From: Actinomycetota bacterium
GTDB lineage: Bacteria; Actinomycetota; Acidimicrobiia; Acidimicrobiales; Poriferisodalaceae
Direction: 5' to 3'
Assembly: GCA_014238065.1 (NCBI GenBank)
Contig: JABABU010000009.1
Span: forward strand, 25,581 to 89,580
Length of the DNA: 64,000 nucleotides
Shown: piece by piece, positions 1 through 64,000 of the stretch
Position numbering within the stretch: the stretch's first letter is position 1
Layout: every line of letters starts with the position of its first letter
The notes under the pieces: generated by a model
What the model was told of the DNA's origin: nothing
What the model saw: the letters and a program-made list of their open reading frames with translations, nothing else
The model's database searches: none
Position numbers and translations under genes: made by a program

Positions 1-324
1 CCCGGTGCCTACGAGATCTGTTACAGCGACGTCATCGACTTCGACACGCCGGGTTGCGAGACGGTCGATGTCGTCGCGGGACAGATAACGTCAACCAGCG
101 GGGTCTTCGCTCCCCGTGGTTTCCTGAGGGTCATGACCGACCTACCACACCCCTCGACGATCTATGTGGACGGATCACCTCGCGATGACTGGGGGATCTG
201 GAACGACATATCACCTGGGCAATATCAAGTGTGCTTCGGTGAGGATGCAGGCTTCACCCCACCCTGCGAGTCAGCAGCAGTGACAGCCGGGAACACCTCG
301 ACCGTCACGGGCACCTGGCCGTGA
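1..324 (+). CDS. 3' end of a secreted/surface protein with Cys-pair beta-sandwich (PEGA-like) repeats; the 5' end lies outside the window
   Basis: Frame 1 is open from base 1 to TGA at 322-324. The translation (PGAYEICYSDV..FDTPGC ... IYVDGSPRDDWGIWNDISPGQYQVCFGEDAGFTPPC) has the same VDG..W / G.[YH][EQ][IV]C[FY] / P.C unit that is repeated at the C-terminus of the 61203-63494 protein. Confidence 0.6.
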   Translation, partial: PGAYEICYSDVIDFDTPGCETVDVVAGQITSTSGVFAPRGFLRVMTDLPHPSTIYVDGSPRDDWGIWNDISPGQYQVCFGEDAGFTPPCESAAVTAGNTSTVTGTWP

Positions 325-881
325 GAATTGTCAGCCGCGACGCGATTCGAATCTCGCTGATCGCGGGAATCATCGGCGCGGGAACCATCGCGCTGGTCGT
401 CGTTAGCACCACATCGACTACAGAGTCCGTCACCGCAGGGTCATCGGCGACCGAAGCGGTCGTCGATGACGCCGACACGGCGAGTTCGACGGCTTCTCCG
501 GATCCGACGACAGAAGCCGACGTGACTTCGGCATCGGCTTCGGACCAGCAGACGACAGTCGCTCCCGTAGCCGAGTCGACGACATCTCGAGCCATGGTGA
601 CGACGGCTGCGTCTCCCCCGGCTCCTGGCGAGCTTCGGTGGACCGCCGCGTCGGGGGACTACATCCTCCAGATCGGGTCCACGGTCACTGTCATCACCGA
701 ACCCGGTGGCACTCCGCCTTCGGTTTCCGGTTCGGTCGTGGTCGCGCCGATCGACTCACTGGTCGACACGGGCGACTCGAGGTTCGCGGTCACGGCAACG
801 AGCATCGGCGAGGCGACCGTGACGCTGAAGTCTTCCTCAGGAGTGGTGACCTGGGCCTTCACCATCGTCGACGGCAGCTGA
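321..881 (+). CDS. Membrane-anchored surface protein: N-terminal TM helix, Thr/Ser/Ala-rich spacer, C-terminal Ig-like (Big_2-like) domain
   Basis: GTG at 321 overlaps the upstream stop (GTGA). Hydrophobic segment ISLIAGIIGAGTIALVVV, then a low-complexity T/S/A linker, then a beta-rich tail ending ATSIGEATVTLKSSSGVVTWAFTIV. Confidence 0.55.
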   Translation: MRIVSRDAIRISLIAGIIGAGTIALVVVSTTSTTESVTAGSSATEAVVDDADTASSTASPDPTTEADVTSASASDQQTTVAPVAESTTSRAMVTTAASPPAPGELRWTAASGDYILQIGSTVTVITEPGGTPPSVSGSVVVAPIDSLVDTGDSRFAVTATSIGEATVTLKSSSGVVTWAFTIVDGS

Positions 882-901
882 CGACTCTCCGGACGACAAG
901 C

Positions 902-929
902 TCTGCAAAGCCTCTACCAATCTGCAAAG
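902..929. promoter_or_regulatory. 9-bp direct repeat TCTGCAAAG (902-910 and 921-929) in the leader of the cox-like operon
   Basis: Two exact copies with starts 19 bp apart, about 50-75 bp upstream of the coxS ATG (977). GAGGGGA, a likely RBS, follows. Confidence 0.2.
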
Positions 930-976
930 ATCGGTGAGCGGGTGAAAATGGCCCGCGCCTACCGAGGGGAACGCGC

Positions 977-1444
977 ATGGACATCTCCATCAACGTCAAC
1001 GGATCCGTTCACAGTTCTGCTGTAGAGCCGCGAACATTGCTCGTCCACCACATTCGAGAGGGCGTCGGGCTCACCGGCACCAACATCGGGTGCGACACTT
1101 CGTCGTGTGGGGCGTGCACAGTGCACATCGACGGCGAGTCGGTGAAGAGCTGCACGATGTTGGCCGTCCAGGCTGATGGTGCCAACATCACGACGATCGA
1201 AGGAATGGCCGACGACGATGGAACGCTGCACCCGATGCAGCAGTCTTTCATGGAAAACCACGGCCTTCAGTGTGGGTACTGCACCCCCGGCATGGTGATG
1301 GCCGCAACCTCTCTGCTTCGAGAGAACGCCAATCCTTCCGAGGCCGAGGTCAGAGAAGGACTAGAAGGCAACCTCTGTCGTTGTACCGGCTACCACAACA
1401 TCGTGAAGTCGGTACTCGGCTGCGCCTCGAAAGGTGTGTCATGA
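977..1444 (+). CDS. coxS: [2Fe-2S] small subunit of an aerobic-type molybdenum hydroxylase (CoxS family)
   Basis: 155 aa. Cys clusters CDTSSCGAC (C-x4-C-x2-C), QCGYCTPG and CRCTGY, typical of CoxS/xanthine-dehydrogenase small subunits. Confidence 0.95.
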
Positions 1445-3810
1445 GCGTCATCGGCACGCGGATGCTCCGCAAGGAAGATCCCGCTCTCCTCGTAGGTGAA
1501 GGCAAGTACATCGACGACATCCAAGTCGAGGGCCAACTCTGGATGGGCATGGTTCGCAGCACTGTCGCCCACGCAAAGATCGCTGCCGTCGACCTGTCAG
1601 CCGCTCTCGAACAACCAGGCGTGGTCGGTGCCTACACCGGCGCCGATCTCGCTGACGGCTACTGGATCGCGCCGATGCCGTGCGCGTGGCCGGTCACTCC
1701 CGACATGCACAACCCTCCTCACCACCCCGTGGCGATCGACACCGCTAGGTACGTCGGCGACATCGTGGCTGTGGTGCTCGCCGACTCGCGGTATGCCGCC
1801 GCTGACGCCGTCGAACATGTCGTGGTCGACTACGACGAACTGCCGGTTGTGGCAACCATCGGCGACGCAGTCGCCGACGAGACGCTGGTCCACCCAGATC
1901 TTGGGACGAACAAGTGCTACACGTGGGCACTCGATCCCGCCCCCGATGCGACCGCTGCTGCGCTCGACACTGCCCCCCATCGGGTGAGCGCAACATTCAA
2001 ACAGCAACGCCTCATCCCCACGGCGATGGAGCCGCGAGGGGTGCTGGCCATCCCTTCGCCCCACGGCGGAGACCTGACGCTGTATTCGTCTTCGCAGATA
2101 CCACACATCTTGAAGGTGATGGTTGCTGCGACTACCGGCATCCCAGAGCACTCGATCCGGGTCATCGCCCCTTCTGTCGGTGGAGGCTTCGGGGCCAAGC
2201 TCAACGTGAATGCCGACGAGATCCTCGCCGCAGCACTCGCGACCAAACTCGGCAAACCCGTGCGCTGGACAGAGACACGGACCGAAGCGGCGGGATCGAC
2301 CACACAGGGCAGAGGTCAAGTCCAACACATCGAACTCGGAGCAGACGAGAACGGCAAGCTCACGGCCATCCGCGTCAAGCTCGAGGCAGACATGGGTGCT
2401 TACCTCCAGCTGATCACTCCTGGAGTGCCTCTTCTCGGAGGTTTCCTGTACCACGGCGTCTATGAGACACCGACATTCAGTTTCACCTGCGAGGGCTATT
2501 TCACGAACCTCACACCGACCGACGCCTACCGCGGCGCCGGCCGACCGGAAGCCTGTTACGCAATCGAACGGGCAATGGACATGCTGGCCGCCGAGGTCGG
2601 CGTGTCGGCAACCGAAATCCGACGCAGGAACTACGTCAACGGCGGAGACGCCTTCGAAAATTGGGAGTCGCCGGCTGGCATCGTGTTCGACAGTGGACAC
2701 TATGGCCCGAGCCTCGACGCAGCGCTCGAAGCTGTCGGCTATGACGAACTGCTTGCCGAGCAAGCAGCCCGTCGAACTGAAGGATCACGAACACAACTCG
2801 GCATCGGGATCTGCACGTACGTAGAGATCTGTGGCCTTGCTCCAAGCCGTGTACTCGGCAGTCTTGGTTTCGGATCCGGCGGATGGGAGCACGCAACCGT
2901 GCGAATGCTTCCGACCGGCATGGTCGAGGTGGTGAGCGGGTCGACTCCGCATGGCCAGGGGCACGAGACATCGTGGGCGATGATCGTCGCCGACAAACTC
3001 GGCATCGACCCTGCCCACGTGACGGTGCTGCACTCCGACACCGCCCAGAGTCCGCTTGGGCTCGACACCTACGGCTCACGAAGCCTGGCCGTCGGTGGTG
3101 TGGCCATCGACATGGCTCTCGACAAGCTGGTGTTGAAGGCGAAGGCCATCGTCGCTCACCAACTCGAGGCCTCGGTCGACGACATCCAGCTCGAGGGCGG
3201 GATGCTGTCGGTTGCCGGACAACCCGACACCGCGGTGCCGATCCAGGGAGTCGGATTCGAGGCGTTCACCGCCCACAATCTGCCAGACGGCATGGAGCCG
3301 AACCTGCAGGAAGCCGTCACCTACGACCCGCCGAACTTCGCGTTCCCATTCGGCACCCACGTGTGCGTCGTCGAGGTCGATGAGGACACCGGAAACACGA
3401 GGGTCCGTGACTATGTCGCAGTCGACGACTGCGGAGTGCAGATCAACCCGCTGATCGTCGAGGGCCAGGTTCACGGTGGAGTGGTGCAAGGTGTGGCTCA
3501 AGCCCTCTGGGAAGGTGCGGTCTACGACGACGATGCAAACTTGTTGAACCCGTCGTTGTTGGATTACTTGGTGCCCTCGGCCATGGAGGTTCCGAACATC
3601 ACGACGTCGTTCACCGTCACCCCCTCGACCAGCAATCAGCTTGGCGTGAAGGGCGTCGGCGAGGCGGGGACGATCGGTTCTGCCGCAGCCGCGATCAACG
3701 CCGTGTGCGACGCACTGTCAGAGAACGGCGTCACCGACATCGAGATGCCGGCGACACCCCAACGGGTATGGCGAGCTCTACACGCCGAAGAGATCGGAGC
3801 AGCATCATGA
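1441..3810 (+). CDS. coxL: Molybdopterin-binding large subunit, form-II CoxL-like (substrate unknown)
   Basis: ATG at 1441 overlaps the coxS stop (ATGA); the ORF-track start at 1270 is an Arg-rich artefact. N-terminus [26 protein letters not shown] motif, active-site loop AYRGAGR at 2524-2544 (form-II signature, not the form-I AYxCSFR). Confidence 0.93.
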
Positions 3811-4625
3811 TCCCAGCAGCATTCGACTACGCAGTCGCAGAGTCGGCCGAGCACGCAATTTCACTGCTCGGCGAGCACGGCGACGAGGCGAAGCTTCTCG
3901 CAGGCGGCCACTCGCTGCTGCCCATGATGAAATTCCGCCTCGCAACGCCGGCCGTGCTGGTCGACGTCGGACGGCTCGACGATCTGCGGTATATCCGCCA
4001 GGAGAACGGTCACATCGCCATCGGTGCGCTGACTCGACACACGGAACTCGAGCACAGCGATGTGCTCGGCGACGCGTGCCCGCTGCTGAAACACGTCGCG
4101 TCGCTCGTCGGCGACCCCTCGGTGCGCCACCGCGGCACGCTCGGGGGCACGCTTGCCCATTCCGACCCGGCGAGCGACCTACCGGCAGCGGTGCTGGCCC
4201 TCGGCGGAACCCTCGTGGCAAAGGGCCCGAACGGCCAACGCGAGATAGCGGCAAACGACTTCTTCACGGGCTATTTCGAATCGGTGCTCGCCGACGACGA
4301 GATGCTCACCGAGGTCAAGGTCCCCGTGGCGACCGGCGGATGGAACTATCAGAAGTTCAACCGCAGAGCGCAGGACTGGGCCATCGTCGGCGTGGCAGTC
4401 GCCGACGGAGGCGCAGGGGTGAGCCTTGTCAACATGGGGTCGACACCGTTGCGCGCTTCAGCAGTCGAGGCAGCCATCGCCGGTGGAGCATCCGCCGCAG
4501 ACGCAGCGGCCGTGGCTGCTGAGGGCACGAATGCCCCCAGCGACCTCAATGCCGAGCCCGACTACCGCGAGCATCTCGCCCGAGTCCTCGTCGAGCGTGC
4601 GCTGAACGCCGCTGGCGTCGACTGA
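3807..4625 (+). CDS. coxM: FAD-binding medium subunit (CoxM family)
   Basis: ATG at 3807 overlaps the coxL stop (ATGA). AKLLAGGHSLLPMMKFR and GTLGGTLAHSDPASD motifs of PCMH-type FAD-binding subunits. S-L-M gene order. Confidence 0.92.
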   Translation: MIPAAFDYAVAESAEHAISLLGEHGDEAKLLAGGHSLLPMMKFRLATPAVLVDVGRLDDLRYIRQENGHIAIGALTRHTELEHSDVLGDACPLLKHVASLVGDPSVRHRGTLGGTLAHSDPASDLPAAVLALGGTLVAKGPNGQREIAANDFFTGYFESVLADDEMLTEVKVPVATGGWNYQKFNRRAQDWAIVGVAVADGGAGVSLVNMGSTPLRASAVEAAIAGGASAADAAAVAAEGTNAPSDLNAEPDYREHLARVLVERALNAAGVD

Positions 4626-4637
4626 CGAAGGGCCGAA

Positions 4638-5996
4638 TCACACCGGCTGAAGTTCCGTCTCTTCTGGTTCTTGGGCTGCATCATCGCCGGCTTCATCCTC
4701 GGTGCCCGATGTCTTGTTGACGACGAAGGCAACGAGGGTGAAGATCGCGACGAGCCACATCGACCTGGGGAACTGGATCACCCTGTCGACCTGTTCCGAG
4801 ATGCCGAAGTCCTGGTCGAACAACCGCTCGACGGTCCACACCGAGGCAATGGTGGCCAAGACGACCGAACCTGCGACGAAGACCCAGCGGTACAGACGCG
4901 TCGATCTCATCATATGGAGGCCTGGGAACATCACGACGATGATGAATGCCTGACCGAGTTCGATCCCGACGTTGCGCCCGAGGAGCGACACCAGTTGTGT
5001 CGACCTGCTGATGTCGAGGTCGGACACCAGGGACGCGAATCCCATGCCGTGGAACAGCCCGAACGCGAAAGCTATCGCCCATTCCTTGTTGGCAGCGATC
5101 GGTCTGAGGTTGTGCAGAGCCGCGAGCGCTATCGACAGCGCTATCACTGATTCGACGAACTTCGACGACGGCAGTGGCAAGATGTCCATGCCGGCGAGGG
5201 TGAACGTGATCGAGTGAGCGACGGTGAACATGGTGGCGATCTTGAGCACCCGCCACAGCGCCGCTCCGAAGCTCGTCGCCGGCTCCCAGCCGTTCCTGAA
5301 CACGAGCACGGCCGGCAACAGCAGCACCAGGATGAAGAAGATGTGGTCAGGACCTGTCTTGATGTGGTCGACGCCGAGACCGATGCTCGCCCTGAAGTTC
5401 TTCCACTGACTCGATGACCCGAGATCGACATCCTTCGTGATCGAGCCTCTGTCGAACACCACCAGTTCCTCGGCCTCGTTGTCGATGAACCCACGTTCCC
5501 ATGAGTTCGCGATGAGCAGGAGGCTTCGATGTCCGTCCACCTCAGCGAGGAACGGGTCGAAGGTCACCGTCAGTTGACGAGGCACCTCTGGCCTCGGAAC
5601 TTCGACGTCGAAGGACAGAATGGCAAAGCCCCACTCCTGCGACAGACGAGCCCCGTCGAACAACTCGACGTCGACGACACCGATAGGCCACTGGTCACCG
5701 TTGGATCCGATGGCCAGGTGGTCGAGAACGTACGAGCGCAGGAACGCGAAGTTCTCCTCGAGCACGGCTGCTGCGAGCACCTCGTCGTTAGGAACGTCGA
5801 TGTCGAGGACGGCCTCGATTTCTCGCACCGGGAGTTCGACTCGGCCCGTCAGGGTGTCGTCGGTGACGTCGAGGTAGAGGTAGGACTCGCCTCTGTTATG
5901 GGCGCCGACCATCGCGGCCGACGCTGCGACCACGAGCGACGCGATGATGCTCGCGACGACGAATTTCGCCGTCAGACGTGAAGTTACTGATTTCAT
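4638..5996 (-). CDS. HupE/UreJ_2-like polytopic membrane protein with a ~220-aa N-terminal extracytoplasmic domain
   Basis: Signal/anchor AKFVVASIIASLVVAASAAMVGA. C-terminal half has TM segments with GPDHIFFILVLLLP, FTVAHSITFTLA and GLFHGMGFAS motifs. Its ATG overlaps the upstream ACAD stop (ATGA at 5993-5996). Confidence 0.7.
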   Translation of the reverse strand: MKSVTSRLTAKFVVASIIASLVVAASAAMVGAHNRGESYLYLDVTDDTLTGRVELPVREIEAVLDIDVPNDEVLAAAVLEENFAFLRSYVLDHLAIGSNGDQWPIGVVDVELFDGARLSQEWGFAILSFDVEVPRPEVPRQLTVTFDPFLAEVDGHRSLLLIANSWERGFIDNEAEELVVFDRGSITKDVDLGSSSQWKNFRASIGLGVDHIKTGPDHIFFILVLLLPAVLVFRNGWEPATSFGAALWRVLKIATMFTVAHSITFTLAGMDILPLPSSKFVESVIALSIALAALHNLRPIAANKEWAIAFAFGLFHGMGFASLVSDLDISRSTQLVSLLGRNVGIELGQAFIIVVMFPGLHMMRSTRLYRWVFVAGSVVLATIASVWTVERLFDQDFGISEQVDRVIQFPRSMWLVAIFTLVAFVVNKTSGTEDEAGDDAAQEPEETELQPV

Positions 5997-7195
5997 TGAG
6001 GAATCTCCATCAGGGCAGCGATCACATTTCGTTGGATGTCGGAGGTTCCCGAGTACACGAGCCCCCCGAGTGCGTCTCGAACTTCGCGTTCGATTCCGTA
6101 TTCGGACAGATAGCCCACAGCCCCGAACACTCGTACGGCATCCAGGGCGATTGCGGCAACAGCCTCGCTGACCACGAGCTTCGTCATGGCGGCCTCGAGC
6201 GTCACCGATCGCCCCGACGCGAGCAACATCGCCGTGCGATAGGTCTGCAGCCTCGCCGATTCGAACATGACGCGCATCTCCGCGATTCGGTGCGACACCG
6301 CCTGGAACGTTCCGATCGGCTGTCCGTATTGTTCGCGAGTCTTCGACGCGGTGACGGATTCATCGATGATGCGGTGGGCTGCGCCCAACTGTGTGGCGAA
6401 CATCAACCCGCGTTCTGGCTCCATCGTCGCGCTGAAGATTGATGCGCCCGAGCCGGGTTGCCCGATGAGATCGTCGGCTCCTGCGAGATAGCCGTCGAGT
6501 TCGATGTCGCCCAGCGGTGACGTACGCAGGCCCATCTTGTCGCGGCTCGTCGTGAATGTGACCCCCGGCCGGCCGGCTCTCACGAGAAACGCAGACACGC
6601 CCCACCTTCCGACGTCAGGGTTCGTGCTCGCGAACACCACAGCCACATCGGCAATCGGGCCAAGAGTGACGTAGCTCTTGCGACCGCTGAGCCGATAGCC
6701 GTCTTCGTCGGCCTCAGCGCGGGTGGCCATCGAGAACGTGTCGCTGCCTGCATCCTGCTCTGTGGCTGCGAACGCGCCGATGAGTTCGCCGCTGACCATG
6801 CGTGGGAGTAGCGACCGCCTCTGCGCTTCGGTGCCGAACGAGCTGAGCACATGTTGGACGATCAGCATCTGCGCGGCCACCGCCGTCGCCAGTCCGTTGT
6901 CACGACAGCCATAGCCGAGGCCCTCGAGCTTCAGGGTCGTGGTGACGAGGTCATCACCGGTACCGCCGTAATCGCGTGACACAGCCGATCCCAGCAGCCC
7001 GGTGGCGGCGACACGATCCCACTGGGTTCGATCGAAGCTCGATGCGGCGTCTCGCTGCACGAGGTCGGCAGCATCGAGGTGATCGGACGCCCAGTCTGCG
7101 ACTTCCTGCTTCAGGGGATGATTGATGTCAAGGAGCGCCGACACATCGAGGCCCTCGGCAACGTCGACCACTGACTGTGGTGCATCTGTCTCCAT
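5993..7195 (-). CDS. Acyl-CoA dehydrogenase family flavoprotein (possibly acting on a carrier-protein-bound substrate)
   Basis: Start taken at ATG 7195 (METDAPQS...); the upstream part of the 5993-7456 ORF is Arg-rich non-coding-like. ACAD-like C-terminal pattern QVFGAVGYLSEYGIEREVRDA...VYSGTSDIQRNVIA and mid-region FAATEQDAGSD. Confidence 0.9.
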   Translation of the reverse strand: METDAPQSVVDVAEGLDVSALLDINHPLKQEVADWASDHLDAADLVQRDAASSFDRTQWDRVAATGLLGSAVSRDYGGTGDDLVTTTLKLEGLGYGCRDNGLATAVAAQMLIVQHVLSSFGTEAQRRSLLPRMVSGELIGAFAATEQDAGSDTFSMATRAEADEDGYRLSGRKSYVTLGPIADVAVVFASTNPDVGRWGVSAFLVRAGRPGVTFTTSRDKMGLRTSPLGDIELDGYLAGADDLIGQPGSGASIFSATMEPERGLMFATQLGAAHRIIDESVTASKTREQYGQPIGTFQAVSHRIAEMRVMFESARLQTYRTAMLLASGRSVTLEAAMTKLVVSEAVAAIALDAVRVFGAVGYLSEYGIEREVRDALGGLVYSGTSDIQRNVIAALMEIPQ

Positions 7196-7320
7196 GGTTG
7201 CATATATTGCCGCAAATCGTCCATAGTCGCCACTTTCAGTGGTATTTTGCCAAAAGATTTGCCACACTCTGTTGAACCGGTCCGGGACGACCCGGGCGAC
7301 AGGTTTGGTGAGAACGTCTC
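7196..7320. promoter_or_regulatory. AT-richer divergent promoter region between the ACAD-like gene and the stand-alone A-domain gene
   Basis: Locally lower GC. TTGCC occurs three times (7207, 7247, 7259). Small inverted repeats CCACT-TTC-AGTGG (7230-7242) and CCGGG-ACGA-CCCGG. Confidence 0.4.
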
Positions 7321-8931
7321 GTGTTGGGTGAAATCGAAACGATGTCGATGAATGGAACAACTCCGAGGTTGACAATGCTCCCCGAGTTGATCGCGGAGTC
7401 CTGTCAGCGACGCCCCGACTCGGTTGCCGTCTCCTGCCACGATCAGGAGCTGACATATGAACAACTGCTCTCGCGGGTTCAGAAGCTCGCTGCGGGGCTC
7501 ATCAGCCGGTCGGTCGCTCCTGGCACCCCAGTCGGAGTGTTCCTCGGGAAATCGGTCGACGCCTACGTGGCGATGTTCGGCATCCAAGCCGCTGGTGCCG
7601 TTGCCGTGCCCATCGATCCGATGGCGCCGACGACCGTCGTGGCCAAGATCGTCGAGGAGATCGGACTCACTACCATCGTCGTGGATCCGATACGGGCCAG
7701 AAAGTTGCCGAAACTGGCCGCACCGACACTGCTCGTCGGGCCCGCCATCACCCCGGACACGCACAATGCGACGAACCCGTTGACATGGGACGAGATCGAC
7801 ACCTTCGACGAGAGCCCCATCCGACGTGTCGACCCTTCGCATCCGGCGTACATGATCACCACCTCGGGTTCCACGGGGAGACCCAAAGCGATGGTTCACA
7901 GCCACGCCAGCGGTCTCGCCTACGCGGCTCTGGCAGCCGACACCTTCGGCCTCACCCACGCCGACCGACTGGCCAATGTCGCCCCGTTCCACTTCGACAT
8001 CTCCACGCTCGAGCTCTACGCCAGTCCGCTGGTGGGCGCGACCGCCGTGCTGTTTCCAGAGGCGCTGCTGAAGTTCCCAGCTGATGTTTCGCGGGTCGTC
8101 GAGGAGCAACGAATCTCCGTCTGGTATTCGGTGCCGACAATCCTTCTCCACCTGCTCGAGCGGGGCGCTCTCGACCAGCGCGACCTGTCGTGCCTTCGGT
8201 GGGTGATCTTCGGTGGGGAGGTCTTTCCTTCCGGTCCCTTGGGCCGATTGATGAAGATGATCCCCGACGCCAGGTTCAGCAATGTCTATGGGCCCGCCGA
8301 AGTCAACGTCTGCACCTACCACCACGTCGAACAGGTACCAGAAGCTGGCGAATCGATTCCGATCGGGCGGCCGTGGGCTGACACCCACGTCATGGTCGTC
8401 GACGACAATCTGCGCGAGGTGCCGAACCGGTCCCGTGGCGAGTTGCTCGTCAGCACCACGACGATGATGACCGGCTATTGGAGACGCGATGAACTCAATG
8501 CCAGGTCCATCATCGAGCTCGAAGACGTAGAAGGCGTCATCCGGTGCTGGTATCGGACAGGCGACGTGGTCGAATGGCGCAACGACCACCTGATGTTCCA
8601 CGGCAGGGCTGACCGTCAGGTCAAGATCCGAGGCAACCGAGTCGAACTCGAAGCCGTCGAGACAGCGGTAGTCGATGTCGACGGTGTGATCACCTGCGGG
8701 GCATCCGTGATCGACGGTGAGCAGGACAAGATCTTGATCGCAGTCGTCGAAGCGCTTCCGGGGACGAGACCACGCGACGTCATCACCGGCGCGGCGACAG
8801 TACTGCCGCCGCACGCAGTACCCGACGAGGTGATCATCGTCGACTCGATGCCGCGAACTCCCTCCGGCAAGGTCGACTCCATCGCAGCCGTAGCCGCAGT
8901 CAACCGAAAACTCACAGGGAACCGAACATGA
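7321..8931 (+). CDS. Stand-alone adenylation enzyme (NRPS A domain / amino acid-carrier protein ligase)
   Basis: Core motifs TSGSTGRPKA (A3), FHFDIS (A4), NVYGPAE (A5), YRTGD (A7), GRADRQVKIRGNRVE (A8), PRTPSGKVD (A10). Start is ambiguous: GTG 7321, or ATG 7342/7348. Confidence 0.9.
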   Translation: MLGEIETMSMNGTTPRLTMLPELIAESCQRRPDSVAVSCHDQELTYEQLLSRVQKLAAGLISRSVAPGTPVGVFLGKSVDAYVAMFGIQAAGAVAVPIDPMAPTTVVAKIVEEIGLTTIVVDPIRARKLPKLAAPTLLVGPAITPDTHNATNPLTWDEIDTFDESPIRRVDPSHPAYMITTSGSTGRPKAMVHSHASGLAYAALAADTFGLTHADRLANVAPFHFDISTLELYASPLVGATAVLFPEALLKFPADVSRVVEEQRISVWYSVPTILLHLLERGALDQRDLSCLRWVIFGGEVFPSGPLGRLMKMIPDARFSNVYGPAEVNVCTYHHVEQVPEAGESIPIGRPWADTHVMVVDDNLREVPNRSRGELLVSTTTMMTGYWRRDELNARSIIELEDVEGVIRCWYRTGDVVEWRNDHLMFHGRADRQVKIRGNRVELEAVETAVVDVDGVITCGASVIDGEQDKILIAVVEALPGTRPRDVITGAATVLPPHAVPDEVIIVDSMPRTPSGKVDSIAAVAAVNRKLTGNRT

Positions 8932-9179
8932 ACCTGACCACACAACTGCTCGACTTCGTGAACCGTGAGGCCTCTCTCGATCCCACGACGCAGATCGAAC
9001 TCGAAACCGACCTCCTGCTCACCGGTCTCGTCGACTCCCTCGGCGTCATCAGGGTCGTGCAGTGGCTCGAGGACGAACTCGAGATGATGATCGACCCGGT
9101 CGATGTGATTCTCGAGAACTTCCAGACCGTCGCGAGGATGATCGATTTCGTCGAACTTCAGCGGGTCACCTCGGCATGA
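8928..9179 (+). CDS. Stand-alone peptidyl/aryl carrier protein (DltC-like)
   Basis: 83 aa. ATG overlaps the A-domain stop (ATGA). Phosphopantetheine site LVDSLG (Ser codon 9036-9038). Its stop overlaps the NRPS start. Confidence 0.85.
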   Translation: MNLTTQLLDFVNREASLDPTTQIELETDLLLTGLVDSLGVIRVVQWLEDELEMMIDPVDVILENFQTVARMIDFVELQRVTSA

Positions 9180-12100
9180 CGGATCGGGAGGCCGGCGATG
9201 GTCGCCTCGCCCTGGCACCCATGCAGCGGGCGCTCTGGGCGTCGCAGCGCCTCAACCCCACAGAGCCGCTGCAGAACATGGCGCATCTGACCCACATCGA
9301 CGGCCGGATCGACCCAGCCCGGTTCGCGGGAGCGTTCGCGTCTGTCGTGGCGGCCTCAGATGCGCTTCGCACACGAATCGTCGAGGTCGACGGCGTTCCA
9401 TGGGTGACTCTCGATGCCGATCAACCGGTCACCGAGATCCTCGAGATCCCACGAGACGAAGCCGACCCGTGGGCCCACCAACGCATCAACGAGCCATTGG
9501 ACATGGGCCGGAGGGGCCACGACAGTGCCCTACTGCTCCACGAAGACGGTACGGCCAGCTGGTACCTCGCCATCCACCACACCATCACCGACGCCACGTC
9601 GACGGCGATGGTCTTCGAAGCAACGAGCCGCGCCTATGCAGGGGACCCACCGACGTTTGGTTCCTACTACCAGTGGGCCGATCACATCGCCGAAAGACAC
9701 GACACGCGGGCCGGACGCGCCGACGCCCACTGGACCGCACGGAATCCACCACCACGGGTCGGCTCGCTCTATCGACACGCCGTCGCAGAGTCGACGCGCT
9801 CCACGCGACTGAACGCCGACCTCAACGACGACCTTGCGGCTGCAGCCGAAGCTGCACTGAACAGCGATTACCGGATGCTCAGCCAGGAGCTGGCATGGTC
9901 GACGGTGTTGTGCACGGCGGCCGCTGTTCATCTCCACCGTGTCACCGGCTGTCGGAGTCTCTCGGTCGGCTTGCCGGTTCACGGCAGGAATGATCCGACC
10001 GCGAGAGCCGTCGTCGGCGCCCTGGTCGAACTGTTCCCCGTCGACATCGAGATAGAACCCGGCGATGACTTCCTCACTCTCCATCGCAGAGTCGCCAGAT
10101 CAGTGATGTCGACGCTGTCGAACGCGGCCAATGGCACCTCTCCGCGACCCGACTACAGCGTCGTCGTAAACGTCATCCCGAAGGCCGGCTTCGGGCCCTT
10201 CGACGAAGCGGAGACGAAGACGCGGTGGATCCACCCCGGCGCATCCGACCCGACCAACCTGATATGGCTCCAACTGTCGCCGTACACGTCGGGCGCGCCG
10301 ACACTCGAGATCGACATCAACGCCACGGCTGCAGCACCCGAGGTCGCAACTCGGGTCGTCACGCACGTACAGAACATCCTCCGCTCGATGTTCGAATCAC
10401 CGACGCAACGCGTCAGCGAGGTCGATCTCGCCGGCACAGACGAAATCGAGACGCTTGATGCGTGGCGATCGACAGAGCCCGCAGGTGACGCTCCGTCGAC
10501 TCTCGAAGCACTGCGGAGGTCGTTGATCGACAGTCACGCTCCTGTCATCGAAGACGGGAACCTCTCACTCACGGGGAATGAGCTGTGGCGGCGTGTCGAA
10601 CAGGCGGCCTCGTGGATGGCGGCGAACGGAGCGGTCAGCGGCGACAGAGTCGCAGTTGCGATTCCACGAAGCGTCGATGCCGTCGTTGCGATCTTCGCCG
10701 TCATGCTCGCCGGTTGCTGCTACGTTCCGCTGGACCCGGCACACCCCCGGGAGCGACGTGATCGTCTTGCCTCTCGGGCAGGGTGCCGCATGACCATCAC
10801 CGAGCTTCCCCAGCCGATCGAGCACGAACTGCCGGCCCCCTCGATGCCAGCACGAGTGCCCACGGACGAGGCATACGTGCTGTTCACATCGGGATCGACC
10901 GGCGAACCGAAGGGTGTTCCCATCACCCATCGCGGGCTTGACACCTACATCGCATTCGCACTCGATGCCTACTTCGCCGGCAGCGGCGTACCCGTCGCTC
11001 CACTCTTCACGGCACTCACATTCGATCTCACCGTCACGACACTGTTCGCTCCTCTGATCGCAGGTGGTCGTCTCGTCGTCGTTCGGGAGGACGGCCCGAC
11101 CGGCGTGCTGCGAGTTGCCGACCGCTCCGATCTCACGTTCCTCAAGGCGACACCGTCGCATCTCGACATCCTGGTGAAGGCCAGACCGAAGTCGGTCGAA
11201 CTCGCAACGATCGTGGTCGGAGGAGAGGCATTCCCCGGCCATCTCGCAACCCAACTGTGGCGTACTTTTCCCGACGCCGAGGTCTTCAACGAATACGGCC
11301 CGACCGAAGCCGTCGTCGGATGCATGATCCACACGGCGACGGCCGAGGACGTCGAACGGTTCAGCGCCGTCCCGATCGGGCGCCCCGCACCAGGTGTGAC
11401 CCTCGCTGTCGTCGACGACCTCCTCTCCACCTTGCCGATCGGCGCTGTCGGCGAGTTGTGTATCGCATCCGATGGACTCACAGCCGGTTACCTCGACGAC
11501 CATGCTGGACCCGACCCGTTCGTCACCATCGGCGGTACACGGCACTATCGATCAGGGGACCTCGTTCGCCTCGTGGACGATTCCACTCTCATGTACGTGG
11601 GACGCGCCGACGAGCAGATCAAGATCGGTGGCATCCGGCTGGAGCCGACCGAGGTCGAGCATGCCCTCCTCGAGCATCCCGAGATCGCCGGTGCCGCCGT
11701 CAGACTCCGGCACGGGATACTCGTCGCGTGGGTGGTGAAAGCCGGCGGGGCAGAGCCTCCGGCGCCCGACGCGCTGACCCGTCATCTGGCGACCAGGCTT
11801 CCTTCGCACGCCATTCCGGGCGCCTTCGTCGCCGTCGACGAACTGCCAGTCACCACGAACGGCAAGCTCGACGACGCCTCCCTTCCCGACCCAGACCGTT
11901 CCGACCACCACGGCACCACCGCCTTCGTCGCGCCGGAGACCGACCTCGAGCGCGCGGTGGTCGCGGTCTACGAGGCCGCAATCGAGCGACATGTCGGCCT
12001 CGATGACGATTTCTTCGCTTCGGGCGGCGACAGCCTCGGCGCCATCGCCATGATCGTCGCGCTCGAGTCGAAGATCGGCGTTCCGCTGGCCGAGTCGGCC

Positions 12101-15100
12101 GCGTTCTCCTATACGACGCCGCGGACGCTCGTCGCAGCCATCGAAGCCGGATCCGCTGACAGGACCGAGGACGGCCCGACTCCCAGGGAACCAGGAACAC
12201 CACCCCCTCTGTCGAGTGGCGAAGCGTCACTGCTGTACGAGCACCTCTTGCAGCCCGACAGCCGTCGATACAACATCGCACGGCGCTACATCGTCGAGGG
12301 TCCGACCGACGCCGGTCGTCTCGAACGGTCGGTGCGTGCCATCGTTGCCGACCACGAACCGTTCCGATGGACGTTCTCGGAGCCTCGCCGCGAGTTGAGC
12401 GTGTCCGAGGCGCTCTCGTTCGACGAGGGCACCGGCGTCGTGTCCGAAGCCGAGTTTGCAGCCAAGGTCGACGCCCTGAGCGGAATCGCCTACGACCTCG
12501 ATCACGGGCCGCTCATGAGAGTGGTCCATCGCTGTCTCGATGCCAACAGAACCGGCATCGCGATCATGATGCATCACGTCAGCGGCGACGCCGGCACACT
12601 CGATCGGCTGTGGGAGCAGCTCGACGATCGCTACACATCCGGCCGTGCTCCCGCAATCGGCTTCAGGTACTCGGACCATGCAACCTGGCAACGTTCGCGC
12701 GACAACACCGAAGCGGCGAGATTCTGGTCGAGCGACCAGCTCGCGCTTCCGACGGCGACGATCTCGCACGACACCGCTGGCCCCTCTCGCGACGGTTACG
12801 TCTCACGACGGGCATCGTTCGGGCCCGACGACCTTCGAGCTGGACCGGGAACGACGCCGTTCGTGACTTCACTGGCGGCGCTGGCCTGGATGCTTCGACG
12901 CAGGGCCGACGGCGACAGGATCGGCGTCGCCTTCACGGGTTCGACGCGAGATCACCCTGGCGCAGAGCCGTTGCTCGGGTACTACCTCAACACGCTGCCA
13001 TTCGTGGTCGAGGTCGACGCAGCCGACTCGGCAGCACAAGTGGTGAAACGATGTAGCGAACTCATCCCCGAAACGATCGCACACAGGGCATACCCCTACG
13101 CTCAGATCGTCGCCGACCGGCGGGCAGCTGACCTGCCACCGCCGTCGGCATCGATACTGTTCACGCTCGAAGAGCTGGGCCCTGTCGAGTTCGGCGGCTA
13201 CGTCGCGACACCGACGATCGTGCCGAACCACGAAGCCGTCACCGACCTGGCGGTCTTCGTCATCGTGGGTCGTGACTCCATCGAGCTCGGCGTCGAGCAC
13301 AGCGGCACGGTCATCGACGCCGAGGGGGCTGCCGAGCTGCTCGACGACCTCGACGCAGCCATTCTCCACACACTCGAGCGTCCGACGTCGCCTCCCGAGT
13401 CGCTCGCGCTGCCGTCCATCGGCCGGCCGGTCGACGGAGCGCTGTTCGCGACCGAACCCGATCTCAGCGTCGTCGACGTCTTCTCCGACATCGCCCGACG
13501 CACACCGGATTCCGTCGGTGCGATGTGTGGTTGCGTCGAGCTGACCTATCGCGAGATCGACGAGGCTTCGAACCGGCTCGCGAATCACCTGCGCGGCCTC
13601 GGAGTCGAGAGGGGTGAGTTCATCGGCGTCGAGGCCAGCCGCAACCCTCACACCATCGCTGCGATCCTCGGTGTGCTCAAGACGGGGGCTGCATACGTTC
13701 CGCTCGACCCCGAGTATCCGGCCAGCCACCGCTCGATGGTCCTCGACGACGCGGACATCACGCACATCGTCTCTTCCACTCGGCTGGACGCACCGGGCGA
13801 GTCGACGTCGGTGATCGGACTGAACGATGAGTCGGTAAGTTCCGCGTCGCCAGATCGGCCGGCGATTCAGCTCAGCGACACGGACGCCGCGTACGTGATC
13901 TACACCTCCGGCTCCACCGGTCGGCCCAAGGGGGTGGTGGTGTCGCACGGAAACATCGCTCACTCCACGTACGCGCGCCGTCTCGTGTACCCCGACCCGC
14001 CGTCGAGCTTCCTGCTCCTGTCGTCGTTCGCGTTCGACAGCTCGATGGTCGGCCTGTGGTGGTCACTGACCACCGGTGGCCGAGTCGTCCTGCCGCAGGA
14101 GGGTGAACAGACCGATGTCTGGCGGCTCGGAGAGATCATCGAGTCGGAGTCGATCACACACGTGCTGGCGTTGCCGTCGCTGTACGAGCTGATCGTCGCT
14201 GAGCTGAAGCCAGGGAACGTCGATCACCTGACCACCGCCATCGTCGCAGGTGAGGCGTGTCGGCCGAGCACCATCGCCGCTCACCTCGAGGCCGGACTCA
14301 CGGCGGCCCTGTACAACGAGTTCGGCCCGACGGAGGCAACGGTGTGGACACACGCCGCCCGCGTCGACACCCTCCCATCCGGCGAGTTGCCGCCGATCGG
14401 CAGCCCGATACCGGGCGTGAAGTCCGCCGTCGTCGACCAGAGCGGTCGGCTCCTTCCGGTGGGAACCCCTGGTGAGTTGGTCGTTGCCGGTCCGACGGTC
14501 GCTGCCGGCTACCACCGGCGAGCAGAGCTCACCGCCGAGAAGTTCGGACCGATTCCTTCTCTCGGGGACGGGCGCTGGTATCGCACGGGCGACATCGTGA
14601 AACAACGCCGCGACGGCACGTTCATGTTCACCGGACGCATCGACGATCAAGTCAAAATCAGGGGACACCGGATCGAGCTCGGTGAGGTCGCCGCAGCCGC
14701 ATCGGCCAACCCCGGCGTGATCGAGGCTGTTGCCGGAATCGCGGCTTGTGATGAACCGACCACGCCGCGGCTTGCAGTCTGGTTCACCACGAACGGCGAT
14801 GTCGGGTGCGCCGAGGTGAGGGACACCATCGAGTCGAGACTCCCTGGCCACATGGTGCCGACGCTGCTACGCGAGCTGGATCACTTTCCTCGAACTCCGG
14901 CAGGCAAGGTCGACAGGGCAGCTCTTCCCGAACCGCTGCCGGTCGAGTCCACCCGAGCTGTCGGGCGTGCCCCGGCAGGTGAGCCCGAGGTGGCACTCGC
15001 CCGAGTGTGGTGTGACGTGCTCGGACTCCCCGAGGTCAAGGCCGACGACAACTTCTTCGATCTCGGTGGCGACTCGATCGTGAGCATCCAGATCGTGTCG

Positions 15101-16576
15101 CGGCTGCGCAAGCTCGGTTACACCTCGACCCCGCGCGACCTGTTCATGAACCAGACGATCGGCGAACTCGCCGCCACACTCACCCAGACCGATGCTGCGA
15201 CGCGACCACTGCCGCTCATCGACCCGACGGGTCCTGCCCCGCTGAGCGCGATCCAGAGCTGGTTTTTCAACCAAGGCTTCGCCGATCCGTCCCACTGGAA
15301 CCAGAGCATCTGGCTCGATCTCGAGCCTGGAACCGATGTTCCACGTCTCGGCGCTGCGCTTCGGGCAGTCGTGGAGCGCCATCCCATCCTCCGAACGACG
15401 TTCGAGAGCGCTGATGGTCGAATCGTTCAACAGATCGGCGCAGGGACGGAGCCGGCGCCGGTCGAACTTCACCGCTACCTCGACGACGTTCAACGAAACC
15501 ATGTGCGGGCCAGGCTCGACGACTCTCTCGACCTCTCGTCAGGCCGACTCGTCGCAGCCGCTGCGTTTCTGGAAGCCGACGGTGGGGTGTCTTTCTATCT
15601 CACGATTCATCACCTCGTGATCGACGGGGTGTCGTGGGGGCCACTGCTCGACGAGCTGTCCCAGGCCTACCGAAACCCGGATCACCATGCAATCAGGCCT
15701 CTCGGCACAAGCGCGTCGTTCCGGGCATGGGCCACGGCGTGCGCGGGTCTGACCGAAGCCGGAACAGGAGGTGACCACTGGAAGGCGACTGCAGCGCGAA
15801 TCGAGACCTCGACGCTTCCCCCCGAAGACGAGAATCGAGCCGGTGCAGAGAGATCAGCACTCGCCACCCTCGACGAGACACAGACGGCATCATGGCTCCT
15901 CCGCGGTGATGGCCCTCACGCTCTGGTAGCTGCCACTTGTGTCGGCCTCGGGGAAGCGCTCGGGAGAGCCGACATCGGACTCATGCTCGAAGGTCACGGA
16001 CGCGAGGCTCAGGTCGCCGGCGACATCGATGTCACAGGAACAATCGGCTGGTTCACCTCCATGTTCCCGATCGTCGTCGAGAACGTGCATCGCGCCGCGA
16101 ACGCGGTTCTGGGTGACGTCGCCGCAACCATGAACGCCCTCCCCGACAGCGGGGTCGGCTATGGCATCCAACGCGAGGTGCTCGAGATCAGCGGTGTCGT
16201 CGAGTCACCGACGCCCGATCTCGCGTTGAACTACCTCGGCCAACTCGACCGGACCATCAAGGTCTCGAACCCGATCATCGCCGCGGGGCGACTGAACGGG
16301 TCCGTTGGCCGAGCGAACGTGCGCGGCGAATCGATCGGCGTGCTCTGTTTCGTGAAAGACGAGCGTCTGAACATCGAGGTACTGCACGTCGACGCTGCGC
16401 TCTCGACGCAAGGGGCACAGCTACTGGTGAATCGCATCGCCGAGATCATCGCCACCGAGTTGTCGACAGAGGACCGTGGCACCTCGACGGTCGCGGAGAG
16501 GGACTTCGATCTTGTCGACCTCGAGGAACCAGAGCTCGATCACCTCACAGAGTTACTGAAGAGCCTCGACGCGTGA
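9176..16576 (+). CDS. Non-ribosomal peptide synthetase, domain order C-A-T-C-A-T-E
   Basis: ATG at 9176 overlaps the PCP stop (ATGA). HHTITD (9575-9592) and HHVSGD (12572-12589) C motifs; two full A-domain motif sets; GGDSL and GGDSI carrier sites. The terminal domain has E motifs SAIQSWF, HHLVIDGVS, EGHGRE, GWFTSMFP, GVGYG, LNYLGQ. Confidence 0.95.
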   Translation: MTDREAGDGRLALAPMQRALWASQRLNPTEPLQNMAHLTHIDGRIDPARFAGAFASVVAASDALRTRIVEVDGVPWVTLDADQPVTEILEIPRDEADPWAHQRINEPLDMGRRGHDSALLLHEDGTASWYLAIHHTITDATSTAMVFEATSRAYAGDPPTFGSYYQWADHIAERHDTRAGRADAHWTARNPPPRVGSLYRHAVAESTRSTRLNADLNDDLAAAAEAALNSDYRMLSQELAWSTVLCTAAAVHLHRVTGCRSLSVGLPVHGRNDPTARAVVGALVELFPVDIEIEPGDDFLTLHRRVARSVMSTLSNAANGTSPRPDYSVVVNVIPKAGFGPFDEAETKTRWIHPGASDPTNLIWLQLSPYTSGAPTLEIDINATAAAPEVATRVVTHVQNILRSMFESPTQRVSEVDLAGTDEIETLDAWRSTEPAGDAPSTLEALRRSLIDSHAPVIEDGNLSLTGNELWRRVEQAASWMAANGAVSGDRVAVAIPRSVDAVVAIFAVMLAGCCYVPLDPAHPRERRDRLASRAGCRMTITELPQPIEHELPAPSMPARVPTDEAYVLFTSGSTGEPKGVPITHRGLDTYIAFALDAYFAGSGVPVAPLFTALTFDLTVTTLFAPLIAGGRLVVVREDGPTGVLRVADRSDLTFLKATPSHLDILVKARPKSVELATIVVGGEAFPGHLATQLWRTFPDAEVFNEYGPTEAVVGCMIHTATAEDVERFSAVPIGRPAPGVTLAVVDDLLSTLPIGAVGELCIASDGLTAGYLDDHAGPDPFVTIGGTRHYRSGDLVRLVDDSTLMYVGRADEQIKIGGIRLEPTEVEHALLEHPEIAGAAVRLRHGILVAWVVKAGGAEPPAPDALTRHLATRLPSHAIPGAFVAVDELPVTTNGKLDDASLPDPDRSDHHGTTAFVAPETDLERAVVAVYEAAIERHVGLDDDFFASGGDSLGAIAMIVALESKIGVPLAESAAFSYTTPRTLVAAIEAGSADRTEDGPTPREPGTPPPLSSGEASLLYEHLLQPDSRRYNIARRYIVEGPTDAGRLERSVRAIVADHEPFRWTFSEPRRELSVSEALSFDEGTGVVSEAEFAAKVDALSGIAYDLDHGPLMRVVHRCLDANRTGIAIMMHHVSGDAGTLDRLWEQLDDRYTSGRAPAIGFRYSDHATWQRSRDNTEAARFWSSDQLALPTATISHDTAGPSRDGYVSRRASFGPDDLRAGPGTTPFVTSLAALAWMLRRRADGDRIGVAFTGSTRDHPGAEPLLGYYLNTLPFVVEVDAADSAAQVVKRCSELIPETIAHRAYPYAQIVADRRAADLPPPSASILFTLEELGPVEFGGYVATPTIVPNHEAVTDLAVFVIVGRDSIELGVEHSGTVIDAEGAAELLDDLDAAILHTLERPTSPPESLALPSIGRPVDGALFATEPDLSVVDVFSDIARRTPDSVGAMCGCVELTYREIDEASNRLANHLRGLGVERGEFIGVEASRNPHTIAAILGVLKTGAAYVPLDPEYPASHRSMVLDDADITHIVSSTRLDAPGESTSVIGLNDESVSSASPDRPAIQLSDTDAAYVIYTSGSTGRPKGVVVSHGNIAHSTYARRLVYPDPPSSFLLLSSFAFDSSMVGLWWSLTTGGRVVLPQEGEQTDVWRLGEIIESESITHVLALPSLYELIVAELKPGNVDHLTTAIVAGEACRPSTIAAHLEAGLTAALYNEFGPTEATVWTHAARVDTLPSGELPPIGSPIPGVKSAVVDQSGRLLPVGTPGELVVAGPTVAAGYHRRAELTAEKFGPIPSLGDGRWYRTGDIVKQRRDGTFMFTGRIDDQVKIRGHRIELGEVAAAASANPGVIEAVAGIAACDEPTTPRLAVWFTTNGDVGCAEVRDTIESRLPGHMVPTLLRELDHFPRTPAGKVDRAALPEPLPVESTRAVGRAPAGEPEVALARVWCDVLGLPEVKADDNFFDLGGDSIVSIQIVSRLRKLGYTSTPRDLFMNQTIGELAATLTQTDAATRPLPLIDPTGPAPLSAIQSWFFNQGFADPSHWNQSIWLDLEPGTDVPRLGAALRAVVERHPILRTTFESADGRIVQQIGAGTEPAPVELHRYLDDVQRNHVRARLDDSLDLSSGRLVAAAAFLEADGGVSFYLTIHHLVIDGVSWGPLLDELSQAYRNPDHHAIRPLGTSASFRAWATACAGLTEAGTGGDHWKATAARIETSTLPPEDENRAGAERSALATLDETQTASWLLRGDGPHALVAATCVGLGEALGRADIGLMLEGHGREAQVAGDIDVTGTIGWFTSMFPIVVENVHRAANAVLGDVAATMNALPDSGVGYGIQREVLEISGVVESPTPDLALNYLGQLDRTIKVSNPIIAAGRLNGSVGRANVRGESIGVLCFVKDERLNIEVLHVDAALSTQGAQLLVNRIAEIIATELSTEDRGTSTVAERDFDLVDLEEPELDHLTELLKSLDA
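9215..10490 (+). other. NRPS-1 condensation domain C1 (N-terminal, starter-type position)
   Basis: LAPMQRALW N-terminal motif and HHTITDATS active site. It is the first domain of the protein, so it must accept a donor delivered in trans. Borders are approximate. Confidence 0.8.
10500..11880 (+). other. NRPS-1 adenylation domain A1 (by-eye code D-L-T-K-V-G-E-V-G-K, Asn-like)
   Basis: FTSGSTGEPKG, FDLTVT, LKATPSH, VVGGEA, NEYGPTEAVVGC, YRSGD, NGKLD. The code was read by aligning to the GrsA-PheA core motifs. Borders are approximate. Confidence 0.75.
11935..12140 (+). other. NRPS-1 thiolation domain T1
   Basis: DDDFFASGGDSLGAIAM; Ser codon at 12032-12034. Confidence 0.85.
12205..13455 (+). other. 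NRPS-1 condensation domain C2
   Basis: MMHHVSGDAGT active-site motif at 12572-12589. Borders are approximate. Confidence 0.8.
13462..14917 (+). other. NRPS-1 adenylation domain A2 (by-eye code D-S-V-A-I-A-E-V-W-K; substrate not assigned)
   Basis: YTSGSTGRPKG, FAFDSSMVG, LALPSLY, IVAGEA, NEFGPTEATVW, YRTGD, GRIDDQVKIRGHRIE, PAGKVD. Confidence 0.75.
14985..15180 (+). other. NRPS-1 thiolation domain T2
   Basis: DDNFFDLGGDSIVSIQI; Ser codon at 15074-15076. Confidence 0.85.
15238..16500 (+). other. NRPS-1 epimerisation domain E, followed by an acidic COM-like tail (16500-16573)
   Basis: All seven E-type motifs are recognisable (see parent CDS). HHLVIDGVSW at 15608-15634. Tail is ERDFDLVDLEEPELDHLTELLKSLDA. 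Confidence 0.8.
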
Positions 16577-19500
16577 CGTACCCCGAAGGAGAGGGTCGAG
16601 TTCACCAAGCATGCATTCGACCAAACGTGATGCGTTTGCTCCAAGCAAGAGGTCGGCATGTCGGCCCGGGACCACTTGGACCGTGAGGCCGGCCGGCGTC
16701 GACGCCCATCCTCGAGTTGGTCCATGTCGTTCGTACGCCCAGTCGATGTGCTCCGCGGTGAACAGCAATACACGACCGCTGAATGGCGCTGTCACATGAC
16801 CGTGGACCGCTGCGATGAGGCTCTCGCGAAGGTGAACCTCGCGCAGTTTGATCGGCATCGACTCGGGGGAAGCATCGCTGGTCGCTGACGAATAGAGTTT
16901 CATGCGGCGGCGCCTGACCGCACGCTCATTCCATCGCGACCTCAACGTCGCAACGCCTCCGCTCCCCAGTCGAACGAGTCGCCTCATCGTCGGCGCCCGA
17001 GATCGGATGAGAGATGGATGGGTCGTGTCGAGCAACAGCACGGCGAGCACATCTGCGCCGGACGCTTCGAGGCGATAGGCCATCTCATGCGCGATGACTC
17101 CACCCGCCGAGTATCCGGCGAGCACGTACGGGCCCTTGGGCTGACGCCGCGTGACCTCCGCGAGGTACGCGTCGCAGTACTCGTCGATGGTGGTGTGGAC
17201 GTCAGCCACGCCGTCGACGCCTGCGGCCTGGATCCCGACGAGGTTCCATGAGCCCTCGAGCTCGACACCCATGGCTCGCATGTTCATGACGTTCCCGCCG
17301 GCTCCATGGACGCAGAAGATCGTCGGAAGATCCGGCGAAGTCCGATTCACGTCCACCAGGTGATGCCACGACATCGCTTCGCCTTCGGGAGAGTTGACGA
17401 GCCTCGCCAGCGCTGCGGCGGTTGGCCTCTCGAACAGCGTCGCAAGCTGTACGTCGCGATCGAACGCCTTCTTGATCCTGGCGATCAACTTCAACGCCAG
17501 CAGACTGTGACCTCCGACGTCGAAGAAGTCGTCATCGATTCCGACGTGGTCGCCGATCACCATTCGCCAGAGCGCCAGCATCTCCGTTTCGTGCGGGAGA
17601 AGATTGCTTCTGGTCTCTGTCTCTCGGGGTACTACATCGGCCGCCGGAAGGCTTCGCCTGTCGAGCTTGCCGCTCGGAGTTCGCGGGAACTCGTCGAGCA
17701 CGACCACGGCGGTCGGGGTCATCTGCGACGACAGTCTCGCAGTGCATCGATCGATCACCTGCCACGGTTCGACTGATTCGCCACCGACCGCGGTGACGTA
17801 GGCGATGAGTCGTTCGCGGCCTTCGGCACCTTCGAGCACCACAACGACTTCGGACACAGACGGATCGTCCCTGATGGCGGTCTCGATCTCACCGAGTTCG
17901 ACCCTGACTCCTCTGACCTTCACCTGGTGGTCATTGCGCCCGAGACACTCCAACTGGCCGCCAGGCAACCAACGTCCGAGGTCGCCGGTCCGGTAGAGGC
18001 CCGTCAGTTCCCTTCCGGCAACCGACGCTTCGAAGAAGGCCTCTAGGGTGAGGTCGTCTCGGCGCCAGTATCCGTGCGCCAACACCGTGCCGCTGACGTG
18101 TATCTCCCCGACGACACCGACCGGTACCGGTCGACGCAACGAGTCGAGCACGAAGACCTTGCAGTTGTCGATGGGTCGCCCGATCGGGACCGACTCGCAC
18201 TCGACCTCCCATCGGTCGTCGTAGTGGGCGACGTCGAGTGTGGCTTCGCTCATTCCGTAGAAGTTGAGAAGGACGGCGTGGGGCATCTGAGTCCTGAACC
18301 GGTCCGCCAACTCTCGTGAGGTCCGTTCGCCGCTGAAGGTCCAGTAGACGAGATCAGGGAGTCTGCTTGCGAGATCGGGATGAGTGTCGAGCAGCACCCT
18401 GATGTAGGACGGGACCAGAACCACGCGCCTGATTCTGTGTCTGGCGAGAAGGTCGATGAATCGGTTCGAGTCAATCAGCACATCCTCAGGTACGAGCACC
18501 TGTGGACGGCCGAGCAGAAGAGCTCCCCACAGCTCCCAGAGGTGGTCGACGAAGCTCAGAGTCGTCTTCTGACACAGCACCTCGTCGTCGCCGACCGGGT
18601 AGTCACCCGCCTGCCACAGCACTCGATTGATGACCCCGCGGTGATGGCTGCGAACCCCCTTCGGTCGGCCGGTCGATCCCGAGGTGAACGGAATGAGCAC
18701 TGTCGACTCGGGCCCGATGTCTGGCGTGGGCGGCGCCCCGGCGCGACCCGACAACTCGATCTCGTCGAGCTTCAGGACGTCGACGGCCATCGCCTCAAAA
18801 CGATCCTCATCGAGCTGTTCGGCCGAAGCCGTGTTGGCGAGGACCATCGGCATAGCGGAGTCTTGGGCGATGAGAGCGATGCGATCCCTCGGGTGTGTCG
18901 GGTCGAGCGGCACGTATGCGCCACCCGCCTTCACGACCGCGAGGACGGCAACGACCATGTCGAACGACCTGTGGATCGAGACACCCACCGGCGTTTCGGG
19001 ACCGACGCCACGTTCCACCAGGAGCCACGCAAGCGCTGAGGACCGGTTGTCGAGTTCGGAGAACGTCATCGACTGATCCCCCGAGATCAACGCCGTCGCG
19101 TGCGGCGCGTCGCGCACCACATCTGCGAAGAGCTCGTCGAGCGTTCTGTCCAGTTGATGATCGCGGTCGGTTTCGTTCCATCTATCGACGATCGTTGCGA
19201 CCTCGCCCTCGGTCATCACCTCGACGCAGGCAGCCGAGGCCGGCCCGTTCGTGGCGAGATCGACGAGGGCAGTTCCGAGGTGGCCCATCAGCTGCGCCAT
19301 TTGTTCAGACGCGAACCTCGCATTGTCGAACAACACCGTGAATCCGAGTGGTTCACCCGGGCGCACCATGACCGTGATCGGGTAGTGGCTTTGCTCGAAC
19401 ACATCGCCGCGGGTGACCTTCAGCGACGTCTCGCCGCTTCGCCGACTCATGGGGTAGTTCTCGAACACCAGGATCGACTCGAAGAGTTCCGTCCCAGGGG

Positions 19501-20509
19501 CGACATCGCTCCAACGGTGTACGTCGGCCAGGGACGAATGTTGGTGACCCAGCAACTCGAGCTGCTGGCCCTGTACCGAGCGGAGCCAGTCGTCGATCGG
19601 CACCTCGCTGTCCGCATCGATCCGCATGGGAAGTGTGCTGAGGAACATACCGATCATGTCCTCGACACCGTCGAGTTCAGCCGGCCGACCAGCCATCGTC
19701 ACACCGAACACGACATCGGATTCCCCGCTGTAGCGGCCGAGAACGACCGCCCATGCCGCCTGGACCAATGTGTTGACCGTCACCCGGGACCTGCGCGCGA
19801 ACTCGACGATCTTGGCTGTCTCGGAGCGAGACAGGTCGATCTCGAGGCGTCCGAGTTCGAAGTCTGCTGTCTGGTCGGCAGTGCCGAATCGAAGTGATGT
19901 CGGTGACTCGAACCCGGCGAGGCGATCTCGCCAGAAACGCTCCGTTTGGACATGGTCATGGCCGAGGAGCCACTCGACGTGTCGCTTGAACGGTGGTGGT
20001 TCGTGACGCTCGACGTCTGGCCGCGAGTAGGAGTCCATGGCCTCGTCGAAGATCCTCACCACCGACCAACCGTCGAGCGCGATGTGGTGGAAGTTCCAGA
20101 CGAAATGCCATGTAGATTCGTCGACTCTGACCAGCACGAAGCTCGACGTGGGAGCCTTCGACAGGTTGATTCCCTTGCGCCTCTCTGCGTCACAGATCGC
20201 CTGAAGTTCCGCATCCACGTCTTCGACATCTATCGAGCGCAGATCGACCTCGATCCATGGGAGTTCGACCTGCGAGCGGACGACCTGCAGTGGTTCGTCG
20301 AGGCCCTGCCAGACGAACACCGTGCGAAGAGCAGCGTGACGCGCGAACGTTCGATCCCACGACGTCTTGAACGCAGCGATGTCGAGATCACCTTCAAGGT
20401 CGGCCCTCACCTGCTCGAAGTACAGCGCAGGATCGTCGCTACGAAGGGTGTGGTAGAGAATGCCGGCCTGCGAAGGGGTCAGCGGATATATGTCGTCTAC
20501 GTTGTCCAT
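16553..20509 (-). CDS. Non-ribosomal peptide synthetase, domain order C-A-T-TE (terminal module)
   Basis: N-terminus MDNVDDIYPLTPSQAGILYH, start taken at ATG 20509 (the ORF track allows up to 20617). HHIALDGWS; FTSGSTGRPKG ... YGMSEATLD ... YRTGD ... PSGKLD; GGHSL; TE with HGAGGN and GYSAGG. The 3' end overlaps NRPS-1 by 24 nt. Confidence 0.93.
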   Translation of the reverse strand: MDNVDDIYPLTPSQAGILYHTLRSDDPALYFEQVRADLEGDLDIAAFKTSWDRTFARHAALRTVFVWQGLDEPLQVVRSQVELPWIEVDLRSIDVEDVDAELQAICDAERRKGINLSKAPTSSFVLVRVDESTWHFVWNFHHIALDGWSVVRIFDEAMDSYSRPDVERHEPPPFKRHVEWLLGHDHVQTERFWRDRLAGFESPTSLRFGTADQTADFELGRLEIDLSRSETAKIVEFARRSRVTVNTLVQAAWAVVLGRYSGESDVVFGVTMAGRPAELDGVEDMIGMFLSTLPMRIDADSEVPIDDWLRSVQGQQLELLGHQHSSLADVHRWSDVAPGTELFESILVFENYPMSRRSGETSLKVTRGDVFEQSHYPITVMVRPGEPLGFTVLFDNARFASEQMAQLMGHLGTALVDLATNGPASAACVEVMTEGEVATIVDRWNETDRDHQLDRTLDELFADVVRDAPHATALISGDQSMTFSELDNRSSALAWLLVERGVGPETPVGVSIHRSFDMVVAVLAVVKAGGAYVPLDPTHPRDRIALIAQDSAMPMVLANTASAEQLDEDRFEAMAVDVLKLDEIELSGRAGAPPTPDIGPESTVLIPFTSGSTGRPKGVRSHHRGVINRVLWQAGDYPVGDDEVLCQKTTLSFVDHLWELWGALLLGRPQVLVPEDVLIDSNRFIDLLARHRIRRVVLVPSYIRVLLDTHPDLASRLPDLVYWTFSGERTSRELADRFRTQMPHAVLLNFYGMSEATLDVAHYDDRWEVECESVPIGRPIDNCKVFVLDSLRRPVPVGVVGEIHVSGTVLAHGYWRRDDLTLEAFFEASVAGRELTGLYRTGDLGRWLPGGQLECLGRNDHQVKVRGVRVELGEIETAIRDDPSVSEVVVVLEGAEGRERLIAYVTAVGGESVEPWQVIDRCTARLSSQMTPTAVVVLDEFPRTPSGKLDRRSLPAADVVPRETETRSNLLPHETEMLALWRMVIGDHVGIDDDFFDVGGHSLLALKLIARIKKAFDRDVQLATLFERPTAAALARLVNSPEGEAMSWHHLVDVNRTSPDLPTIFCVHGAGGNVMNMRAMGVELEGSWNLVGIQAAGVDGVADVHTTIDEYCDAYLAEVTRRQPKGPYVLAGYSAGGVIAHEMAYRLEASGADVLAVLLLDTTHPSLIRSRAPTMRRLVRLGSGGVATLRSRWNERAVRRRRMKLYSSATSDASPESMPIKLREVHLRESLIAAVHGHVTAPFSGRVLLFTAEHIDWAYERHGPTRGWASTPAGLTVQVVPGRHADLLLGANASRLVECMLGELDPLLRGTSRVEALQ
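16556..17340 (-). other. NRPS-2 thioesterase (TE) release domain
   Basis: IFCVHGAGGN oxyanion region and nucleophile elbow GYSAGG (Ser near 17108-17110). Alpha/beta-hydrolase length. Confidence 0.8.
17395..17600 (-). other. NRPS-2 thiolation domain T3
   Basis: DDDFFDVGGHSLLALKL; Ser codon complementary to 17504-17506. Confidence 0.85.
17660..19160 (-). other. NRPS-2 adenylation domain A3 with shifted pocket Asp (by-eye code V-D-W-V-T-S-F-L-D-K)
   Basis: LSFVDHLWE replaces the canonical FDxS(V)WE motif (V-D codons at 18545-18550). Also VLVPSY, TFSGER, NFYGMSEATLD. Confidence 0.7.
19200..20509 (-). other. NRPS-2 condensation domain C3 (sequence pattern of a D-donor-accepting, DCL-type C domain)
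   Basis: YPLTPSQAGILYH opening motif and HHIALDGWS. It follows an E domain in the assembly order. Borders are approximate. Confidence 0.7.
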
Positions 20510-20609
20510 GTCAGTGGCGCACGCCCTGACAGGGTCTCTGCCCGCAGACGTACACGACCTCAATCGGCCGAAAAGTGCGCTTTTGTGACCAATTCGCATC
20601 ATCTCTGAC
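20510..20609. promoter_or_regulatory. Divergent promoter region between NRPS-2 and the PPTase gene, with a near-palindrome
   Basis: 100-bp gap if NRPS-2 starts at 20509. Contains AAAAGTGCGCTTTT (20571-20584), a 14-bp near-perfect palindrome. Confidence 0.35.
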
Positions 20610-21404
20610 ATGACCAACGCCCTCGAAGAGCCGACGCCTCAACGACCACGCCGAAGTCAGGCGATCGAGGCGCTGATCGCCGACAGTTCGCGGCGCTCAC
20701 ATGAACCACAGGTGCCAGGCGGACCAGGCAGCCTCTCGGCTTTCGAGGTGTTGGGGCAGGTGGATCACTCGCTACTGCACTCCATCGTCAACTTCGATGC
20801 GGAGACCGACTTGATCGCCACAGCCTCTTCACTGCGGCGCAGACACTTCCTCGCCGGACGGTCGTGCGCCCATGCTGCGTTGAGTGCGCTCGGGGTACAT
20901 CACGAGGGCATCGGCCGCCACGACAGCAGAGCACCCCTGTGGCCATCGGGAGTGATCGGCGCCATCACGCACACCGAGGGTTACGTTGCGGCTGCGATCG
21001 CTCTCGACCCTGCTGCCGAGTTCGGAATCGGGATTGACGCCGAACAGGTGGGTCGAGTCGACGAAGGGGTCGCTCGACGCGTCATGAACGAAGCGGAACG
21101 AGACGCGGTGGCCGGTCAGGCCGACGAGGACGTTGCAGCAACAGCGCTGTTCTGCGCGAAGGAGTCGTTCTACAAGGCTCAGTGGCCGCACACCAAGGCG
21201 TGGGTCGGCTTCGAGGACGTGACGGTCTCGTTCGAAGGCGACGGCACCATCACCACGACATCGGCCGGCCCCGCCGGGACCCTCGTGCTTCGTCCGGCCA
21301 CCGAACGTCCGGCGCTCAACGACTTCGTGTGGCCGATCGTGGCGAACTACTTCGTCGCAGGGCAGGTCACAGTGGCCGGGCTCGTCGCGTCACACCGTCG
21401 CTGA
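20610..21404 (+). CDS. 4'-phosphopantetheinyl transferase, EntD/Sfp-type
   Basis: FLAGRSCAHAAL, WPSGVIGAITHTEGY, GIGIDAE and FCAKESFYKAQW motifs. Confidence 0.88.
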   Translation: MTNALEEPTPQRPRRSQAIEALIADSSRRSHEPQVPGGPGSLSAFEVLGQVDHSLLHSIVNFDAETDLIATASSLRRRHFLAGRSCAHAALSALGVHHEGIGRHDSRAPLWPSGVIGAITHTEGYVAAAIALDPAAEFGIGIDAEQVGRVDEGVARRVMNEAERDAVAGQADEDVAATALFCAKESFYKAQWPHTKAWVGFEDVTVSFEGDGTITTTSAGPAGTLVLRPATERPALNDFVWPIVANYFVAGQVTVAGLVASHRR

Positions 21405-22628
21405 CGCCGTCTCCTCGCCTCGGCGATCCAGCAACGCAAAGCAGACCGTCGCCCCCAGCGCCACGGCACCCATGATGACGATCGTAGGTCGGAGGCCGAT
21501 CCATTCCGCCGTCACCCCCAGTGGCAGCGCCACGATTCCGAACCCGGCGAACGACAGCTGCATCAGCGACTGAACCCTGCCGTGGTGGCTTGCATCGCTG
21601 GAGGTGATGACAATGCTGTTCGCAAGGGTCTGAAACCCCGTTGCGCCAGCACCGATGAAGACCGTAATGAGGAACGCGACCGCGTAGGTCGGAGCGACAC
21701 TCAGCAGCATCACCGTTGCCCCAAACGCAATCCCGAGGCCGACGGCGTACAGCCTGACCCTCGAGGAGTTGGCTCTCGCCGCCACCGGAATCGAGATCAT
21801 CACCGCGCCCAAGGAACTGGCGGTGCTCATCAATCCGACTGCGCCATCGCCGAGACCGAAGTCGCCCTCGACGAGGGCAGGCATGAACGCTATGTAGTTG
21901 AACCCGAACATGATCACGATCGTCGACGAGACGACGACCCGACGCAGCGGCGGCCTCGACGCTACGTAGGAGAATCCGTCGATGATGTCCGCCATGGGGC
22001 TCGCGGTGGACCGGGAAACGGCCTCGATCTCAGGCAGGCGCCACGTCAACACCAGGCTCCAGGTCGAAAAGACACCAGCGACGACGTACGCGCCACCGAT
22101 CCCTGCGAACGCGACGCCGGCGAGGAGACCAGCCAGCGACGGAGCGAAGATCCGTGTCGTGCTCATCGACATCATCGACAACGAGATTGCGTTGCCGAGG
22201 AGTTCCGGGCCGACGAGGTCGTTCGCCATCGAGGTCCTCGCAGGACCGGTGAGACCGAACATCGAGGCCTGAACCGCTCCGGCCACCAGCAGCATCCAGA
22301 ATTCGGCAACATCGGTGAGCACTACCACTCCCATGCCGAAGGAAACGCATACGAGCAACGCCTGGCCGATGATCAGGAGCCGACGCTTGCTCAAGCGGTC
22401 TGCGGCCACACCGCCGAACGGCGTCAACAGCAGCATGGTGACACCGAACACGACGAAGACGAGGCCGAGTGCGCTCTCGCGGTGCGTCAGTTCCCATGCC
22501 AGCAGCCCTCGCAGCAGGAACTGCATCTGAACACCCATGAACGAGAACACACCGCTCCACCAGAGCAGGCGATATTCCGGCACGCGCAGCGACTCAAACG
22601 CTTCGACACCGCGTGAACGCCTCGACAT
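21390..22628 (-). CDS. MFS transporter, EntS-like (MFS_3) putative product exporter
   Basis: 412 aa, about 12 TM segments. N-terminal pattern LRVPEYRLLWWSGVFSFMGVQMQFLLRGLLAWELT. Its 3' end overlaps the PPTase 3' end by 15 nt. Confidence 0.85.
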   Translation of the reverse strand: MSRRSRGVEAFESLRVPEYRLLWWSGVFSFMGVQMQFLLRGLLAWELTHRESALGLVFVVFGVTMLLLTPFGGVAADRLSKRRLLIIGQALLVCVSFGMGVVVLTDVAEFWMLLVAGAVQASMFGLTGPARTSMANDLVGPELLGNAISLSMMSMSTTRIFAPSLAGLLAGVAFAGIGGAYVVAGVFSTWSLVLTWRLPEIEAVSRSTASPMADIIDGFSYVASRPPLRRVVVSSTIVIMFGFNYIAFMPALVEGDFGLGDGAVGLMSTASSLGAVMISIPVAARANSSRVRLYAVGLGIAFGATVMLLSVAPTYAVAFLITVFIGAGATGFQTLANSIVITSSDASHHGRVQSLMQLSFAGFGIVALPLGVTAEWIGLRPTIVIMGAVALGATVCFALLDRRGEETASATV

Positions 22629-22714
22629 GTCGTCGTCACACTACTTGGCTGTTTCGGCTCAGCCGCGCCCTACGATGTCGCCGTGCACGGCGAGAACCGA
22701 TAGTCGACTCGACT

Positions 22715-23434
22715 GTGTCCATCTATCTCTTCGGTCTGATATGTGTCTTCGTGGCTGTGTCCTGCATGACTCAGGCCGCGATCGGCTTCGGAGGGAATCT
22801 CATCGCCATGCCGCTGGTGGCGCTCGTCGAACCCGACCTCGTGCCAGCTGCTGTCTTGATCGCGGTCACCGCGCAGAACAGCCTGATGATGGCCCGCGAC
22901 CGCGATGCGATTCAGGTGCGGTCCGTTGCCAGCGCCCTTGCGGGTCGGGCCCTCGGCACCGTGATGGCGATCGTCGTGCTGCGACACATCAGCGATGACG
23001 GTCTGCAGGCGGCGGTGGCGGTGACGGTTCTGATCCTCGTCGTGCTCACTGCGGCTGGTCGAGCGCCCCGACGAACCACTTCGACGATGGTCGGAGCGGG
23101 AACGGTCTCGGGCTTCTTCGCTGCCACTGCCGGCATCGGCGGGCCGCCAGTCGCGCTCATGTTCCACGATGATTCAGGGCCGAACGTCAGAGGTTCGATG
23201 GGCGGCTTTTTCGTCGTCGGGACCACCATCACCCTCGTCGGGCTCGCTGTCGCCGGTCGGCTCGGCGCCCACGAACTTCGATGGGGTCTCGCTCTCGCAC
23301 CCGCAGCCGTCGTCGGGTTCTTCCTGAGCGGCCCGCTCCTACCGGTCGTCGACCGCGGGTACATGCGTCCCGCGATCCTCGTCGTGTCGTCTGCGGCAGC
23401 CATCGGCATCGTGATCCGGCTGTTCGTCGGCTGA
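22715..23434 (+). CDS. TauE/SafE (TSUP) family membrane transporter
   Basis: Hydrophobic throughout, with AAIGFGGNLIAMPL and ATAGIGGPPVALMF repeats. Start placed at GTG 22715; the ORF-track start at 22613 would overlap the divergent MFS start. Confidence 0.65.
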   Translation: MSIYLFGLICVFVAVSCMTQAAIGFGGNLIAMPLVALVEPDLVPAAVLIAVTAQNSLMMARDRDAIQVRSVASALAGRALGTVMAIVVLRHISDDGLQAAVAVTVLILVVLTAAGRAPRRTTSTMVGAGTVSGFFAATAGIGGPPVALMFHDDSGPNVRGSMGGFFVVGTTITLVGLAVAGRLGAHELRWGLALAPAAVVGFFLSGPLLPVVDRGYMRPAILVVSSAAAIGIVIRLFVG

Positions 23435-23450
23435 CTTTCTCGACAAGAAC

Positions 23451-23475
23451 AGGTGACCTGAGGTCGTCACCTCAG
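23451..23475. terminator. Candidate bidirectional hairpin between convergent genes
   Basis: AGGTGAC...GTCACCT and the overlapping CTGAGGT-CGTC-ACCTCAG stems, in the 67-bp gap between the TauE-like stop and the META-lipoprotein stop. No clear U-tract. Confidence 0.35.
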
Positions 23476-23501
23476 ATGTCCCTACGGCCCACTCCGATCG
23501 T

Positions 23502-24359
23502 TCACGAAGCCGTTGGACCTGCCGCTTCGAGAGCGGTGAACGTGACACCGTTCCCGTCGACGGCCACGATGGTCATTCTGGTCCCTTCGACGAAGACAGA
23601 GGCTCGCCCGGCGGCAAGCAGTGCGTTGAATGCATCGGCGTACTCGGCATTGTCGGCGCAGACCTCGGACGAATACTCGGGCAACCTTTCACCGAACTGC
23701 ACCTCACCGTCGCCATCGACCGGGCCACCGATGCTTCCGTCGCTGTATTCCGCAGGCAGCGCGAACTCCGAGCAACCGTCGTGACCGTTCAGAGTCGACT
23801 CGTCGACGAACTCGACCCAGCCAGCCGGCTCGAAGGCCATGGACCACGCGGCTTCTCCTGTGATGAAACCGGTCACTGTCCATCGGGAACCGACCACCGC
23901 ACGATCCGGATCGGCGACGGTTCCGTCGAGGAACTCCACCTCGAAACCTGGCCCTCCTGAGCCCCCATCGGACGACAGAACAATGGTGTCGCCATCGACA
24001 GTGACACGAGGGCGTGATGTCAACGCGCTCACCACGAACTCGTCTTGGGCGTGACGAGGTGCATCACATCCGATCTCGGTCATCGCAAGTTCATCGACGA
24101 TCAGCCGCCCCTCGGCGTCGATCGTGTAGCCGGCGCCGACACCGTTGCAACCCGCCGATACCGAAACCGATCCTTCGAGGAACGTGATCTGGATCCTTGT
24201 GCCATCGACCAGATCTCTGATCACGCCGTCGACGGTGACTCGACTCGACCAGAACGTCCGGCCGGTGAGGTCCTCATCACCGTTGGGAACACTCGTGCCT
24301 TCACCACACGAACTGGCGATGAAGGGGAAGGCAAGGAAGAGAAGGGAAAAGTGTTTCAT
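23502..24359 (-). CDS. Lipoprotein with tandem META (HslJ-like) domains
   Basis: Start at ATG 24359 gives MKHFSLLFLAFPFIASSCGE (lipobox ASSC). Two units of the META-like pattern: W.. / GCNG.GAGY / GCSEF. Confidence 0.7.
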   Translation of the reverse strand: MKHFSLLFLAFPFIASSCGEGTSVPNGDEDLTGRTFWSSRVTVDGVIRDLVDGTRIQITFLEGSVSVSAGCNGVGAGYTIDAEGRLIVDELAMTEIGCDAPRHAQDEFVVSALTSRPRVTVDGDTIVLSSDGGSGGPGFEVEFLDGTVADPDRAVVGSRWTVTGFITGEAAWSMAFEPAGWVEFVDESTLNGHDGCSEFALPAEYSDGSIGGPVDGDGEVQFGERLPEYSSEVCADNAEYADAFNALLAAGRASVFVEGTRMTIVAVDGNGVTFTALEAAGPTAS

Positions 24360-24450
24360 GTCAATTGGACGTGTCGACGCCATGCCGTGGTTCCCGCACC
24401 ACCCGAGTAGAGCACGGCGACCGACTTGGCAACGAGATAGCGTCTCGCAG

Positions 24451-25800
24451 ATGACTGACACTCTCGACACACTCACCTCGGAGACGACGGAACTGCTCCA
24501 GGCGCTCATCCGCAACCAGTGCGTGAACGACGGGACCGTTGAGTCCGGCCAAGAGGATCGCAGCGCGAAGCTGTTGCGGGACGGACTCGAGGGGGTCGGC
24601 GCCGATCTCGAGATCTTCGAACCAGAGCCGGGAAGGACCTCCCTGATCGCCCGTTACGAAGGCACTGACCCCGAGGCACCATCGATCTGTCTGATGGGCC
24701 ACACCGACGTCGTCCCCGTATCACCAGAGGGCTGGTCCAGGGATCCGTTCGGAGGGGAGCTCGTCGACGGCGAGGTGTGGGGCCGCGGTGCGGTCGACAT
24801 GTTGAACCTCACCTCTTCGATGGCCGTTGCGTTTCGTCACATCGTGAAATCAAAGAAGCGCTATCCCGGCGACATCATCTACTTCGCCGTCGCTGACGAA
24901 GAGGCAGGCGGAAAGCTCGGGGCAGAACACCTCATCGACACCGAATGGGACCACATCGGGTGCGACTACCTGCTCACCGAGTACGGCGGGACGCCCGTGC
25001 AGCGCGACGATGGCCTCGTCGTCATGATGACAACCACGGAGAAAGGCGGAGCCGGACGCACCCTCCACATCCCTGGCGAACCCGGCCACGGCTCGATGCC
25101 ATACGGCACCGACAACGCGCTCGTGACGGCCGCCCAGATCGTCACCCGCCTCGTCGACTACGACCCGGGCCTGCGTCTCGATCGGATGTTCAGCGACAGG
25201 GTCAAAGCTCTGAACTTTCCCAAGGAACTCGAGCAGCGCCTGCTCGATCCAGTGGCTCACGCGGAAGCCATCGACGAGTTGCCTCCTGCAATGGCCAGGA
25301 ACCTTCACTCGTGTGGCCACGTGAGCATCAGCCCGAACATCATCAACGGTGGCGAGAAGATCAACACCATCCCCGACAGCGTCACGCTCCAACTCGACAT
25401 CAGAATCCTGCCGGGCGACACGCAGGACGACGTCGAATCGCACCTCAGAGCCGCCATCGGCGACGACCTGTTCAACCGGGTCGAGATCGAGCGAACCCAC
25501 GAGAGCGAGGCCAGCCAGTCTTCCATCGACACACCGCTGTGGGGCGCGTTGGTCGATGCGGTGCACATGGCGTACCCAGGGGCGAAGGTTCTTCCTTCGA
25601 TGGTCACAGGGGGCACCGACGCCAGATTCTTCAGGAAGAAAGGTGTGCCCTGTTACGGCGCAGGTCTCCTGAGTCACAAAGTCGGCTTCGAAGAGTTCCT
25701 GAACCGATTCCACGGTCACGACGAGCGCATCGACGTGGAATCGCTGCGCATGACGACTCAGTTGTGGCTCGACATCCTCGATCGCCTATGGGAGCAATAA
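24451..25800 (+). CDS. M20 family metallopeptidase / deacylase (ArgE/DapE/CPG2-like)
   Basis: Start at ATG 24451 (MTDTLDTLTSE...). MGHTDVVPV, FAVADEEAGG and HGHDERI motifs. Confidence 0.88.
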   Translation: MTDTLDTLTSETTELLQALIRNQCVNDGTVESGQEDRSAKLLRDGLEGVGADLEIFEPEPGRTSLIARYEGTDPEAPSICLMGHTDVVPVSPEGWSRDPFGGELVDGEVWGRGAVDMLNLTSSMAVAFRHIVKSKKRYPGDIIYFAVADEEAGGKLGAEHLIDTEWDHIGCDYLLTEYGGTPVQRDDGLVVMMTTTEKGGAGRTLHIPGEPGHGSMPYGTDNALVTAAQIVTRLVDYDPGLRLDRMFSDRVKALNFPKELEQRLLDPVAHAEAIDELPPAMARNLHSCGHVSISPNIINGGEKINTIPDSVTLQLDIRILPGDTQDDVESHLRAAIGDDLFNRVEIERTHESEASQSSIDTPLWGALVDAVHMAYPGAKVLPSMVTGGTDARFFRKKGVPCYGAGLLSHKVGFEEFLNRFHGHDERIDVESLRMTTQLWLDILDRLWEQ

Positions 25801-26084
25801 CCGGGCGTCTCTCGGTTCGTGCACAGTTGCTCTTCGGGACGCCGGCACGAATCCCGATGACCACACCACGTTCTGTGTTGCCGAGATCAAGCTCATGTGC
25901 GATGCACTCACTCCCAAGACGGCAACGAGCCGACAACTGATCGCCGACAGCTTCGGCTGCGCCTCGACGAAGCAAGGGGCGTGCTGTATCCGGAGAGCGA
26001 ATCGTTGATGGCGCCCGTCAGCAGTCCCGCCCGGAGTGACGTGCACGAGATGCGTTCTCCTGCGTGGTGTGCTGTTCTCTGTTG

Positions 26085-27227
26085 ATGGAGATCAACACCG
26101 AAGTCCAGTCGCTCATCGACCTGCAGGTTCATGAAGGCCGCCAGATCGGCGTCCAGGTGGCGGCATATGTCAACGGCGAGAACATAGTCGATGTCGTCGC
26201 AGGCACCCGAGGGCCCGACGACGACCGGCCAGTCGAGCACGACACACTTTTTCTCAGCTTCTCGAGCACCAAGGGCCCGACGGCGCTTCTGGTCCACCAA
26301 CTCGCCGAGCGAGGACAGCTCGACTACGACGCACCAGTCGTCGAGTACTGGCCGGCGTTCGGGCAGAACGGCAAGGAGAGGATCACAGTCGCCCAGGCGA
26401 TGAGCCACCAGAGCGGGCTCCACGCGCTTCCGTCGCCGCTGACGATCGATGACATATGTGACTGGGACGCGTCGATTGCACGTATGGAGACAGGGGTGCC
26501 TGCGTGGGAACCGGCGACGGCGACCGGCTACCACGCCCTCACCTATGGGTGGATCGCAGGTGGCATCTTCCACGGCGTCACAGGTCGCCACATCCAGAAT
26601 GCGTTCCGAACCGAGATCGCAGCGCCGCTCGGGGTCGACAACGACTTCTTCGTCGGCATCCCCGCCGATGGATCGGTCGATCACCGGCTGGCGAATCTCG
26701 CTGTCATGGGTCCACACGAAGCGCTCCCGATGGAACTGCCAGAGGACTCGTTCTTCCTCCAGGCGATGCCGAAAGCGCTGTGGCAACACACGGACGGGAT
26801 GCAGTACCGCCGGGCGTGTCTCCCTGCCGGGAACGGTCACTTCACGGCTGCCGCGCTGGCGAAGATGTACGGCGCTCTGGCCAACGGAGGACAGATCGAG
26901 GGAACTCATCTCGTCGGCGCCGAATACATCACTCAACTGCACCGATTCGTGGTCGGAGGCACCGATCTCGTCCTCGGCGCCGCGCCAAGAAAGGGCATCG
27001 GGTTCTTCCTCGGCGGGCTGGCACCCGATCCGACCGGCAAGCTCGTCCACGGGCCGATGGGGCCAGGTGAGACGGCATTCGGACACAGTGGAGCCGGTGG
27101 ATCCGTCGGTTTCGCCGACCCTGAGCTCGGACTGGGTATGGCCGTGACCCTGAACAAGATGAACTATCCACCTCCCGGCGAAGGTGCGACACTCGAGATA
27201 TGCGACCTCGTGAGATCGCTCTTGTGA
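26085..27227 (+). CDS. Serine hydrolase of the beta-lactamase (class C/EstB-like) family
   Basis: S-x-x-K nucleophile FSSTKG, YHALTYG, and HSGAGG (K/H-T/S-G box). Start taken at ATG 26085. Confidence 0.88.
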   Translation: MEINTEVQSLIDLQVHEGRQIGVQVAAYVNGENIVDVVAGTRGPDDDRPVEHDTLFLSFSSTKGPTALLVHQLAERGQLDYDAPVVEYWPAFGQNGKERITVAQAMSHQSGLHALPSPLTIDDICDWDASIARMETGVPAWEPATATGYHALTYGWIAGGIFHGVTGRHIQNAFRTEIAAPLGVDNDFFVGIPADGSVDHRLANLAVMGPHEALPMELPEDSFFLQAMPKALWQHTDGMQYRRACLPAGNGHFTAAALAKMYGALANGGQIEGTHLVGAEYITQLHRFVVGGTDLVLGAAPRKGIGFFLGGLAPDPTGKLVHGPMGPGETAFGHSGAGGSVGFADPELGLGMAVTLNKMNYPPPGEGATLEICDLVRSLL

Positions 27228-27469
27228 GTTGGTGCTGCCGCTCCGATCGGTAACAGGTATGCAGTTCCTGCCATCAGGCCACAGATGAGTGTGCAGTATC
27301 GCCGGGAGCACATCGCTCCGACGCCACCCCTCTCCTGCTAGATGGGTCACGAAGAGTCGAAGATCGTGATGCTGTCGTATACAGGTCGTAGCCTGCCCCT
27401 CGTCTTTCTTGCTTCACCACGTCAGGCAATCTCCGCAACACGGCGCTGTTTGTCAGGTAATGATGTGAT

Positions 27470-29800
27470 GTGCCCAATCGAAGACCGGGATCAGCGAACG
27501 ACGTAGACGGCCACGTGAGCCGAGATCTTGTCGGCGAGGTGTGGCCTGCCGCGCAGCCTGGCACCGACCCGATGCTGTACGGGCACGCGGAGATCGTCGA
27601 AGGTGCTGCGGTCGAGGTCAGAACGGAAGCAACCTTCACCGTCAAGTACACCGTTGGACGGTTCGGCCTGGATGACACGGGCGCGATTCGGATCGTCTTC
27701 AGAGCAATGAGCGACTTTCGACCACTGCAGACGACCGACCCTGGCGCACCCGACTTCGCGTCGGCAACATCGAGTTCGAGTGTTCCCCTCACCGTGAGCT
27801 ACGTCGGAAGGGGCAATGCCGCACGTCCCCGCTGGAAATCGCTCACCGTGAACGTGACCGGGGGCTACTTGAGCGAGGGCGACGTCATCACCGTCGTACT
27901 TGGCGACACTTCAGGCGGGTCACGAGGATGGCGAGTTCAGACCATCGCAGAGGCCGGATTCGAGTTTGCAGTCCTCGCTGACGTATGCGCCGTCGGCCAT
28001 TTCGTTCCGATTCCGGAGTCGCCATCGATCTCGATCCTGGCGGGTCCTCCTGCGCGATGGGTCTGCGTGCTACCGAGCCTTCGCCGACCTGGCGAGCCAT
28101 TTCAGCTCGGTATCAAAGCTGAGGACGCGTGGGGCAATCCTTCTGACACCGCCTCGGCCGAACTGAGAATCGAATCGAACGTGTGGGTGCGTGGCCTTCC
28201 ATCCACGTTGTCGTATGGACCAGGAAGACGAGCCGTGACGATCGAAGGTCTGAGCGTCGAAGAAGCCGGAACGGTGCGGATCGAGATCTTCGACGAATCC
28301 GGAACCGGCCTCGCAGAGTCGCACCCCCTCGTGATCCGGGAAGGCGGGATCAGCGGCTACTGGGGCGACATGCACGGCCAGAGCGGTGAATCGATCGGCC
28401 TCACGACGGCGCGCCAGTACTTCGACTTCGCGAGGAACGCAGCCTTTCTCGACGCCACAGGACATCAGGCCAACGACTTTCAAGTGAACAACGCGTTCTG
28501 GGCACACCTCCAGGAGCTGACGTCTGAGCACGATGAGCCAGGGCGATTTGTGGCCATGCCAGGATACGAGTGGTCGGGCAACACGGCTGTCGGCGGTGAT
28601 CGGAACGTGTACTTCCGGACCGAGGGACGCCAGATCCGGCGATCCTCTCACGCACTGTTGTCCGATCGTTCTGACATCGACACCGACGCCAACGATGCCA
28701 ACGAGTTGTTCGGAGCACTCCGAGCGAACGACGAGGACTGCGTCGTGTACGCACACGTCGGCGGCCGGTATGCGGACACCGCCTTCGCGCACGACCCGGA
28801 GTTTGAGACCGCGATGGAGATTCACTCCGCATGGGGGACGTTCGAGTGGCTACTGACCGACGGATTCGAACTCGGCCACAGATGCGGAGTCGTCGCGAAC
28901 AGCGACGGCCACAAGGGCCGGCCTGGCGCGAGCTACCCAGGCGCTGCGATGTTCGGCGCATACGGCGGCCTCACGTGCTTCCTCACCCACGAGTTGTCGA
29001 GGGACGGCATCTTCGACTCGTTGAGGCGCAGACATCACTACGCGACCACCGGCACACGCATGTTCCTCGACGTCCACGCTCGGTTCGAAGACGCTCAGGT
29101 GTTCGACGCCGACCCCGCGGTTCACGAGGACGCAACGAGCACCCCCGCCACCCGAGTGATGATGGGCGACATCGTCAGCACCACCGACAGCACGACAACA
29201 GTTGACATCGAGGTGGTCGCGCACTCCCCCGTCGAACGCGTCGAGATACGTAACGGGACCGACGTCGTCGACACGTTCAGACCCTATGGAGCCGAAGATC
29301 TCGGGCGACGCGTACGGGTGTTGTGGAGTGGCGCCGAGTACCGGGGGCGCGGGCGTACCACGACGTGGAGAGGCACTGCTCGACTCGACGGCAACCAAAT
29401 CGAGCAGTTCGCTCCCGTCAACAGCTGGAATCTCGAGCGAACGCCCCGCCTCGACGGAGAAGCGAGCGTCGTTTTCGACTCCATCACGACAGGCAACTTC
29501 GGTGGTTTCGACGTTCTGCTTCATGACGCCACCGATGGGCAACTCACCATCGACACAGAACATGGCTCGCTCACGATTCCGGTCTCCTCGATCGGCATGG
29601 ACGACGTGGTCATGGAAGCGGGAGGACTGGAACGGCGACTGAAGGTCTTCAGACTGCCGGATGAGAACCCGCACCGCGAGTGCCGCGCTACGTTCCATGT
29701 CCCTCTCTGGGACGATGGTGACAATCCGCTCTGGGTGTCGGTGTTCACCGAGGACGGATTCCAGGCCTGGAGTTCGCCGATATTCGTGTTTCGACCCTGA
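27470..29800 (+). CDS. Large metal-dependent hydrolase-like protein (PHP/DUF3604-like core)
   Basis: YWGDMHGQSGES, MPGYEWSGNTAVGGDRNVYF, NSDGHKGRPG and RRRHHYATTGTRMFLDV recall PHP-type/DUF3604 proteins. The assignment is from memory of family motifs only. Confidence 0.55.
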   Translation: MPNRRPGSANDVDGHVSRDLVGEVWPAAQPGTDPMLYGHAEIVEGAAVEVRTEATFTVKYTVGRFGLDDTGAIRIVFRAMSDFRPLQTTDPGAPDFASATSSSSVPLTVSYVGRGNAARPRWKSLTVNVTGGYLSEGDVITVVLGDTSGGSRGWRVQTIAEAGFEFAVLADVCAVGHFVPIPESPSISILAGPPARWVCVLPSLRRPGEPFQLGIKAEDAWGNPSDTASAELRIESNVWVRGLPSTLSYGPGRRAVTIEGLSVEEAGTVRIEIFDESGTGLAESHPLVIREGGISGYWGDMHGQSGESIGLTTARQYFDFARNAAFLDATGHQANDFQVNNAFWAHLQELTSEHDEPGRFVAMPGYEWSGNTAVGGDRNVYFRTEGRQIRRSSHALLSDRSDIDTDANDANELFGALRANDEDCVVYAHVGGRYADTAFAHDPEFETAMEIHSAWGTFEWLLTDGFELGHRCGVVANSDGHKGRPGASYPGAAMFGAYGGLTCFLTHELSRDGIFDSLRRRHHYATTGTRMFLDVHARFEDAQVFDADPAVHEDATSTPATRVMMGDIVSTTDSTTTVDIEVVAHSPVERVEIRNGTDVVDTFRPYGAEDLGRRVRVLWSGAEYRGRGRTTTWRGTARLDGNQIEQFAPVNSWNLERTPRLDGEASVVFDSITTGNFGGFDVLLHDATDGQLTIDTEHGSLTIPVSSIGMDDVVMEAGGLERRLKVFRLPDENPHRECRATFHVPLWDDGDNPLWVSVFTEDGFQAWSSPIFVFRP

Positions 29801-29806
29801 CCGGCA

Positions 29807-31234
29807 TCAGAGAGCCCTGTCGCTGCTGTTGCCGGCTGGAAACGTCGCCATCACCACGATCGCAGCGAGCAGGTAGCAACCGGCAATCCACATCCATGCA
29901 CGCTGATACGCGCCCAAGTCGAAGTCGTGAGCACCCGTCGCTAGCAGCGTGATGACCACGGAGATCCCGACAGCTGTCGATGCCTGACGAATCGTGTTCG
30001 CCGTTGCGCCGGCGACACCGAACTTCGCCGGAGGTATGTCTGCCATCGCCGCGCTCGACCAGGTCGCAACGGTGACGCCGATTCCAGCGCCCGTCAGAAG
30101 AGTCAGCGGCATGTAGACGTTCCACACAGCCGGGTCATGATCGATGACGACGATCAGCAGGACGTAGCTGAGCGACAACAGCAGACAGCCGAAGCCGAGC
30201 ACCCATCGATGACCCACGCGATCCGCGATCGAGCCGATCAAGGGACTCACGATGGCTCCGAGGAGTGATGCCGGCACGAACACCAGACCAACGGTCCTGA
30301 GCTCCTGTTGCCAGAGGTCCTGGAGCATGATCGAGTTCGTGAGCGAACCGCTGATGAAAGCGAAGCCATAGAGGGCCGCACCGGCCGACGCCGCAGAGAA
30401 GGAACGATGCGAGAACAACTCGAGATCGAGTAGAGGTTCAGGGTGCTGGCGGGATCGCTTGACCAGCAGCGGGAAGAGTGCAGTCCCGACGACGACCAAC
30501 CCGATCACGCGCAGATCCGCCACCGACCATTGCTCACTCTGGATGATTCCGAACATGACCAACGCCACCGCAGCTGTACCGATGACCACGCCCACGATGT
30601 CGATCCGACCGGTGGCGTTCGGATCGCTCGACTCACTCAACAAACGAGGGGCGAGAACGATCACCAGGAGCGACAGTGGCACATTGATCCAGAAAATCGC
30701 GCGCCAGTTGAACGCATCGATGACGAGCGACCCGAGTGCTGGTCCGACTACGGCCCCCAGAGATCCGGTGGCACCGGCGAAGCCGATGGCCGTACTGCGA
30801 CGAGCAGGTGGAAACTCGGGCAACATGACGGCGAAGGAAGAGGCGGTCACGACCGCCCCGCCGAAGCCCTGAACGATGCGCGCCGCGATGAGAAACTCGA
30901 CGGTCGGGGCGAGTCCGCAGAGCGCCGACCCGACCATGAACAGGGCAACGCCAGGGATGAATACCTTGCGCCGCCCGATGCTGTCGGCGACGCGGCCTGC
31001 GGCCAGCAGCAACGCCCCGACGGTGACGTTGTACCCCGAGATCATCCAACTCAGCGTCGAACGGTCGGTGTCGAGGTCCCGCTCGATCGAGGGAAACGCG
31101 ACGTTGATCGCAGAGATGTCGATGACGACGAAAAACGTGACGAGAGTACTGACGCCGAGAGCCAACCACGCTCTTCGGGGGATGTGTGTCTCCATCACCG
31201 GACCCGGAGAGCGGCCGTTCTCGGGTCCCGACAT
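29807..31234 (-). CDS. MFS transporter, DHA2 (EmrB/QacA, 14-TM) type
   Basis: VVIDISAINVAFPSIERDL, SWMISGYNVTVGALLLAAGRVADSIGRRKVF. 475 aa. Confidence 0.88.
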   Translation of the reverse strand: MSGPENGRSPGPVMETHIPRRAWLALGVSTLVTFFVVIDISAINVAFPSIERDLDTDRSTLSWMISGYNVTVGALLLAAGRVADSIGRRKVFIPGVALFMVGSALCGLAPTVEFLIAARIVQGFGGAVVTASSFAVMLPEFPPARRSTAIGFAGATGSLGAVVGPALGSLVIDAFNWRAIFWINVPLSLLVIVLAPRLLSESSDPNATGRIDIVGVVIGTAAVALVMFGIIQSEQWSVADLRVIGLVVVGTALFPLLVKRSRQHPEPLLDLELFSHRSFSAASAGAALYGFAFISGSLTNSIMLQDLWQQELRTVGLVFVPASLLGAIVSPLIGSIADRVGHRWVLGFGCLLLSLSYVLLIVVIDHDPAVWNVYMPLTLLTGAGIGVTVATWSSAAMADIPPAKFGVAGATANTIRQASTAVGISVVITLLATGAHDFDLGAYQRAWMWIAGCYLLAAIVVMATFPAGNSSDRAL

Positions 31235-31289
31235 CCGGCGACCCTACCGATGCCGGCGCATCGATCCGCCATTCGCGGGTCTGCCTCGA

Positions 31290-32084
31290 TCAGCCGGCGC
31301 TCAATCGTCGCCGAAACCTCCGCATGCCGGCGAGCCATCGGTCGTAGTCGTCGGCCTTGCGCTGGAAGTAGGTCTGGACCTCCGGATGCGGCAACACGAG
31401 GAAGCGTTCGCGGCGAATGGCATCGACGCAGTCCAACGCCACCTGATCAGGCTCCAGCACTCCGTCCTGGCCTGCTTGGCGAGCACTCGCCACAGCGGCG
31501 CCCGCAGCCCTGGTGCCGAGGATGTTGGTGCGGACCGCCTGTGGGCAAAGGACCGATACACCGAGGCCTCGATCGCCGTATCTGATCGACAGCCATTCCG
31601 CGAAGGCGACTGCTGCATGTTTGGACACGGCGTAGGGCCCAGAGTCCATCTGCGTCAGCAGCCCAGCTGCAGATGCCGTGTTCAGGACGTACCCGCTGCC
31701 TCGCTCGAGCATGCCGGGGACCACGGCTTGGGCCGCGTAGAGATGCGCCCAGGTGTGGACGTCCATCATCCTTGTCCACTCCTCGATGGGGAGGTCGAGA
31801 CCACCTTTGAGGCCGTACCCGGCATTCGACACGAACAGGTCAATGCGACCGTGTGCTGCTTCGGTCTCTGCGACAAGGCCGCGTACGGCACCCTCGTCGG
31901 CCACATCGAGCACCGCTGCGGTCGAGACGGCTCCGATCTCGGAAGCGACCCGAGCGGCGTTCGCTTCGTCGATGTCGGTGACCACGACATGAGCGGCTCC
32001 TTCGGAAACGAGAGCTTTGGCGAGGGCTTCGCCGATGCCCGAGCCCGCTCCCGTCACCACACAGATCGAGTACTCCAGTTCCAT
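31290..32084 (-). CDS. Short-chain dehydrogenase/reductase (SDR)
   Basis: Start at ATG 32084 (MELEYSICVVTGAGSGIGEA). TGxxxGIG, NAG, and the catalytic Y-x3-K in YAVSKHA. The rest of the 31290-32786 ORF is non-coding-like. Confidence 0.92.
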   Translation of the reverse strand: MELEYSICVVTGAGSGIGEALAKALVSEGAAHVVVTDIDEANAARVASEIGAVSTAAVLDVADEGAVRGLVAETEAAHGRIDLFVSNAGYGLKGGLDLPIEEWTRMMDVHTWAHLYAAQAVVPGMLERGSGYVLNTASAAGLLTQMDSGPYAVSKHAAVAFAEWLSIRYGDRGLGVSVLCPQAVRTNILGTRAAGAAVASARQAGQDGVLEPDQVALDCVDAIRRERFLVLPHPEVQTYFQRKADDYDRWLAGMRRFRRRLSAG

Positions 32085-32138
32085 GCGATCGACCCTACTG
32101 TTCACCGGCGCTCCCTGGTTCCACCGACCAAGGTCACT

Positions 32139-32161
32139 AAATACCACGTTGCGTGGTATTT
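32139..32161. promoter_or_regulatory. Perfect inverted repeat AAATACCACG-TTG-CGTGGTATTT (candidate operator)
   Basis: 10-bp arms with a 3-nt spacer, in the divergent region between the SDR start (32084) and the downstream plus-strand genes. Confidence 0.4.
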
Positions 32162-32204
32162 TTACCCGTTGTGAGCACGCTTCGCCGCCGCTATCGTTCG
32201 AGTC

Positions 32205-32561
32205 GTGAGTATAAACGGGCCCAGGCCGGCCCCTCCAACAGGAGTTCTCATCGCCAGCGTCGTCGCGATCCCGCTCATCGCCATCACGTTTGCCGGCCAC
32301 ATCGGGTCTTTCACCTCGGGTAGCAGTCACCCCGGCCTCGCCGTCGGCGCACTCTTCCTCGGTTTCCTGTCGGCGCTCACTGTTGCCACATTCACAAGAG
32401 CAGCAGCGGTCTCGATTCACCGACTGCTCTCCTACGTCGCAACCGAGATCGACAACGTCTTCACGGCCGCACACCACATGGTGATCGACCCGGGCCGGCA
32501 GAACCCGGTCCTGGCGTTCGTCCCCGCCGACGTCGGCCGTCGCGGCCCTCCTCGTCAGTGA
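32205..32561 (+). CDS. Small hypothetical membrane protein (two predicted TM segments)
   Basis: GTG start. Strong G/C preference at third codon positions. Hydrophobic stretches VLIASVVAIPLIAITFA and LAVGALFLGFLSALTVA. No recognisable family. Confidence 0.4.
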   Translation: MSINGPRPAPPTGVLIASVVAIPLIAITFAGHIGSFTSGSSHPGLAVGALFLGFLSALTVATFTRAAAVSIHRLLSYVATEIDNVFTAAHHMVIDPGRQNPVLAFVPADVGRRGPPRQ

Positions 32562-32640
32562 AGCATCCGGACCACAGAGTCCGATTCCACTGACAACCAC
32601 GGCCGCGCTGTTGCGGCCGTCACGAACGAGGAGACCTCTC

Positions 32641-33582
32641 GTGAACACCCCCATGTTGCGCTCTAACGCTCTGCTCCGACTCGTTGCTGCGGCCTTCGCA
32701 CTCTCCGTCTTCGCCGCATCCTGCGACAATTCCGACTCAGTCACCACATCGACCGCTGCGATGGACGACATGTCCGACGAACACACCGATGACGACAGTC
32801 ACGACCACGACGACAGCCACGACCACAAGGAACCCGACGATGACATGAGCGACATGTCAGAAGGGGCCGGCCACAGCGACCACGACCATGGTGGACCTGT
32901 CGAATTCGCTGGATCAGAAGCGCCGACAATCAAGATCATGGTGATCTCGGACCCCGCTGGAGGCGTGAACATCGGCGTGACAACGTCGAACTTCACCATC
33001 GCGGCCCGAAACGCTTCGACGGCCCACGTCGAAGGCGAAGGCCACTTCCACCTGTGGGTCGACGGCATCAAAACGACCAGGTTCTACACCGATTGGCTGC
33101 ACGTCTCTGGTGTCGTCGAGGGCACCGTCGAGCTGATGGTCGAACTCTCGGCAAATGACCACAGGCCGTACGCTCTCGACGGGGAGCCGATCGCGCACGC
33201 GGTGACGTTCGAGGTTCCGGCTCACGAGCACAGCGGCCACGACCACGATGTCCCCGAGTCGCAAGAAGTCGAAGGCACGGTTCCTGACCTCTCGATCGAC
33301 GTCGTCGAAGATCCGAAGTCGGGCTTCAATGCGTTCGTGACGGTGGAGGGACTCGAACTGAGCGCCGAGCAGGCCGGTGACCATCACGTCGACGGCGTCG
33401 GCCATCTTCACGTGTACGTGAATGGCCAGAAGCTGGGACGGCTCTACGGCGAAGCAATGCACATTCCTGCTCTTCCTTCAGGCAGTGTCGAGATCTCCGT
33501 TCAGGCGTTCACCAACGACCATCGTCCGTACACGGTGGATGGTCAACCGGTTCAGGCCTCCACCCGACTCACCGTTTCATGA
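32641..33582 (+). CDS. His/Asp-rich lipoprotein with an internally duplicated ~100-aa GH.H..V.G...NDHRPY domain (putative periplasmic metal binding)
   Basis: GAGGAG lies 8 nt before GTG 32641. Lipobox FAASC. Acidic His-rich stretch DEHTDDDSHDHDDSHDHKEPDDD...GHSDHDHGG. The two repeats share G.GH[FL]H[LV].V.G.K..R.Y and NDHRPY..DG.P. Confidence 0.75.
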   Translation: MNTPMLRSNALLRLVAAAFALSVFAASCDNSDSVTTSTAAMDDMSDEHTDDDSHDHDDSHDHKEPDDDMSDMSEGAGHSDHDHGGPVEFAGSEAPTIKIMVISDPAGGVNIGVTTSNFTIAARNASTAHVEGEGHFHLWVDGIKTTRFYTDWLHVSGVVEGTVELMVELSANDHRPYALDGEPIAHAVTFEVPAHEHSGHDHDVPESQEVEGTVPDLSIDVVEDPKSGFNAFVTVEGLELSAEQAGDHHVDGVGHLHVYVNGQKLGRLYGEAMHIPALPSGSVEISVQAFTNDHRPYTVDGQPVQASTRLTVS

Positions 33583-33956
33583 TGCGCTGGCTGGTCCTCT
33601 GCGCGACTGTCGTAACCCTTGCAGGCGCCTGCGGCGACAGTGGACGTTCCGCACCATCAGCGGCCTCCACTGTTTCGGCGACCGCTGTCGAGCCTGAGCA
33701 GGCCACTTTCGTGCTCGAGTTCGACAACGGAAAGCTCGTCGGCGGGTTCCGTCGAGAAGAGGTCGGGCTCGGCGATCCGGTCAGGGTTCTGATCATCGGC
33801 GAGCTGACGGAACGGATCCACCTCCACGGATACGACGTGTTCGTCGAGCCGACCAGCAGCGACGTCTTTCTCGAGTTCGATGCACTGATTCCAGGTCGGT
33901 TCGAGATCGAACTCGAAGAGTCAAGCGAGCTTCTGGTCCAGCTGACGGTCTCGTGA
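33579..33956 (+). CDS. Small lipoprotein, cupredoxin-like fold suspected
   Basis: ATGA overlap with the upstream gene. Lipobox LAGAC. RIHLHGYDVFVE...IPGRFEIELEES pattern. Confidence 0.65.
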   Translation: MMRWLVLCATVVTLAGACGDSGRSAPSAASTVSATAVEPEQATFVLEFDNGKLVGGFRREEVGLGDPVRVLIIGELTERIHLHGYDVFVEPTSSDVFLEFDALIPGRFEIELEESSELLVQLTVS

Positions 33957-35266
33957 CGCTGTTCGCTCACGGCATCGGCGGGAGAACCGATCTCCCGCTC
34001 CCGTCGTGGCAGGTGGCGTGGGCCGCCGGTTTCGCTGTTGCGAGCGCTTTCATCATCGTCAACATGTACTGGGAACGATCTCGTCTCAGCGAGACTGCTT
34101 CTCATCGCCTCCTGATCTCGTCCTCTGGAAAGGTGTCTCGAATCGGGAGCGCAACACTTCGCGGGACCGGACTCGTCGTGTGGGGTGTTGCGCTCGTCTC
34201 TACGTGGTCCGGATCGCGCCAGCCGAGCGAGAACCTCGGCGTCGGCCTTCTACTCATCTGGCTCTGGGTCGGCATACCGATCGCTTCATCGCTCTTCGGT
34301 GACGTCTGGCTCGAACTCAACCCGTTCAGAACCATCGCCGACGCGGCACGAACGGTGTCGGCACGCGCACAGGCGAGAGTCGTACCGTCTGTGATCGCCG
34401 ACACGAGTTGGCCCGCAGTGGTTGCGATTTCTGTCTATCTCTGGCTCGAACTCGCGTACCACGACACCACCAACCCTCGTTCAATTGCGGTGTTCCTCAC
34501 CGTCTACTCGGCCGTGATGACGATGGGTGCCCTCCGGTGGGGAATGGCGTGGCTGAGATCAGCGGATGGGTTCACCGTGCTTTTCGGCTTGCTGGCCACG
34601 ATCGCACCGGTCTACCGGGACGAATCAGGAGACGTCAGGCTGCGAATGCCGTTGTCGGGACTTCGGGCAACGACTGCGAGGCCGGGCCTCATACCTTTCG
34701 TGGTCGTCGTACTCGGATCGACGACGTTCGACGGATTCACGAGAACCGAAGTGTGGACCGAACTCACGTCGTCCCGGTCCGGGTGGAGCGAGACCTTCGC
34801 GAACTCAGTCGGCCTGACCCTCGTCGTCATCGCGGTCGGCAGCATCTATCTCGTGACGATCGCACTCATGGCCAGGTCGACGGGTGAGCGTGTTGCGGAC
34901 GTCAGCACGAGGTTCTGCCTGACGCTCGTGCCCATCGTGCTCGCCTACTCGATCGCGCACTACTTCAGTCTGTTGATTCTTGAAGGTCAGCGCACGTTGG
35001 CGCACTTCAGCGATCCATTCGACCGAGGATGGGACCTCTTCGGCACCGCCGATTGGACAATCCATTGGACGATCGTGTCGCCGGCGACGATCTCGTGGGT
35101 GCAGGCCGTGGCCATCGCAACCGGACACGTGCTCGCGGTTGTCGCAGCCCACGACATCGCGGTTGCGACCTACGACCGCCGCCTCGCCAAAACATCCCAA
35201 TACCCGATGCTCGCGGCCATGGTCGCCTACACCGTCATCGGCCTTTTCCTGCTCCTTGGCGACTGA
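33953..35266 (+). CDS. Polytopic integral membrane protein of unknown function
   Basis: GTGA overlap with the upstream gene. 437 aa with roughly 10 hydrophobic segments. N-terminus LFAHGIGGRTDLPLP. Confidence 0.75.
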   Translation: MTLFAHGIGGRTDLPLPSWQVAWAAGFAVASAFIIVNMYWERSRLSETASHRLLISSSGKVSRIGSATLRGTGLVVWGVALVSTWSGSRQPSENLGVGLLLIWLWVGIPIASSLFGDVWLELNPFRTIADAARTVSARAQARVVPSVIADTSWPAVVAISVYLWLELAYHDTTNPRSIAVFLTVYSAVMTMGALRWGMAWLRSADGFTVLFGLLATIAPVYRDESGDVRLRMPLSGLRATTARPGLIPFVVVVLGSTTFDGFTRTEVWTELTSSRSGWSETFANSVGLTLVVIAVGSIYLVTIALMARSTGERVADVSTRFCLTLVPIVLAYSIAHYFSLLILEGQRTLAHFSDPFDRGWDLFGTADWTIHWTIVSPATISWVQAVAIATGHVLAVVAAHDIAVATYDRRLAKTSQYPMLAAMVAYTVIGLFLLLGD

Positions 35267-35513
35267 GGTCTCCCCCGTCGGTTCTCACCTCTTGACGCAC
35301 AGCGCTGCTATGGCACCGCTCCATCGAGCCTGAGCCAACTCAAATTGCATCCGTACATAACAGCTATTTGAACGCCCCTTGTTGTCCTTTTGGGTGCGTT
35401 GAACGTCATATGTGATTTGAGAAATTTTTCCATTAACTCCAGCAATTCTGGACGACAGGGGGTCAAAGGATCTGCCTATGTTCCAGCCAAAACGGGCGGT
35501 TCGGTTGATCCAG

Positions 35514-35548
35514 ATACCGGATACCGGAATAGCGGAATAGCGGAATGG
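35514..35548. repeat. Short tandem repeats in the 5' leader: (ATACCGG)x2 then (CGGAATNG)x3
   Basis: gATACCGGATACCGGAATAGCGGAATAGCGGAATGG ends 8 nt before ATG 35556. Embedded in an AT-richer 290-bp intergenic region. Confidence 0.8.
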
Positions 35549-35555
35549 AAAGATC

Positions 35556-37166
35556 ATGAACATTGTTCGAATCAGGAACGCCGTACCGACTCGGGTAATA
35601 GTGGCGTTCGCCGTACTCATCGGTGCACTCGCCGCCAGCATCAGCATCTCGTCGACAGCGAGCGCCGCCGTCGTCGGCCAAGTGAACTTCGGGCCGTCCA
35701 ACGCCAACGTGTCCGGCTACCAGCAGGACTCCGGTGCGCTGTATTCGGCAGGCCGCGGCTACGGCTGGTCGGCGAGCGACGGCCGCACCCGCCAATGCTT
35801 CACTCGATCAGACCCCAATCCGCTCCGCAACTCGATCTGCCGCGCTGATGACTATTACAGCGGTGGTTGGATCGCTTCCCCTGCGACATGGCGCTACGAC
35901 ATCTCGAACGGCCAATACACCGTCACCGTCGCCGTCGGTGATCCCGGAGCTCGCCAGCGTCACTCAGTGAACGTCGAGGGCATCCAGTTCTTCAGCGAGG
36001 ACCGCAACGAAGGCAAGTCGATGCTGACCCACACCGCTGACGTGACCGTCTCGGACGGCACCTTGTCTCTCTCGTTCACCCCGAACCGCAAGACGGCCAT
36101 CCTCTGGCTACGCATCGAGTCCTCAGCTCCTCCACCGACCACAGTCCCACCAACCACAGTCCCACCAACCACAGTCCCACCAACCACAGTCCCACCAACC
36201 ACAGTCCCACCAACCACAGTCCCACCAACCACAGTCCCACCTCCGGCCCCGTCTGGGGTGTCGTTCCCCGCGGGAACGCACGTTGTGAACTCCCCGATCG
36301 TGCTTGGCTCCGGTGACGTACTGGAGGGCGTTGGCCGGGATGCCACGATCCTCGTTCCCGGCCCGAACCTCACCGGTCCGATGGTCCGCACCACACCGAC
36401 CTCAGGCGACGGCGCGGTCGGGTTCACGATCCGTGACCTGACCATCGATTGTGCCAACCAATGTGAGGGCATGTCGCTGTACGGGGCCCGGTTCGTCATC
36501 CGTGACGTGGCCGTGTACGACGCTGAGGGCTGGGGACTGCACACCACATGGAAGGGCGGCTCGTGGACAGTCACGACTGATGGCCGCTCAAAGGCCATGG
36601 AGGCTCAGATCCACAACGTGCTCATCACTGGTTCGGGAACTGCATCTCGTCCCCCGGTGTTCATCAACGGTCCGCATGACACGATCATCACCGACCTGAT
36701 CGTCGGGAACCATCTCGAACCAGGTGGACTCCGACCGATGGCTGTCGAAGTTGGCCCGCTCGCGTTCGGCACCATATTCGAGCGCCTTCACTTCTGGGGC
36801 GAAGGTCACGTGAACGGGCTCGTCGTACGTGCCGGAGCGACCGGTATCGTCGCCTCGAACTCGTACCTCGAAGGAGCTCATGAACGGCAGGCGTGGTTCC
36901 AGGGCGCAAACAACTCCTCACAGGTGTCGGGCCGGGTGCAGTGCTTCCCGACCTCTCTTCAAGGTCACGGCACACTGAACATCGGCATCCAGTACGACGG
37001 CGCAACCAACTCCGGTCACCAGGTCTCGACGTCGCTCATCAACTGCACTGGCGGAGGGCTCATGTTGAACGGTGGCGCGGGTCAGATCTCGTCGTTCGAG
37101 TTCACCGTGTGGAACTCACCGACCCCTGCCGCACCGGCCGGGTCGAGGCTGGAGCGTGCAGGATGA
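35556..37166 (+). CDS. Secreted protein: malectin/CBM-like N-domain, (PPTTV)7 linker, right-handed beta-helix (pectate-lyase-like) C-domain
   Basis: Signal peptide VIVAFAVLIGALAASISISSTASA. N-domain has FGPSNANVSGYQQDSG..YGW. The C-domain has repetitive beta-helix-like segments (FTIRDLTIDCAN, FVIRDVAVYDAEG, IHNVLITGSG). Confidence 0.75.
   Translation: MNIVRIRNAVPTRVIVAFAVLIGALAASISISSTASAAVVGQVNFGPSNANVSGYQQDSGALYSAGRGYGWSASDGRTRQCFTRSDPNPLRNSICRADDYYSGGWIASPATWRYDISNGQYTVTVAVGDPGARQRHSVNVEGIQFFSEDRNEGKSMLTHTADVTVSDGTLSLSFTPNRKTAILWLRIESSAPPPTTVPPTTVPPTTVPPTTVPPTTVPPTTVPPTTVPPPAPSGVSFPAGTHVVNSPIVLGSGDVLEGVGRDATILVPGPNLTGPMVRTTPTSGDGAVGFTIRDLTIDCANQCEGMSLYGARFVIRDVAVYDAEGWGLHTTWKGGSWTVTTDGRSKAMEAQIHNVLITGSGTASRPPVFINGPHDTIITDLIVGNHLEPGGLRPMAVEVGPLAFGTIFERLHFWGEGHVNGLVVRAGATGIVASNSYLEGAHERQAWFQGANNSSQVSGRVQCFPTSLQGHGTLNIGIQYDGATNSGHQVSTSLINCTGGGLMLNGGAGQISSFEFTVWNSPTPAAPAGSRLERAG
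36132..36236 (+). repeat. 15-bp tandem repeat CCACCAACCACAGTC x7 (in frame, encodes PPTTV x7)
   Basis: Six copies are identical at the DNA level. The first differs by one synonymous base (CCG for CCA). Confidence 0.95.
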
Positions 37167-37195
37167 GTGACCTCGACCGCAGCCGGCGACTCGAA

Positions 37196-38566
37196 TCACG
37201 TATCTCCATCCGTAACTGATCGTGCGCCATCGCGCTGTTGGTCCTGGTTCATGGCCAACAGCGCGACCGGCACCAGAACCCATGCCCCAGGTCGAAGCGA
37301 CCCGAAACCAGGCACCATCATCGATGAAGCGATCGAGGTCGTGGTCACGATGACCGCAACTGCGCCAAGTCGACGAACCTGAACCATGGCCAGAACCCAC
37401 AAGGCCGACAACGTGACCGCGCCGTGCAGCCCGAACGCCCCCCACGCCTCCAACAGGCGGTTGTGCGTCGAGATGTTCTCCCAGAGAAGCGGTCGTGTCG
37501 TGGCGAAGAGTTCGCGGAAGTGGATCTCGCTCCGACCATATCCATAGGCCGTGAAGGGGTCATCGATGCGCTCCTCCAGCGCAATCTCCCAGATGTCGGT
37601 TCGTCCGTTCAAACTGTACAGATCGTCTATCGGCTCGAACCCGGTGAGCCGGGGTTCGATGGATGACCACGAGACGATGGTTGCGACCACGACGGCCACT
37701 AGTGCTGCTGCACCCACAACCCGAACCCGTGGACCAGCGACGGCAAAGCCGGTCGCGACCAAGATGACGATCAACAGACCGGCGGCTGTTCGAGAACCGC
37801 TGAGTGCGATGAGCGCGCTGTAGCCGGCGAGGCGCACCAGCACCGAACGGAACTGTTCATCTCCGACCACGAAGAGCACGAGGGTGAGCCCGAGGGCGAG
37901 GAGAGCGAGTTCCCCGAACTCGTTGGGATCGAGCGTCGTGCCGATCCATCGTTCGACGCCGAACCGTTCCGGTCCTCTCCCGCCGAACCCTCCAATCAGG
38001 TCATGGGTCGTGTCGAGAACGATGCCGATGGCGAGCGTGAGATCGATGGCGGCCCTGAGAATCGGGGTCGGGCCCATCGCACCGGTCGGTCGAAGTCGGT
38101 GACCCACCACTACGAGCATCGCCATGACTGCCACGATCGCTGCCGTTGTCGTTCGTACCCCGAACGAAGCATCGACAAGGAGCCAACTGGCCGCCGCCAG
38201 CGTTGCCGTGATCGACAACGCCAGTCGGATCTGATGGATCGAGCGGGCCGCTACGACGAGTGCCACCATCGACAACGCCGACGCAAAGAGAATCCACGTT
38301 CGATCTACTTGCTCGGTCCATTCAGGCGACCCGAGACCGTAGTGCGAGACCGAGACGGACCCGGAAAAGACGATGAGATGGATCGCACCTCCGAGGGGGC
38401 CGCCCCGACGTAGACCCAAGACGACGACGCAAGCCGTCGCAACGACAAGGCCGAACCTCCCCGCCACAATTCCTCCGAAAAGCACCGCGGCAAGGAACAG
38501 CGCAGCGTCCCAGCGGGCCAGGGTCCTGCGCCCGGTGGTCGTGTTCAGATCAATCGGTGATCCCAC
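37196..38566 (-). CDS. O-antigen ligase/polymerase-like (Wzy_C family) membrane protein
   Basis: 456 aa and highly hydrophobic. LIALSGSRTAAGLLIVILV motif region and a larger loop near the C-terminal third. Confidence 0.65.
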   Translation of the reverse strand: MGSPIDLNTTTGRRTLARWDAALFLAAVLFGGIVAGRFGLVVATACVVVLGLRRGGPLGGAIHLIVFSGSVSVSHYGLGSPEWTEQVDRTWILFASALSMVALVVAARSIHQIRLALSITATLAAASWLLVDASFGVRTTTAAIVAVMAMLVVVGHRLRPTGAMGPTPILRAAIDLTLAIGIVLDTTHDLIGGFGGRGPERFGVERWIGTTLDPNEFGELALLALGLTLVLFVVGDEQFRSVLVRLAGYSALIALSGSRTAAGLLIVILVATGFAVAGPRVRVVGAAALVAVVVATIVSWSSIEPRLTGFEPIDDLYSLNGRTDIWEIALEERIDDPFTAYGYGRSEIHFRELFATTRPLLWENISTHNRLLEAWGAFGLHGAVTLSALWVLAMVQVRRLGAVAVIVTTTSIASSMMVPGFGSLRPGAWVLVPVALLAMNQDQQRDGARSVTDGDT

Positions 38567-38851
38567 TGGCCCCCCGGTGACGTTGGTCGGCCGCAGTCGG
38601 ACAACGAATTCGCCACCCGACCCGTTCCGCTCTCGGAATTGTTCCGCGCCGGACTCGCCCGTACAGCGGCCTCCGATCCGGTCGCGAAGAATGTCATCGC
38701 CTGATCTCGCGACACGTGGTTCACGGCTGGCTTCCCTTCGTCACTGTTGGTCCTCGCGCAGAGCCGCTAGAGCCAACGGGGCCACGATTCGCTGACGCTC
38801 TCGAACACCTCCGATGTGAGCCTGACACGGTCGGCGCCGTTCTTCCACCGG

Positions 38852-40342
38852 TCATGACGATGGCAGCGAGTCGAGTGCCAGCGGAGCAAGTTCGTCGACA
38901 TCACGCCCCGCCCAGTCCAGCTGCGGAACACGATCGAGAGCTCGCTGCTGAGCTGACTCGAGCCTTTCGAGGCTGTTCGTCAGGTCAACCGTGAGGCACT
39001 CTCTGTCCCGGACGACGAGCTGTCCATCGACATACACATCGCGGACAGCACGTTCACGAGCGCAATAGACGAGCGTCCGGAGTGGCTCTCGCAATGGACG
39101 CATCGAGGGGCAGCTGAGGTCCACCATCACCAGATCTGCCTTGCACCCGACGGCGAGTCGGCCGATGTCATCTCGCAGCAGGGCACGAGCACCGTTCACC
39201 GTGGCAGCATCGAGCACTTGAGCAGTCGTGACGTCGACCGGGGATCCACGGACCACCCTCGCCACGGTTCCCGCGTTGAAAAGTTCCTCGAGCATGTTGT
39301 GCGGATAGGTGTCGGTGCCGATGCCGACGTTGATACCTCGTGCGAGGTAACGCCCGAGCGTCTGCAAAGCGATCCCGCGGCGCATGAACACTGTCGGGCA
39401 GTGGGCCACAGTCGCGCCACGTGCGGCAAGGACTTCCAGGTCGTCGTCGGTCGTCCAGTGCAGCCACGGGTGATGGTCGGCGAAGATTCCGTGGCTCACG
39501 ATGGCGCGGTCGCTGAGTACGCCGATGCGGTCGAGCCATTGGATCGGGCTACATCCGTGGCGGCGCACGATCTCATGGAACTCCGCAACAGACTGGGCTG
39601 CGTGGATCTGAAACGGAAGTTCGTACTCGACCGCATGATCGTGGGCGGCGATCAGGAGATCTTCGGTGCATGTGTCAATTTGTGCAGGGCTCATCATGGC
39701 GCTCATTCGGTGCGACTCATGCGCGAACGCCTGGTCGACAACGTCCTTGGCACGCTCGAAGTCCTCCTTGCCTCGCGGCTCCATGCTCCAGTCGTAGTTC
39801 AACGAATGGCCGTCAGGCGTTGACCACGGTGCGCTTCGGAAGCTGCCGGCGAAACATGCCCGGATACCGGATTCAGCCACTTGATCGACCCAGCCGTCGA
39901 ATGGCCGGGAGTAGTCGACCACCGTTGTGCAACCACTGAGCAGCAACTCGGCGAGCGCAACGTCGAGACACGCACGGCGACCTTCCTCGTCAGGACCGAG
40001 CACAGGAAGGAACTCATACAACGAAGAGTGATGGAAGTTCGGGCTCCGGATCTCGTCGGTGATGCCCTTGTTCATGGGCTCGCTTGTCGGGTGGCTGTGG
40101 ATGTTGATCAGCCCTGGCATCACCATGAGCCGCTCGCCGGCGACTTCAGCCGCGAACGGTCCTGGGTATGAGCCACCGATCCAGACGATGCCGTCGGTGC
40201 TGAACGCAACATCGACATCCCTTGCATAGGCATGGCAGCCGTTGGCTTCGTCCCACACGATCGCCCACGCAATATTCCGGATGACGGTGATCGGCACTTC
40301 TGGCGTGAGGATCGGCAGTCGATTCGAAGTCGTGACATCCAT
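38852..40342 (-). CDS. Amidohydrolase superfamily enzyme (TRZ/ATZ/SsnA/deaminase-like)
   Basis: MPGLINIHSHP metal-binding H-x-H. Downstream HAAQS, HGIF and GTDTYPHN motifs. Confidence 0.88.
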   Translation of the reverse strand: MDVTTSNRLPILTPEVPITVIRNIAWAIVWDEANGCHAYARDVDVAFSTDGIVWIGGSYPGPFAAEVAGERLMVMPGLINIHSHPTSEPMNKGITDEIRSPNFHHSSLYEFLPVLGPDEEGRRACLDVALAELLLSGCTTVVDYSRPFDGWVDQVAESGIRACFAGSFRSAPWSTPDGHSLNYDWSMEPRGKEDFERAKDVVDQAFAHESHRMSAMMSPAQIDTCTEDLLIAAHDHAVEYELPFQIHAAQSVAEFHEIVRRHGCSPIQWLDRIGVLSDRAIVSHGIFADHHPWLHWTTDDDLEVLAARGATVAHCPTVFMRRGIALQTLGRYLARGINVGIGTDTYPHNMLEELFNAGTVARVVRGSPVDVTTAQVLDAATVNGARALLRDDIGRLAVGCKADLVMVDLSCPSMRPLREPLRTLVYCARERAVRDVYVDGQLVVRDRECLTVDLTNSLERLESAQQRALDRVPQLDWAGRDVDELAPLALDSLPSS

Positions 40343-40626
40343 GGCCTCAGCCTCCCACCATCACCGGATCGTTGCTCTCACCCGGCACCGTCGACGTCAC
40401 CGTCACGCAGGAACCGCTCGACGGCAACCGCTCCCTCGACTCCGGGATTCCTCGACGACTCACCGAAGCTCCCTTCTGCGGCGACGAAGCCCTCGGGGAT
40501 CGTGGGCGACATGGCGGCACAAATACGGTATGAGATGCGACCACGCTACGCCGTCGGCATCGATCGGAAACTCGAGGTCGGAACCTCGAGCCGCTCGAAC
40601 AGTGACTCGAATCAGCTCGGACGACG

Positions 40627-41631
40627 TCATATCGAGGATTCGGGCGGATGCTCTGCCGTGAACATCTTGTGGGGCTCGAAACCTGCCTCGAGTTCGCTTC
40701 GGAGGTGGTCGCCCCACACCACGGCATCGGCGACAACAGGTCGTTCTGGCGTCACGCAACTCCGCAGCGGCGCGATCACGGTGGAAACATGAGGGTCGAA
40801 GAAGAACGGAATCGAGAACCGCGAACTCCGTGAGCTGTTCGTGACTCGGTGAGGCGTCGACAGCAGCTGCCCGTTGCTCCAAAGTCGGAGCATGTCTCCC
40901 ACGTTGACGACGAACGAGCCAGGGATGTTCGGCACGTCAATCCAGCCGTCACCGACTGGCCGAACCTGCAAACCGCCGACATCGTCCTGGGCCAGCAGCG
41001 TGAGGCAACCGAAGTCGCAATGAGGAGCCGATCCGTAGAGATCGTCAGGACTCCCCGACGGCAGTGGCGGGTAGTGAAGCAACCTGACCGAAGCAACCGG
41101 GCTGGCGAAGTGATCGACCATCACCTCAGGGTCTGCTCCTATGGCCCTGGCCGCGATCCCCATCATCTTGCGACCCAGCCAGCACATCGCGTCGTGATAG
41201 GCCGTCACGGTTTCGCGAAACCCTGCCAGATCTGGCCACACGTTCGGGCCAGCCAAATAGTCGCCGGCCAGAACCTCCGGTGAGTCCGGCGCACACTCGC
41301 ACATCATGAGGAATGACTCTGACCGATTCGGCTTCGTGACCTCAGCCAGTTTCGTGTTGATGTCCATCGTCGCGTCCATCGGGAGAAAGCCCCGGTTGTC
41401 GGAGTTGAGCTCAATGGCCATCTTCTGGTCGAGCCCAAGCGCATGGAACTGCCGCGAAGCCTCGAAGACCTCGTCGATCAACTGCGCATCGATGCCGTGG
41501 TTCACGATGTAGCTGAATCCGACGTCGCGATACGCGCGGCCGAAGTCCTCTACCAACGCATCCATTCCGACGGGGTCACCAGTGAGCAAGGCCGTCGCGT
41601 CCAATATCGGAATTCTCGAGGAATCAGCCAT
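40627..41631 (-). CDS. 2-oxoglutarate/Fe(II)-dependent oxygenase (isopenicillin-N-synthase-like)
   Basis: N-terminal IPILD... DIOX_N-type region. H-x-D in APHCDFGCLTLL, distal His in STPHRV, and RFSIPFF. Confidence 0.9.
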   Translation of the reverse strand: MADSSRIPILDATALLTGDPVGMDALVEDFGRAYRDVGFSYIVNHGIDAQLIDEVFEASRQFHALGLDQKMAIELNSDNRGFLPMDATMDINTKLAEVTKPNRSESFLMMCECAPDSPEVLAGDYLAGPNVWPDLAGFRETVTAYHDAMCWLGRKMMGIAARAIGADPEVMVDHFASPVASVRLLHYPPLPSGSPDDLYGSAPHCDFGCLTLLAQDDVGGLQVRPVGDGWIDVPNIPGSFVVNVGDMLRLWSNGQLLSTPHRVTNSSRSSRFSIPFFFDPHVSTVIAPLRSCVTPERPVVADAVVWGDHLRSELEAGFEPHKMFTAEHPPESSI

Positions 41632-41768
41632 GTCTCAGATCAAACCGTAGACCGTCACCGTCGGTCGCCTCCGAATACGAAGCCCAGCCGGCGTAACCTC
41701 GTGCAACGAAGATCAGGTCCGTCGTTACCGGCTCTCCGCTTGTCGATCCGAACCAAGGCGCCATGGGT

Positions 41769-43217
41769 TCAGAGACTGTCGTGGTCGTGGTCGTGGTCGT
41801 GGTCTTGCGTGTGCGGGTGGCTGTGCCGCACCGGAGCATGGTCGTGTGGATGGCTGTGAGCACCCGTCACTTCGTAATCATGGTCATGATCGTGGTGGCC
41901 GTCGTCGTGGACGTGGAGATGGTCATGATGCTCGTGCTCGTGCTCGTGCTCGTGGTTGTGCTCGACACTGTCAGGAAAATTCGGAATCCAGCGCTGAGCA
42001 CCAGCGACGAACACCCACAATCCGATGGCCACGACCGCAGCGAGACCAAGGGAGTCAGCGATGTTCCCGCCACCTCCCGCGGCCAGCATCAGCAGAGCTC
42101 CGGCGTAGGTGAGCCTGCCGAGCAGGCTGGTCAGAGAGAGAAACGTCGCCCGGTGGTGACGATCGACGCGGCTACCGACGATCCCGGGAACGATGACAGA
42201 GCTGGCCGCGCCTTGCACCCTGCGAAAGCTCAACAGGGGAAGCACCCACAGCGTCGTCGTAAGAGCCATGACACCGACGATCACCACTGGTACGAGCGCC
42301 AGCATCAGGAACAGCGATGCCAGCCCGAGCCGACGATTCAGCGGTTCGAGGAACCTGAGGACAAGAGCGGCCACCGTCGCCACGACAGCCGCTATGAGAC
42401 CCGTCATCAGGGCGGAGAGTCCAGGATCGTCGGGCGGTGTGCTGAACACTTCGGTCAGATACGGCGCCACCAGCTCCCCCGCGAGATGCACGACAACGAT
42501 CTGGCTCACCACATAGAGGGCCAGCCAGCCGAGCAGCGGCTGGCGGAGATGACGAACCGTCACCGCGAGATCGGAGGCGAAATGGCCGTCGGCATCCTCG
42601 CGTGGTGGCTCCGAGAGACGCCACGCCACAGCAAGTTGAAGCACAGCGGCGGCGAGCGCAGCCGCGAACGGCAGACGGAGGTCGATCATCGCCAACCCAC
42701 CGCCGGCCATGGCACTGACGGCGGTGACGAACAGGAGGTGCTGCCGACTCGTCGATTCCCTCGCCGTGAACTCATCGCTCCGCCCGAGCGCTTCCAGTGT
42801 GTCGAAGTGCAAGGTCACGTCGGTCCCTGACAAAAACGCGTACCCCACAGCCAGTAACACCTGGGCGCACACGACAGCGATTTCGCCACTGCCGAGCCAG
42901 AACATCGAGTGCGCGCCGATCCACGCCACAGCAACGAGGCGAAGCGTCAGCGTCCGGCTCACCCGATCGCTCAGCCAGCCGGACGGCACCTCCAGGACGA
43001 CGACGGTCACGTAATACACCGATTGCAGAACGAGCGCGGCGCGGAGCCCGAACTCGGCAACCAGATAGAGAAAGACGGTAGGAGCCCAGAACACCGCTCC
43101 GGCGGGTAGTTGGTGCGCCCGATACCAGTACAAGTTTCCTTGTAATCGCTCGACGCTCGTGGCTCCGCCGCATTCGCCAGGGATCGACTGATTCACCATC
43201 GCGACAACCACGCCCAC
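41769..43217 (-). CDS. MFS-type transporter with a ~65-aa His/Asp/Glu-rich C-terminal tail
   Basis: About 12 hydrophobic segments. The tail is VEHNHEHEHEHEHHDHLHVHDDGHHDHDHDYEVTGAHSHPHDHAPVRHSHPHTQDHDHDHDHDSL. Confidence 0.8.
   Translation of the reverse strand: MGVVVAMVNQSIPGECGGATSVERLQGNLYWYRAHQLPAGAVFWAPTVFLYLVAEFGLRAALVLQSVYYVTVVVLEVPSGWLSDRVSRTLTLRLVAVAWIGAHSMFWLGSGEIAVVCAQVLLAVGYAFLSGTDVTLHFDTLEALGRSDEFTARESTSRQHLLFVTAVSAMAGGGLAMIDLRLPFAAALAAAVLQLAVAWRLSEPPREDADGHFASDLAVTVRHLRQPLLGWLALYVVSQIVVVHLAGELVAPYLTEVFSTPPDDPGLSALMTGLIAAVVATVAALVLRFLEPLNRRLGLASLFLMLALVPVVIVGVMALTTTLWVLPLLSFRRVQGAASSVIVPGIVGSRVDRHHRATFLSLTSLLGRLTYAGALLMLAAGGGGNIADSLGLAAVVAIGLWVFVAGAQRWIPNFPDSVEHNHEHEHEHEHHDHLHVHDDGHHDHDHDYEVTGAHSHPHDHAPVRHSHPHTQDHDHDHDHDSL
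41778..41804 (-). repeat. Hexanucleotide repeat (GTCGTG)x4.5 on the plus strand, encoding DHDHDHDHD
   Basis: Read directly from the sequence; lies in the last codons of the MFS gene. Confidence 0.9.
41931..41954 (-). repeat. Hexanucleotide repeat (CTCGTG)x4 on the plus strand, encoding HEHEHEHE
   Basis: Read directly from the sequence; lies within the His-rich tail coding region. Confidence 0.9.
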
Positions 43218-43401
43218 CAGAGCCGCCGTGCCAACACATCTCTGACCGCGGGGCAGTCAGGGCTCAGAGCTCCACCGTCCAAGATCGAAACTCCCCACGA
43301 ACCAGCCATGTCCCAGAACCAAAAGTAGACCCTCAGACCGGCCGCTTCGACGAGAGGCCGCTACGTTCTGATCTGGAACCGCCACCCTGAGGACGCGCAT
43401 C

Positions 43402-44748
43402 ATGGCTACCGACACTTCCTTCGTCTTGCGCAACGGCGCGGTGCTCCCGCTCGAGGGACACAAACGCAGTCACGATCCTGGGTCGGTTCTCGTTCTCGAT
43501 GGAAAGATCGCGGCAGTGGGTGGACTCGAGGAGGTCGACGCTCATCCGGCAACGGGCTCGGTACCAGTGATCGACTTGACAGGCCACGTCGTGATCCCTG
43601 GGCTCGTCAACTGCCACCTTCATTCCGGACTCCTTCGCGGCACGGCAGAGTCACTCGCACTCTGGGATTGGCTCAACACACACGTTGATCCGGCTCACAG
43701 GGCGATGACACCAGCAATCGCCGAGGCCGCTTCGTGGATGGCCTATACCGAAGGGCTCCGCGGCGGGACCACCTCGGTGCTCGACATGTGGCGATTCATG
43801 GAGGGTTCGGCCCGCGCCGCCGAGCGCATCGGCATCAGGGCAACGCTGGCGCCATACACGGCCGACAAGTTCAGCTACTTCGAGACCCTCGAAACGAACC
43901 GAAGACTGCTCGAGACACACCGCATCGCGGCGGACGGCCGTGTTCGAGCGTGGGTGGGCCTCGAACATCTCTTCTACTGCTCCGATCAGATGTTCCGAGA
44001 TGCCGCCAAATTGGCCGAAGAGTTCGACACCGGAATCCACACCCATTCATCCGAGACCATCTGGGAGGTCGAAGAGTGCCTTCGCCAGTTCCGTCGACGT
44101 CCAATCGAAGAATTTCACAACCGCGGCATTCTTGGCGAGCGCACCGTGGTGGCGCACGGCGTCTGGCTCGATGACCGCGAGGTCAAGATCTTGGCCGAGA
44201 CCCGCACGTCAGTGACGCATTGCCCCTGCTCGAACATGAAACTCTCCTCCGGTCCTGCCAGGATCGGGTACTACCGCGATCAGGGCGTGTGTGTTGCGCT
44301 CGGAAGCGACGGCGAAAAAGAGAACAACAGCCTCGACATGCTGGAGGAGATGAAGTTCGCGTCGCTGCTGCAGAAGGTCAGCACGCTCGATCCGACATCC
44401 GGTGATCCATGGGACGTTCTCGACATGGCCACGTTGTCGGGCGCTCGTGCACTCGGACTAGACGACGTCAGTGGATCACTTGAGGTTGGCAAGGATGCCG
44501 ACATCGTCACCGTCGATCTGCGTCAACTCCACTTCATCCCACGACTGAGCGGGGAGGACTTCAACGTGCCGGCTCACCTTGTGTTCTCGGCCTCGGCAAG
44601 CGACGTTGCCGACGTGTGGGTCAAGGGACGCCAACTTGTCGAAGCAGGAGAAGTCATCTCTGTCGACGTTGCCGACATCGCAGCAAACGCCCAGGCCGCG
44701 GCCGAAGAACTGTTCGAACGGCGCCGCAGCCTTTCACCGATCAGCTGA
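43402..44748 (+). CDS. Amidohydrolase superfamily enzyme (MtaD/guanine-deaminase-like)
   Basis: IPGLVNCHLHSG H-x-H motif, plus HTHSSE, VAHGVWL and GSDGEKEN motifs. Confidence 0.9.
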   Translation: MATDTSFVLRNGAVLPLEGHKRSHDPGSVLVLDGKIAAVGGLEEVDAHPATGSVPVIDLTGHVVIPGLVNCHLHSGLLRGTAESLALWDWLNTHVDPAHRAMTPAIAEAASWMAYTEGLRGGTTSVLDMWRFMEGSARAAERIGIRATLAPYTADKFSYFETLETNRRLLETHRIAADGRVRAWVGLEHLFYCSDQMFRDAAKLAEEFDTGIHTHSSETIWEVEECLRQFRRRPIEEFHNRGILGERTVVAHGVWLDDREVKILAETRTSVTHCPCSNMKLSSGPARIGYYRDQGVCVALGSDGEKENNSLDMLEEMKFASLLQKVSTLDPTSGDPWDVLDMATLSGARALGLDDVSGSLEVGKDADIVTVDLRQLHFIPRLSGEDFNVPAHLVFSASASDVADVWVKGRQLVEAGEVISVDVADIAANAQAAAEELFERRRSLSPIS

Positions 44749-44804
44749 GTCCTCGCTGAGACTTGTCCTCTCGACGTTTGGTAGAGCAACATGAACTGAA
44801 GTTC

Positions 44805-45431
44805 ATGTCACAATTCGCGATCAACCGGCAACCAGCAGTCAACGGGCACACAACCCGGCGCCTCGAGACGCGTCTGAAACTCCTGGCCGCTGCGACAGAA
44901 CTGTTCGCCGTCAGGAGGGTTCCTGACGTCACGAGCACAGCCATCGCCAAACATGCCGGCGTGGCGACAGGCACCTTCTACCTCCACTTCCCCGACAAGC
45001 ACACGCTCTTCGAGGAACTGGTCGACGAAGCTCTGGCAGAGATCCGAGCCCAGTTCCAGCCCGCCCACCACTCCCCTCCTTCAGTCGACGCGAGGCGTCT
45101 TGAGATCGACTCGATGCTTGACGTGGTCGAGCGAAGACGCGATCTGATCCGGGCGGTGTTCGATCGCGGCGAGACGTCGGAGCTCGCCGGTCGTATTCAG
45201 GACCGCATCGCGAGTGGCCTCGAATCAGCCTACGAGCAAGACTTTCGCGAGCAAGACATCCAGCTCCACCCAGGAGCAGCTGCTCAGGCACGGGCCGCCG
45301 TGCTTGTACGAATCGTTGCCTGGTGGGCCGAAGATCCAGGACGGGCCAGGCGAGACGAGATCGTCGACATTTTGATGGAGATGGATCCGATGCGCGCAGC
45401 CGCTCAAGCCTTCAGAAAGAGGACGCACTGA
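44805..45431 (+). CDS. TetR/AcrR family transcriptional regulator
   Basis: Start at ATG 44805. HTH region LLAAATELFAVRRVPDVTSTAIAKHAGVATGTFYLHFPDKHTLF. The stop overlaps the P450 start by 1 nt (TGATG). Confidence 0.88.
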   Translation: MSQFAINRQPAVNGHTTRRLETRLKLLAAATELFAVRRVPDVTSTAIAKHAGVATGTFYLHFPDKHTLFEELVDEALAEIRAQFQPAHHSPPSVDARRLEIDSMLDVVERRRDLIRAVFDRGETSELAGRIQDRIASGLESAYEQDFREQDIQLHPGAAAQARAAVLVRIVAWWAEDPGRARRDEIVDILMEMDPMRAAAQAFRKRTH

Positions 45432-46756
45432 TGAGTGACACGACGACCGAAACCGAGCTGCCAACCCGGTGGCCCCAGAACGTCAGATCTCCGGAGCAAG
45501 AGCAGGCCAAGGTCGGGGCCGGCGTCCCGGAAGCCGCAGCCCTCAGCATCGAAGAGATCAACCCGCTCAATGCACACCTATTCGTAGAACACCGCTGGCA
45601 CGACCACTTCGCGCGGCTGCGGGCCGAGGATCCGGTCCATTTCAACGAACTCGACTCGTCTGGCCGCTACTGGTCGCTGACGAAGTACCACGACATCAAG
45701 AAGGTCGAGGGCGACTGGAAGACTTTTTCATCAGCCAACGGCATCACGCTTGGGCCTCCCCCTCACACTCCAGGTCCTGGCGCTGCGACGCAGCAAGGGT
45801 CGTTCATCGCCATGGACCCACCGACCCACGGCGAGCAACGCAAGACTGTGCAGCCGGTCGTGTTGCCGAGAAACGTCCGCACCATCGAGCCGCTTATCCG
45901 CGAACGCGCCATTCGTGTGCTCGACTCGCTCCCCGAAGGCGAGACCTTCGATTGGGTCGACACGGTATCGATCGAGCTCACGACGATGATGCTCGCAACG
46001 CTGTTCGATTTCCCGTTCGACGATCGGAGAAAACTGACGCGGTGGTCCGACATCGTGTTCGCGATCCCAGAACCCGGCGGCATCGTCGAATCGATGGAGC
46101 AAAAGCGCGACGAGCTGACCGAATGCGTTCGATATTTCGAGGGACTGTGGGAAGAGCGAAAGAAGAACCCCGGCGACGACATGATCTCGATGTTGGTCCA
46201 CGGAGCTGCAACCAGTCACATGCCGGCAGCGGCCCACCTCGGCAACCTTCTGTTGCTCATCGTCGGCGGCAACGACACGACCCGCAACACGATGTCGGGC
46301 AGCGTCTATGCCCTCAACAAGTTCCCCGATCAGTACGACAAGCTGATTGCCGACCCCGGCCTGGTGCCAAAGCTGGTGCCGGAGATCATCCGGTGGCAGA
46401 CACCGCTCGCCTACATGCGTCGTACCGCCACCCAGGATTGCGAGATTGGCGGTAAGCAGATCCGCCAGAACGATCAGCTGCTGATGTGGTACATCTCCGG
46501 CAACCGCGACGAGGATGTGTTCGACAACGCAGACGATCTCGACATCGAGCGGGAGAACGCATATCTACACCTCGCGTTCGGCCACGGCATTCACTACTGC
46601 ATGGGAAGCCGCCTCGCCGAGATGCAGCTGAAGGTCCTCTGGGAGGAGATCCTGCAGCGTTTCACGCGGATCGAAATTCAGGCAGAACCGGAGCGGACGC
46701 TGTCGTCATTCGTCAACGGATACGCGCACCTACCGGTCCAGGTCACCCGCAAATAG
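45431..46756 (+). CDS. Cytochrome P450, CYP153-like
   Basis: Heme loop FGHGIHYCMGSRLA. I-helix LLLIVGGNDTTRNTMSG, the GGNDTTRN signature I associate with CYP153 terminal hydroxylases. YWSLTKYHDI region. Confidence 0.9.
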   Translation: MSDTTTETELPTRWPQNVRSPEQEQAKVGAGVPEAAALSIEEINPLNAHLFVEHRWHDHFARLRAEDPVHFNELDSSGRYWSLTKYHDIKKVEGDWKTFSSANGITLGPPPHTPGPGAATQQGSFIAMDPPTHGEQRKTVQPVVLPRNVRTIEPLIRERAIRVLDSLPEGETFDWVDTVSIELTTMMLATLFDFPFDDRRKLTRWSDIVFAIPEPGGIVESMEQKRDELTECVRYFEGLWEERKKNPGDDMISMLVHGAATSHMPAAAHLGNLLLLIVGGNDTTRNTMSGSVYALNKFPDQYDKLIADPGLVPKLVPEIIRWQTPLAYMRRTATQDCEIGGKQIRQNDQLLMWYISGNRDEDVFDNADDLDIERENAYLHLAFGHGIHYCMGSRLAEMQLKVLWEEILQRFTRIEIQAEPERTLSSFVNGYAHLPVQVTRK

Positions 46757-47027
46757 CACGACGACCGTCGCATGCGTGTAGCCGGCGGCCGCGGCCAGTC
46801 CGTCGAAGGTGAGCTCGTCTGCGATCGACACATCCCAGATCTCGGGCCAGTCATCGCTGGGTCGTGACGCTGCTTCACGTGTACCGGTCGGCGAATCCGC
46901 TGGCGCGCCTGCGGATCACGAAACTCCCGGCGACAACCCACAAGTCCGAGCCGTTGATGTCGTGCATCGTGAACGCCTCACCCCTCAGCCCAAGGTTCAC
47001 CCGCATCAAGCGGAGCACATCTCCACG

Positions 47028-49448
47028 TCAGGTTCTCGGGCGCTCGTTGGCGGCGTCGAGCATCGGTTCGGCGCGCACGACCGCCGGCGATCGCACCCCG
47101 ATCACGTCGATGGCCAACTCGGTACCCGGATCGGCGTACGGCGGTTTGACGTAACCCATGGCGATGTTCGCATTCAGCGTGTGTCCGTATGCCCCGCTCG
47201 TCACCACGCCGACGAGTTCATCACCGGCCCATATCGGATCACCACCATGGGGTGCCGCCTCGTCATTGGTCACCTCGATGGCGACGAACAGTCGGCGGTC
47301 ACCGGCTTCGCGTTGGGCCACGATCGCATCGCGTCCCCTGAAGTCCTTCGACAAGTCCACGAACCGGTCGAGGCGAGCCTCCAGAACCGTGTATTCGGTA
47401 TGGAGGTCGTGCTTCCACGCCCGGTAGTTCTTCTCGATGCGCATCGACTCGGTTGCCAACAGCCCGAAATTCACCATTCCGAGAGGAATACCTGCCGCCC
47501 ACAGCGCCTCGTACACCTCAACTGAGTGCTCCATCGGGAAATGCAGTTCCCATCCGAGTTCCCCTGTGAAGCTCATTCTGAGAGCCCTCACATCAACGTC
47601 ACCGATGGTGATCTCCCGCGCCGACAACCAGGGAAACGAGACATTGTCGAGGGCATCGTCGGTGACCGCTGTCAACACGTCACGCGAGCGAGGACCGGCA
47701 ACCATGAGAGCGTTGTGGGTGTCCGTCAGGTTGGTGATCGACACTCCCTCCGGCGGGTCGGCCTCGTTCAACAGGTCGAGATCGTGCCACTCGGCCGGGG
47801 CTGCGCTGAACAGCCAGAAGTGATCCTCGGCGATACGCAACATGGTGAATTCCGACCGGAAACGGCCCCTCTCATCGCTGACATAGGACAGCGCTGTGCG
47901 GCCGACAGCCGGGAGTCGGCCGGCCGTGAGATGGTCGAACCACACATCGGAGCCAGATCCCTGCACCGCGAATCGGGTGAAACCCGATATCTCGACGATG
48001 CCGACGTTGCCGCGAACCGCTCGAGCCTCTGCTCCCACCTGGTCGTGGAAGGTCGAGAAACGAAAGGCAGGGACGTGTTCGAAGTCGTTCTCGTCCGGGT
48101 GGAAGTAGAGCACGCGCTCCCATCCGTTGAGTGCGCCGAACTCGGCCCCCTTCGCCGACAGCACGCCGTAGAGCGGTGTGCACTTGGCCTTACGGCCTGC
48201 CGGTCGGTGTTCGTCGGGGCGATGGAAGATGAACTCGCTCTGGTACTCCTCGACGGCTTTGGCAGACGCGTATGACTCGTCGGCATACTGCGTGAAGCGG
48301 CGAGGATCGAGCACCCATGTGTCCCACTCGGACTCGCCGTCGACGATGATCTCGGCGAGCACCTTACCGAGTCCGCCGGCCTCACCTATGCCGGCGCGGA
48401 TGCCGAGCATGGCGTAGCCGTTTCGTACGCCCGGCAGCTTGCCGACCAGTGGCACACCGTCGCCCGAGTATGCGATCGGGCCGTTGATCACCGACGAGAT
48501 ACCCGCTGTCTGCAGCACCGGGAGCCGTTCCATCACCCGCTCCATGTTGTCGGCAAGCCTGTCGAGGTCGGGGGGTTCGAGCTTGCCTGCGAAGTCGTCG
48601 GGGATATGTTCTCGCCCCCAGGTCTTACAGCCCTGCTCGTAGATGCCGACCAACAGCCCGTTGTGTTCCTGGCGACTGTAGAAGTCGTCGCCAGGATCGC
48701 GCAGTAACGGCACGCGTCCGTCGAGCGCCTCGAGCTCCGGAAGCTCCTCGGTGAGGAAAAACTGGTGCTCCATCGAAGACACGGCCGACTCCAGGCCATA
48801 GAACTTGCCGATCTGGTGAACGCGATACCCACCGGCGTTGACAAAGCTCTCGCACTCGATGTCGCCTTTGTCGGTACGAACAAGCCAACCCTCGGCCGTT
48901 GGCTCGAGTCCCGTCACCTCGGTATGACGGAACACCTGACCGCCATTGCTGCGGCCGGCCTTGCACATGCCGTTCACCAGACCAGTGGGATCGATGTCAC
49001 CGTCGACGGGATCCCACAGTCCACACGTCAGACCGGTCACGTCGAGCAGCGGGTGCGCCGCTGACATCTCCGAGGGTCCGAGAACCTCAAAGTCGACCCC
49101 CATGCCCTTGGCCATTCCGACGAAGTGCCGGTAGCCGTCGAGGTCGGACTGGTCGTAGCCGAGCCGGATCCCACCGTCGTCGCGACGGTAGGTGATGGGC
49201 GACTCAGGATCGGCCGCAAGCCTGGTGTACAACTCGACGGAGTACTTCTTCAGACCCACCATGGTCTGGACGGCGCCGAACTGCGTGACCTGACCTGCGG
49301 CGTGCCAAGTCGAACCCGAAGCGAGCTCGTCGCGCTCGACCAGCACCACGTCTGTCCATCCATGCTCCGTGAGGTGGTAGAAGGTGCTGGCGCCGCAGAC
49401 GCCACCGCCGATCACGACCACTCGCGCTCGACTCGGAAGGCTGCTCAC
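47028..49448 (-). CDS. Dimethylglycine/sarcosine-dehydrogenase-type flavoprotein with C-terminal folate-binding GcvT domain
   Basis: 806 aa. GTG start overlaps the MocR stop (GTGA). VVVIGGGVCGASTFYHL dinucleotide fold and SGSTWHAAG. The C-terminal ~400 aa is aminomethyltransferase-like. Confidence 0.92.
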   Translation of the reverse strand: MSSLPSRARVVVIGGGVCGASTFYHLTEHGWTDVVLVERDELASGSTWHAAGQVTQFGAVQTMVGLKKYSVELYTRLAADPESPITYRRDDGGIRLGYDQSDLDGYRHFVGMAKGMGVDFEVLGPSEMSAAHPLLDVTGLTCGLWDPVDGDIDPTGLVNGMCKAGRSNGGQVFRHTEVTGLEPTAEGWLVRTDKGDIECESFVNAGGYRVHQIGKFYGLESAVSSMEHQFFLTEELPELEALDGRVPLLRDPGDDFYSRQEHNGLLVGIYEQGCKTWGREHIPDDFAGKLEPPDLDRLADNMERVMERLPVLQTAGISSVINGPIAYSGDGVPLVGKLPGVRNGYAMLGIRAGIGEAGGLGKVLAEIIVDGESEWDTWVLDPRRFTQYADESYASAKAVEEYQSEFIFHRPDEHRPAGRKAKCTPLYGVLSAKGAEFGALNGWERVLYFHPDENDFEHVPAFRFSTFHDQVGAEARAVRGNVGIVEISGFTRFAVQGSGSDVWFDHLTAGRLPAVGRTALSYVSDERGRFRSEFTMLRIAEDHFWLFSAAPAEWHDLDLLNEADPPEGVSITNLTDTHNALMVAGPRSRDVLTAVTDDALDNVSFPWLSAREITIGDVDVRALRMSFTGELGWELHFPMEHSVEVYEALWAAGIPLGMVNFGLLATESMRIEKNYRAWKHDLHTEYTVLEARLDRFVDLSKDFRGRDAIVAQREAGDRRLFVAIEVTNDEAAPHGGDPIWAGDELVGVVTSGAYGHTLNANIAMGYVKPPYADPGTELAIDVIGVRSPAVVRAEPMLDAANERPRT

Positions 49449-50905
49449 TTGTGGCTCCTCATTTGTCTCTTTGCGGCTCGGGCCAGCCGCTCGATGCCTG
49501 GCTCGATGGATTGAGCAGGTAGACCAGACACGCCGAGGCGCACGATGTGGTTCGGCACCGGGTCAGTCAGGAAACATGAAGCTGCCGTTTCTATGAACAC
49601 GCCCAGCTCGGCGGCCTCGTCGATGAGCGCTGTCGCATCGAGCTCATAGGGACCGGGCAACCACAGCGAGGCACCGCCGGCCGGAAAAGCCATGGCCCAT
49701 TCGAGGTGCTCGGGGACCGCTGCGACGGCGATCTCCCAACGCTCACGGATCGCGTTGCGGAACCGGCGTAGTGCCCTGGCGTGGTCACCACGTTCGATGA
49801 AGAGGGCCATCGTACGGGTGATGAGGCCAGGGGGATGACGAAGGTCGTACCGGCGGATGTCGCGCATCTTCGCTATGAGAGCCGGCTCCGCGACCACGTA
49901 GCCGAGGCGAAGACCAGGCCCGAAATACTCCGAGAAACTCCCGAGGTGTACGACACGTCCGCTGCGGTCGAGAGATTTGAGGGAGGCGACCGGTTGACCC
50001 AGATGACGCAACTCGCTGTTGTGGTCGTCCTCGATGATGATCAGGTCGTCGATGTCGGCCCGCGCCAGCAGTTGTCGGCGCCGCGCGACCGACAGCGTGA
50101 CGTTTGTCGGGTACTGGTGACCCGGCGTGAGAATCGCCAGCGAGATGTCATCAGCCGCATCGAGGAGGACGCCCTGATTGTCGACGGGGCACGGCACGAG
50201 TTCGGCGCCAGCCCGGATGAAGATGTGTGCAGCATCGGGGTAGCCAGGGTTCTCAACAGCCACCCGGTCGCCAGGGTGAACAAGGGACGCTGCTGCGAGG
50301 CGCAGGCCGTTCTGTGTGCCCATGGTGACCAGGATTTCATCGGGTGTTGCCTCGATACCGCGGGCCGGCAACACCTCCCTGCAGAGTTGCTCGACGAAGA
50401 GCGGATCGTCGGCATCGGTGTGGTCGTGGATCAGTGCTGGCAGATGCTCATCAGCCATCGTGGCTCGAAGGGCACGCGTCCAGTCCGCGGTCGGGAAGAG
50501 TTCAGGATCGGGAGCGCCGACGACGAACGGGTATGGCTGACCCTGGTGGCCATGAGGTTTGCGAAGATGGATGAGGAAGTCGCCGTAGTCGACGACCCTG
50601 TTGACCCAGTCGACCCGGCGCGGTTCATCATCGCTCTGGGGTCGGTCGAGGTCGGGGTGCACCGCGTAGCCCACTCGCTCCTTGGCGACGAGGAATCCCT
50701 CGGCGACGAGCTCCTGGTATGTCAAATTGACCGTGCTACGGCTCACGCTGAGTCTCTCGGCCAGCGACCGCGAAGACGGCAATGGCTCACCGGGTGGCAG
50801 GACTCCGGACTCGATGGCCTCGATGATGGCCGCTCGGAGCTGACGGTAGATCGGGTCGTCGCCGGCGAGGTCGACATCGAGGCCGAACAGCAGAGTTGCG
50901 GTCAT
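49445..50905 (-). CDS. MocR/GabR-type regulator (GntR wHTH fused to a PLP aminotransferase-like domain)
   Basis: IYRQLRAAIIEAIESGVLPPGEPLPSSRSLAERLSVSRSTVNLTYQELVAEGF wHTH, followed by a fold-type-I-like domain. Start chosen at ATG 50905 (ATGA overlap with the MttB stop); an alternative ATG is at 50920. Confidence 0.9.
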   Translation of the reverse strand: MTATLLFGLDVDLAGDDPIYRQLRAAIIEAIESGVLPPGEPLPSSRSLAERLSVSRSTVNLTYQELVAEGFLVAKERVGYAVHPDLDRPQSDDEPRRVDWVNRVVDYGDFLIHLRKPHGHQGQPYPFVVGAPDPELFPTADWTRALRATMADEHLPALIHDHTDADDPLFVEQLCREVLPARGIEATPDEILVTMGTQNGLRLAAASLVHPGDRVAVENPGYPDAAHIFIRAGAELVPCPVDNQGVLLDAADDISLAILTPGHQYPTNVTLSVARRRQLLARADIDDLIIIEDDHNSELRHLGQPVASLKSLDRSGRVVHLGSFSEYFGPGLRLGYVVAEPALIAKMRDIRRYDLRHPPGLITRTMALFIERGDHARALRRFRNAIRERWEIAVAAVPEHLEWAMAFPAGGASLWLPGPYELDATALIDEAAELGVFIETAASCFLTDPVPNHIVRLGVSGLPAQSIEPGIERLARAAKRQMRSHK

Positions 50906-52470
50906 CCCTGGCCCGCCCATCGGTCGCTGGCGACCGTCATGTCGGCGGCGTCGAGCACGATCGGGAACCTGGCTCTGAGGTCCGCATCCTGTTCCGCAGT
51001 GAGATACATGGGGTGGTGTTGCATCAATTCGTGGAGTCTCCGCTGCGCCGCCACCCTGATGTCAGGCGAGCCCTTGTCCTCCCATTCGCCCGGCGTCGAG
51101 CGGTCGCCGATTCCCGGATAGACATACTCGGTCTCCATCATCTCGAGCGTCTGCGTCGCGCCCAGAAAGTGGCCATCGCCGAGCACCTGCTGTTCGATCA
51201 CGTCCAAGGCCAGAGTCTCGTTGGTCACCTCGATGCCACGAACTGCACGCAGCGCGTAGCCGAGAAGTTCGTCGTCGATCACGAATTGTTCGAAGGATGC
51301 ACCGAGCAAGCTGGCCAACATGCCAGACGACTCGTAGACGAGGTTGGCTCCTGCCGTACCGGCAAGCACCGTCGTTATTCCCTTCTCGTACCCCGCTTGG
51401 GCGTCTGGCAGCTTCGAGTCGGCCATTCCAGCCGCCACGCCGCATGGGATGCCGAATCGTTTGGCCACCTGCGCTGCGCCAGCGTTGAGTACCGCGGTTT
51501 CCGCCGCGCCCCCGACCATCGAGCCGGTTCGCAGGTCGGACACGAACGGCCAGTTGGAGAAGATCATCGGATGGCCGGGACGGATGACGTTGACGAGGGC
51601 GAGCGAAGCCAGGGTCTCGGCGACGGTGATCACCAGAGTGCCGGCCAGCGGCGCTGGCGCCGTGGCTCCGGCCTGCCCCGCAGTGATGGCGTTGATCGGC
51701 ATGCCGTGGTGGATCGCCTCGATGAGCGTGTCGCAGGCGTCTGCCCCGTAACGCAGCGGGGGCACGATCGGGCTCGAGTGCAACTTGCAGAACGGCCGGC
51801 TGGCAAACTCACCAGGACCACCCGCTGCGATGTCGAACATCTCGATGATCGGTGCCACGTTCTCCGGAACCGTGATGGCCGTCCCCACGTGCTTCCTCGT
51901 TCCGGCCAGCAGGCAATAAGCGGTGTTGACGTCGAGGTCGTACGGGTCTGGCAAGTCGGTGGCCACCACACAGCGGGTGAACCAGTGCACGTTCACCAGT
52001 TGGTCGGCAAGTCGGGTGAAGTCGTAGAGGTCGACGAGCGTCGAGGGTCGATAGCAGTCACCGCGGTGGTCGAACACCGAGATGGCAGCTCCTCCGGTGC
52101 CGAAATGCACTCGATCGCCTGAAACATCGAGGTCATGGCGCTTATCGCGACCGTAGAGGGTGAAGTCCTTGGCTGACCCGTCGAGCAACGCTTCCATCAC
52201 CGGCCGGGAGAAGCAGAGCCGGCCGGCGTCATTGACCGTGGCACCAGCGTCGAGCGCCGGAGTGAGCATGGCGGGAACAGGGTCGGCAACACCAAGTGTG
52301 GCCAGAAGGTCGAGAGCGGCATCACACACCCTGGTAACTTCCTCGTCGGCCAGCGGTCGGTAGGTGCCACCGGCCAGGCCCGGTCCGATCGGTGGTTCGG
52401 CCCTACCGGACCCGGTCGCCCGTTCGCGATGCTTTATCTGGCGGGCTCGCCCTCGACGGCCGGCGCTCAC
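50902..52470 (-). CDS. MttB-superfamily methyltransferase, non-pyrrolysine type
   Basis: 522 aa in an uninterrupted frame. Arg-rich N-terminus, then LADEEVTRVCDAALDLLATLGV, FTLYGRD, and GTGGAAISVFD...RPSTLVDLYDFTRLAD, as in trimethylamine-methyltransferase family proteins. Confidence 0.85.
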   Translation of the reverse strand: MSAGRRGRARQIKHRERATGSGRAEPPIGPGLAGGTYRPLADEEVTRVCDAALDLLATLGVADPVPAMLTPALDAGATVNDAGRLCFSRPVMEALLDGSAKDFTLYGRDKRHDLDVSGDRVHFGTGGAAISVFDHRGDCYRPSTLVDLYDFTRLADQLVNVHWFTRCVVATDLPDPYDLDVNTAYCLLAGTRKHVGTAITVPENVAPIIEMFDIAAGGPGEFASRPFCKLHSSPIVPPLRYGADACDTLIEAIHHGMPINAITAGQAGATAPAPLAGTLVITVAETLASLALVNVIRPGHPMIFSNWPFVSDLRTGSMVGGAAETAVLNAGAAQVAKRFGIPCGVAAGMADSKLPDAQAGYEKGITTVLAGTAGANLVYESSGMLASLLGASFEQFVIDDELLGYALRAVRGIEVTNETLALDVIEQQVLGDGHFLGATQTLEMMETEYVYPGIGDRSTPGEWEDKGSPDIRVAAQRRLHELMQHHPMYLTAEQDADLRARFPIVLDAADMTVASDRWAGQG

Positions 52471-53675
52471 TGGAACTCCGCCACCATGGCGCTCAGGGCA
52501 CCACGGATGATCTCGGCAATCACGATGCAGTCGTCCGGCGTCATACTCAGCGGAATGCGCATGTCGCAGAGTCCCGACAGGACGGCTGTGGTCGCGTGCA
52601 GCGTCTGCTCAGTGGCGTAACGCCAGTGGTCGTACCGGCTCGTGAACCCGACCGGCTCATGGCGACCGAACCACTTGACGTGCACACCATGGTCTTCGGC
52701 GAGTTCCAGCCAGGCGATCATGGTGGACTCGTCGAGACCGTCGACGGAGAACTGGATCGACGAGGCGACGTACTGTTCGTCGGCGTGACGATCTGGCACC
52801 CGGATCCGCGGATCGGCGGTGAGCAGCTCGGCCAGTCGGGTGTAACGGTCGCCCCAGACCGCGGCCCGGTCCTCCAGCACTTCGAGCTGGGGGCGCGCGA
52901 CCGCAGCCGCCAGCGCCGACATCCGCATCGAGAGGTTGGGCGTCGTGAACCGGTGGCGCTCGATGACATCGGTGGGCGGTCGGGTGCCGTGCTGTTCGTG
53001 GAGCATGTAGGAACCGCTCAGAAGGATGGCCCTGGCCGCGATGTCATCGTCGTCGGTGACCAGCAGGCCTCCCTCACCCGAGTTCACGTGCTTGAAGGTC
53101 TGGGTCGAGAAGCAGCCGACCGCCCCGAAGGTTCCACTCGGACGGCCCCGCCATCGGGCCCCCATCGTGTGCGCGCAGTCCTCGATCACGGTGAGGTCGA
53201 GTTCGTCGGCCACATCCATGACTCGATCCATGTCCGCAATGTGGCCACGCATGTGCGAAAGCATCAAATAGCGGGAACCCGACCGTTGTGCGGCCGAGAC
53301 AAGATCATCCAGGTCGATGAGGTAGTCGGGCGTGACCCCGACGAACACCGGATCGGCACCGGCGTGCACGAGTGCTCCTGGGACCGGAGCCAGGGTGAAG
53401 GCATTCATCAACACCGGTTCGCCCCTGGTCACTCCAGCAGCCATGAGACTTGCGGCAAGCGAAGCTCCGCAGCTGTTGAAGGCCACGCAGTACCGGCGAC
53501 CGACCATCTCCGCGAACGTCGCCTCGAGACCAGCCACGTCAAGTTCACCTGCCCCGGTCTCGCCGTAACGAAAGAGGCGGCCGGAGGCCATGAGCTCATT
53601 GGCCCGCTCTACGCCCGCTGCAGGGATGGCCGGTTGCTCCGTGAAGTCGAGATCGATGTTCGGTAGCGCTGTCAT
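52467..53675 (-). CDS. DegT/DnrJ/EryC1/StrS-family PLP-dependent aminotransferase
   Basis: FNSCGASLAASLMAAGV, and the Lys-containing FSTQTFKHVNSGEGGLLV motif. ATGA overlap with the HisD-like stop and GTGA overlap with the MttB start. Confidence 0.88.
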   Translation of the reverse strand: MTALPNIDLDFTEQPAIPAAGVERANELMASGRLFRYGETGAGELDVAGLEATFAEMVGRRYCVAFNSCGASLAASLMAAGVTRGEPVLMNAFTLAPVPGALVHAGADPVFVGVTPDYLIDLDDLVSAAQRSGSRYLMLSHMRGHIADMDRVMDVADELDLTVIEDCAHTMGARWRGRPSGTFGAVGCFSTQTFKHVNSGEGGLLVTDDDDIAARAILLSGSYMLHEQHGTRPPTDVIERHRFTTPNLSMRMSALAAAVARPQLEVLEDRAAVWGDRYTRLAELLTADPRIRVPDRHADEQYVASSIQFSVDGLDESTMIAWLELAEDHGVHVKWFGRHEPVGFTSRYDHWRYATEQTLHATTAVLSGLCDMRIPLSMTPDDCIVIAEIIRGALSAMVAEFQ

Positions 53676-54943
53676 AGGTCCTTGCGGAGGTCGGCTGCTC
53701 GAGCATGGCCTTCCATACCCTCGAGCCTCGAGATCCTGGCTGCTATCGGCGCTTGGACGGAGGCAGCCTCCCGCGTCATCTGCTGCCAGGTGAGCTGCTT
53801 GAGGAACTTCGACACGTTCAGGCCGCCGGTGTAGCGAGCTGCGCCACCCGTCGGGAGTGTGTGGTTCGGTCCGGCGGACTTGTCGCCGAAGGTCACCGTG
53901 GTCTCCTCACCCAGAAAGAGCGACCCATAGTTCCGGAGCCGTTGCTTCCACCATTCGAGGTCGCTGGCCATCACCTGAAGGTGCTCTGGCGCGTATTCGT
54001 CACACACGTCGGCCGCTTCTTCGCGGTCGTCGGTGACGATGATCTCGCCATGGTCCCGCCACGCATCGGTGGCCCAAGCGCGAGCAGGTTTCGGGAGAGC
54101 GTGTGCGTAGCGAGGAGCGAGACGAAGAACCTCAGCGGCGAGCCTCGGCGATGTCGTCACGAGCCAGACCGGCGAGTCAGGGCCGTGCTCCGCCTGACTC
54201 ACGAGATCGGTCGCCACGATGTGTGCTTCAGCGCTGTCATCGGCCACGATCATCGATTCGGTGGGTCCAGCGATCACATCGATGCCCACTCGGCCGAAGA
54301 GTTGGCGTTTCGCCTCAGCCACCAGAGCGCTACCAGGGCCGACGATCACGTCGGCCGGATCGTCGGTGAAGAGGCCGAAGGCGAGGGAACCGATTGCCTG
54401 AACACCGCCGAGGCCAAGTACCACATCGGCGCCAGCGAGGTCGGCAGCAAACAGGATCGCGGGATGGACACCGCCACGGTCGGCCGTGGCCGGTGACGCA
54501 ACGACAACTCTCTCGACCCCGGCCACCGAACTGGTGGTGACGCTCATGAGCGCTGAGGCCACATGCGCGAATCGCCCTGCGGGGACGTAACAGCCGGCGG
54601 TGGCCACAGGAACGACTCGCTGACCTGCGATGAGGCCCGGAGCGATCTCGACCTCGAACTCTCGAAGCGAATCGCGCTGCGCCTGAGCGAAGTCACGGAT
54701 GTGGCGGTGCGCCGTGCGGATGTCGTCGACCACGGTGTTCGGAAGCTCGCGTATTGCGGCCGCGATGGTCTCACGATCGACCGCGATCGGGCCGTGCCAT
54801 CCGTCGTACTCAGCGGCCAACGTTCGGACATGTGCCTCTCCACCCGCCTCGATGTCGCTGAGCAAACCGGCGACACGCGCCGTCACATCAGCCGCCGAGC
54901 TGGCGTCAGGCCGCGACGCGACCTTCATGTGGGTTCGTGACAT
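53672..54943 (-). CDS. Histidinol-dehydrogenase-family (HisD-like) NAD-dependent dehydrogenase
   Basis: 423 aa. YVPAGRFAHVASALM, IAGPTESMIVAD, VSQAEHGPDS and HLQV motifs, typical of the HisD family. No other his genes are nearby. Confidence 0.88.
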   Translation of the reverse strand: MSRTHMKVASRPDASSAADVTARVAGLLSDIEAGGEAHVRTLAAEYDGWHGPIAVDRETIAAAIRELPNTVVDDIRTAHRHIRDFAQAQRDSLREFEVEIAPGLIAGQRVVPVATAGCYVPAGRFAHVASALMSVTTSSVAGVERVVVASPATADRGGVHPAILFAADLAGADVVLGLGGVQAIGSLAFGLFTDDPADVIVGPGSALVAEAKRQLFGRVGIDVIAGPTESMIVADDSAEAHIVATDLVSQAEHGPDSPVWLVTTSPRLAAEVLRLAPRYAHALPKPARAWATDAWRDHGEIIVTDDREEAADVCDEYAPEHLQVMASDLEWWKQRLRNYGSLFLGEETTVTFGDKSAGPNHTLPTGGAARYTGGLNVSKFLKQLTWQQMTREAASVQAPIAARISRLEGMEGHARAADLRKDL

Positions 54944-54965
54944 TAGATTCGTCGCCGTGTCATTG

Positions 54966-54985
54966 GTATGGTCAAATCACCATAC
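54966..54985. promoter_or_regulatory. Inverted repeat GTATGGT-CAAATC-ACCATAC upstream of the HisD-like operon
   Basis: 7-bp perfect arms in an AT-richer 188-bp gap, 23-42 bp upstream of the ATG at 54943. Confidence 0.3.
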
Positions 54986-55131
54986 ATTCACACTACTGAC
55001 CATTCCAGTGTCGTCGTCCGATCAGGCACCGCGGCTCCATCGACCTCAGCCATCGGTGCAGACATGGCTCGACCCTGCAGCCTCCTCCCCCGAGCGGTCC
55101 GTGCCGGGCCTCGTCTTCGGAGACACGATCT

Positions 55132-55983
55132 CTACGACGAAGCCTCCCACAGCCTCGGCAGCAGATCCGTGCCGGGTCGATCGCCTGGCTGAAGTCCGTA
55201 CTCGGTCATGATCCGACTGAAGTCGGGGTCCATGCCCTCGCTCCGGAAGGCGATGCGAACGTCATCGCCGAGCCACTTCGACGTGAACACACGAAGAGGT
55301 GTGTCGTCGGGCAGTTTGCCGGACCCGCCGTGCATGATCCTGCTGTTGAACACCACACAGTCTCCAGGCTCCATGTCCCAGCTCATGACCCCGAACCCTG
55401 CCGGGTCGGACGCTACGTCCGGAACGGCAGCATCAGCGGTCGCAGAGAAGTCAGACCGGTCGATTTCGCTCTTTGCGTCGGGGTTGAGTCGGCCGAAGTC
55501 GTAGTGGTCATAGGCACGATCCCACCGGTGCGAACCGGGTACGAACCCAAGCGCGTTCTCGGCCCTGACCGAGACGAGCGGCATCCAGATGGTGCACGTG
55601 TCGAAACCATGGACTGACCAGTACGGCTCGTCCTGATGCCACGGCGTGGCGAACTGACTTCCCGGAGACCGAACGAAGACTGCGTCGAAGAAGTAGTTGA
55701 CGCCGCTTGATTCCATCACCGTGCCGGCGATCTCGGCGGCCGGCGACTCTCGGACGAATCGCTCGTACTCTGCAATGCGTTTCCACGCCATGCTGTCCCA
55801 CAGCATCGTGCGATCGAATTCGTCGCGGTCCCACACCCTGGCGCGACTCGTCGGTTCCTCGAGATGACGGGTGAGACCATGATCAAGCTGCGCCACCCAC
55901 TGAGAATCGAACATCGACCGCAGGCAGACCACACCATCTCGTCGATATGTGTCGATCTGATCAGCAGTAATCATCTCAGCCAC
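55132..55983 (-). CDS. Phytanoyl-CoA dioxygenase (PhyH) family Fe(II)/2OG oxygenase
   Basis: ITADQIDTYRRDGVVCLRSMF N-terminus, H-x-D in TPWHQDEPYW, and distal IMHGGSG. Confidence 0.88.
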   Translation of the reverse strand: MAEMITADQIDTYRRDGVVCLRSMFDSQWVAQLDHGLTRHLEEPTSRARVWDRDEFDRTMLWDSMAWKRIAEYERFVRESPAAEIAGTVMESSGVNYFFDAVFVRSPGSQFATPWHQDEPYWSVHGFDTCTIWMPLVSVRAENALGFVPGSHRWDRAYDHYDFGRLNPDAKSEIDRSDFSATADAAVPDVASDPAGFGVMSWDMEPGDCVVFNSRIMHGGSGKLPDDTPLRVFTSKWLGDDVRIAFRSEGMDPDFSRIMTEYGLQPGDRPGTDLLPRLWEASS

Positions 55984-56054
55984 TCAACACCTTCGTCTGG
56001 AAGTTCGTCCAGGCGAAGGCGAACTCCCTCCTGGCTCCACCCGAGGCACAAGAC

Positions 56055-57344
56055 CTACTGCTGCTGACCGGGAGGAAACGACATCGGCATGACGCGTGGA
56101 CCGCGGACCTGGCCGCCGGCCCACTTCATCGGCTCTCTGTCGCTCACCTCGAACTCCGGAATTCGCTCGAGCCACACCCGGATGGCCGTGTTCATCTCGA
56201 GCCGAGCGAGGTTCGATCCGGCACAGCGGTGAATGCCGGATCCGAAGGCGACGTGGCGATTCCTGGCCCGATCGATGATGAATTCATCGGGATTCTCGAA
56301 GTGCTCGGGATCGTGGCACGCAGCGGGGAAGTTCATCAGGATCTTGTCGCCGCGCTTGATGTGCGCACCTTTGAAGTCGATGTCGGTCTCCGCGATGCGC
56401 GCCATCGTCACCGGGGCGTAATAGCGAAGGAACTCCTCGGTGGCGATGGGCAAGAGTTCGGGCTCTTCCAGAAGTCGCCGGCGATCATCGGGGTAGGTAC
56501 CGAGATGCCACAGCGCGGAACCGATCGAGCTCCACGTGGTGTCGATGCCGGCGACGATCAACAGGTTCGTGATACCGACTACCACCTCAGGGGTGACATT
56601 CGCCTCCGGGTCGTCGACCTCCATGAACAACAGCTCGGTGAGAAGGTCCTCCTGAGGATCCTGGAGGCGTAGCTCGACCTCCTTGCCGATGAATTCGAGC
56701 AGCTCATCGCGCGCCCTCAAGCGCTTCTCCGGCTCGTGAAGGCCCTCACCGAGCACCCAGTTCACCCACTCGACGAACTGCTCGGCCATGCCTGGGTCGA
56801 CACCGATCAGGTGGGCAATGACCCGCGGAGGGATCTGCTGGGAGTAGTCGACGGCCCCGTCACACCGACCGGCCCCGATGAACCCGTCGATCAACTCGTG
56901 ACACAGCCCCTCGGTGTAGTCCTGATACTGCGTGACGGCGCGCGGCGCGAAAGCCGGCAACAGCATCCGTCGCGTCCATCCGTGCATGGGAGGGTCGGCA
57001 GTGATGGGCGCCGCTGCGATCTGCTGTTCGTAGCGCGACAGCTCAGGAGCATTCGGCGCCGGTGGCATAACGAGGACTTGCCGAGAGCTCAGCTCCGGGA
57101 TCATCTTTGCCATCTCCCTGACATCGTCGAAACGAGTCGGGTTCCACGAGCCACCGAGCCGGTCGGTGTGGGCGACGGGACACTTGTCGCGCATCTCGGC
57201 CCAGATCGGTACGGGGTCCTCGATGTAGCCCTCATCGCGAATGTCGTAGTCGGTCGTCCAGTCCTCGACCGGGCCACCCTGTTCCCAGATGTCGGGGCTG
57301 GTCGCCAGGTCCATCTTCTCGTGCATGTCGTGCGTCTCGGCCAT
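56055..57344 (-). CDS. Cytochrome P450 (family not assigned)
   Basis: Heme loop FGSGIHRCAGSNLA, I-helix LLIVAGIDTTWSS, and the EEFLRY ExxR motif. Confidence 0.92.
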   Translation of the reverse strand: MAETHDMHEKMDLATSPDIWEQGGPVEDWTTDYDIRDEGYIEDPVPIWAEMRDKCPVAHTDRLGGSWNPTRFDDVREMAKMIPELSSRQVLVMPPAPNAPELSRYEQQIAAAPITADPPMHGWTRRMLLPAFAPRAVTQYQDYTEGLCHELIDGFIGAGRCDGAVDYSQQIPPRVIAHLIGVDPGMAEQFVEWVNWVLGEGLHEPEKRLRARDELLEFIGKEVELRLQDPQEDLLTELLFMEVDDPEANVTPEVVVGITNLLIVAGIDTTWSSIGSALWHLGTYPDDRRRLLEEPELLPIATEEFLRYYAPVTMARIAETDIDFKGAHIKRGDKILMNFPAACHDPEHFENPDEFIIDRARNRHVAFGSGIHRCAGSNLARLEMNTAIRVWLERIPEFEVSDREPMKWAGGQVRGPRVMPMSFPPGQQQ

Positions 57345-57671
57345 CGTGCCCCTTCCTCTTTCGTTCCCTCGAAGCAGGGTAGAGCCTGACCGAAGAGCTC
57401 GTTGAGTGCTGCCACTTCCTCCCAGCGCAGGATGTCATCGGCGCAAAGCCTGCGGTCGGCGCCAGGCGTTTCCAGTTCAGTGCCCATCCATAGAACACTC
57501 TTCCGGGAAGACAGCAAAACTCAGCTATCCGCTCAGCCGTCGAGGGCCTCAAGTGTGCTTGTTCCAGTTCCCTGACAGCATGGGTCCGATAGGCCCCGCT
57601 TGCCCACCAGGACCCCATCCAACGGGGCTCGAACAACCGGGTCGTCACCCATCCAACGAGGAGCGAGCGAC

Positions 57672-58340
57672 ATGTCAAAGCCCATTGTCCTGATTCACGG
57701 AGCATGGCACGGTGCCTGGGCTTTCGACCGAGTCGTCGAGCTGCTCAGGACCAGAGACTTCGCCGTCCACACGATCGATCTGCCACTCGACGGTGTACGG
57801 AATGACATCGCTGCCGCACGGGCGCTGATCGAACAACATCCTGGTGCAGTGGTCCTCGGCCACTCCTATGGCGGGTTGGTGATCACCCACGCAGCCATCG
57901 GGCTGCCGGTCTCACATCTGGTGTATCTGGCGGCGATGATGCCGGACTCGGAAGAAGACGTGACCGCTTCAGCGGCAACGGCTCGACAATCGCTGCTGCA
58001 AAGTGCATTCAGGCCACAGCCGGACGGCCGGATCGCTGTCGATCCCGAGCTCAGCGTCGAGGTGTTCTACCACGACTGCGACCCGGAAGACGCTAGAGGT
58101 GCAGCAGCCCAACTGCGACCGATGTTGATGGACGGGTTCCCGGTACTTCATGGGGAGCCGGCATGGAGGACGATTCCCAGCACCTACATCGTGTGCAACA
58201 ACGACAAAGCGCTCCACCCGAGGGCCCAACGAGTCTTCGCTAACAGAGCTTCACACCAGGTCGATTGGGAGGTCGCTCACTCGCCGTTCGTCAACCGGCC
58301 CGAAATGGCTGTCGAGATCCTTGCCGGACTGGCGAACTGA
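57672..58340 (+). CDS. Alpha/beta hydrolase (esterase-type, AB_hydrolase_6-like)
   Basis: GAGGAG RBS before ATG 57672. IVLIHGAWHGAWAF N-terminus and nucleophile elbow GHSYGG. Confidence 0.85.
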   Translation: MSKPIVLIHGAWHGAWAFDRVVELLRTRDFAVHTIDLPLDGVRNDIAAARALIEQHPGAVVLGHSYGGLVITHAAIGLPVSHLVYLAAMMPDSEEDVTASAATARQSLLQSAFRPQPDGRIAVDPELSVEVFYHDCDPEDARGAAAQLRPMLMDGFPVLHGEPAWRTIPSTYIVCNNDKALHPRAQRVFANRASHQVDWEVAHSPFVNRPEMAVEILAGLAN

Positions 58341-58543
58341 TCGCGACGATCGGTTCCATGTCCACCTCGGGCGTGACCAGGTGATCCGCCAAACAACGGT
58401 TCTCAGTGAATGTCGATATCCGGAGATGCCTCGCGAATGGATCGCTGGCGTGCGTCGCTCTGGGAAATATTTTCGTGGTTTCTGTTAGGTCTTGACGACC
58501 TCGGTGCTCCTACACGTGACCAAGTCACCAAGGAGACCGAAAA

Positions 58544-59284
58544 GTGAACAACCACAGCAGCAACCTGAACCGAAGCGTTCTGGTCCTGAGTGGAATCGTC
58601 GGCGGCCTCGCCGTCGCTACGACACTCGTTTCCTGTGCCGGAGACACAGTCGGCACAGTCACCGAACCGGCACCCACCACTGACCAGACCGACCAGTTCC
58701 AGATCCGACAGAACACGGCCACCCCAGAACAGCCACCGGCAACAGTGGTCGTCTACGACAATGGCACCGGCAACAGCGAACCAGAGAACACCGACAACGC
58801 CCAGAACCCACCAATCGTCGAAACCGAAGACACTGACGAAGCCCCTGTCGTCGAGGTCCCGGCCGACGACGGCGACACCGTCGACGGGTCCGGTGACCCC
58901 GTCGACGATGGTGAACCCGGTGGGGTTGAGGTTGGAACTGTTGTTGAGTTCCCGACCGATGATGACGATGAGGCCCCCGTTTTTGTCGAAGTCCCGACCG
59001 ACGACGACGGTCCCGTGGTCGTAGTCCCCGAGTGGCTGGACGTGATCGAGAAGCACAAGTCCTGGGAACTGATCGACATCTGCGACAAGTACCCGCAGCT
59101 GTGCGAAGACGAAGAGATTCTCGTCGAGCTTCCGGAGTCTTGCGATCCCGACGAGGGAACCTGCCCGGGCTGGGTCATCGACGACCTCATCGAAACGTTC
59201 GAAAGCTTCAACTTCGGACACAGCCCCATCGAAAAAGTCGGAACCCAACCTCTCATCACCAAGTGGACACCCACCGGCCCCTAG
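58544..59284 (+). CDS. Highly acidic Pro/Asp/Glu/Val-rich lipoprotein
   Basis: AAGGAG RBS before GTG 58544. Lipobox LVSCAG. Repeated EAPV[VF]VEVP[AT]DD segments. The long antisense ORF 58403-59374 looks like an artefact. Confidence 0.6.
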   Translation: MNNHSSNLNRSVLVLSGIVGGLAVATTLVSCAGDTVGTVTEPAPTTDQTDQFQIRQNTATPEQPPATVVVYDNGTGNSEPENTDNAQNPPIVETEDTDEAPVVEVPADDGDTVDGSGDPVDDGEPGGVEVGTVVEFPTDDDDEAPVFVEVPTDDDGPVVVVPEWLDVIEKHKSWELIDICDKYPQLCEDEEILVELPESCDPDEGTCPGWVIDDLIETFESFNFGHSPIEKVGTQPLITKWTPTGP

Positions 59285-59446
59285 CCCACACACGCCCCAC
59301 AAACAGCCAGAGCCCCTTGCCCGGAACCGTCTCCACCCGAGCAAGGGGCTCGAACTCCCACCGAGTTGACGCAATGAGCAAGATCATGGACCGCACGACT
59401 AAACCCGACCATCGGAAGCTACTGTGAAATCGAGGCTCCTAATTCC

Positions 59447-60982
59447 ATGCAGACTGACCGCCAACTCGCAGAAAGCCTCGCCGAAGGCAGCAATGCGGCT
59501 CTCGGCGAGGTCTTCGTTCGATACGGAGATCGGCTTCACGACTACTGCCGTTCAGTCGTTCGCTCACCACACGATGCCGCCGATGCGGTTCAAGAAACAT
59601 TTCTGCTCGCCGCCGAACGTATCGGCCAACTCCGTGACCCGGCGAAGCTCCGCCCTTGGCTCTACGCCATTGCGCGCAATGAATGCCTGCGTCGTGTGAG
59701 AAACCAACCCGTCGCCGTCGATGATCTTTCCGGAGTCGCCGAAGAAAGCGACCTCGGCGCGAGCGCGCATCAGCAAGAGTTGTCGTCACTCATCAGTGAC
59801 GCTGCCGCGGGCCTCGATCCTCGAGACCGAGCCGTTCTCGACCTACAACTACGGCACGACCTTGAAGGCCAAGAACTCGCCGACGCCCTCGGGGTGAAAC
59901 TCTCCCACTCCTACGTCCTCGTCGGAAGGGTGAGGGAGCGAGTTGAACGCAGCCTGGTCGCCCTTCTGGTCGCTCGACGCGGACGGCGCGAATGCAACGA
60001 ACTGGAGGCCGTGCTCGGTAACTGGGATGGGACTCTCTCCCCACGTCTCCGCAAGCGAGTTGCCCGGCACATCGACGACTGCGACATTTGCGAGAGAACT
60101 CGAGCCAAGGCCGCCAGCCCGCTCGCTCTGCTTGCCGCACTGCCAATCATCCCAGCTCCGCGAGAACTGCACGCGCAACTTGCTAGCTACGGCAGCGGTC
60201 GACAATTGAGCTCTTCAAGAGCAGCATCTGAGGCCTTGCGACTCGATCGCCGAGGTTTCCCGCGAGTGACTCGCGGATGGTTTTTCTGGGCGCGAGGAGT
60301 TGTTGCTTCCGTCGCAGCAGCAGCCGTTGTCGCTGCGACGGCTGTAGGCCTGCTATCCGCTACAGATTCCCCATCGATCACCGCACCAAGCGCCCTCGAA
60401 CGCACGACCTCCAGCACAGCAACCTCGGGTGTGCCGACAACAACTTCTTCGGTGGTGGAACCTGATCCCGAACCGGCATCGACGTTGCCCGATGAGCCCT
60501 CCACCACCGTGACTTCTGCTGATCCGCCGTTTGACGCATCGACCGAGGCTGAACCGGAAGTACCGACGACGCCTCCACAAACAGCTGACAACGAGCAGAC
60601 CGAACCAGAGCCGGAACCAGAACCAGAACCGGACACCGTGAGTCCCGAGTTACAGGACCCAAGATTGTCGTCTGCCACTGTCGTGGAAAACGCAGGTAGA
60701 GGGTGCCAACCTGCGACCGCGACACTCTGGGTCTTCGCCACCGACGATGACACAGGCGTCGAGGAGGTGTTGGCATTCGTCAGCGCCGGCACATATGAGT
60801 CAGCCATCCAACTCGAACCGGCGAAGGCCGAAGACGACGCCCGGTACATCGGCACAATCGGTCCATTCCCGACCGGCATCGTTGTACGCGGGAGCGCTGG
60901 CATCATCATCGAGATAACAGCCTTTGATTACGCCCGAAATGAAACCAGCACCCGACTGGTGGCCAAATTGGTGCCTTGCTGA
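59447..60982 (+). CDS. ECF sigma factor fused to a ZAS-type anti-sigma domain, a TM helix and an extracytoplasmic C-terminal domain
   Basis: Sigma-2/sigma-4 regions (DAADAVQETFLLAAE; GQELADALGVKLSHSYVLVGRVRERV). C-x24-H-x3-C-x2-C (Cys 59993-59995; HIDDCDIC 60068-60091). TM segment WFFWARGVVASVAAAAVVAATAVGLL. S/T/P/E-rich spacer with (EP)n, then a ~110-aa C-terminal domain. Confidence 0.85.
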   Translation: MQTDRQLAESLAEGSNAALGEVFVRYGDRLHDYCRSVVRSPHDAADAVQETFLLAAERIGQLRDPAKLRPWLYAIARNECLRRVRNQPVAVDDLSGVAEESDLGASAHQQELSSLISDAAAGLDPRDRAVLDLQLRHDLEGQELADALGVKLSHSYVLVGRVRERVERSLVALLVARRGRRECNELEAVLGNWDGTLSPRLRKRVARHIDDCDICERTRAKAASPLALLAALPIIPAPRELHAQLASYGSGRQLSSSRAASEALRLDRRGFPRVTRGWFFWARGVVASVAAAAVVAATAVGLLSATDSPSITAPSALERTTSSTATSGVPTTTSSVVEPDPEPASTLPDEPSTTVTSADPPFDASTEAEPEVPTTPPQTADNEQTEPEPEPEPEPDTVSPELQDPRLSSATVVENAGRGCQPATATLWVFATDDDTGVEEVLAFVSAGTYESAIQLEPAKAEDDARYIGTIGPFPTGIVVRGSAGIIIEITAFDYARNETSTRLVAKLVPC

Positions 60983-61173
60983 CCTGCACGTCCCGGCCCA
61001 GGCTGAGACAGACCTGAACAATGGAGACTCAGCGGCCCAGATCTTCGGGCTGGAGTTGCAACGCTGAAGCTTGTGTCGGAGCAGACTTCTCTCCGTAGAT
61101 CAGTCTGATTTGGCTCCGAGGCGTCTCGATGACGCACGGACGAAGTCCGTCTTTCCATCGACAGCTGACCCCG

Positions 61174-61193
61174 GTGCCGGCCGCCACCGGCAC
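61174..61193 (-). terminator. Weak candidate hairpin just downstream of the PQQ-dehydrogenase-like gene
   Basis: GTGCCGG-CCGCCA-CCGGCAC (7-bp arms), about 10 nt past the stop at 61203. No U-tract. Confidence 0.2.
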
Positions 61194-61202
61194 ATCATGG
61201 GG

Positions 61203-63494
61203 TCATGGTGATAGCACGACCGTTGTCTGGACACCGGCCACCACACCAACCGATGGGTCGCAAACCCGTCCGGCCACGAACTCGGCGCAGACGAAATGGG
61301 TACTGGCGGGGAAAGGTGACCACAGGCCCCACTGGTTTCGGTCAACACCGTTGACCGAGATAGGCACATCGCTCGGCGGGTCGGTCATCACCCTGAGAAT
61401 TCCCAGCTGCTCGAAGCTGCCGGTAATGTCCGTAACGAGATCCTGGGTCACGAGCACTGTCTGGCATGCCGGGGTGGCAAATCCGGGAACATCGCTGAAA
61501 CAGACTTCGTGAGTACCTGGGGCCACCGGCAACCAGTCGAGTGACCATTCCTTCACCCGAACACCGTCGACGAAGATGGTCGCAGGTATTGACGGCGAAA
61601 CACTGACTCTCAGCAGCCCGACTGGGTTCGTGGGACCGGGTGCTCCCGGTGTCCGGACGAACAACCCTTCGACATTGTGAGTGACGCCCGACGCGAGCGC
61701 CACGCTCTGGCACGGCGGCGGGATGAAGCCGGCCACTGGCCCGAAACACACCTCGACAGGACCGGGTTCATGGGTGGCGATGAGGCCCCACTCCGCCGCT
61801 CCCACGCCATTCACCGAGACCAGTGACCTGATTCCTCCCGGGGGTGCGCCCGATTCACGGGTAGTGACATTGAGAGTGGCTGCCGGGGCGAGTAGTCCGA
61901 CGACTGACGTGGTCGCTCCCGGAGTCACCTCCGCGGTGACACACGGAGCACTAATCCTCGTCGGGACGTCAGAAAAACAGACTTCATAGGTGGTCCCAGC
62001 CGGGAGCGACAGCCAATCGAGTCCCCACTGGGAGCGCTCTATTCCGTCTACGAAGATCGTTGCCGGTGCTGCCGGTGAGGTCGTGACCCGCAGGCGTCCC
62101 AGAGGGCCGGTCGCCGGCAAGTAGCGGATCCTGTCGATCCGACCGGTAAACAGGTCGGTGAGATACAGGTGACCATCGGGCCCAAACTTCGAAGCGACAG
62201 AAAGGATCTCATCTGCGAGTGGCACCTCACCGATCGGCGTCGAACCGATTCGCAACGCCTTCATCCAGCCCTGAGAGAAATCGCCGATGATGAACGAATC
62301 GTGGAACTCTTCAGGCCATTCAGTACCTGTATAGAAGTCTCCGGCTATGACGGCAACGGCGCCACTGTCGCGCGGGTAGGAATATCGCGGGGGAACGGCC
62401 GAGTTCGAGGCGTAGTAGCTGACGCATTGCGGAAGGGACGAGAACCCCGGTGCCGCGGCCGACGATCCGGCGGCGCCACCCTCATAACAGGGCCAGCCGA
62501 AGTCGGCACCGGATGCAGCCTGATTGATCTCTTCCCACTCGGAGGAGCCGACATCGCCAACCCATACTTCACCAGTCGGACTTATGGCGAAACGGAACGG
62601 GTTCCGAAGCCCCGAGTAGTACACCTTCGATGCGTTCGAGTCGCGGTTTCCGTCCCAGTGAGGGTTGTCCTGCAGGCCTTCGCCTTTGTCTGGATCGACT
62701 CGCAGGATCTTCCCGGCGAGGCTGTTCACGTCCAGCGCCCTGAGCGACCGAGGCAGCTCACGCCCCGCGTCGCCGTTGCTGATGTAGAGCATTCCGTCGG
62801 GACCGAACTCGATGCCGCCTACGGCGTGAACACGGGCATCTGCGGGAAGACAGTCCTGCTCGAAGGGACCCGATCCGCACGCCCACAGCGGGCTGTCAGC
62901 TGACTCGTCAACCGTGGGATCGCCGGTGGTGGCCCAGGTGCTGTTGTTACCGACAATCGTCTCGAAACTGCCAGCATTAGCGGTTGTGAAACCGGTGCTC
63001 GCCCGCGCTCGGACGCGACTCACCCGGGAATTTCGCTGTCCGGAGCCATCCGGTCCTGAGTCTCCGCTGTTCCCCTCGGTCTCGGGAGGGTCGTAGGTGT
63101 AACTGGCATAGATGTAGGGCGATCCGTCGAGAAAGTCAGGATGAATCGCTATGCCGAGCAGTCCACGTTCATCGGAGCTGTTCACCTCGTCCCGAATGTC
63201 GAAGAAGGTCGACACCGCGCCGTTCTCGACGACCTTGATGACACCGTGCTTCTCGGCCACAAAAAGCAGGCCGTTCGGAGCCCAGGCAATGTCGACCGGC
63301 GTAACGTACGACGATGAGAACTGCTCGAACACAAATTCCTGAACCGGAGCAGGCTCAGCACCCACAGTGGTGGCAGCCACCGATACGACAAAGGCAGCCG
63401 CTACGGCATACCACCGACGGGGCCGACGGCTCCCCTCGCTGGTAGGCACCTTTTTCTCTCTCGTGCTCGCACCCATGCTGCCTTGATCCTTCAC
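61203..63494 (-). CDS. Secreted PQQ-dependent (soluble glucose/sorbosone dehydrogenase-type) beta-propeller enzyme with four C-terminal Cys-pair beta-sandwich repeats
   Basis: Signal/anchor YAVAAAFVVSVAATTVGA. SGDH-family motifs ERGLLGIAIHPDF, FGPDGMLYISNGD, GKILRVDP, GLRNPFRFA. C-terminal ~300 aa has 4 repeats of [LI]RV...P....I.V[DN]G......WGL......G.HEVCF..V.GF..P.C. Confidence 0.9.
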   Translation of the reverse strand: MKDQGSMGASTREKKVPTSEGSRRPRRWYAVAAAFVVSVAATTVGAEPAPVQEFVFEQFSSSYVTPVDIAWAPNGLLFVAEKHGVIKVVENGAVSTFFDIRDEVNSSDERGLLGIAIHPDFLDGSPYIYASYTYDPPETEGNSGDSGPDGSGQRNSRVSRVRARASTGFTTANAGSFETIVGNNSTWATTGDPTVDESADSPLWACGSGPFEQDCLPADARVHAVGGIEFGPDGMLYISNGDAGRELPRSLRALDVNSLAGKILRVDPDKGEGLQDNPHWDGNRDSNASKVYYSGLRNPFRFAISPTGEVWVGDVGSSEWEEINQAASGADFGWPCYEGGAAGSSAAAPGFSSLPQCVSYYASNSAVPPRYSYPRDSGAVAVIAGDFYTGTEWPEEFHDSFIIGDFSQGWMKALRIGSTPIGEVPLADEILSVASKFGPDGHLYLTDLFTGRIDRIRYLPATGPLGRLRVTTSPAAPATIFVDGIERSQWGLDWLSLPAGTTYEVCFSDVPTRISAPCVTAEVTPGATTSVVGLLAPAATLNVTTRESGAPPGGIRSLVSVNGVGAAEWGLIATHEPGPVEVCFGPVAGFIPPPCQSVALASGVTHNVEGLFVRTPGAPGPTNPVGLLRVSVSPSIPATIFVDGVRVKEWSLDWLPVAPGTHEVCFSDVPGFATPACQTVLVTQDLVTDITGSFEQLGILRVMTDPPSDVPISVNGVDRNQWGLWSPFPASTHFVCAEFVAGRVCDPSVGVVAGVQTTVVLSP

Positions 63495-63618
63495 AGCGCG
63501 AACTTAGTATTGTACGCACTGTTATTGCTAATTTCTCACTTTAGGCGTTTAGCGGCGGGAATCCGACATCCACGATGGGTTTGTCGGCATAGCCGAAAAG
63601 TGGCTGCGCTCGTGCCGG

Positions 63619-64000
63619 CTAGGCCGGCATTCGATAGATGTGCTTCGGATGAAACACACCGGACATGTGAGTCTCACGACGTCGGAAACACCAGCCAGTC
63701 TCCGTCTCGACACACCAACTCCGGTAGTAGCCCGTCTGGACCGCCACCGGCGTCGGGTGCTCTGGAAGTTGCTGCCAGAAGACGACCGCCGTCGTTATCG
63801 CCTGAATGTCGCCGTCCCGGGGCGGACCGAACGTCGTGTTCATCATGAGATGACGAGTCTCTACCCGCCATCTCTTCAACATCTCGGTTCTCGCACTCAT
63901 CGCTTCGGCCAGTCGGCCACGGCCAACGCTTCGATCTGATGCTTCGGTCGCTCCATTCAAGAAGAACGCAACCTCGGCTTCCTCAGCAAACAGCGACGCT
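63619..64000 (-). CDS. NTF2/SnoaL-like small protein; the 5' end probably lies beyond the window
   Basis: The frame stays open from 63960 to the window edge (ASLFAEEAEVAFF...). C-terminal GYYRSWCVETETGWCFRRRE resembles the NTF2-like G.Y.D....T..GWRI..R pattern. Confidence 0.45.
   Translation of the reverse strand, partial: ASLFAEEAEVAFFLNGATEASDRSVGRGRLAEAMSARTEMLKRWRVETRHLMMNTTFGPPRDGDIQAITTAVVFWQQLPEHPTPVAVQTGYYRSWCVETETGWCFRRRETHMSGVFHPKHIYRMPA

Follow-up and report, generated by a model that had tools for sequence, protein, structure and literature searches.

The region at about 4.6-22.6 kb of the window, by which we mean the whole stretch of 64,000 nucleotides that was analysed, appears to be a complete small NRPS cluster, from an uncultured member of the Acidimicrobiia, for a pyrrole-capped peptide, predicted to be pyrrole-2-carbonyl-L-Asn-D-His-(beta-Ala-like). 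The likeliest role of this peptide is that of a Cu(II)/Ni(II) metallophore, and we give the reading as a whole a probability of about 0.6. Since a gene for a copper/nickel uptake permease accompanies the cluster, an undescribed metal-scavenging peptide is suggested. No characterised product or counterpart of the cluster was found (MIBiG lay outside the search), and the label "orphan" of the original prediction therefore stands for now. The genes and the promoter region are as follows.

4638-5996, minus strand: HupE/UreJ-2 permease (452 aa; Pfam PF13795)
5993-7195, minus strand: ACAD-family, FAD-dependent enzyme of the prolyl-carrier-protein dehydrogenase type (400 aa)
7196-7374: promoter region from which the ACAD-HupE and A-PCP-NRPS1 operons diverge
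7375-8931, plus strand: stand-alone A enzyme (518 aa; start as placed by gene callers)
8928-9179, plus strand: stand-alone peptidyl carrier protein, PCP (83 aa)
9176-16576, plus strand: NRPS1 (2466 aa)
16553-20509, minus strand: NRPS2 (1318 aa)
20610-21404, plus strand: Sfp/EntD-type 4'-phosphopantetheinyl transferase, PPTase (264 aa)
21390-22628, minus strand: MFS_3 / EntS-like major facilitator (412 aa)

Domains and genes were identified with Pfam and NCBIfam profiles, and independent gene calls were taken from near-identical contigs. Since such contigs, with 99.87-99.99% identity to the window, occur in several metagenomes and in the NCBI MAG GCA_965659245.1, the sequence is real and recurrent. 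The cluster had been drawn at 5993-22628. All seven genes of that line were found by the profiles and the independent gene calls, but its left boundary excludes the HupE/UreJ-2 gene (4638-5996), which is translationally coupled and syntenically conserved. Stop and start codons overlap as ATGA at the ACAD-HupE, A-PCP and PCP-NRPS1 junctions.

The ACAD gene was called at 5993-7195; the 487-aa open reading frame reaching up to 7456 is an over-extension according to the independent gene calls. The top PDB matches of the enzyme were AnaB (4IRN, 283 bits), Bmp3 (6CXT, 249 bits) and PigA (5ZW0, 227 and 224 bits), followed by butyryl-CoA dehydrogenase (214 bits). In a residue-level alignment, Glu261 (6413-6415) coincides with the catalytic Glu of PigA, AnaB and Bmp3, the position mutated in the PigA entry 6AF6. 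Where canonical ACADs have the Glu of the YEGT motif, this enzyme has Ser382 (6050-6052), a replacement shared by all three enzymes. In the thiotemplated pyrrole route, which consists of an A enzyme, an ACP and an ACAD, this ACAD Glu is the catalytic base (PMC10849742). The original prediction had noted a divergent ACAD-family gene. The gene is indeed present, but its solved relatives and active-site signature make it part of the loading cassette, as its third component, and not a loose accessory. Judged by sequence, the ACAD, the free A enzyme and the carrier protein are the classical thiotemplated proline-to-pyrrole trio. Since the ACAD of the cassette is of the prolyl-carrier-protein dehydrogenase type, the cap is most likely pyrrole-2-carboxyl derived from L-proline, not a generic acyl or aminoacyl group.

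The free A enzyme had been placed at 7321-8931. The gene was confirmed, but 7321 is the start of the longest open reading frame (7342 and 7348 are further upstream starts) and gene callers put the start at 7375. The protein consists of AMP-binding and AMP-binding_C domains (Pfam) and scores 326.5 bits on the amino-acid-adenylation model TIGR01733 (cut-off 317.4 bits). Its best single-domain solved match is PltF (6O6E), an L-proline-[L-prolyl-carrier protein] ligase, which was matched over the full length with 220.8 bits. With a profile of seven such A enzymes, PltF reached 408.8 bits and the best single LgrA domain 303.6 bits. The pocket code is DILYIGVVCK, and the residues that bind the alpha-amino and carboxylate groups, Asp235 and Lys517, are kept. 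The free A enzyme probably loads L-proline. The carrier protein was recognised by Pfam (PP-binding, 30.1 bits) and carries Ser37 (9036-9038) in LVDSLG. The earlier view that chain initiation occurs in trans from the adjacent A and PCP pair was correct.

The cassette might also form no pyrrole. Oxidation by the ACAD might end after two electrons, with a dehydroprolyl or pyrroline-carboxyl thioester, or the A enzyme might load a proline analogue or pipecolate, and the latter would lead to another unsaturated N-heterocyclic cap. The ACAD has its top solved relative in AnaB, the 2-electron prolyl-ACP oxidase of the anatoxin pathway, and a 4-electron and a 2-electron oxidation by the ACAD are indistinguishable from sequence. 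The identity is modest (38% to AnaB and 36% to PigA), and the two best NCBIfam models, RedW (355 bits, cut-off 650) and PigA (328 bits, cut-off 500), score well under their equivalog cut-offs; these facts would count against the pyrrole reading. Since the code of the free A enzyme agrees with the halopyrrole-cassette code DLFYLALVCK at only five of ten positions (relatives have DQFYLGVQCK), a proline analogue or pipecolate is possible as the substrate. In two relatives an ornithine-cyclodeaminase-family gene lies beside the cassette; proline supply is a plausible function, and the family, OCD_Mu_crystall, also includes lysine cyclodeaminases. On the other side, RedW and PigA are both 4-electron enzymes, and among single domains the A enzyme best matches a proline ligase. 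Furthermore, the nearest homolog of the ACAD for which a cassette can be recognised (50% identical, Chloroflexi MAG, locus L018) has the gene order ACAD-A-FAD halogenase-PCP, as is usual for halopyrrole cassettes, and the FAD halogenase of characterised pathways acts on the pyrrole once it is formed (PMC10849742). We consider a cap other than pyrrole unlikely, and pyrrole-2-carboxyl is retained below.

The domains of the two synthetases are as follows.

NRPS1, about 9203-10510, plus strand: starter-type C1 (HHTITDA at 9575)
NRPS1, about 10553-11875, plus strand: A1, Asn-like (code DLTKVGEVGK)
NRPS1, 12032-12034, plus strand: Ser953 of T1
NRPS1, about 12203-13525, plus strand: LCL-type C2 (HHVSGDA at 12572)
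NRPS1, about 13568-14920, plus strand: A2, His-like (code DSVLIAEVWK)
NRPS1, 15074-15076, plus strand: Ser1967 of T2
NRPS1, about 15233-16573, plus strand: E (HHLVIDG at 15608)
NRPS2, 19193-20497, minus strand: DCL-type C (HHIALDGWS)
NRPS2, 17666-19126, minus strand: A3 (code VDWVTSFLDK)
NRPS2, 17396-17572, minus strand: T3
NRPS2, 16622-17323, minus strand: TE (GYSAG)

The identities and the order of the domains and their active-site motifs were observed directly. In Pfam, NRPS1 reads C, A, T, C, A, T, C, where the final "C" is the epimerase, and NRPS2 reads C, A, T, TE. The three-module line of the original prediction, C-A-T-C-A-T-E / C-A-T-TE, was thus reproduced. C2 matched Txo and the LCL domain TycC6. 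The E region shows the motifs HHLVIDG, EGHGRE, GWFT and NYLG, and every solved-structure match to it is an E domain (BacC, PvdL, TycB, GrsA and TycA). The C domain of NRPS2 matched McyB, PvdL, BacC, TycB1 and SrfA-C with 220-352 bits, as against 61 bits for the LCL domain TycC6; the five former domains presumably follow an epimerised residue.

Among solved domains, C1 has its nearest relatives in the lipoinitiation starter C domains of CDA-PS1 and RzmA, and sets of an ACAD, a ligase and an ACP are also found in lipopeptide clusters. The free A enzyme could accordingly be a fatty-acyl ligase and the carrier protein an ACP, with the ACAD desaturating the acyl chain as in clusters of the friulimicin, CDA and ramoplanin type, and the product would be a lipotripeptide. 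The A enzyme, however, scores above the TIGR01733 cut-off, keeps Asp235 and Lys517 and, among solved single domains, matches PltF best. In the ACAD, the prolyl-dehydrogenase signature is found instead of the canonical YEGT Glu, and the MbtN-type acyl-ACP dehydrogenase model (NCBIfam) gave only 71 bits on this enzyme. Lipoinitiation is therefore very improbable, and a proline-derived cap is preferred.

Re-extraction of the pocket codes reproduced the Asn-like code of A1, DLTKVGEVGK, which is found in all relatives; DLTKIGEVGK is a published Asn / cyano-Ala signature. In A2, position 278 had been misread as Ala and is Leu. The corrected code, DSVLIAEVWK, is one residue off the published His / beta-OH-His signature DSALIAEVWK, which the relatives carry exactly. 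A2, formerly called not assignable, is assignable on its code and His-like. The shifted Asp of the A3 pocket was also reproduced, at 236 instead of 235. A3 is presumably beta-Ala-like, as beta-Ala codes are of the VDWVISLADK type; no source confirming this code was found in the open-access literature.

Which substrates are used, how far oxidation goes and how the product is released we infer as follows. The PPTase would prime the four carrier domains, and the free A enzyme would put L-proline on the free carrier protein. The ACAD would oxidise prolyl-S-PCP, most likely to pyrrole-2-carboxyl-S-PCP (4 electrons) and possibly to the dehydroprolyl thioester (2 electrons, cf. AnaB). C1 would move the cap onto Asn, the LCL domain would add His, and the E domain would epimerise it. 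The DCL domain of NRPS2 would then take the D-His peptide and add a small beta-Ala-like amino acid, and the TE would free the product, most simply via hydrolysis. The EntS-like facilitator would carry the peptide out of the cell, where Cu(II) or Ni(II) might be bound in an ATCUN-like 5,5,6 chelate by the ring nitrogen, two backbone amide nitrogens and the imidazole of residue 3. The metal would be passed from the peptide to the HupE permease. As a metal donor, a pyrrole NH is far poorer than the free amine in a true ATCUN site, which counts against a metal role.

The HupE protein scores 133 bits on PF13795 (cut-off 24.5). Its signal peptide ends in AxA|H, so that His33 would be residue 1 of the predicted mature protein, and an outer beta-sandwich domain of about 190 aa, of the N-terminal-His ("anglerase") type, is present. 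The membrane core carries the motifs GVDHIKTGPDHI, AHSIT, AALHN, FGLFHGMGFA and NVGIELGQ; across 60 homologs, A32/H33 and H211/D217/H218 do not vary. In a Foldseek search of the PDB with the AF2 model (pLDDT 86.6), the best match was 9GCE, an Ang-1 domain from a HupE/UreJ-2 protein with Cu bound; the Zn-binding proteins ZrgA and PA4063 came next. Anglerase domains bind Cu2+ with a Kd of about 60-70 nM and Ni2+ with a Kd of 220 nM, and metal capture for uptake has been proposed (PMC12537917).

Eight or nine of the ten loci examined (window included), from Acidimicrobiia-type MAGs, combine the divergent A-PCP and ACAD-HupE arrangement with Asn and His modules. The cluster may thus belong to an uncharacterised family with the invariant core (Pro-derived cap)-Asn-His. 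In eight loci (the window, L013, L015, L016, L019, L102, L104 and L105), ACAD and HupE are both found next to A-PCP-NRPS. HupE is downstream on the ACAD side and directly adjacent except in L102, the outer flanks are unrelated, and four of the eight show overlapping start and stop codons. L105, picked from the HupE side without knowledge of its context, has the same cluster type. Two diderm-looking relatives (L101 and L103), with His-like and Asn-like A domains, have no HupE and carry a TonB-dependent receptor divergent from the ACAD; such receptors in NRPS clusters are siderophore-specific markers (PMC12971057). Since the ACAD is co-transcribed with HupE or lies beside a TonB-dependent receptor, a Cu(II)/Ni(II) metallophore is the likeliest role, a plausible if less certain assignment.

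The same assembly line might also make an antibiotic, a protease inhibitor or a signal, with HupE as a housekeeping permease that shares the transcript or the neighbourhood. Proteins with the HupE/UreJ-2 architecture seen here are very common: metagenome contigs yielded at least 586 relatives. Among the best 80 metagenome loci, 79 are without the cassette, including the three closest, and most adjoin a TPR protein, a transketolase-like gene or a DUF4331-like gene; conversely, cassette locus L020 is without HupE. No known chelator pathway (catechol, hydroxamate or beta-hydroxylase), binding-protein/ABC importer or recognisable metalloregulator box was found in the window. The promoter region has a higher AT content than the window and holds both TTGC-N10-GCAA and a direct repeat, TTTGCCA-N5-TTTGCCA; no motif common to it and the equivalent regions of seven related loci was found. 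Against such a role stand the recurrent ACAD-HupE pairing between unrelated flanks, the blind pick of L105, the replacement of HupE by the TonB-dependent receptor and the family-invariant Asn at position 2 and His at position 3 behind a ring-nitrogen cap. We regard a non-metallophore product as possible but clearly less likely than a metallophore. The earlier statement that there was no uptake receptor or IdeR/Fur-like box holds for the window, but as an argument against a metal role it is weakened, since the conserved HupE and the TonB-dependent receptors of two relatives are the type of uptake gene that had been sought.

The cluster's own PPTase and EntS-like exporter were both borne out by the profiles. 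The PPTase matched 4PPT_N (76 bits) and ACPS (55.7 bits) in Pfam, and its top NCBIfam matches, Npt, PptT and EntD, are all below cut-off. The facilitator, a probable exporter, matched PF05977 MFS_3 with 78.6 bits, PF07690 with 107.9 bits and the NCBIfam EntS model with 110 bits (cut-off 324).

The ORF listing, the profile searches and the independent gene calls on near-identical contigs located all seven genes of the original prediction. The cluster does not, however, end on the left at 5993 as was proposed there; it runs further to the left and includes a HupE gene, the start of which overlaps the stop of the acyl-CoA-dehydrogenase-family (ACAD) gene as ATGA. The genes are as follows.

4638-5996, minus strand: anglerase-type HupE/UreJ-2 permease, 452 aa (PF13795, 133 bits)
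5993-7195, minus strand: ACAD-family gene with its stop at 5993, 400 aa according to independent gene calls on near-identical contigs
7375-8931, plus strand: free A enzyme (stand-alone adenylation enzyme), with its start from the same independent gene calls
8928-9179: stand-alone carrier protein (PCP), 83 aa, from the ORF listing and profile search
9176-16576: NRPS1, 2466 aa, from the ORF listing and profile search
16553-20509, on the strand opposite to NRPS1: NRPS2, 1318 aa, from the ORF listing and profile search
20610-21404: PPTase with 4PPT_N and ACPS domains
21390-22628: MFS_3/EntS-like transporter, from profile search

The window is 99.87-99.99% identical to contigs of several metagenomes and of one NCBI MAG (GCA_965659245.1), and the gene calls on these public contigs confirmed the boundaries except for the shorter ACAD and the A start at 7375. 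A housekeeping-type gene in another part of the window has 86% identity to proteins of 'Acidimicrobiia bacterium' MAGs, which assigns the host to the uncultured Acidimicrobiia. In a population variant of the same contig (ENA ERZ23487621, scaffold_16), a 10-bp deletion in the equivalent of ~9176-10100 breaks NRPS1 into two pieces, of 306 aa and 2156 aa. The deletion would disrupt the starter C domain and could be either a real loss-of-function allele or an assembly error.

The domain order C-A-T-C-A-T-E followed by C-A-T-TE, previously read by eye, was borne out by the profile calls, the motifs and the matches to solved structures, and can be specified as Cs-A-T-LCL-A-T-E and then DCL-A-T-TE. 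As in a modular type I NRPS, the C, A and T domains called by Pfam are collinear, their core motifs are intact and the line closes with a release domain; HHxxxD, A3, A5, A7, A8, A10, GGxS and GxSxG were all found across the NRPS. NRPS1 carries HHTITDA (C1), A3-A10 (A1), GGDSL (T1), HHVSGDA (C2), A3-A10 (A2) and GGDSI (T2), and ends with the epimerase motifs HHLVIDG, EGHGRE, GWFT and NYLG. The nearest solved relatives of C1 are two starter condensation domains, CDA-PS1 C1 and RzmA Cs, and C2 matches Txo1/2 and the LCL domain TycC6. The solved-structure matches of the epimerase region are E domains alone (BacC, PvdL, TycB, GrsA and TycA). The C domain of NRPS2 scored 220-352 bits against McyB, PvdL, BacC, TycB1 and SrfA-C, which we take to be C domains accepting a D-configured donor, but 61 bits against TycC6. 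The E motifs, the solved matches and these scores together show an E domain followed by a DCL-type C domain. NRPS2 also has GGHSL (T3) and GYSAG (TE).

Because the A/PCP and PCP/NRPS1 junctions both overlap as ATGA, the free A enzyme, the PCP and NRPS1 are translationally coupled. NRPS1 and NRPS2, on the other hand, are convergent, with their 3' ends overlapping by 24 nt (16553-16576). The D-His peptide must therefore cross between two separately transcribed proteins. The C-terminus of NRPS1 is an acidic helical tail, DLVDLEEPELDHLTELLKSLDA, which could be a docking (COM-type) element.

The pocket codes were extracted by MAFFT alignment to a GrsA-PheA reference sequence. Since two published signatures were reproduced exactly, the register of the codes was considered to be validated. 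The code of A1, DLTKVGEVGK, is one residue off the classical Asn code and is identical or nearly so in every relative, in agreement with the original assignment of A1 to Asn. The code of A2 is DSVLIAEVWK (DSALIAEVWK in relatives); the residue at position 278, formerly given as A, is L. DSALIAEVWK is a His signature, with which beta-OH-His is also accepted (PMC12283262). The pocket codes backed by the literature are DSALIAEVWK and the DLTK type only, and no source in the open literature confirmed beta-Ala codes or a pyrrole-type Pro code. A3 does have the shifted Asp noticed earlier, at 236 and not at 235. Its code, VDWVTSFLDK, resembles those that we take to be beta-Ala codes (VDWVISLADK type), and we assign a beta-Ala-like substrate to A3 with modest confidence.

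The predicted product is pyrrole-2-carbonyl-L-Asn-D-His-(beta-Ala-like), which would be released by the TE. With beta-Ala as the last residue its formula would be C18H23N7O6, with [M+H]+ at about 434.18. We put the probability of the overall biosynthetic reading, cap-Asn-D-His-X, at roughly 0.6-0.7. No named cluster or characterized product was found in protein names or in the literature.

The assignment of the cap depends on the loading cassette, which consists of the free A enzyme, the PCP and the ACAD. The two best NCBIfam models for the ACAD are prolyl-PCP dehydrogenases, RedW (NF045652; 355.5 bits, cut-off 650) and PigA (NF053553; 328.3 bits, cut-off 500); both cut-offs were missed, and the ACAD is not an equivalog of either enzyme by NCBIfam. 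Its four best solved relatives are AnaB (4IRN), Bmp3 (6CXT, deposited under the title 'butyryl-CoA dehydrogenase') and PigA (5ZW0/6AF6), all of which rank above true butyryl-CoA dehydrogenase. The identity is 38% to AnaB and 36% to PigA. Glu261 of the ACAD aligns with the PigA Glu that was changed to Ala in entry 6AF6, and with the Glu of the WE(R/K) motif in AnaB and Bmp3. At the canonical base position (YEGT in 1BUC) the ACAD has Ser382 (VYSGTSDIQ), and a Ser is found there in all three prolyl oxidases too. The ACAD thus shows the signature of prolyl-carrier-protein dehydrogenases, that is, Glu at the AnaB/Bmp3/PigA position and absence of the canonical ACAD Glu. The trio of A enzyme, carrier protein and ACAD is that of the thiotemplated pyrrole route, in which this Glu is the catalytic base (PMC10849742). 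The models, the structures and the two residues place the ACAD, which had been regarded as a loose accessory gene, in the loading cassette.

The free A enzyme scores above the cut-off of the amino-acid adenylation model, and among single-domain solved proteins it matches the Pro ligase PltF best. Its pocket code is DILYIGVVCK, and relatives read DQFYLGVQCK. The PCP is a stand-alone carrier protein by PF00550 (30.1 bits), with its phosphopantetheinyl Ser in LVDSLG. Two relatives carry an ornithine-cyclodeaminase-family gene, which plausibly serves proline supply. We considered a lipoinitiation reading of the cassette and rejected it on the A-domain model, on Asp235 and Lys517 retained in the free A enzyme and on the active-site signature of the ACAD. 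The loading cassette is predicted to be a proline-to-pyrrole type trio, in which prolyl-S-CP would be oxidized to pyrrolyl-S-CP with loss of four electrons. The sequence is compatible with a two-electron stop too.

A Chloroflexi MAG (GCA_003696605.1) has an ACAD that is 50% identical, in an ACAD-A-FAD halogenase-PCP cassette (10001-14319), which is the usual halopyrrole arrangement. The A code of this cassette, DLFYLALVCK, equals DILYIGVVCK at five of the ten positions. The Chloroflexi cassette adjoins a two-module NRPS, an aromatic ammonia-lyase gene and a sulfotransferase gene; its product is probably halopyrrole-containing and unrelated to the HupE-linked family. A scan of the GTDB species-representative genomes with the window ACAD gave generic ACADs at 24-32% identity only, and no cultured host.

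Thiotemplated pyrrole sets include PltF/PltL/PltE of pyoluteorin, RedM/RedO/RedW and PigI/PigG/PigA of prodiginines, the Bmp1 carrier domain with the oxidase Bmp3, and ChmJ/ChmI/ChmH of chalkophomycin; AnaC/AnaD/AnaB of anatoxin-a is a two-electron variant. The window shares with them a set of three proteins, namely a free A enzyme, here probably of Pro type, a separate carrier protein and a flavoenzyme of the ACAD family. It differs from them in that halogenase, ketosynthase and N-oxygenase are absent, in its divergent A pocket code and in the identity of its ACAD to PigA and AnaB (36-38%). In addition, the cap would be handed to the starter C domain of a three-module NRPS that is purely peptidic, and the ACAD is predicted to be co-transcribed with a putative metal permease, not with the A and PCP genes. 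Hormaomycin, a large depsipeptide that contains unusual amino acids and a chlorinated N-hydroxypyrrole, is a nonribosomal peptide whose cap comes from a (modified) pyrrole-2-carboxyl starter, the product of HrmK-N. The window is like this system in that a Pro-derived pyrrolyl-S-carrier protein would start a multimodular NRPS, but its product would be an Asn-His peptide of only tri- or tetrapeptide size. The hrmKLMN genes are mentioned in PMC10849742.

The family was surveyed through ten homologs of the ACAD (48-59% identical) and through a single HupE homolog, the latter picked blind to context. Seven further loci in metagenome contigs and MAGs (L013, L015, L016, L019, L102, L104 and L105) repeat the two arms of the cluster, A-PCP-NRPS and, facing it, (PhyH)-ACAD-HupE, and the outer flanks of the seven HupE-bearing relatives are unrelated. 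Another locus, L020, has the cassette without HupE. In L101 and L103, two relatives that look diderm, a TonB-dependent receptor gene is divergent from the ACAD instead of HupE. Wherever the NRPS is visible in relatives, its first module reads as Asn-like and one of the others as His-like, the simplest version being C-A(Asn)-T-C-A(His)-T-TE in L016. The invariant core is therefore cap-Asn-His. The E domain, the third module on a separate convergent gene, the dedicated PPTase and the dedicated MFS exporter set the window apart from its relatives. Since the best non-self match of the ACAD is at 61% identity, the version with three modules is to date known from a single population. L101 (JGI 3300045684) and L103 (GCA_030428885.1) have, at 7000-21600, a guanidinoacetate-N-methyltransferase-like gene amid split NRPS genes, and the ACAD of L103 was called at 559 aa, compared with ~400 aa elsewhere.

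A PhyH-family oxygenase gene precedes the ACAD in several relatives and is absent from the window, as is a PP-loop insertion that several relatives have. In L013 (1-5838), L015 (1-5897), L019 (2914-5511) and L104 (1-5759), this PP-loop ATPase domain, with SGGKDS and Pfam ThiI/QueC matches, is inserted in the A domain of Asn type (DLTKVGEVGK); in L020 it is encoded on its own (3509-4588). The albicidin module that converts Asn to beta-cyanoalanine has an A domain with the code DLTKIGEVGK and a 342-aa adenine-nucleotide alpha-hydrolase insertion (PMC12283262). The four relatives are like this module both in their PP-loop (ThiI/QueC-like) insertion and in their type of code. In A1 of the window, in contrast, motifs A8 and A10 are spaced normally (residues 809 to 891) and nothing is inserted, and the window product should therefore keep Asn.

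The HupE protein has a signal peptide ending in AxA, directly followed by an invariant His and then by an outer domain of ~190 aa; its membrane core contains conserved His, Asp and Glu residues, including GVDHIxTGxDHI. AxA with His just after the presumed cleavage point is kept in 5/5 cluster-linked copies and in 60/60 homologs. Ilumatobacter fluminis, too, has an annotated HupE homolog. With its PF13795 domain after a non-cytoplasmic domain that would start with His upon cleavage, HupE has the build of an anglerase permease. In the AF2 model, residues 37-191 are mainly beta-strand, with pLDDT >90 over much of the stretch. The best Foldseek match was 9GCE (Ang-1), a weak to modest similarity (E 4.3e-4, target TM-score 0.59, 14% identity), followed by the periplasmic Zn proteins ZrgA and PA4063. 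The model and this match support a beta-sandwich metal-binding domain like Ang-1, which could be of either the Ang-1 or the Ang-2 type. The His after the signal peptide, the beta-sandwich, the flexible linker and PF13795 are the features in common with the anglerase-HupE/UreJ-2 proteins (Ang-1, 9GCE; Ang-2 of Actinomycetota).

Anglerases are mono-histidine-brace domains fused to permeases, with Kd values of ~60-70 nM for Cu2+ and 220 nM for Ni2+, metal binding having been measured for RbAng-1a and MmAng-2a only (PMC12537917). They are proposed there to capture metal ions for uptake, import itself being a proposal, and their published neighborhoods contain unknown proteins, DUF4198, metallophosphatases and DUF916 (PMC12537917). 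Since the main text of that paper does not mention nonribosomal synthetases, the operon link of an anglerase permease to a prolyl-PCP dehydrogenase is undescribed there. The view of HupE as a permease dedicated to NRPS was rejected, because the cassette was found at L029 alone among the best 80 metagenome loci. The link between permease and cassette is specific to a lineage and runs one way only: the permease accompanies almost all cassettes, but most permeases lack a cassette.

The gene context raises the possibility that the product is a metallophore. A Cu(II)/Ni(II) chelator fits with the uptake-gene partners, with the EntS-like exporter and with the His at position 3 after a ring-N residue. 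The core, (pyrrole- or dehydroproline-2-carbonyl)-Asn/cyanoAla-His, would provide an ATCUN-like four-nitrogen site (5,5,6), and the peptide would deliver the metal to the His1 'anglerase' domain of the co-transcribed HupE/UreJ-2 permease or, in diderms, to the TonB-dependent receptor. ATCUN is an amino-terminal Cu/Ni site, H2N-X-X-His. The metal domain of bleomycin combines a heteroaromatic N, a deprotonated amide N and a His imidazole, with Asn and His among the building blocks. By analogy, the predicted His is third from a residue whose alpha-nitrogen (the cap ring N) could close a 5,5,6 chelate, and Asn and His would be NRPS building blocks of the window product as they are in bleomycin. 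Unlike ATCUN, the window product would have no free N-terminal amine, the donor being pyrrole NH, or imine N after two-electron oxidation, and an extra C-terminal beta-Ala-like residue would follow D-His. Although His is predicted at position 3, position 1 is an N-acyl cap with a ring nitrogen; the cap-Asn-His site could only be ATCUN-like at most and falls outside the ATCUN class.

Several facts argue against the metallophore reading. HupE/UreJ-2 proteins with this architecture abound, most of them with no link to NRPS genes, and pyrrole NH is a weak donor. The rule groups for chelator pathways are catechol, salicylate, hydroxamate, beta-OH-Asp, beta-OH-His, graminine, Dmaq and the pyoverdine chromophore, and in NRPS clusters a TonB-dependent receptor serves as a marker specific for siderophores (PMC12971057). 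Profile searches found no gene of a known chelating-group pathway under this rule at 4.6-22.7 kb, which led us to reject a classical siderophore and weighs against a metallophore as well. The transporter rule of Crits-Christoph et al., as cited in PMC12971057, covers TonB-dependent receptors, FecCD permeases and periplasmic binding proteins; profile searches detected none of these within the window, and the HupE/UreJ-2 permease falls outside the rule. The earlier statement that neither an uptake receptor nor a regulator box is present therefore holds for the window and for the 7196-7374 promoter, but it overlooked HupE/UreJ-2, a permease of uptake type. A further point against the metallophore reading is the lack of a metalloregulator box common to the promoters: k-mer and palindrome searches of 7196-7374 found nothing common to the equivalent regions of seven related loci. 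This divergent promoter is AT-rich for this genome and contains TTGCATATATTGCCGCAA (TTGC-N10-GCAA), a CCACT-TTC-AGTGG hairpin and a direct repeat TTTGCCA-N5-TTTGCCA, none of which is conserved in related loci.

On balance, we regard a metallophore role of the product as possible but rather doubtful. About as likely is the broader proposal that the family represents an unrecognized class of small nonribosomal Cu(II)/Ni(II) metallophores from abundant uncultured Acidimicrobiia and some diderms.

The components of the cluster are all of known kinds, namely a modular NRPS, a thiotemplated pyrrole cassette, an Sfp-type PPTase, an MFS exporter and an anglerase permease. What is new is that a purely peptidic Asn-His scaffold is predicted to be built on a pyrrole-type starter, that this scaffold recurs as a family among uncultured Acidimicrobiia, and that an operon links the cluster to an anglerase permease of the HupE/UreJ-2 kind. 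The Acidimicrobiia are a widespread group of actinobacteria from water and soil, most of them uncultured, and to our knowledge almost no natural products have been characterized from them. The cluster is recurrent, compact (~18 kb) and fully specified, and it brings its own PPTase and exporter, so that its heterologous expression is a realistic goal. Should the metal link hold, the product would be a nitrogen-only type of peptide chelator (ring N, amide N and imidazole) that current metallophore-mining rules miss. It would also be the first small molecule to partner the anglerase-HupE/UreJ-2 uptake systems, which were described in 2025, and one could then test directly how the permeases acquire Cu or Ni from water that is poor in metals. 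Even without a metal link, thiotemplated pyrrole biosynthesis would be extended to a purely peptidic Asn-His scaffold.

The rest of the window (23-64 kb) contains generic metabolism, with nothing obviously tied to the cluster. Below HupE (1-4625 in the window, 1-5698 in the compared locus L001) lies a three-subunit xanthine- or CO-dehydrogenase-family enzyme (Fer2, molybdopterin and FAD subunits), with a secreted M36 (fungalysin-type) peptidase of 1216 aa farther away; the related clusters do not share these flanks. On the minus strand, 47028-54943 is a block of methylamine/C1 and amino-acid metabolism genes, with no obvious tie to the NRPS: a dimethylglycine-dehydrogenase-like gene, a GntR-aminotransferase regulator, an MttB-family methyltransferase, a DegT-type aminotransferase and a histidinol-dehydrogenase-family gene. 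The block resembles a catabolic locus of the glycine-betaine type.

HupE/UreJ-2 relatives of ~35% identity, outside the NRPS-linked clade, were seen at further metagenome loci (L025-L100). Their commonest neighbors are a TPR protein (48 loci), a transketolase-like gene (29) and a protein that starts with SSHREAP after its signal peptide (15), the last of which is presumably DUF4331-like. This neighborhood suggests a separate conserved metal-related module.
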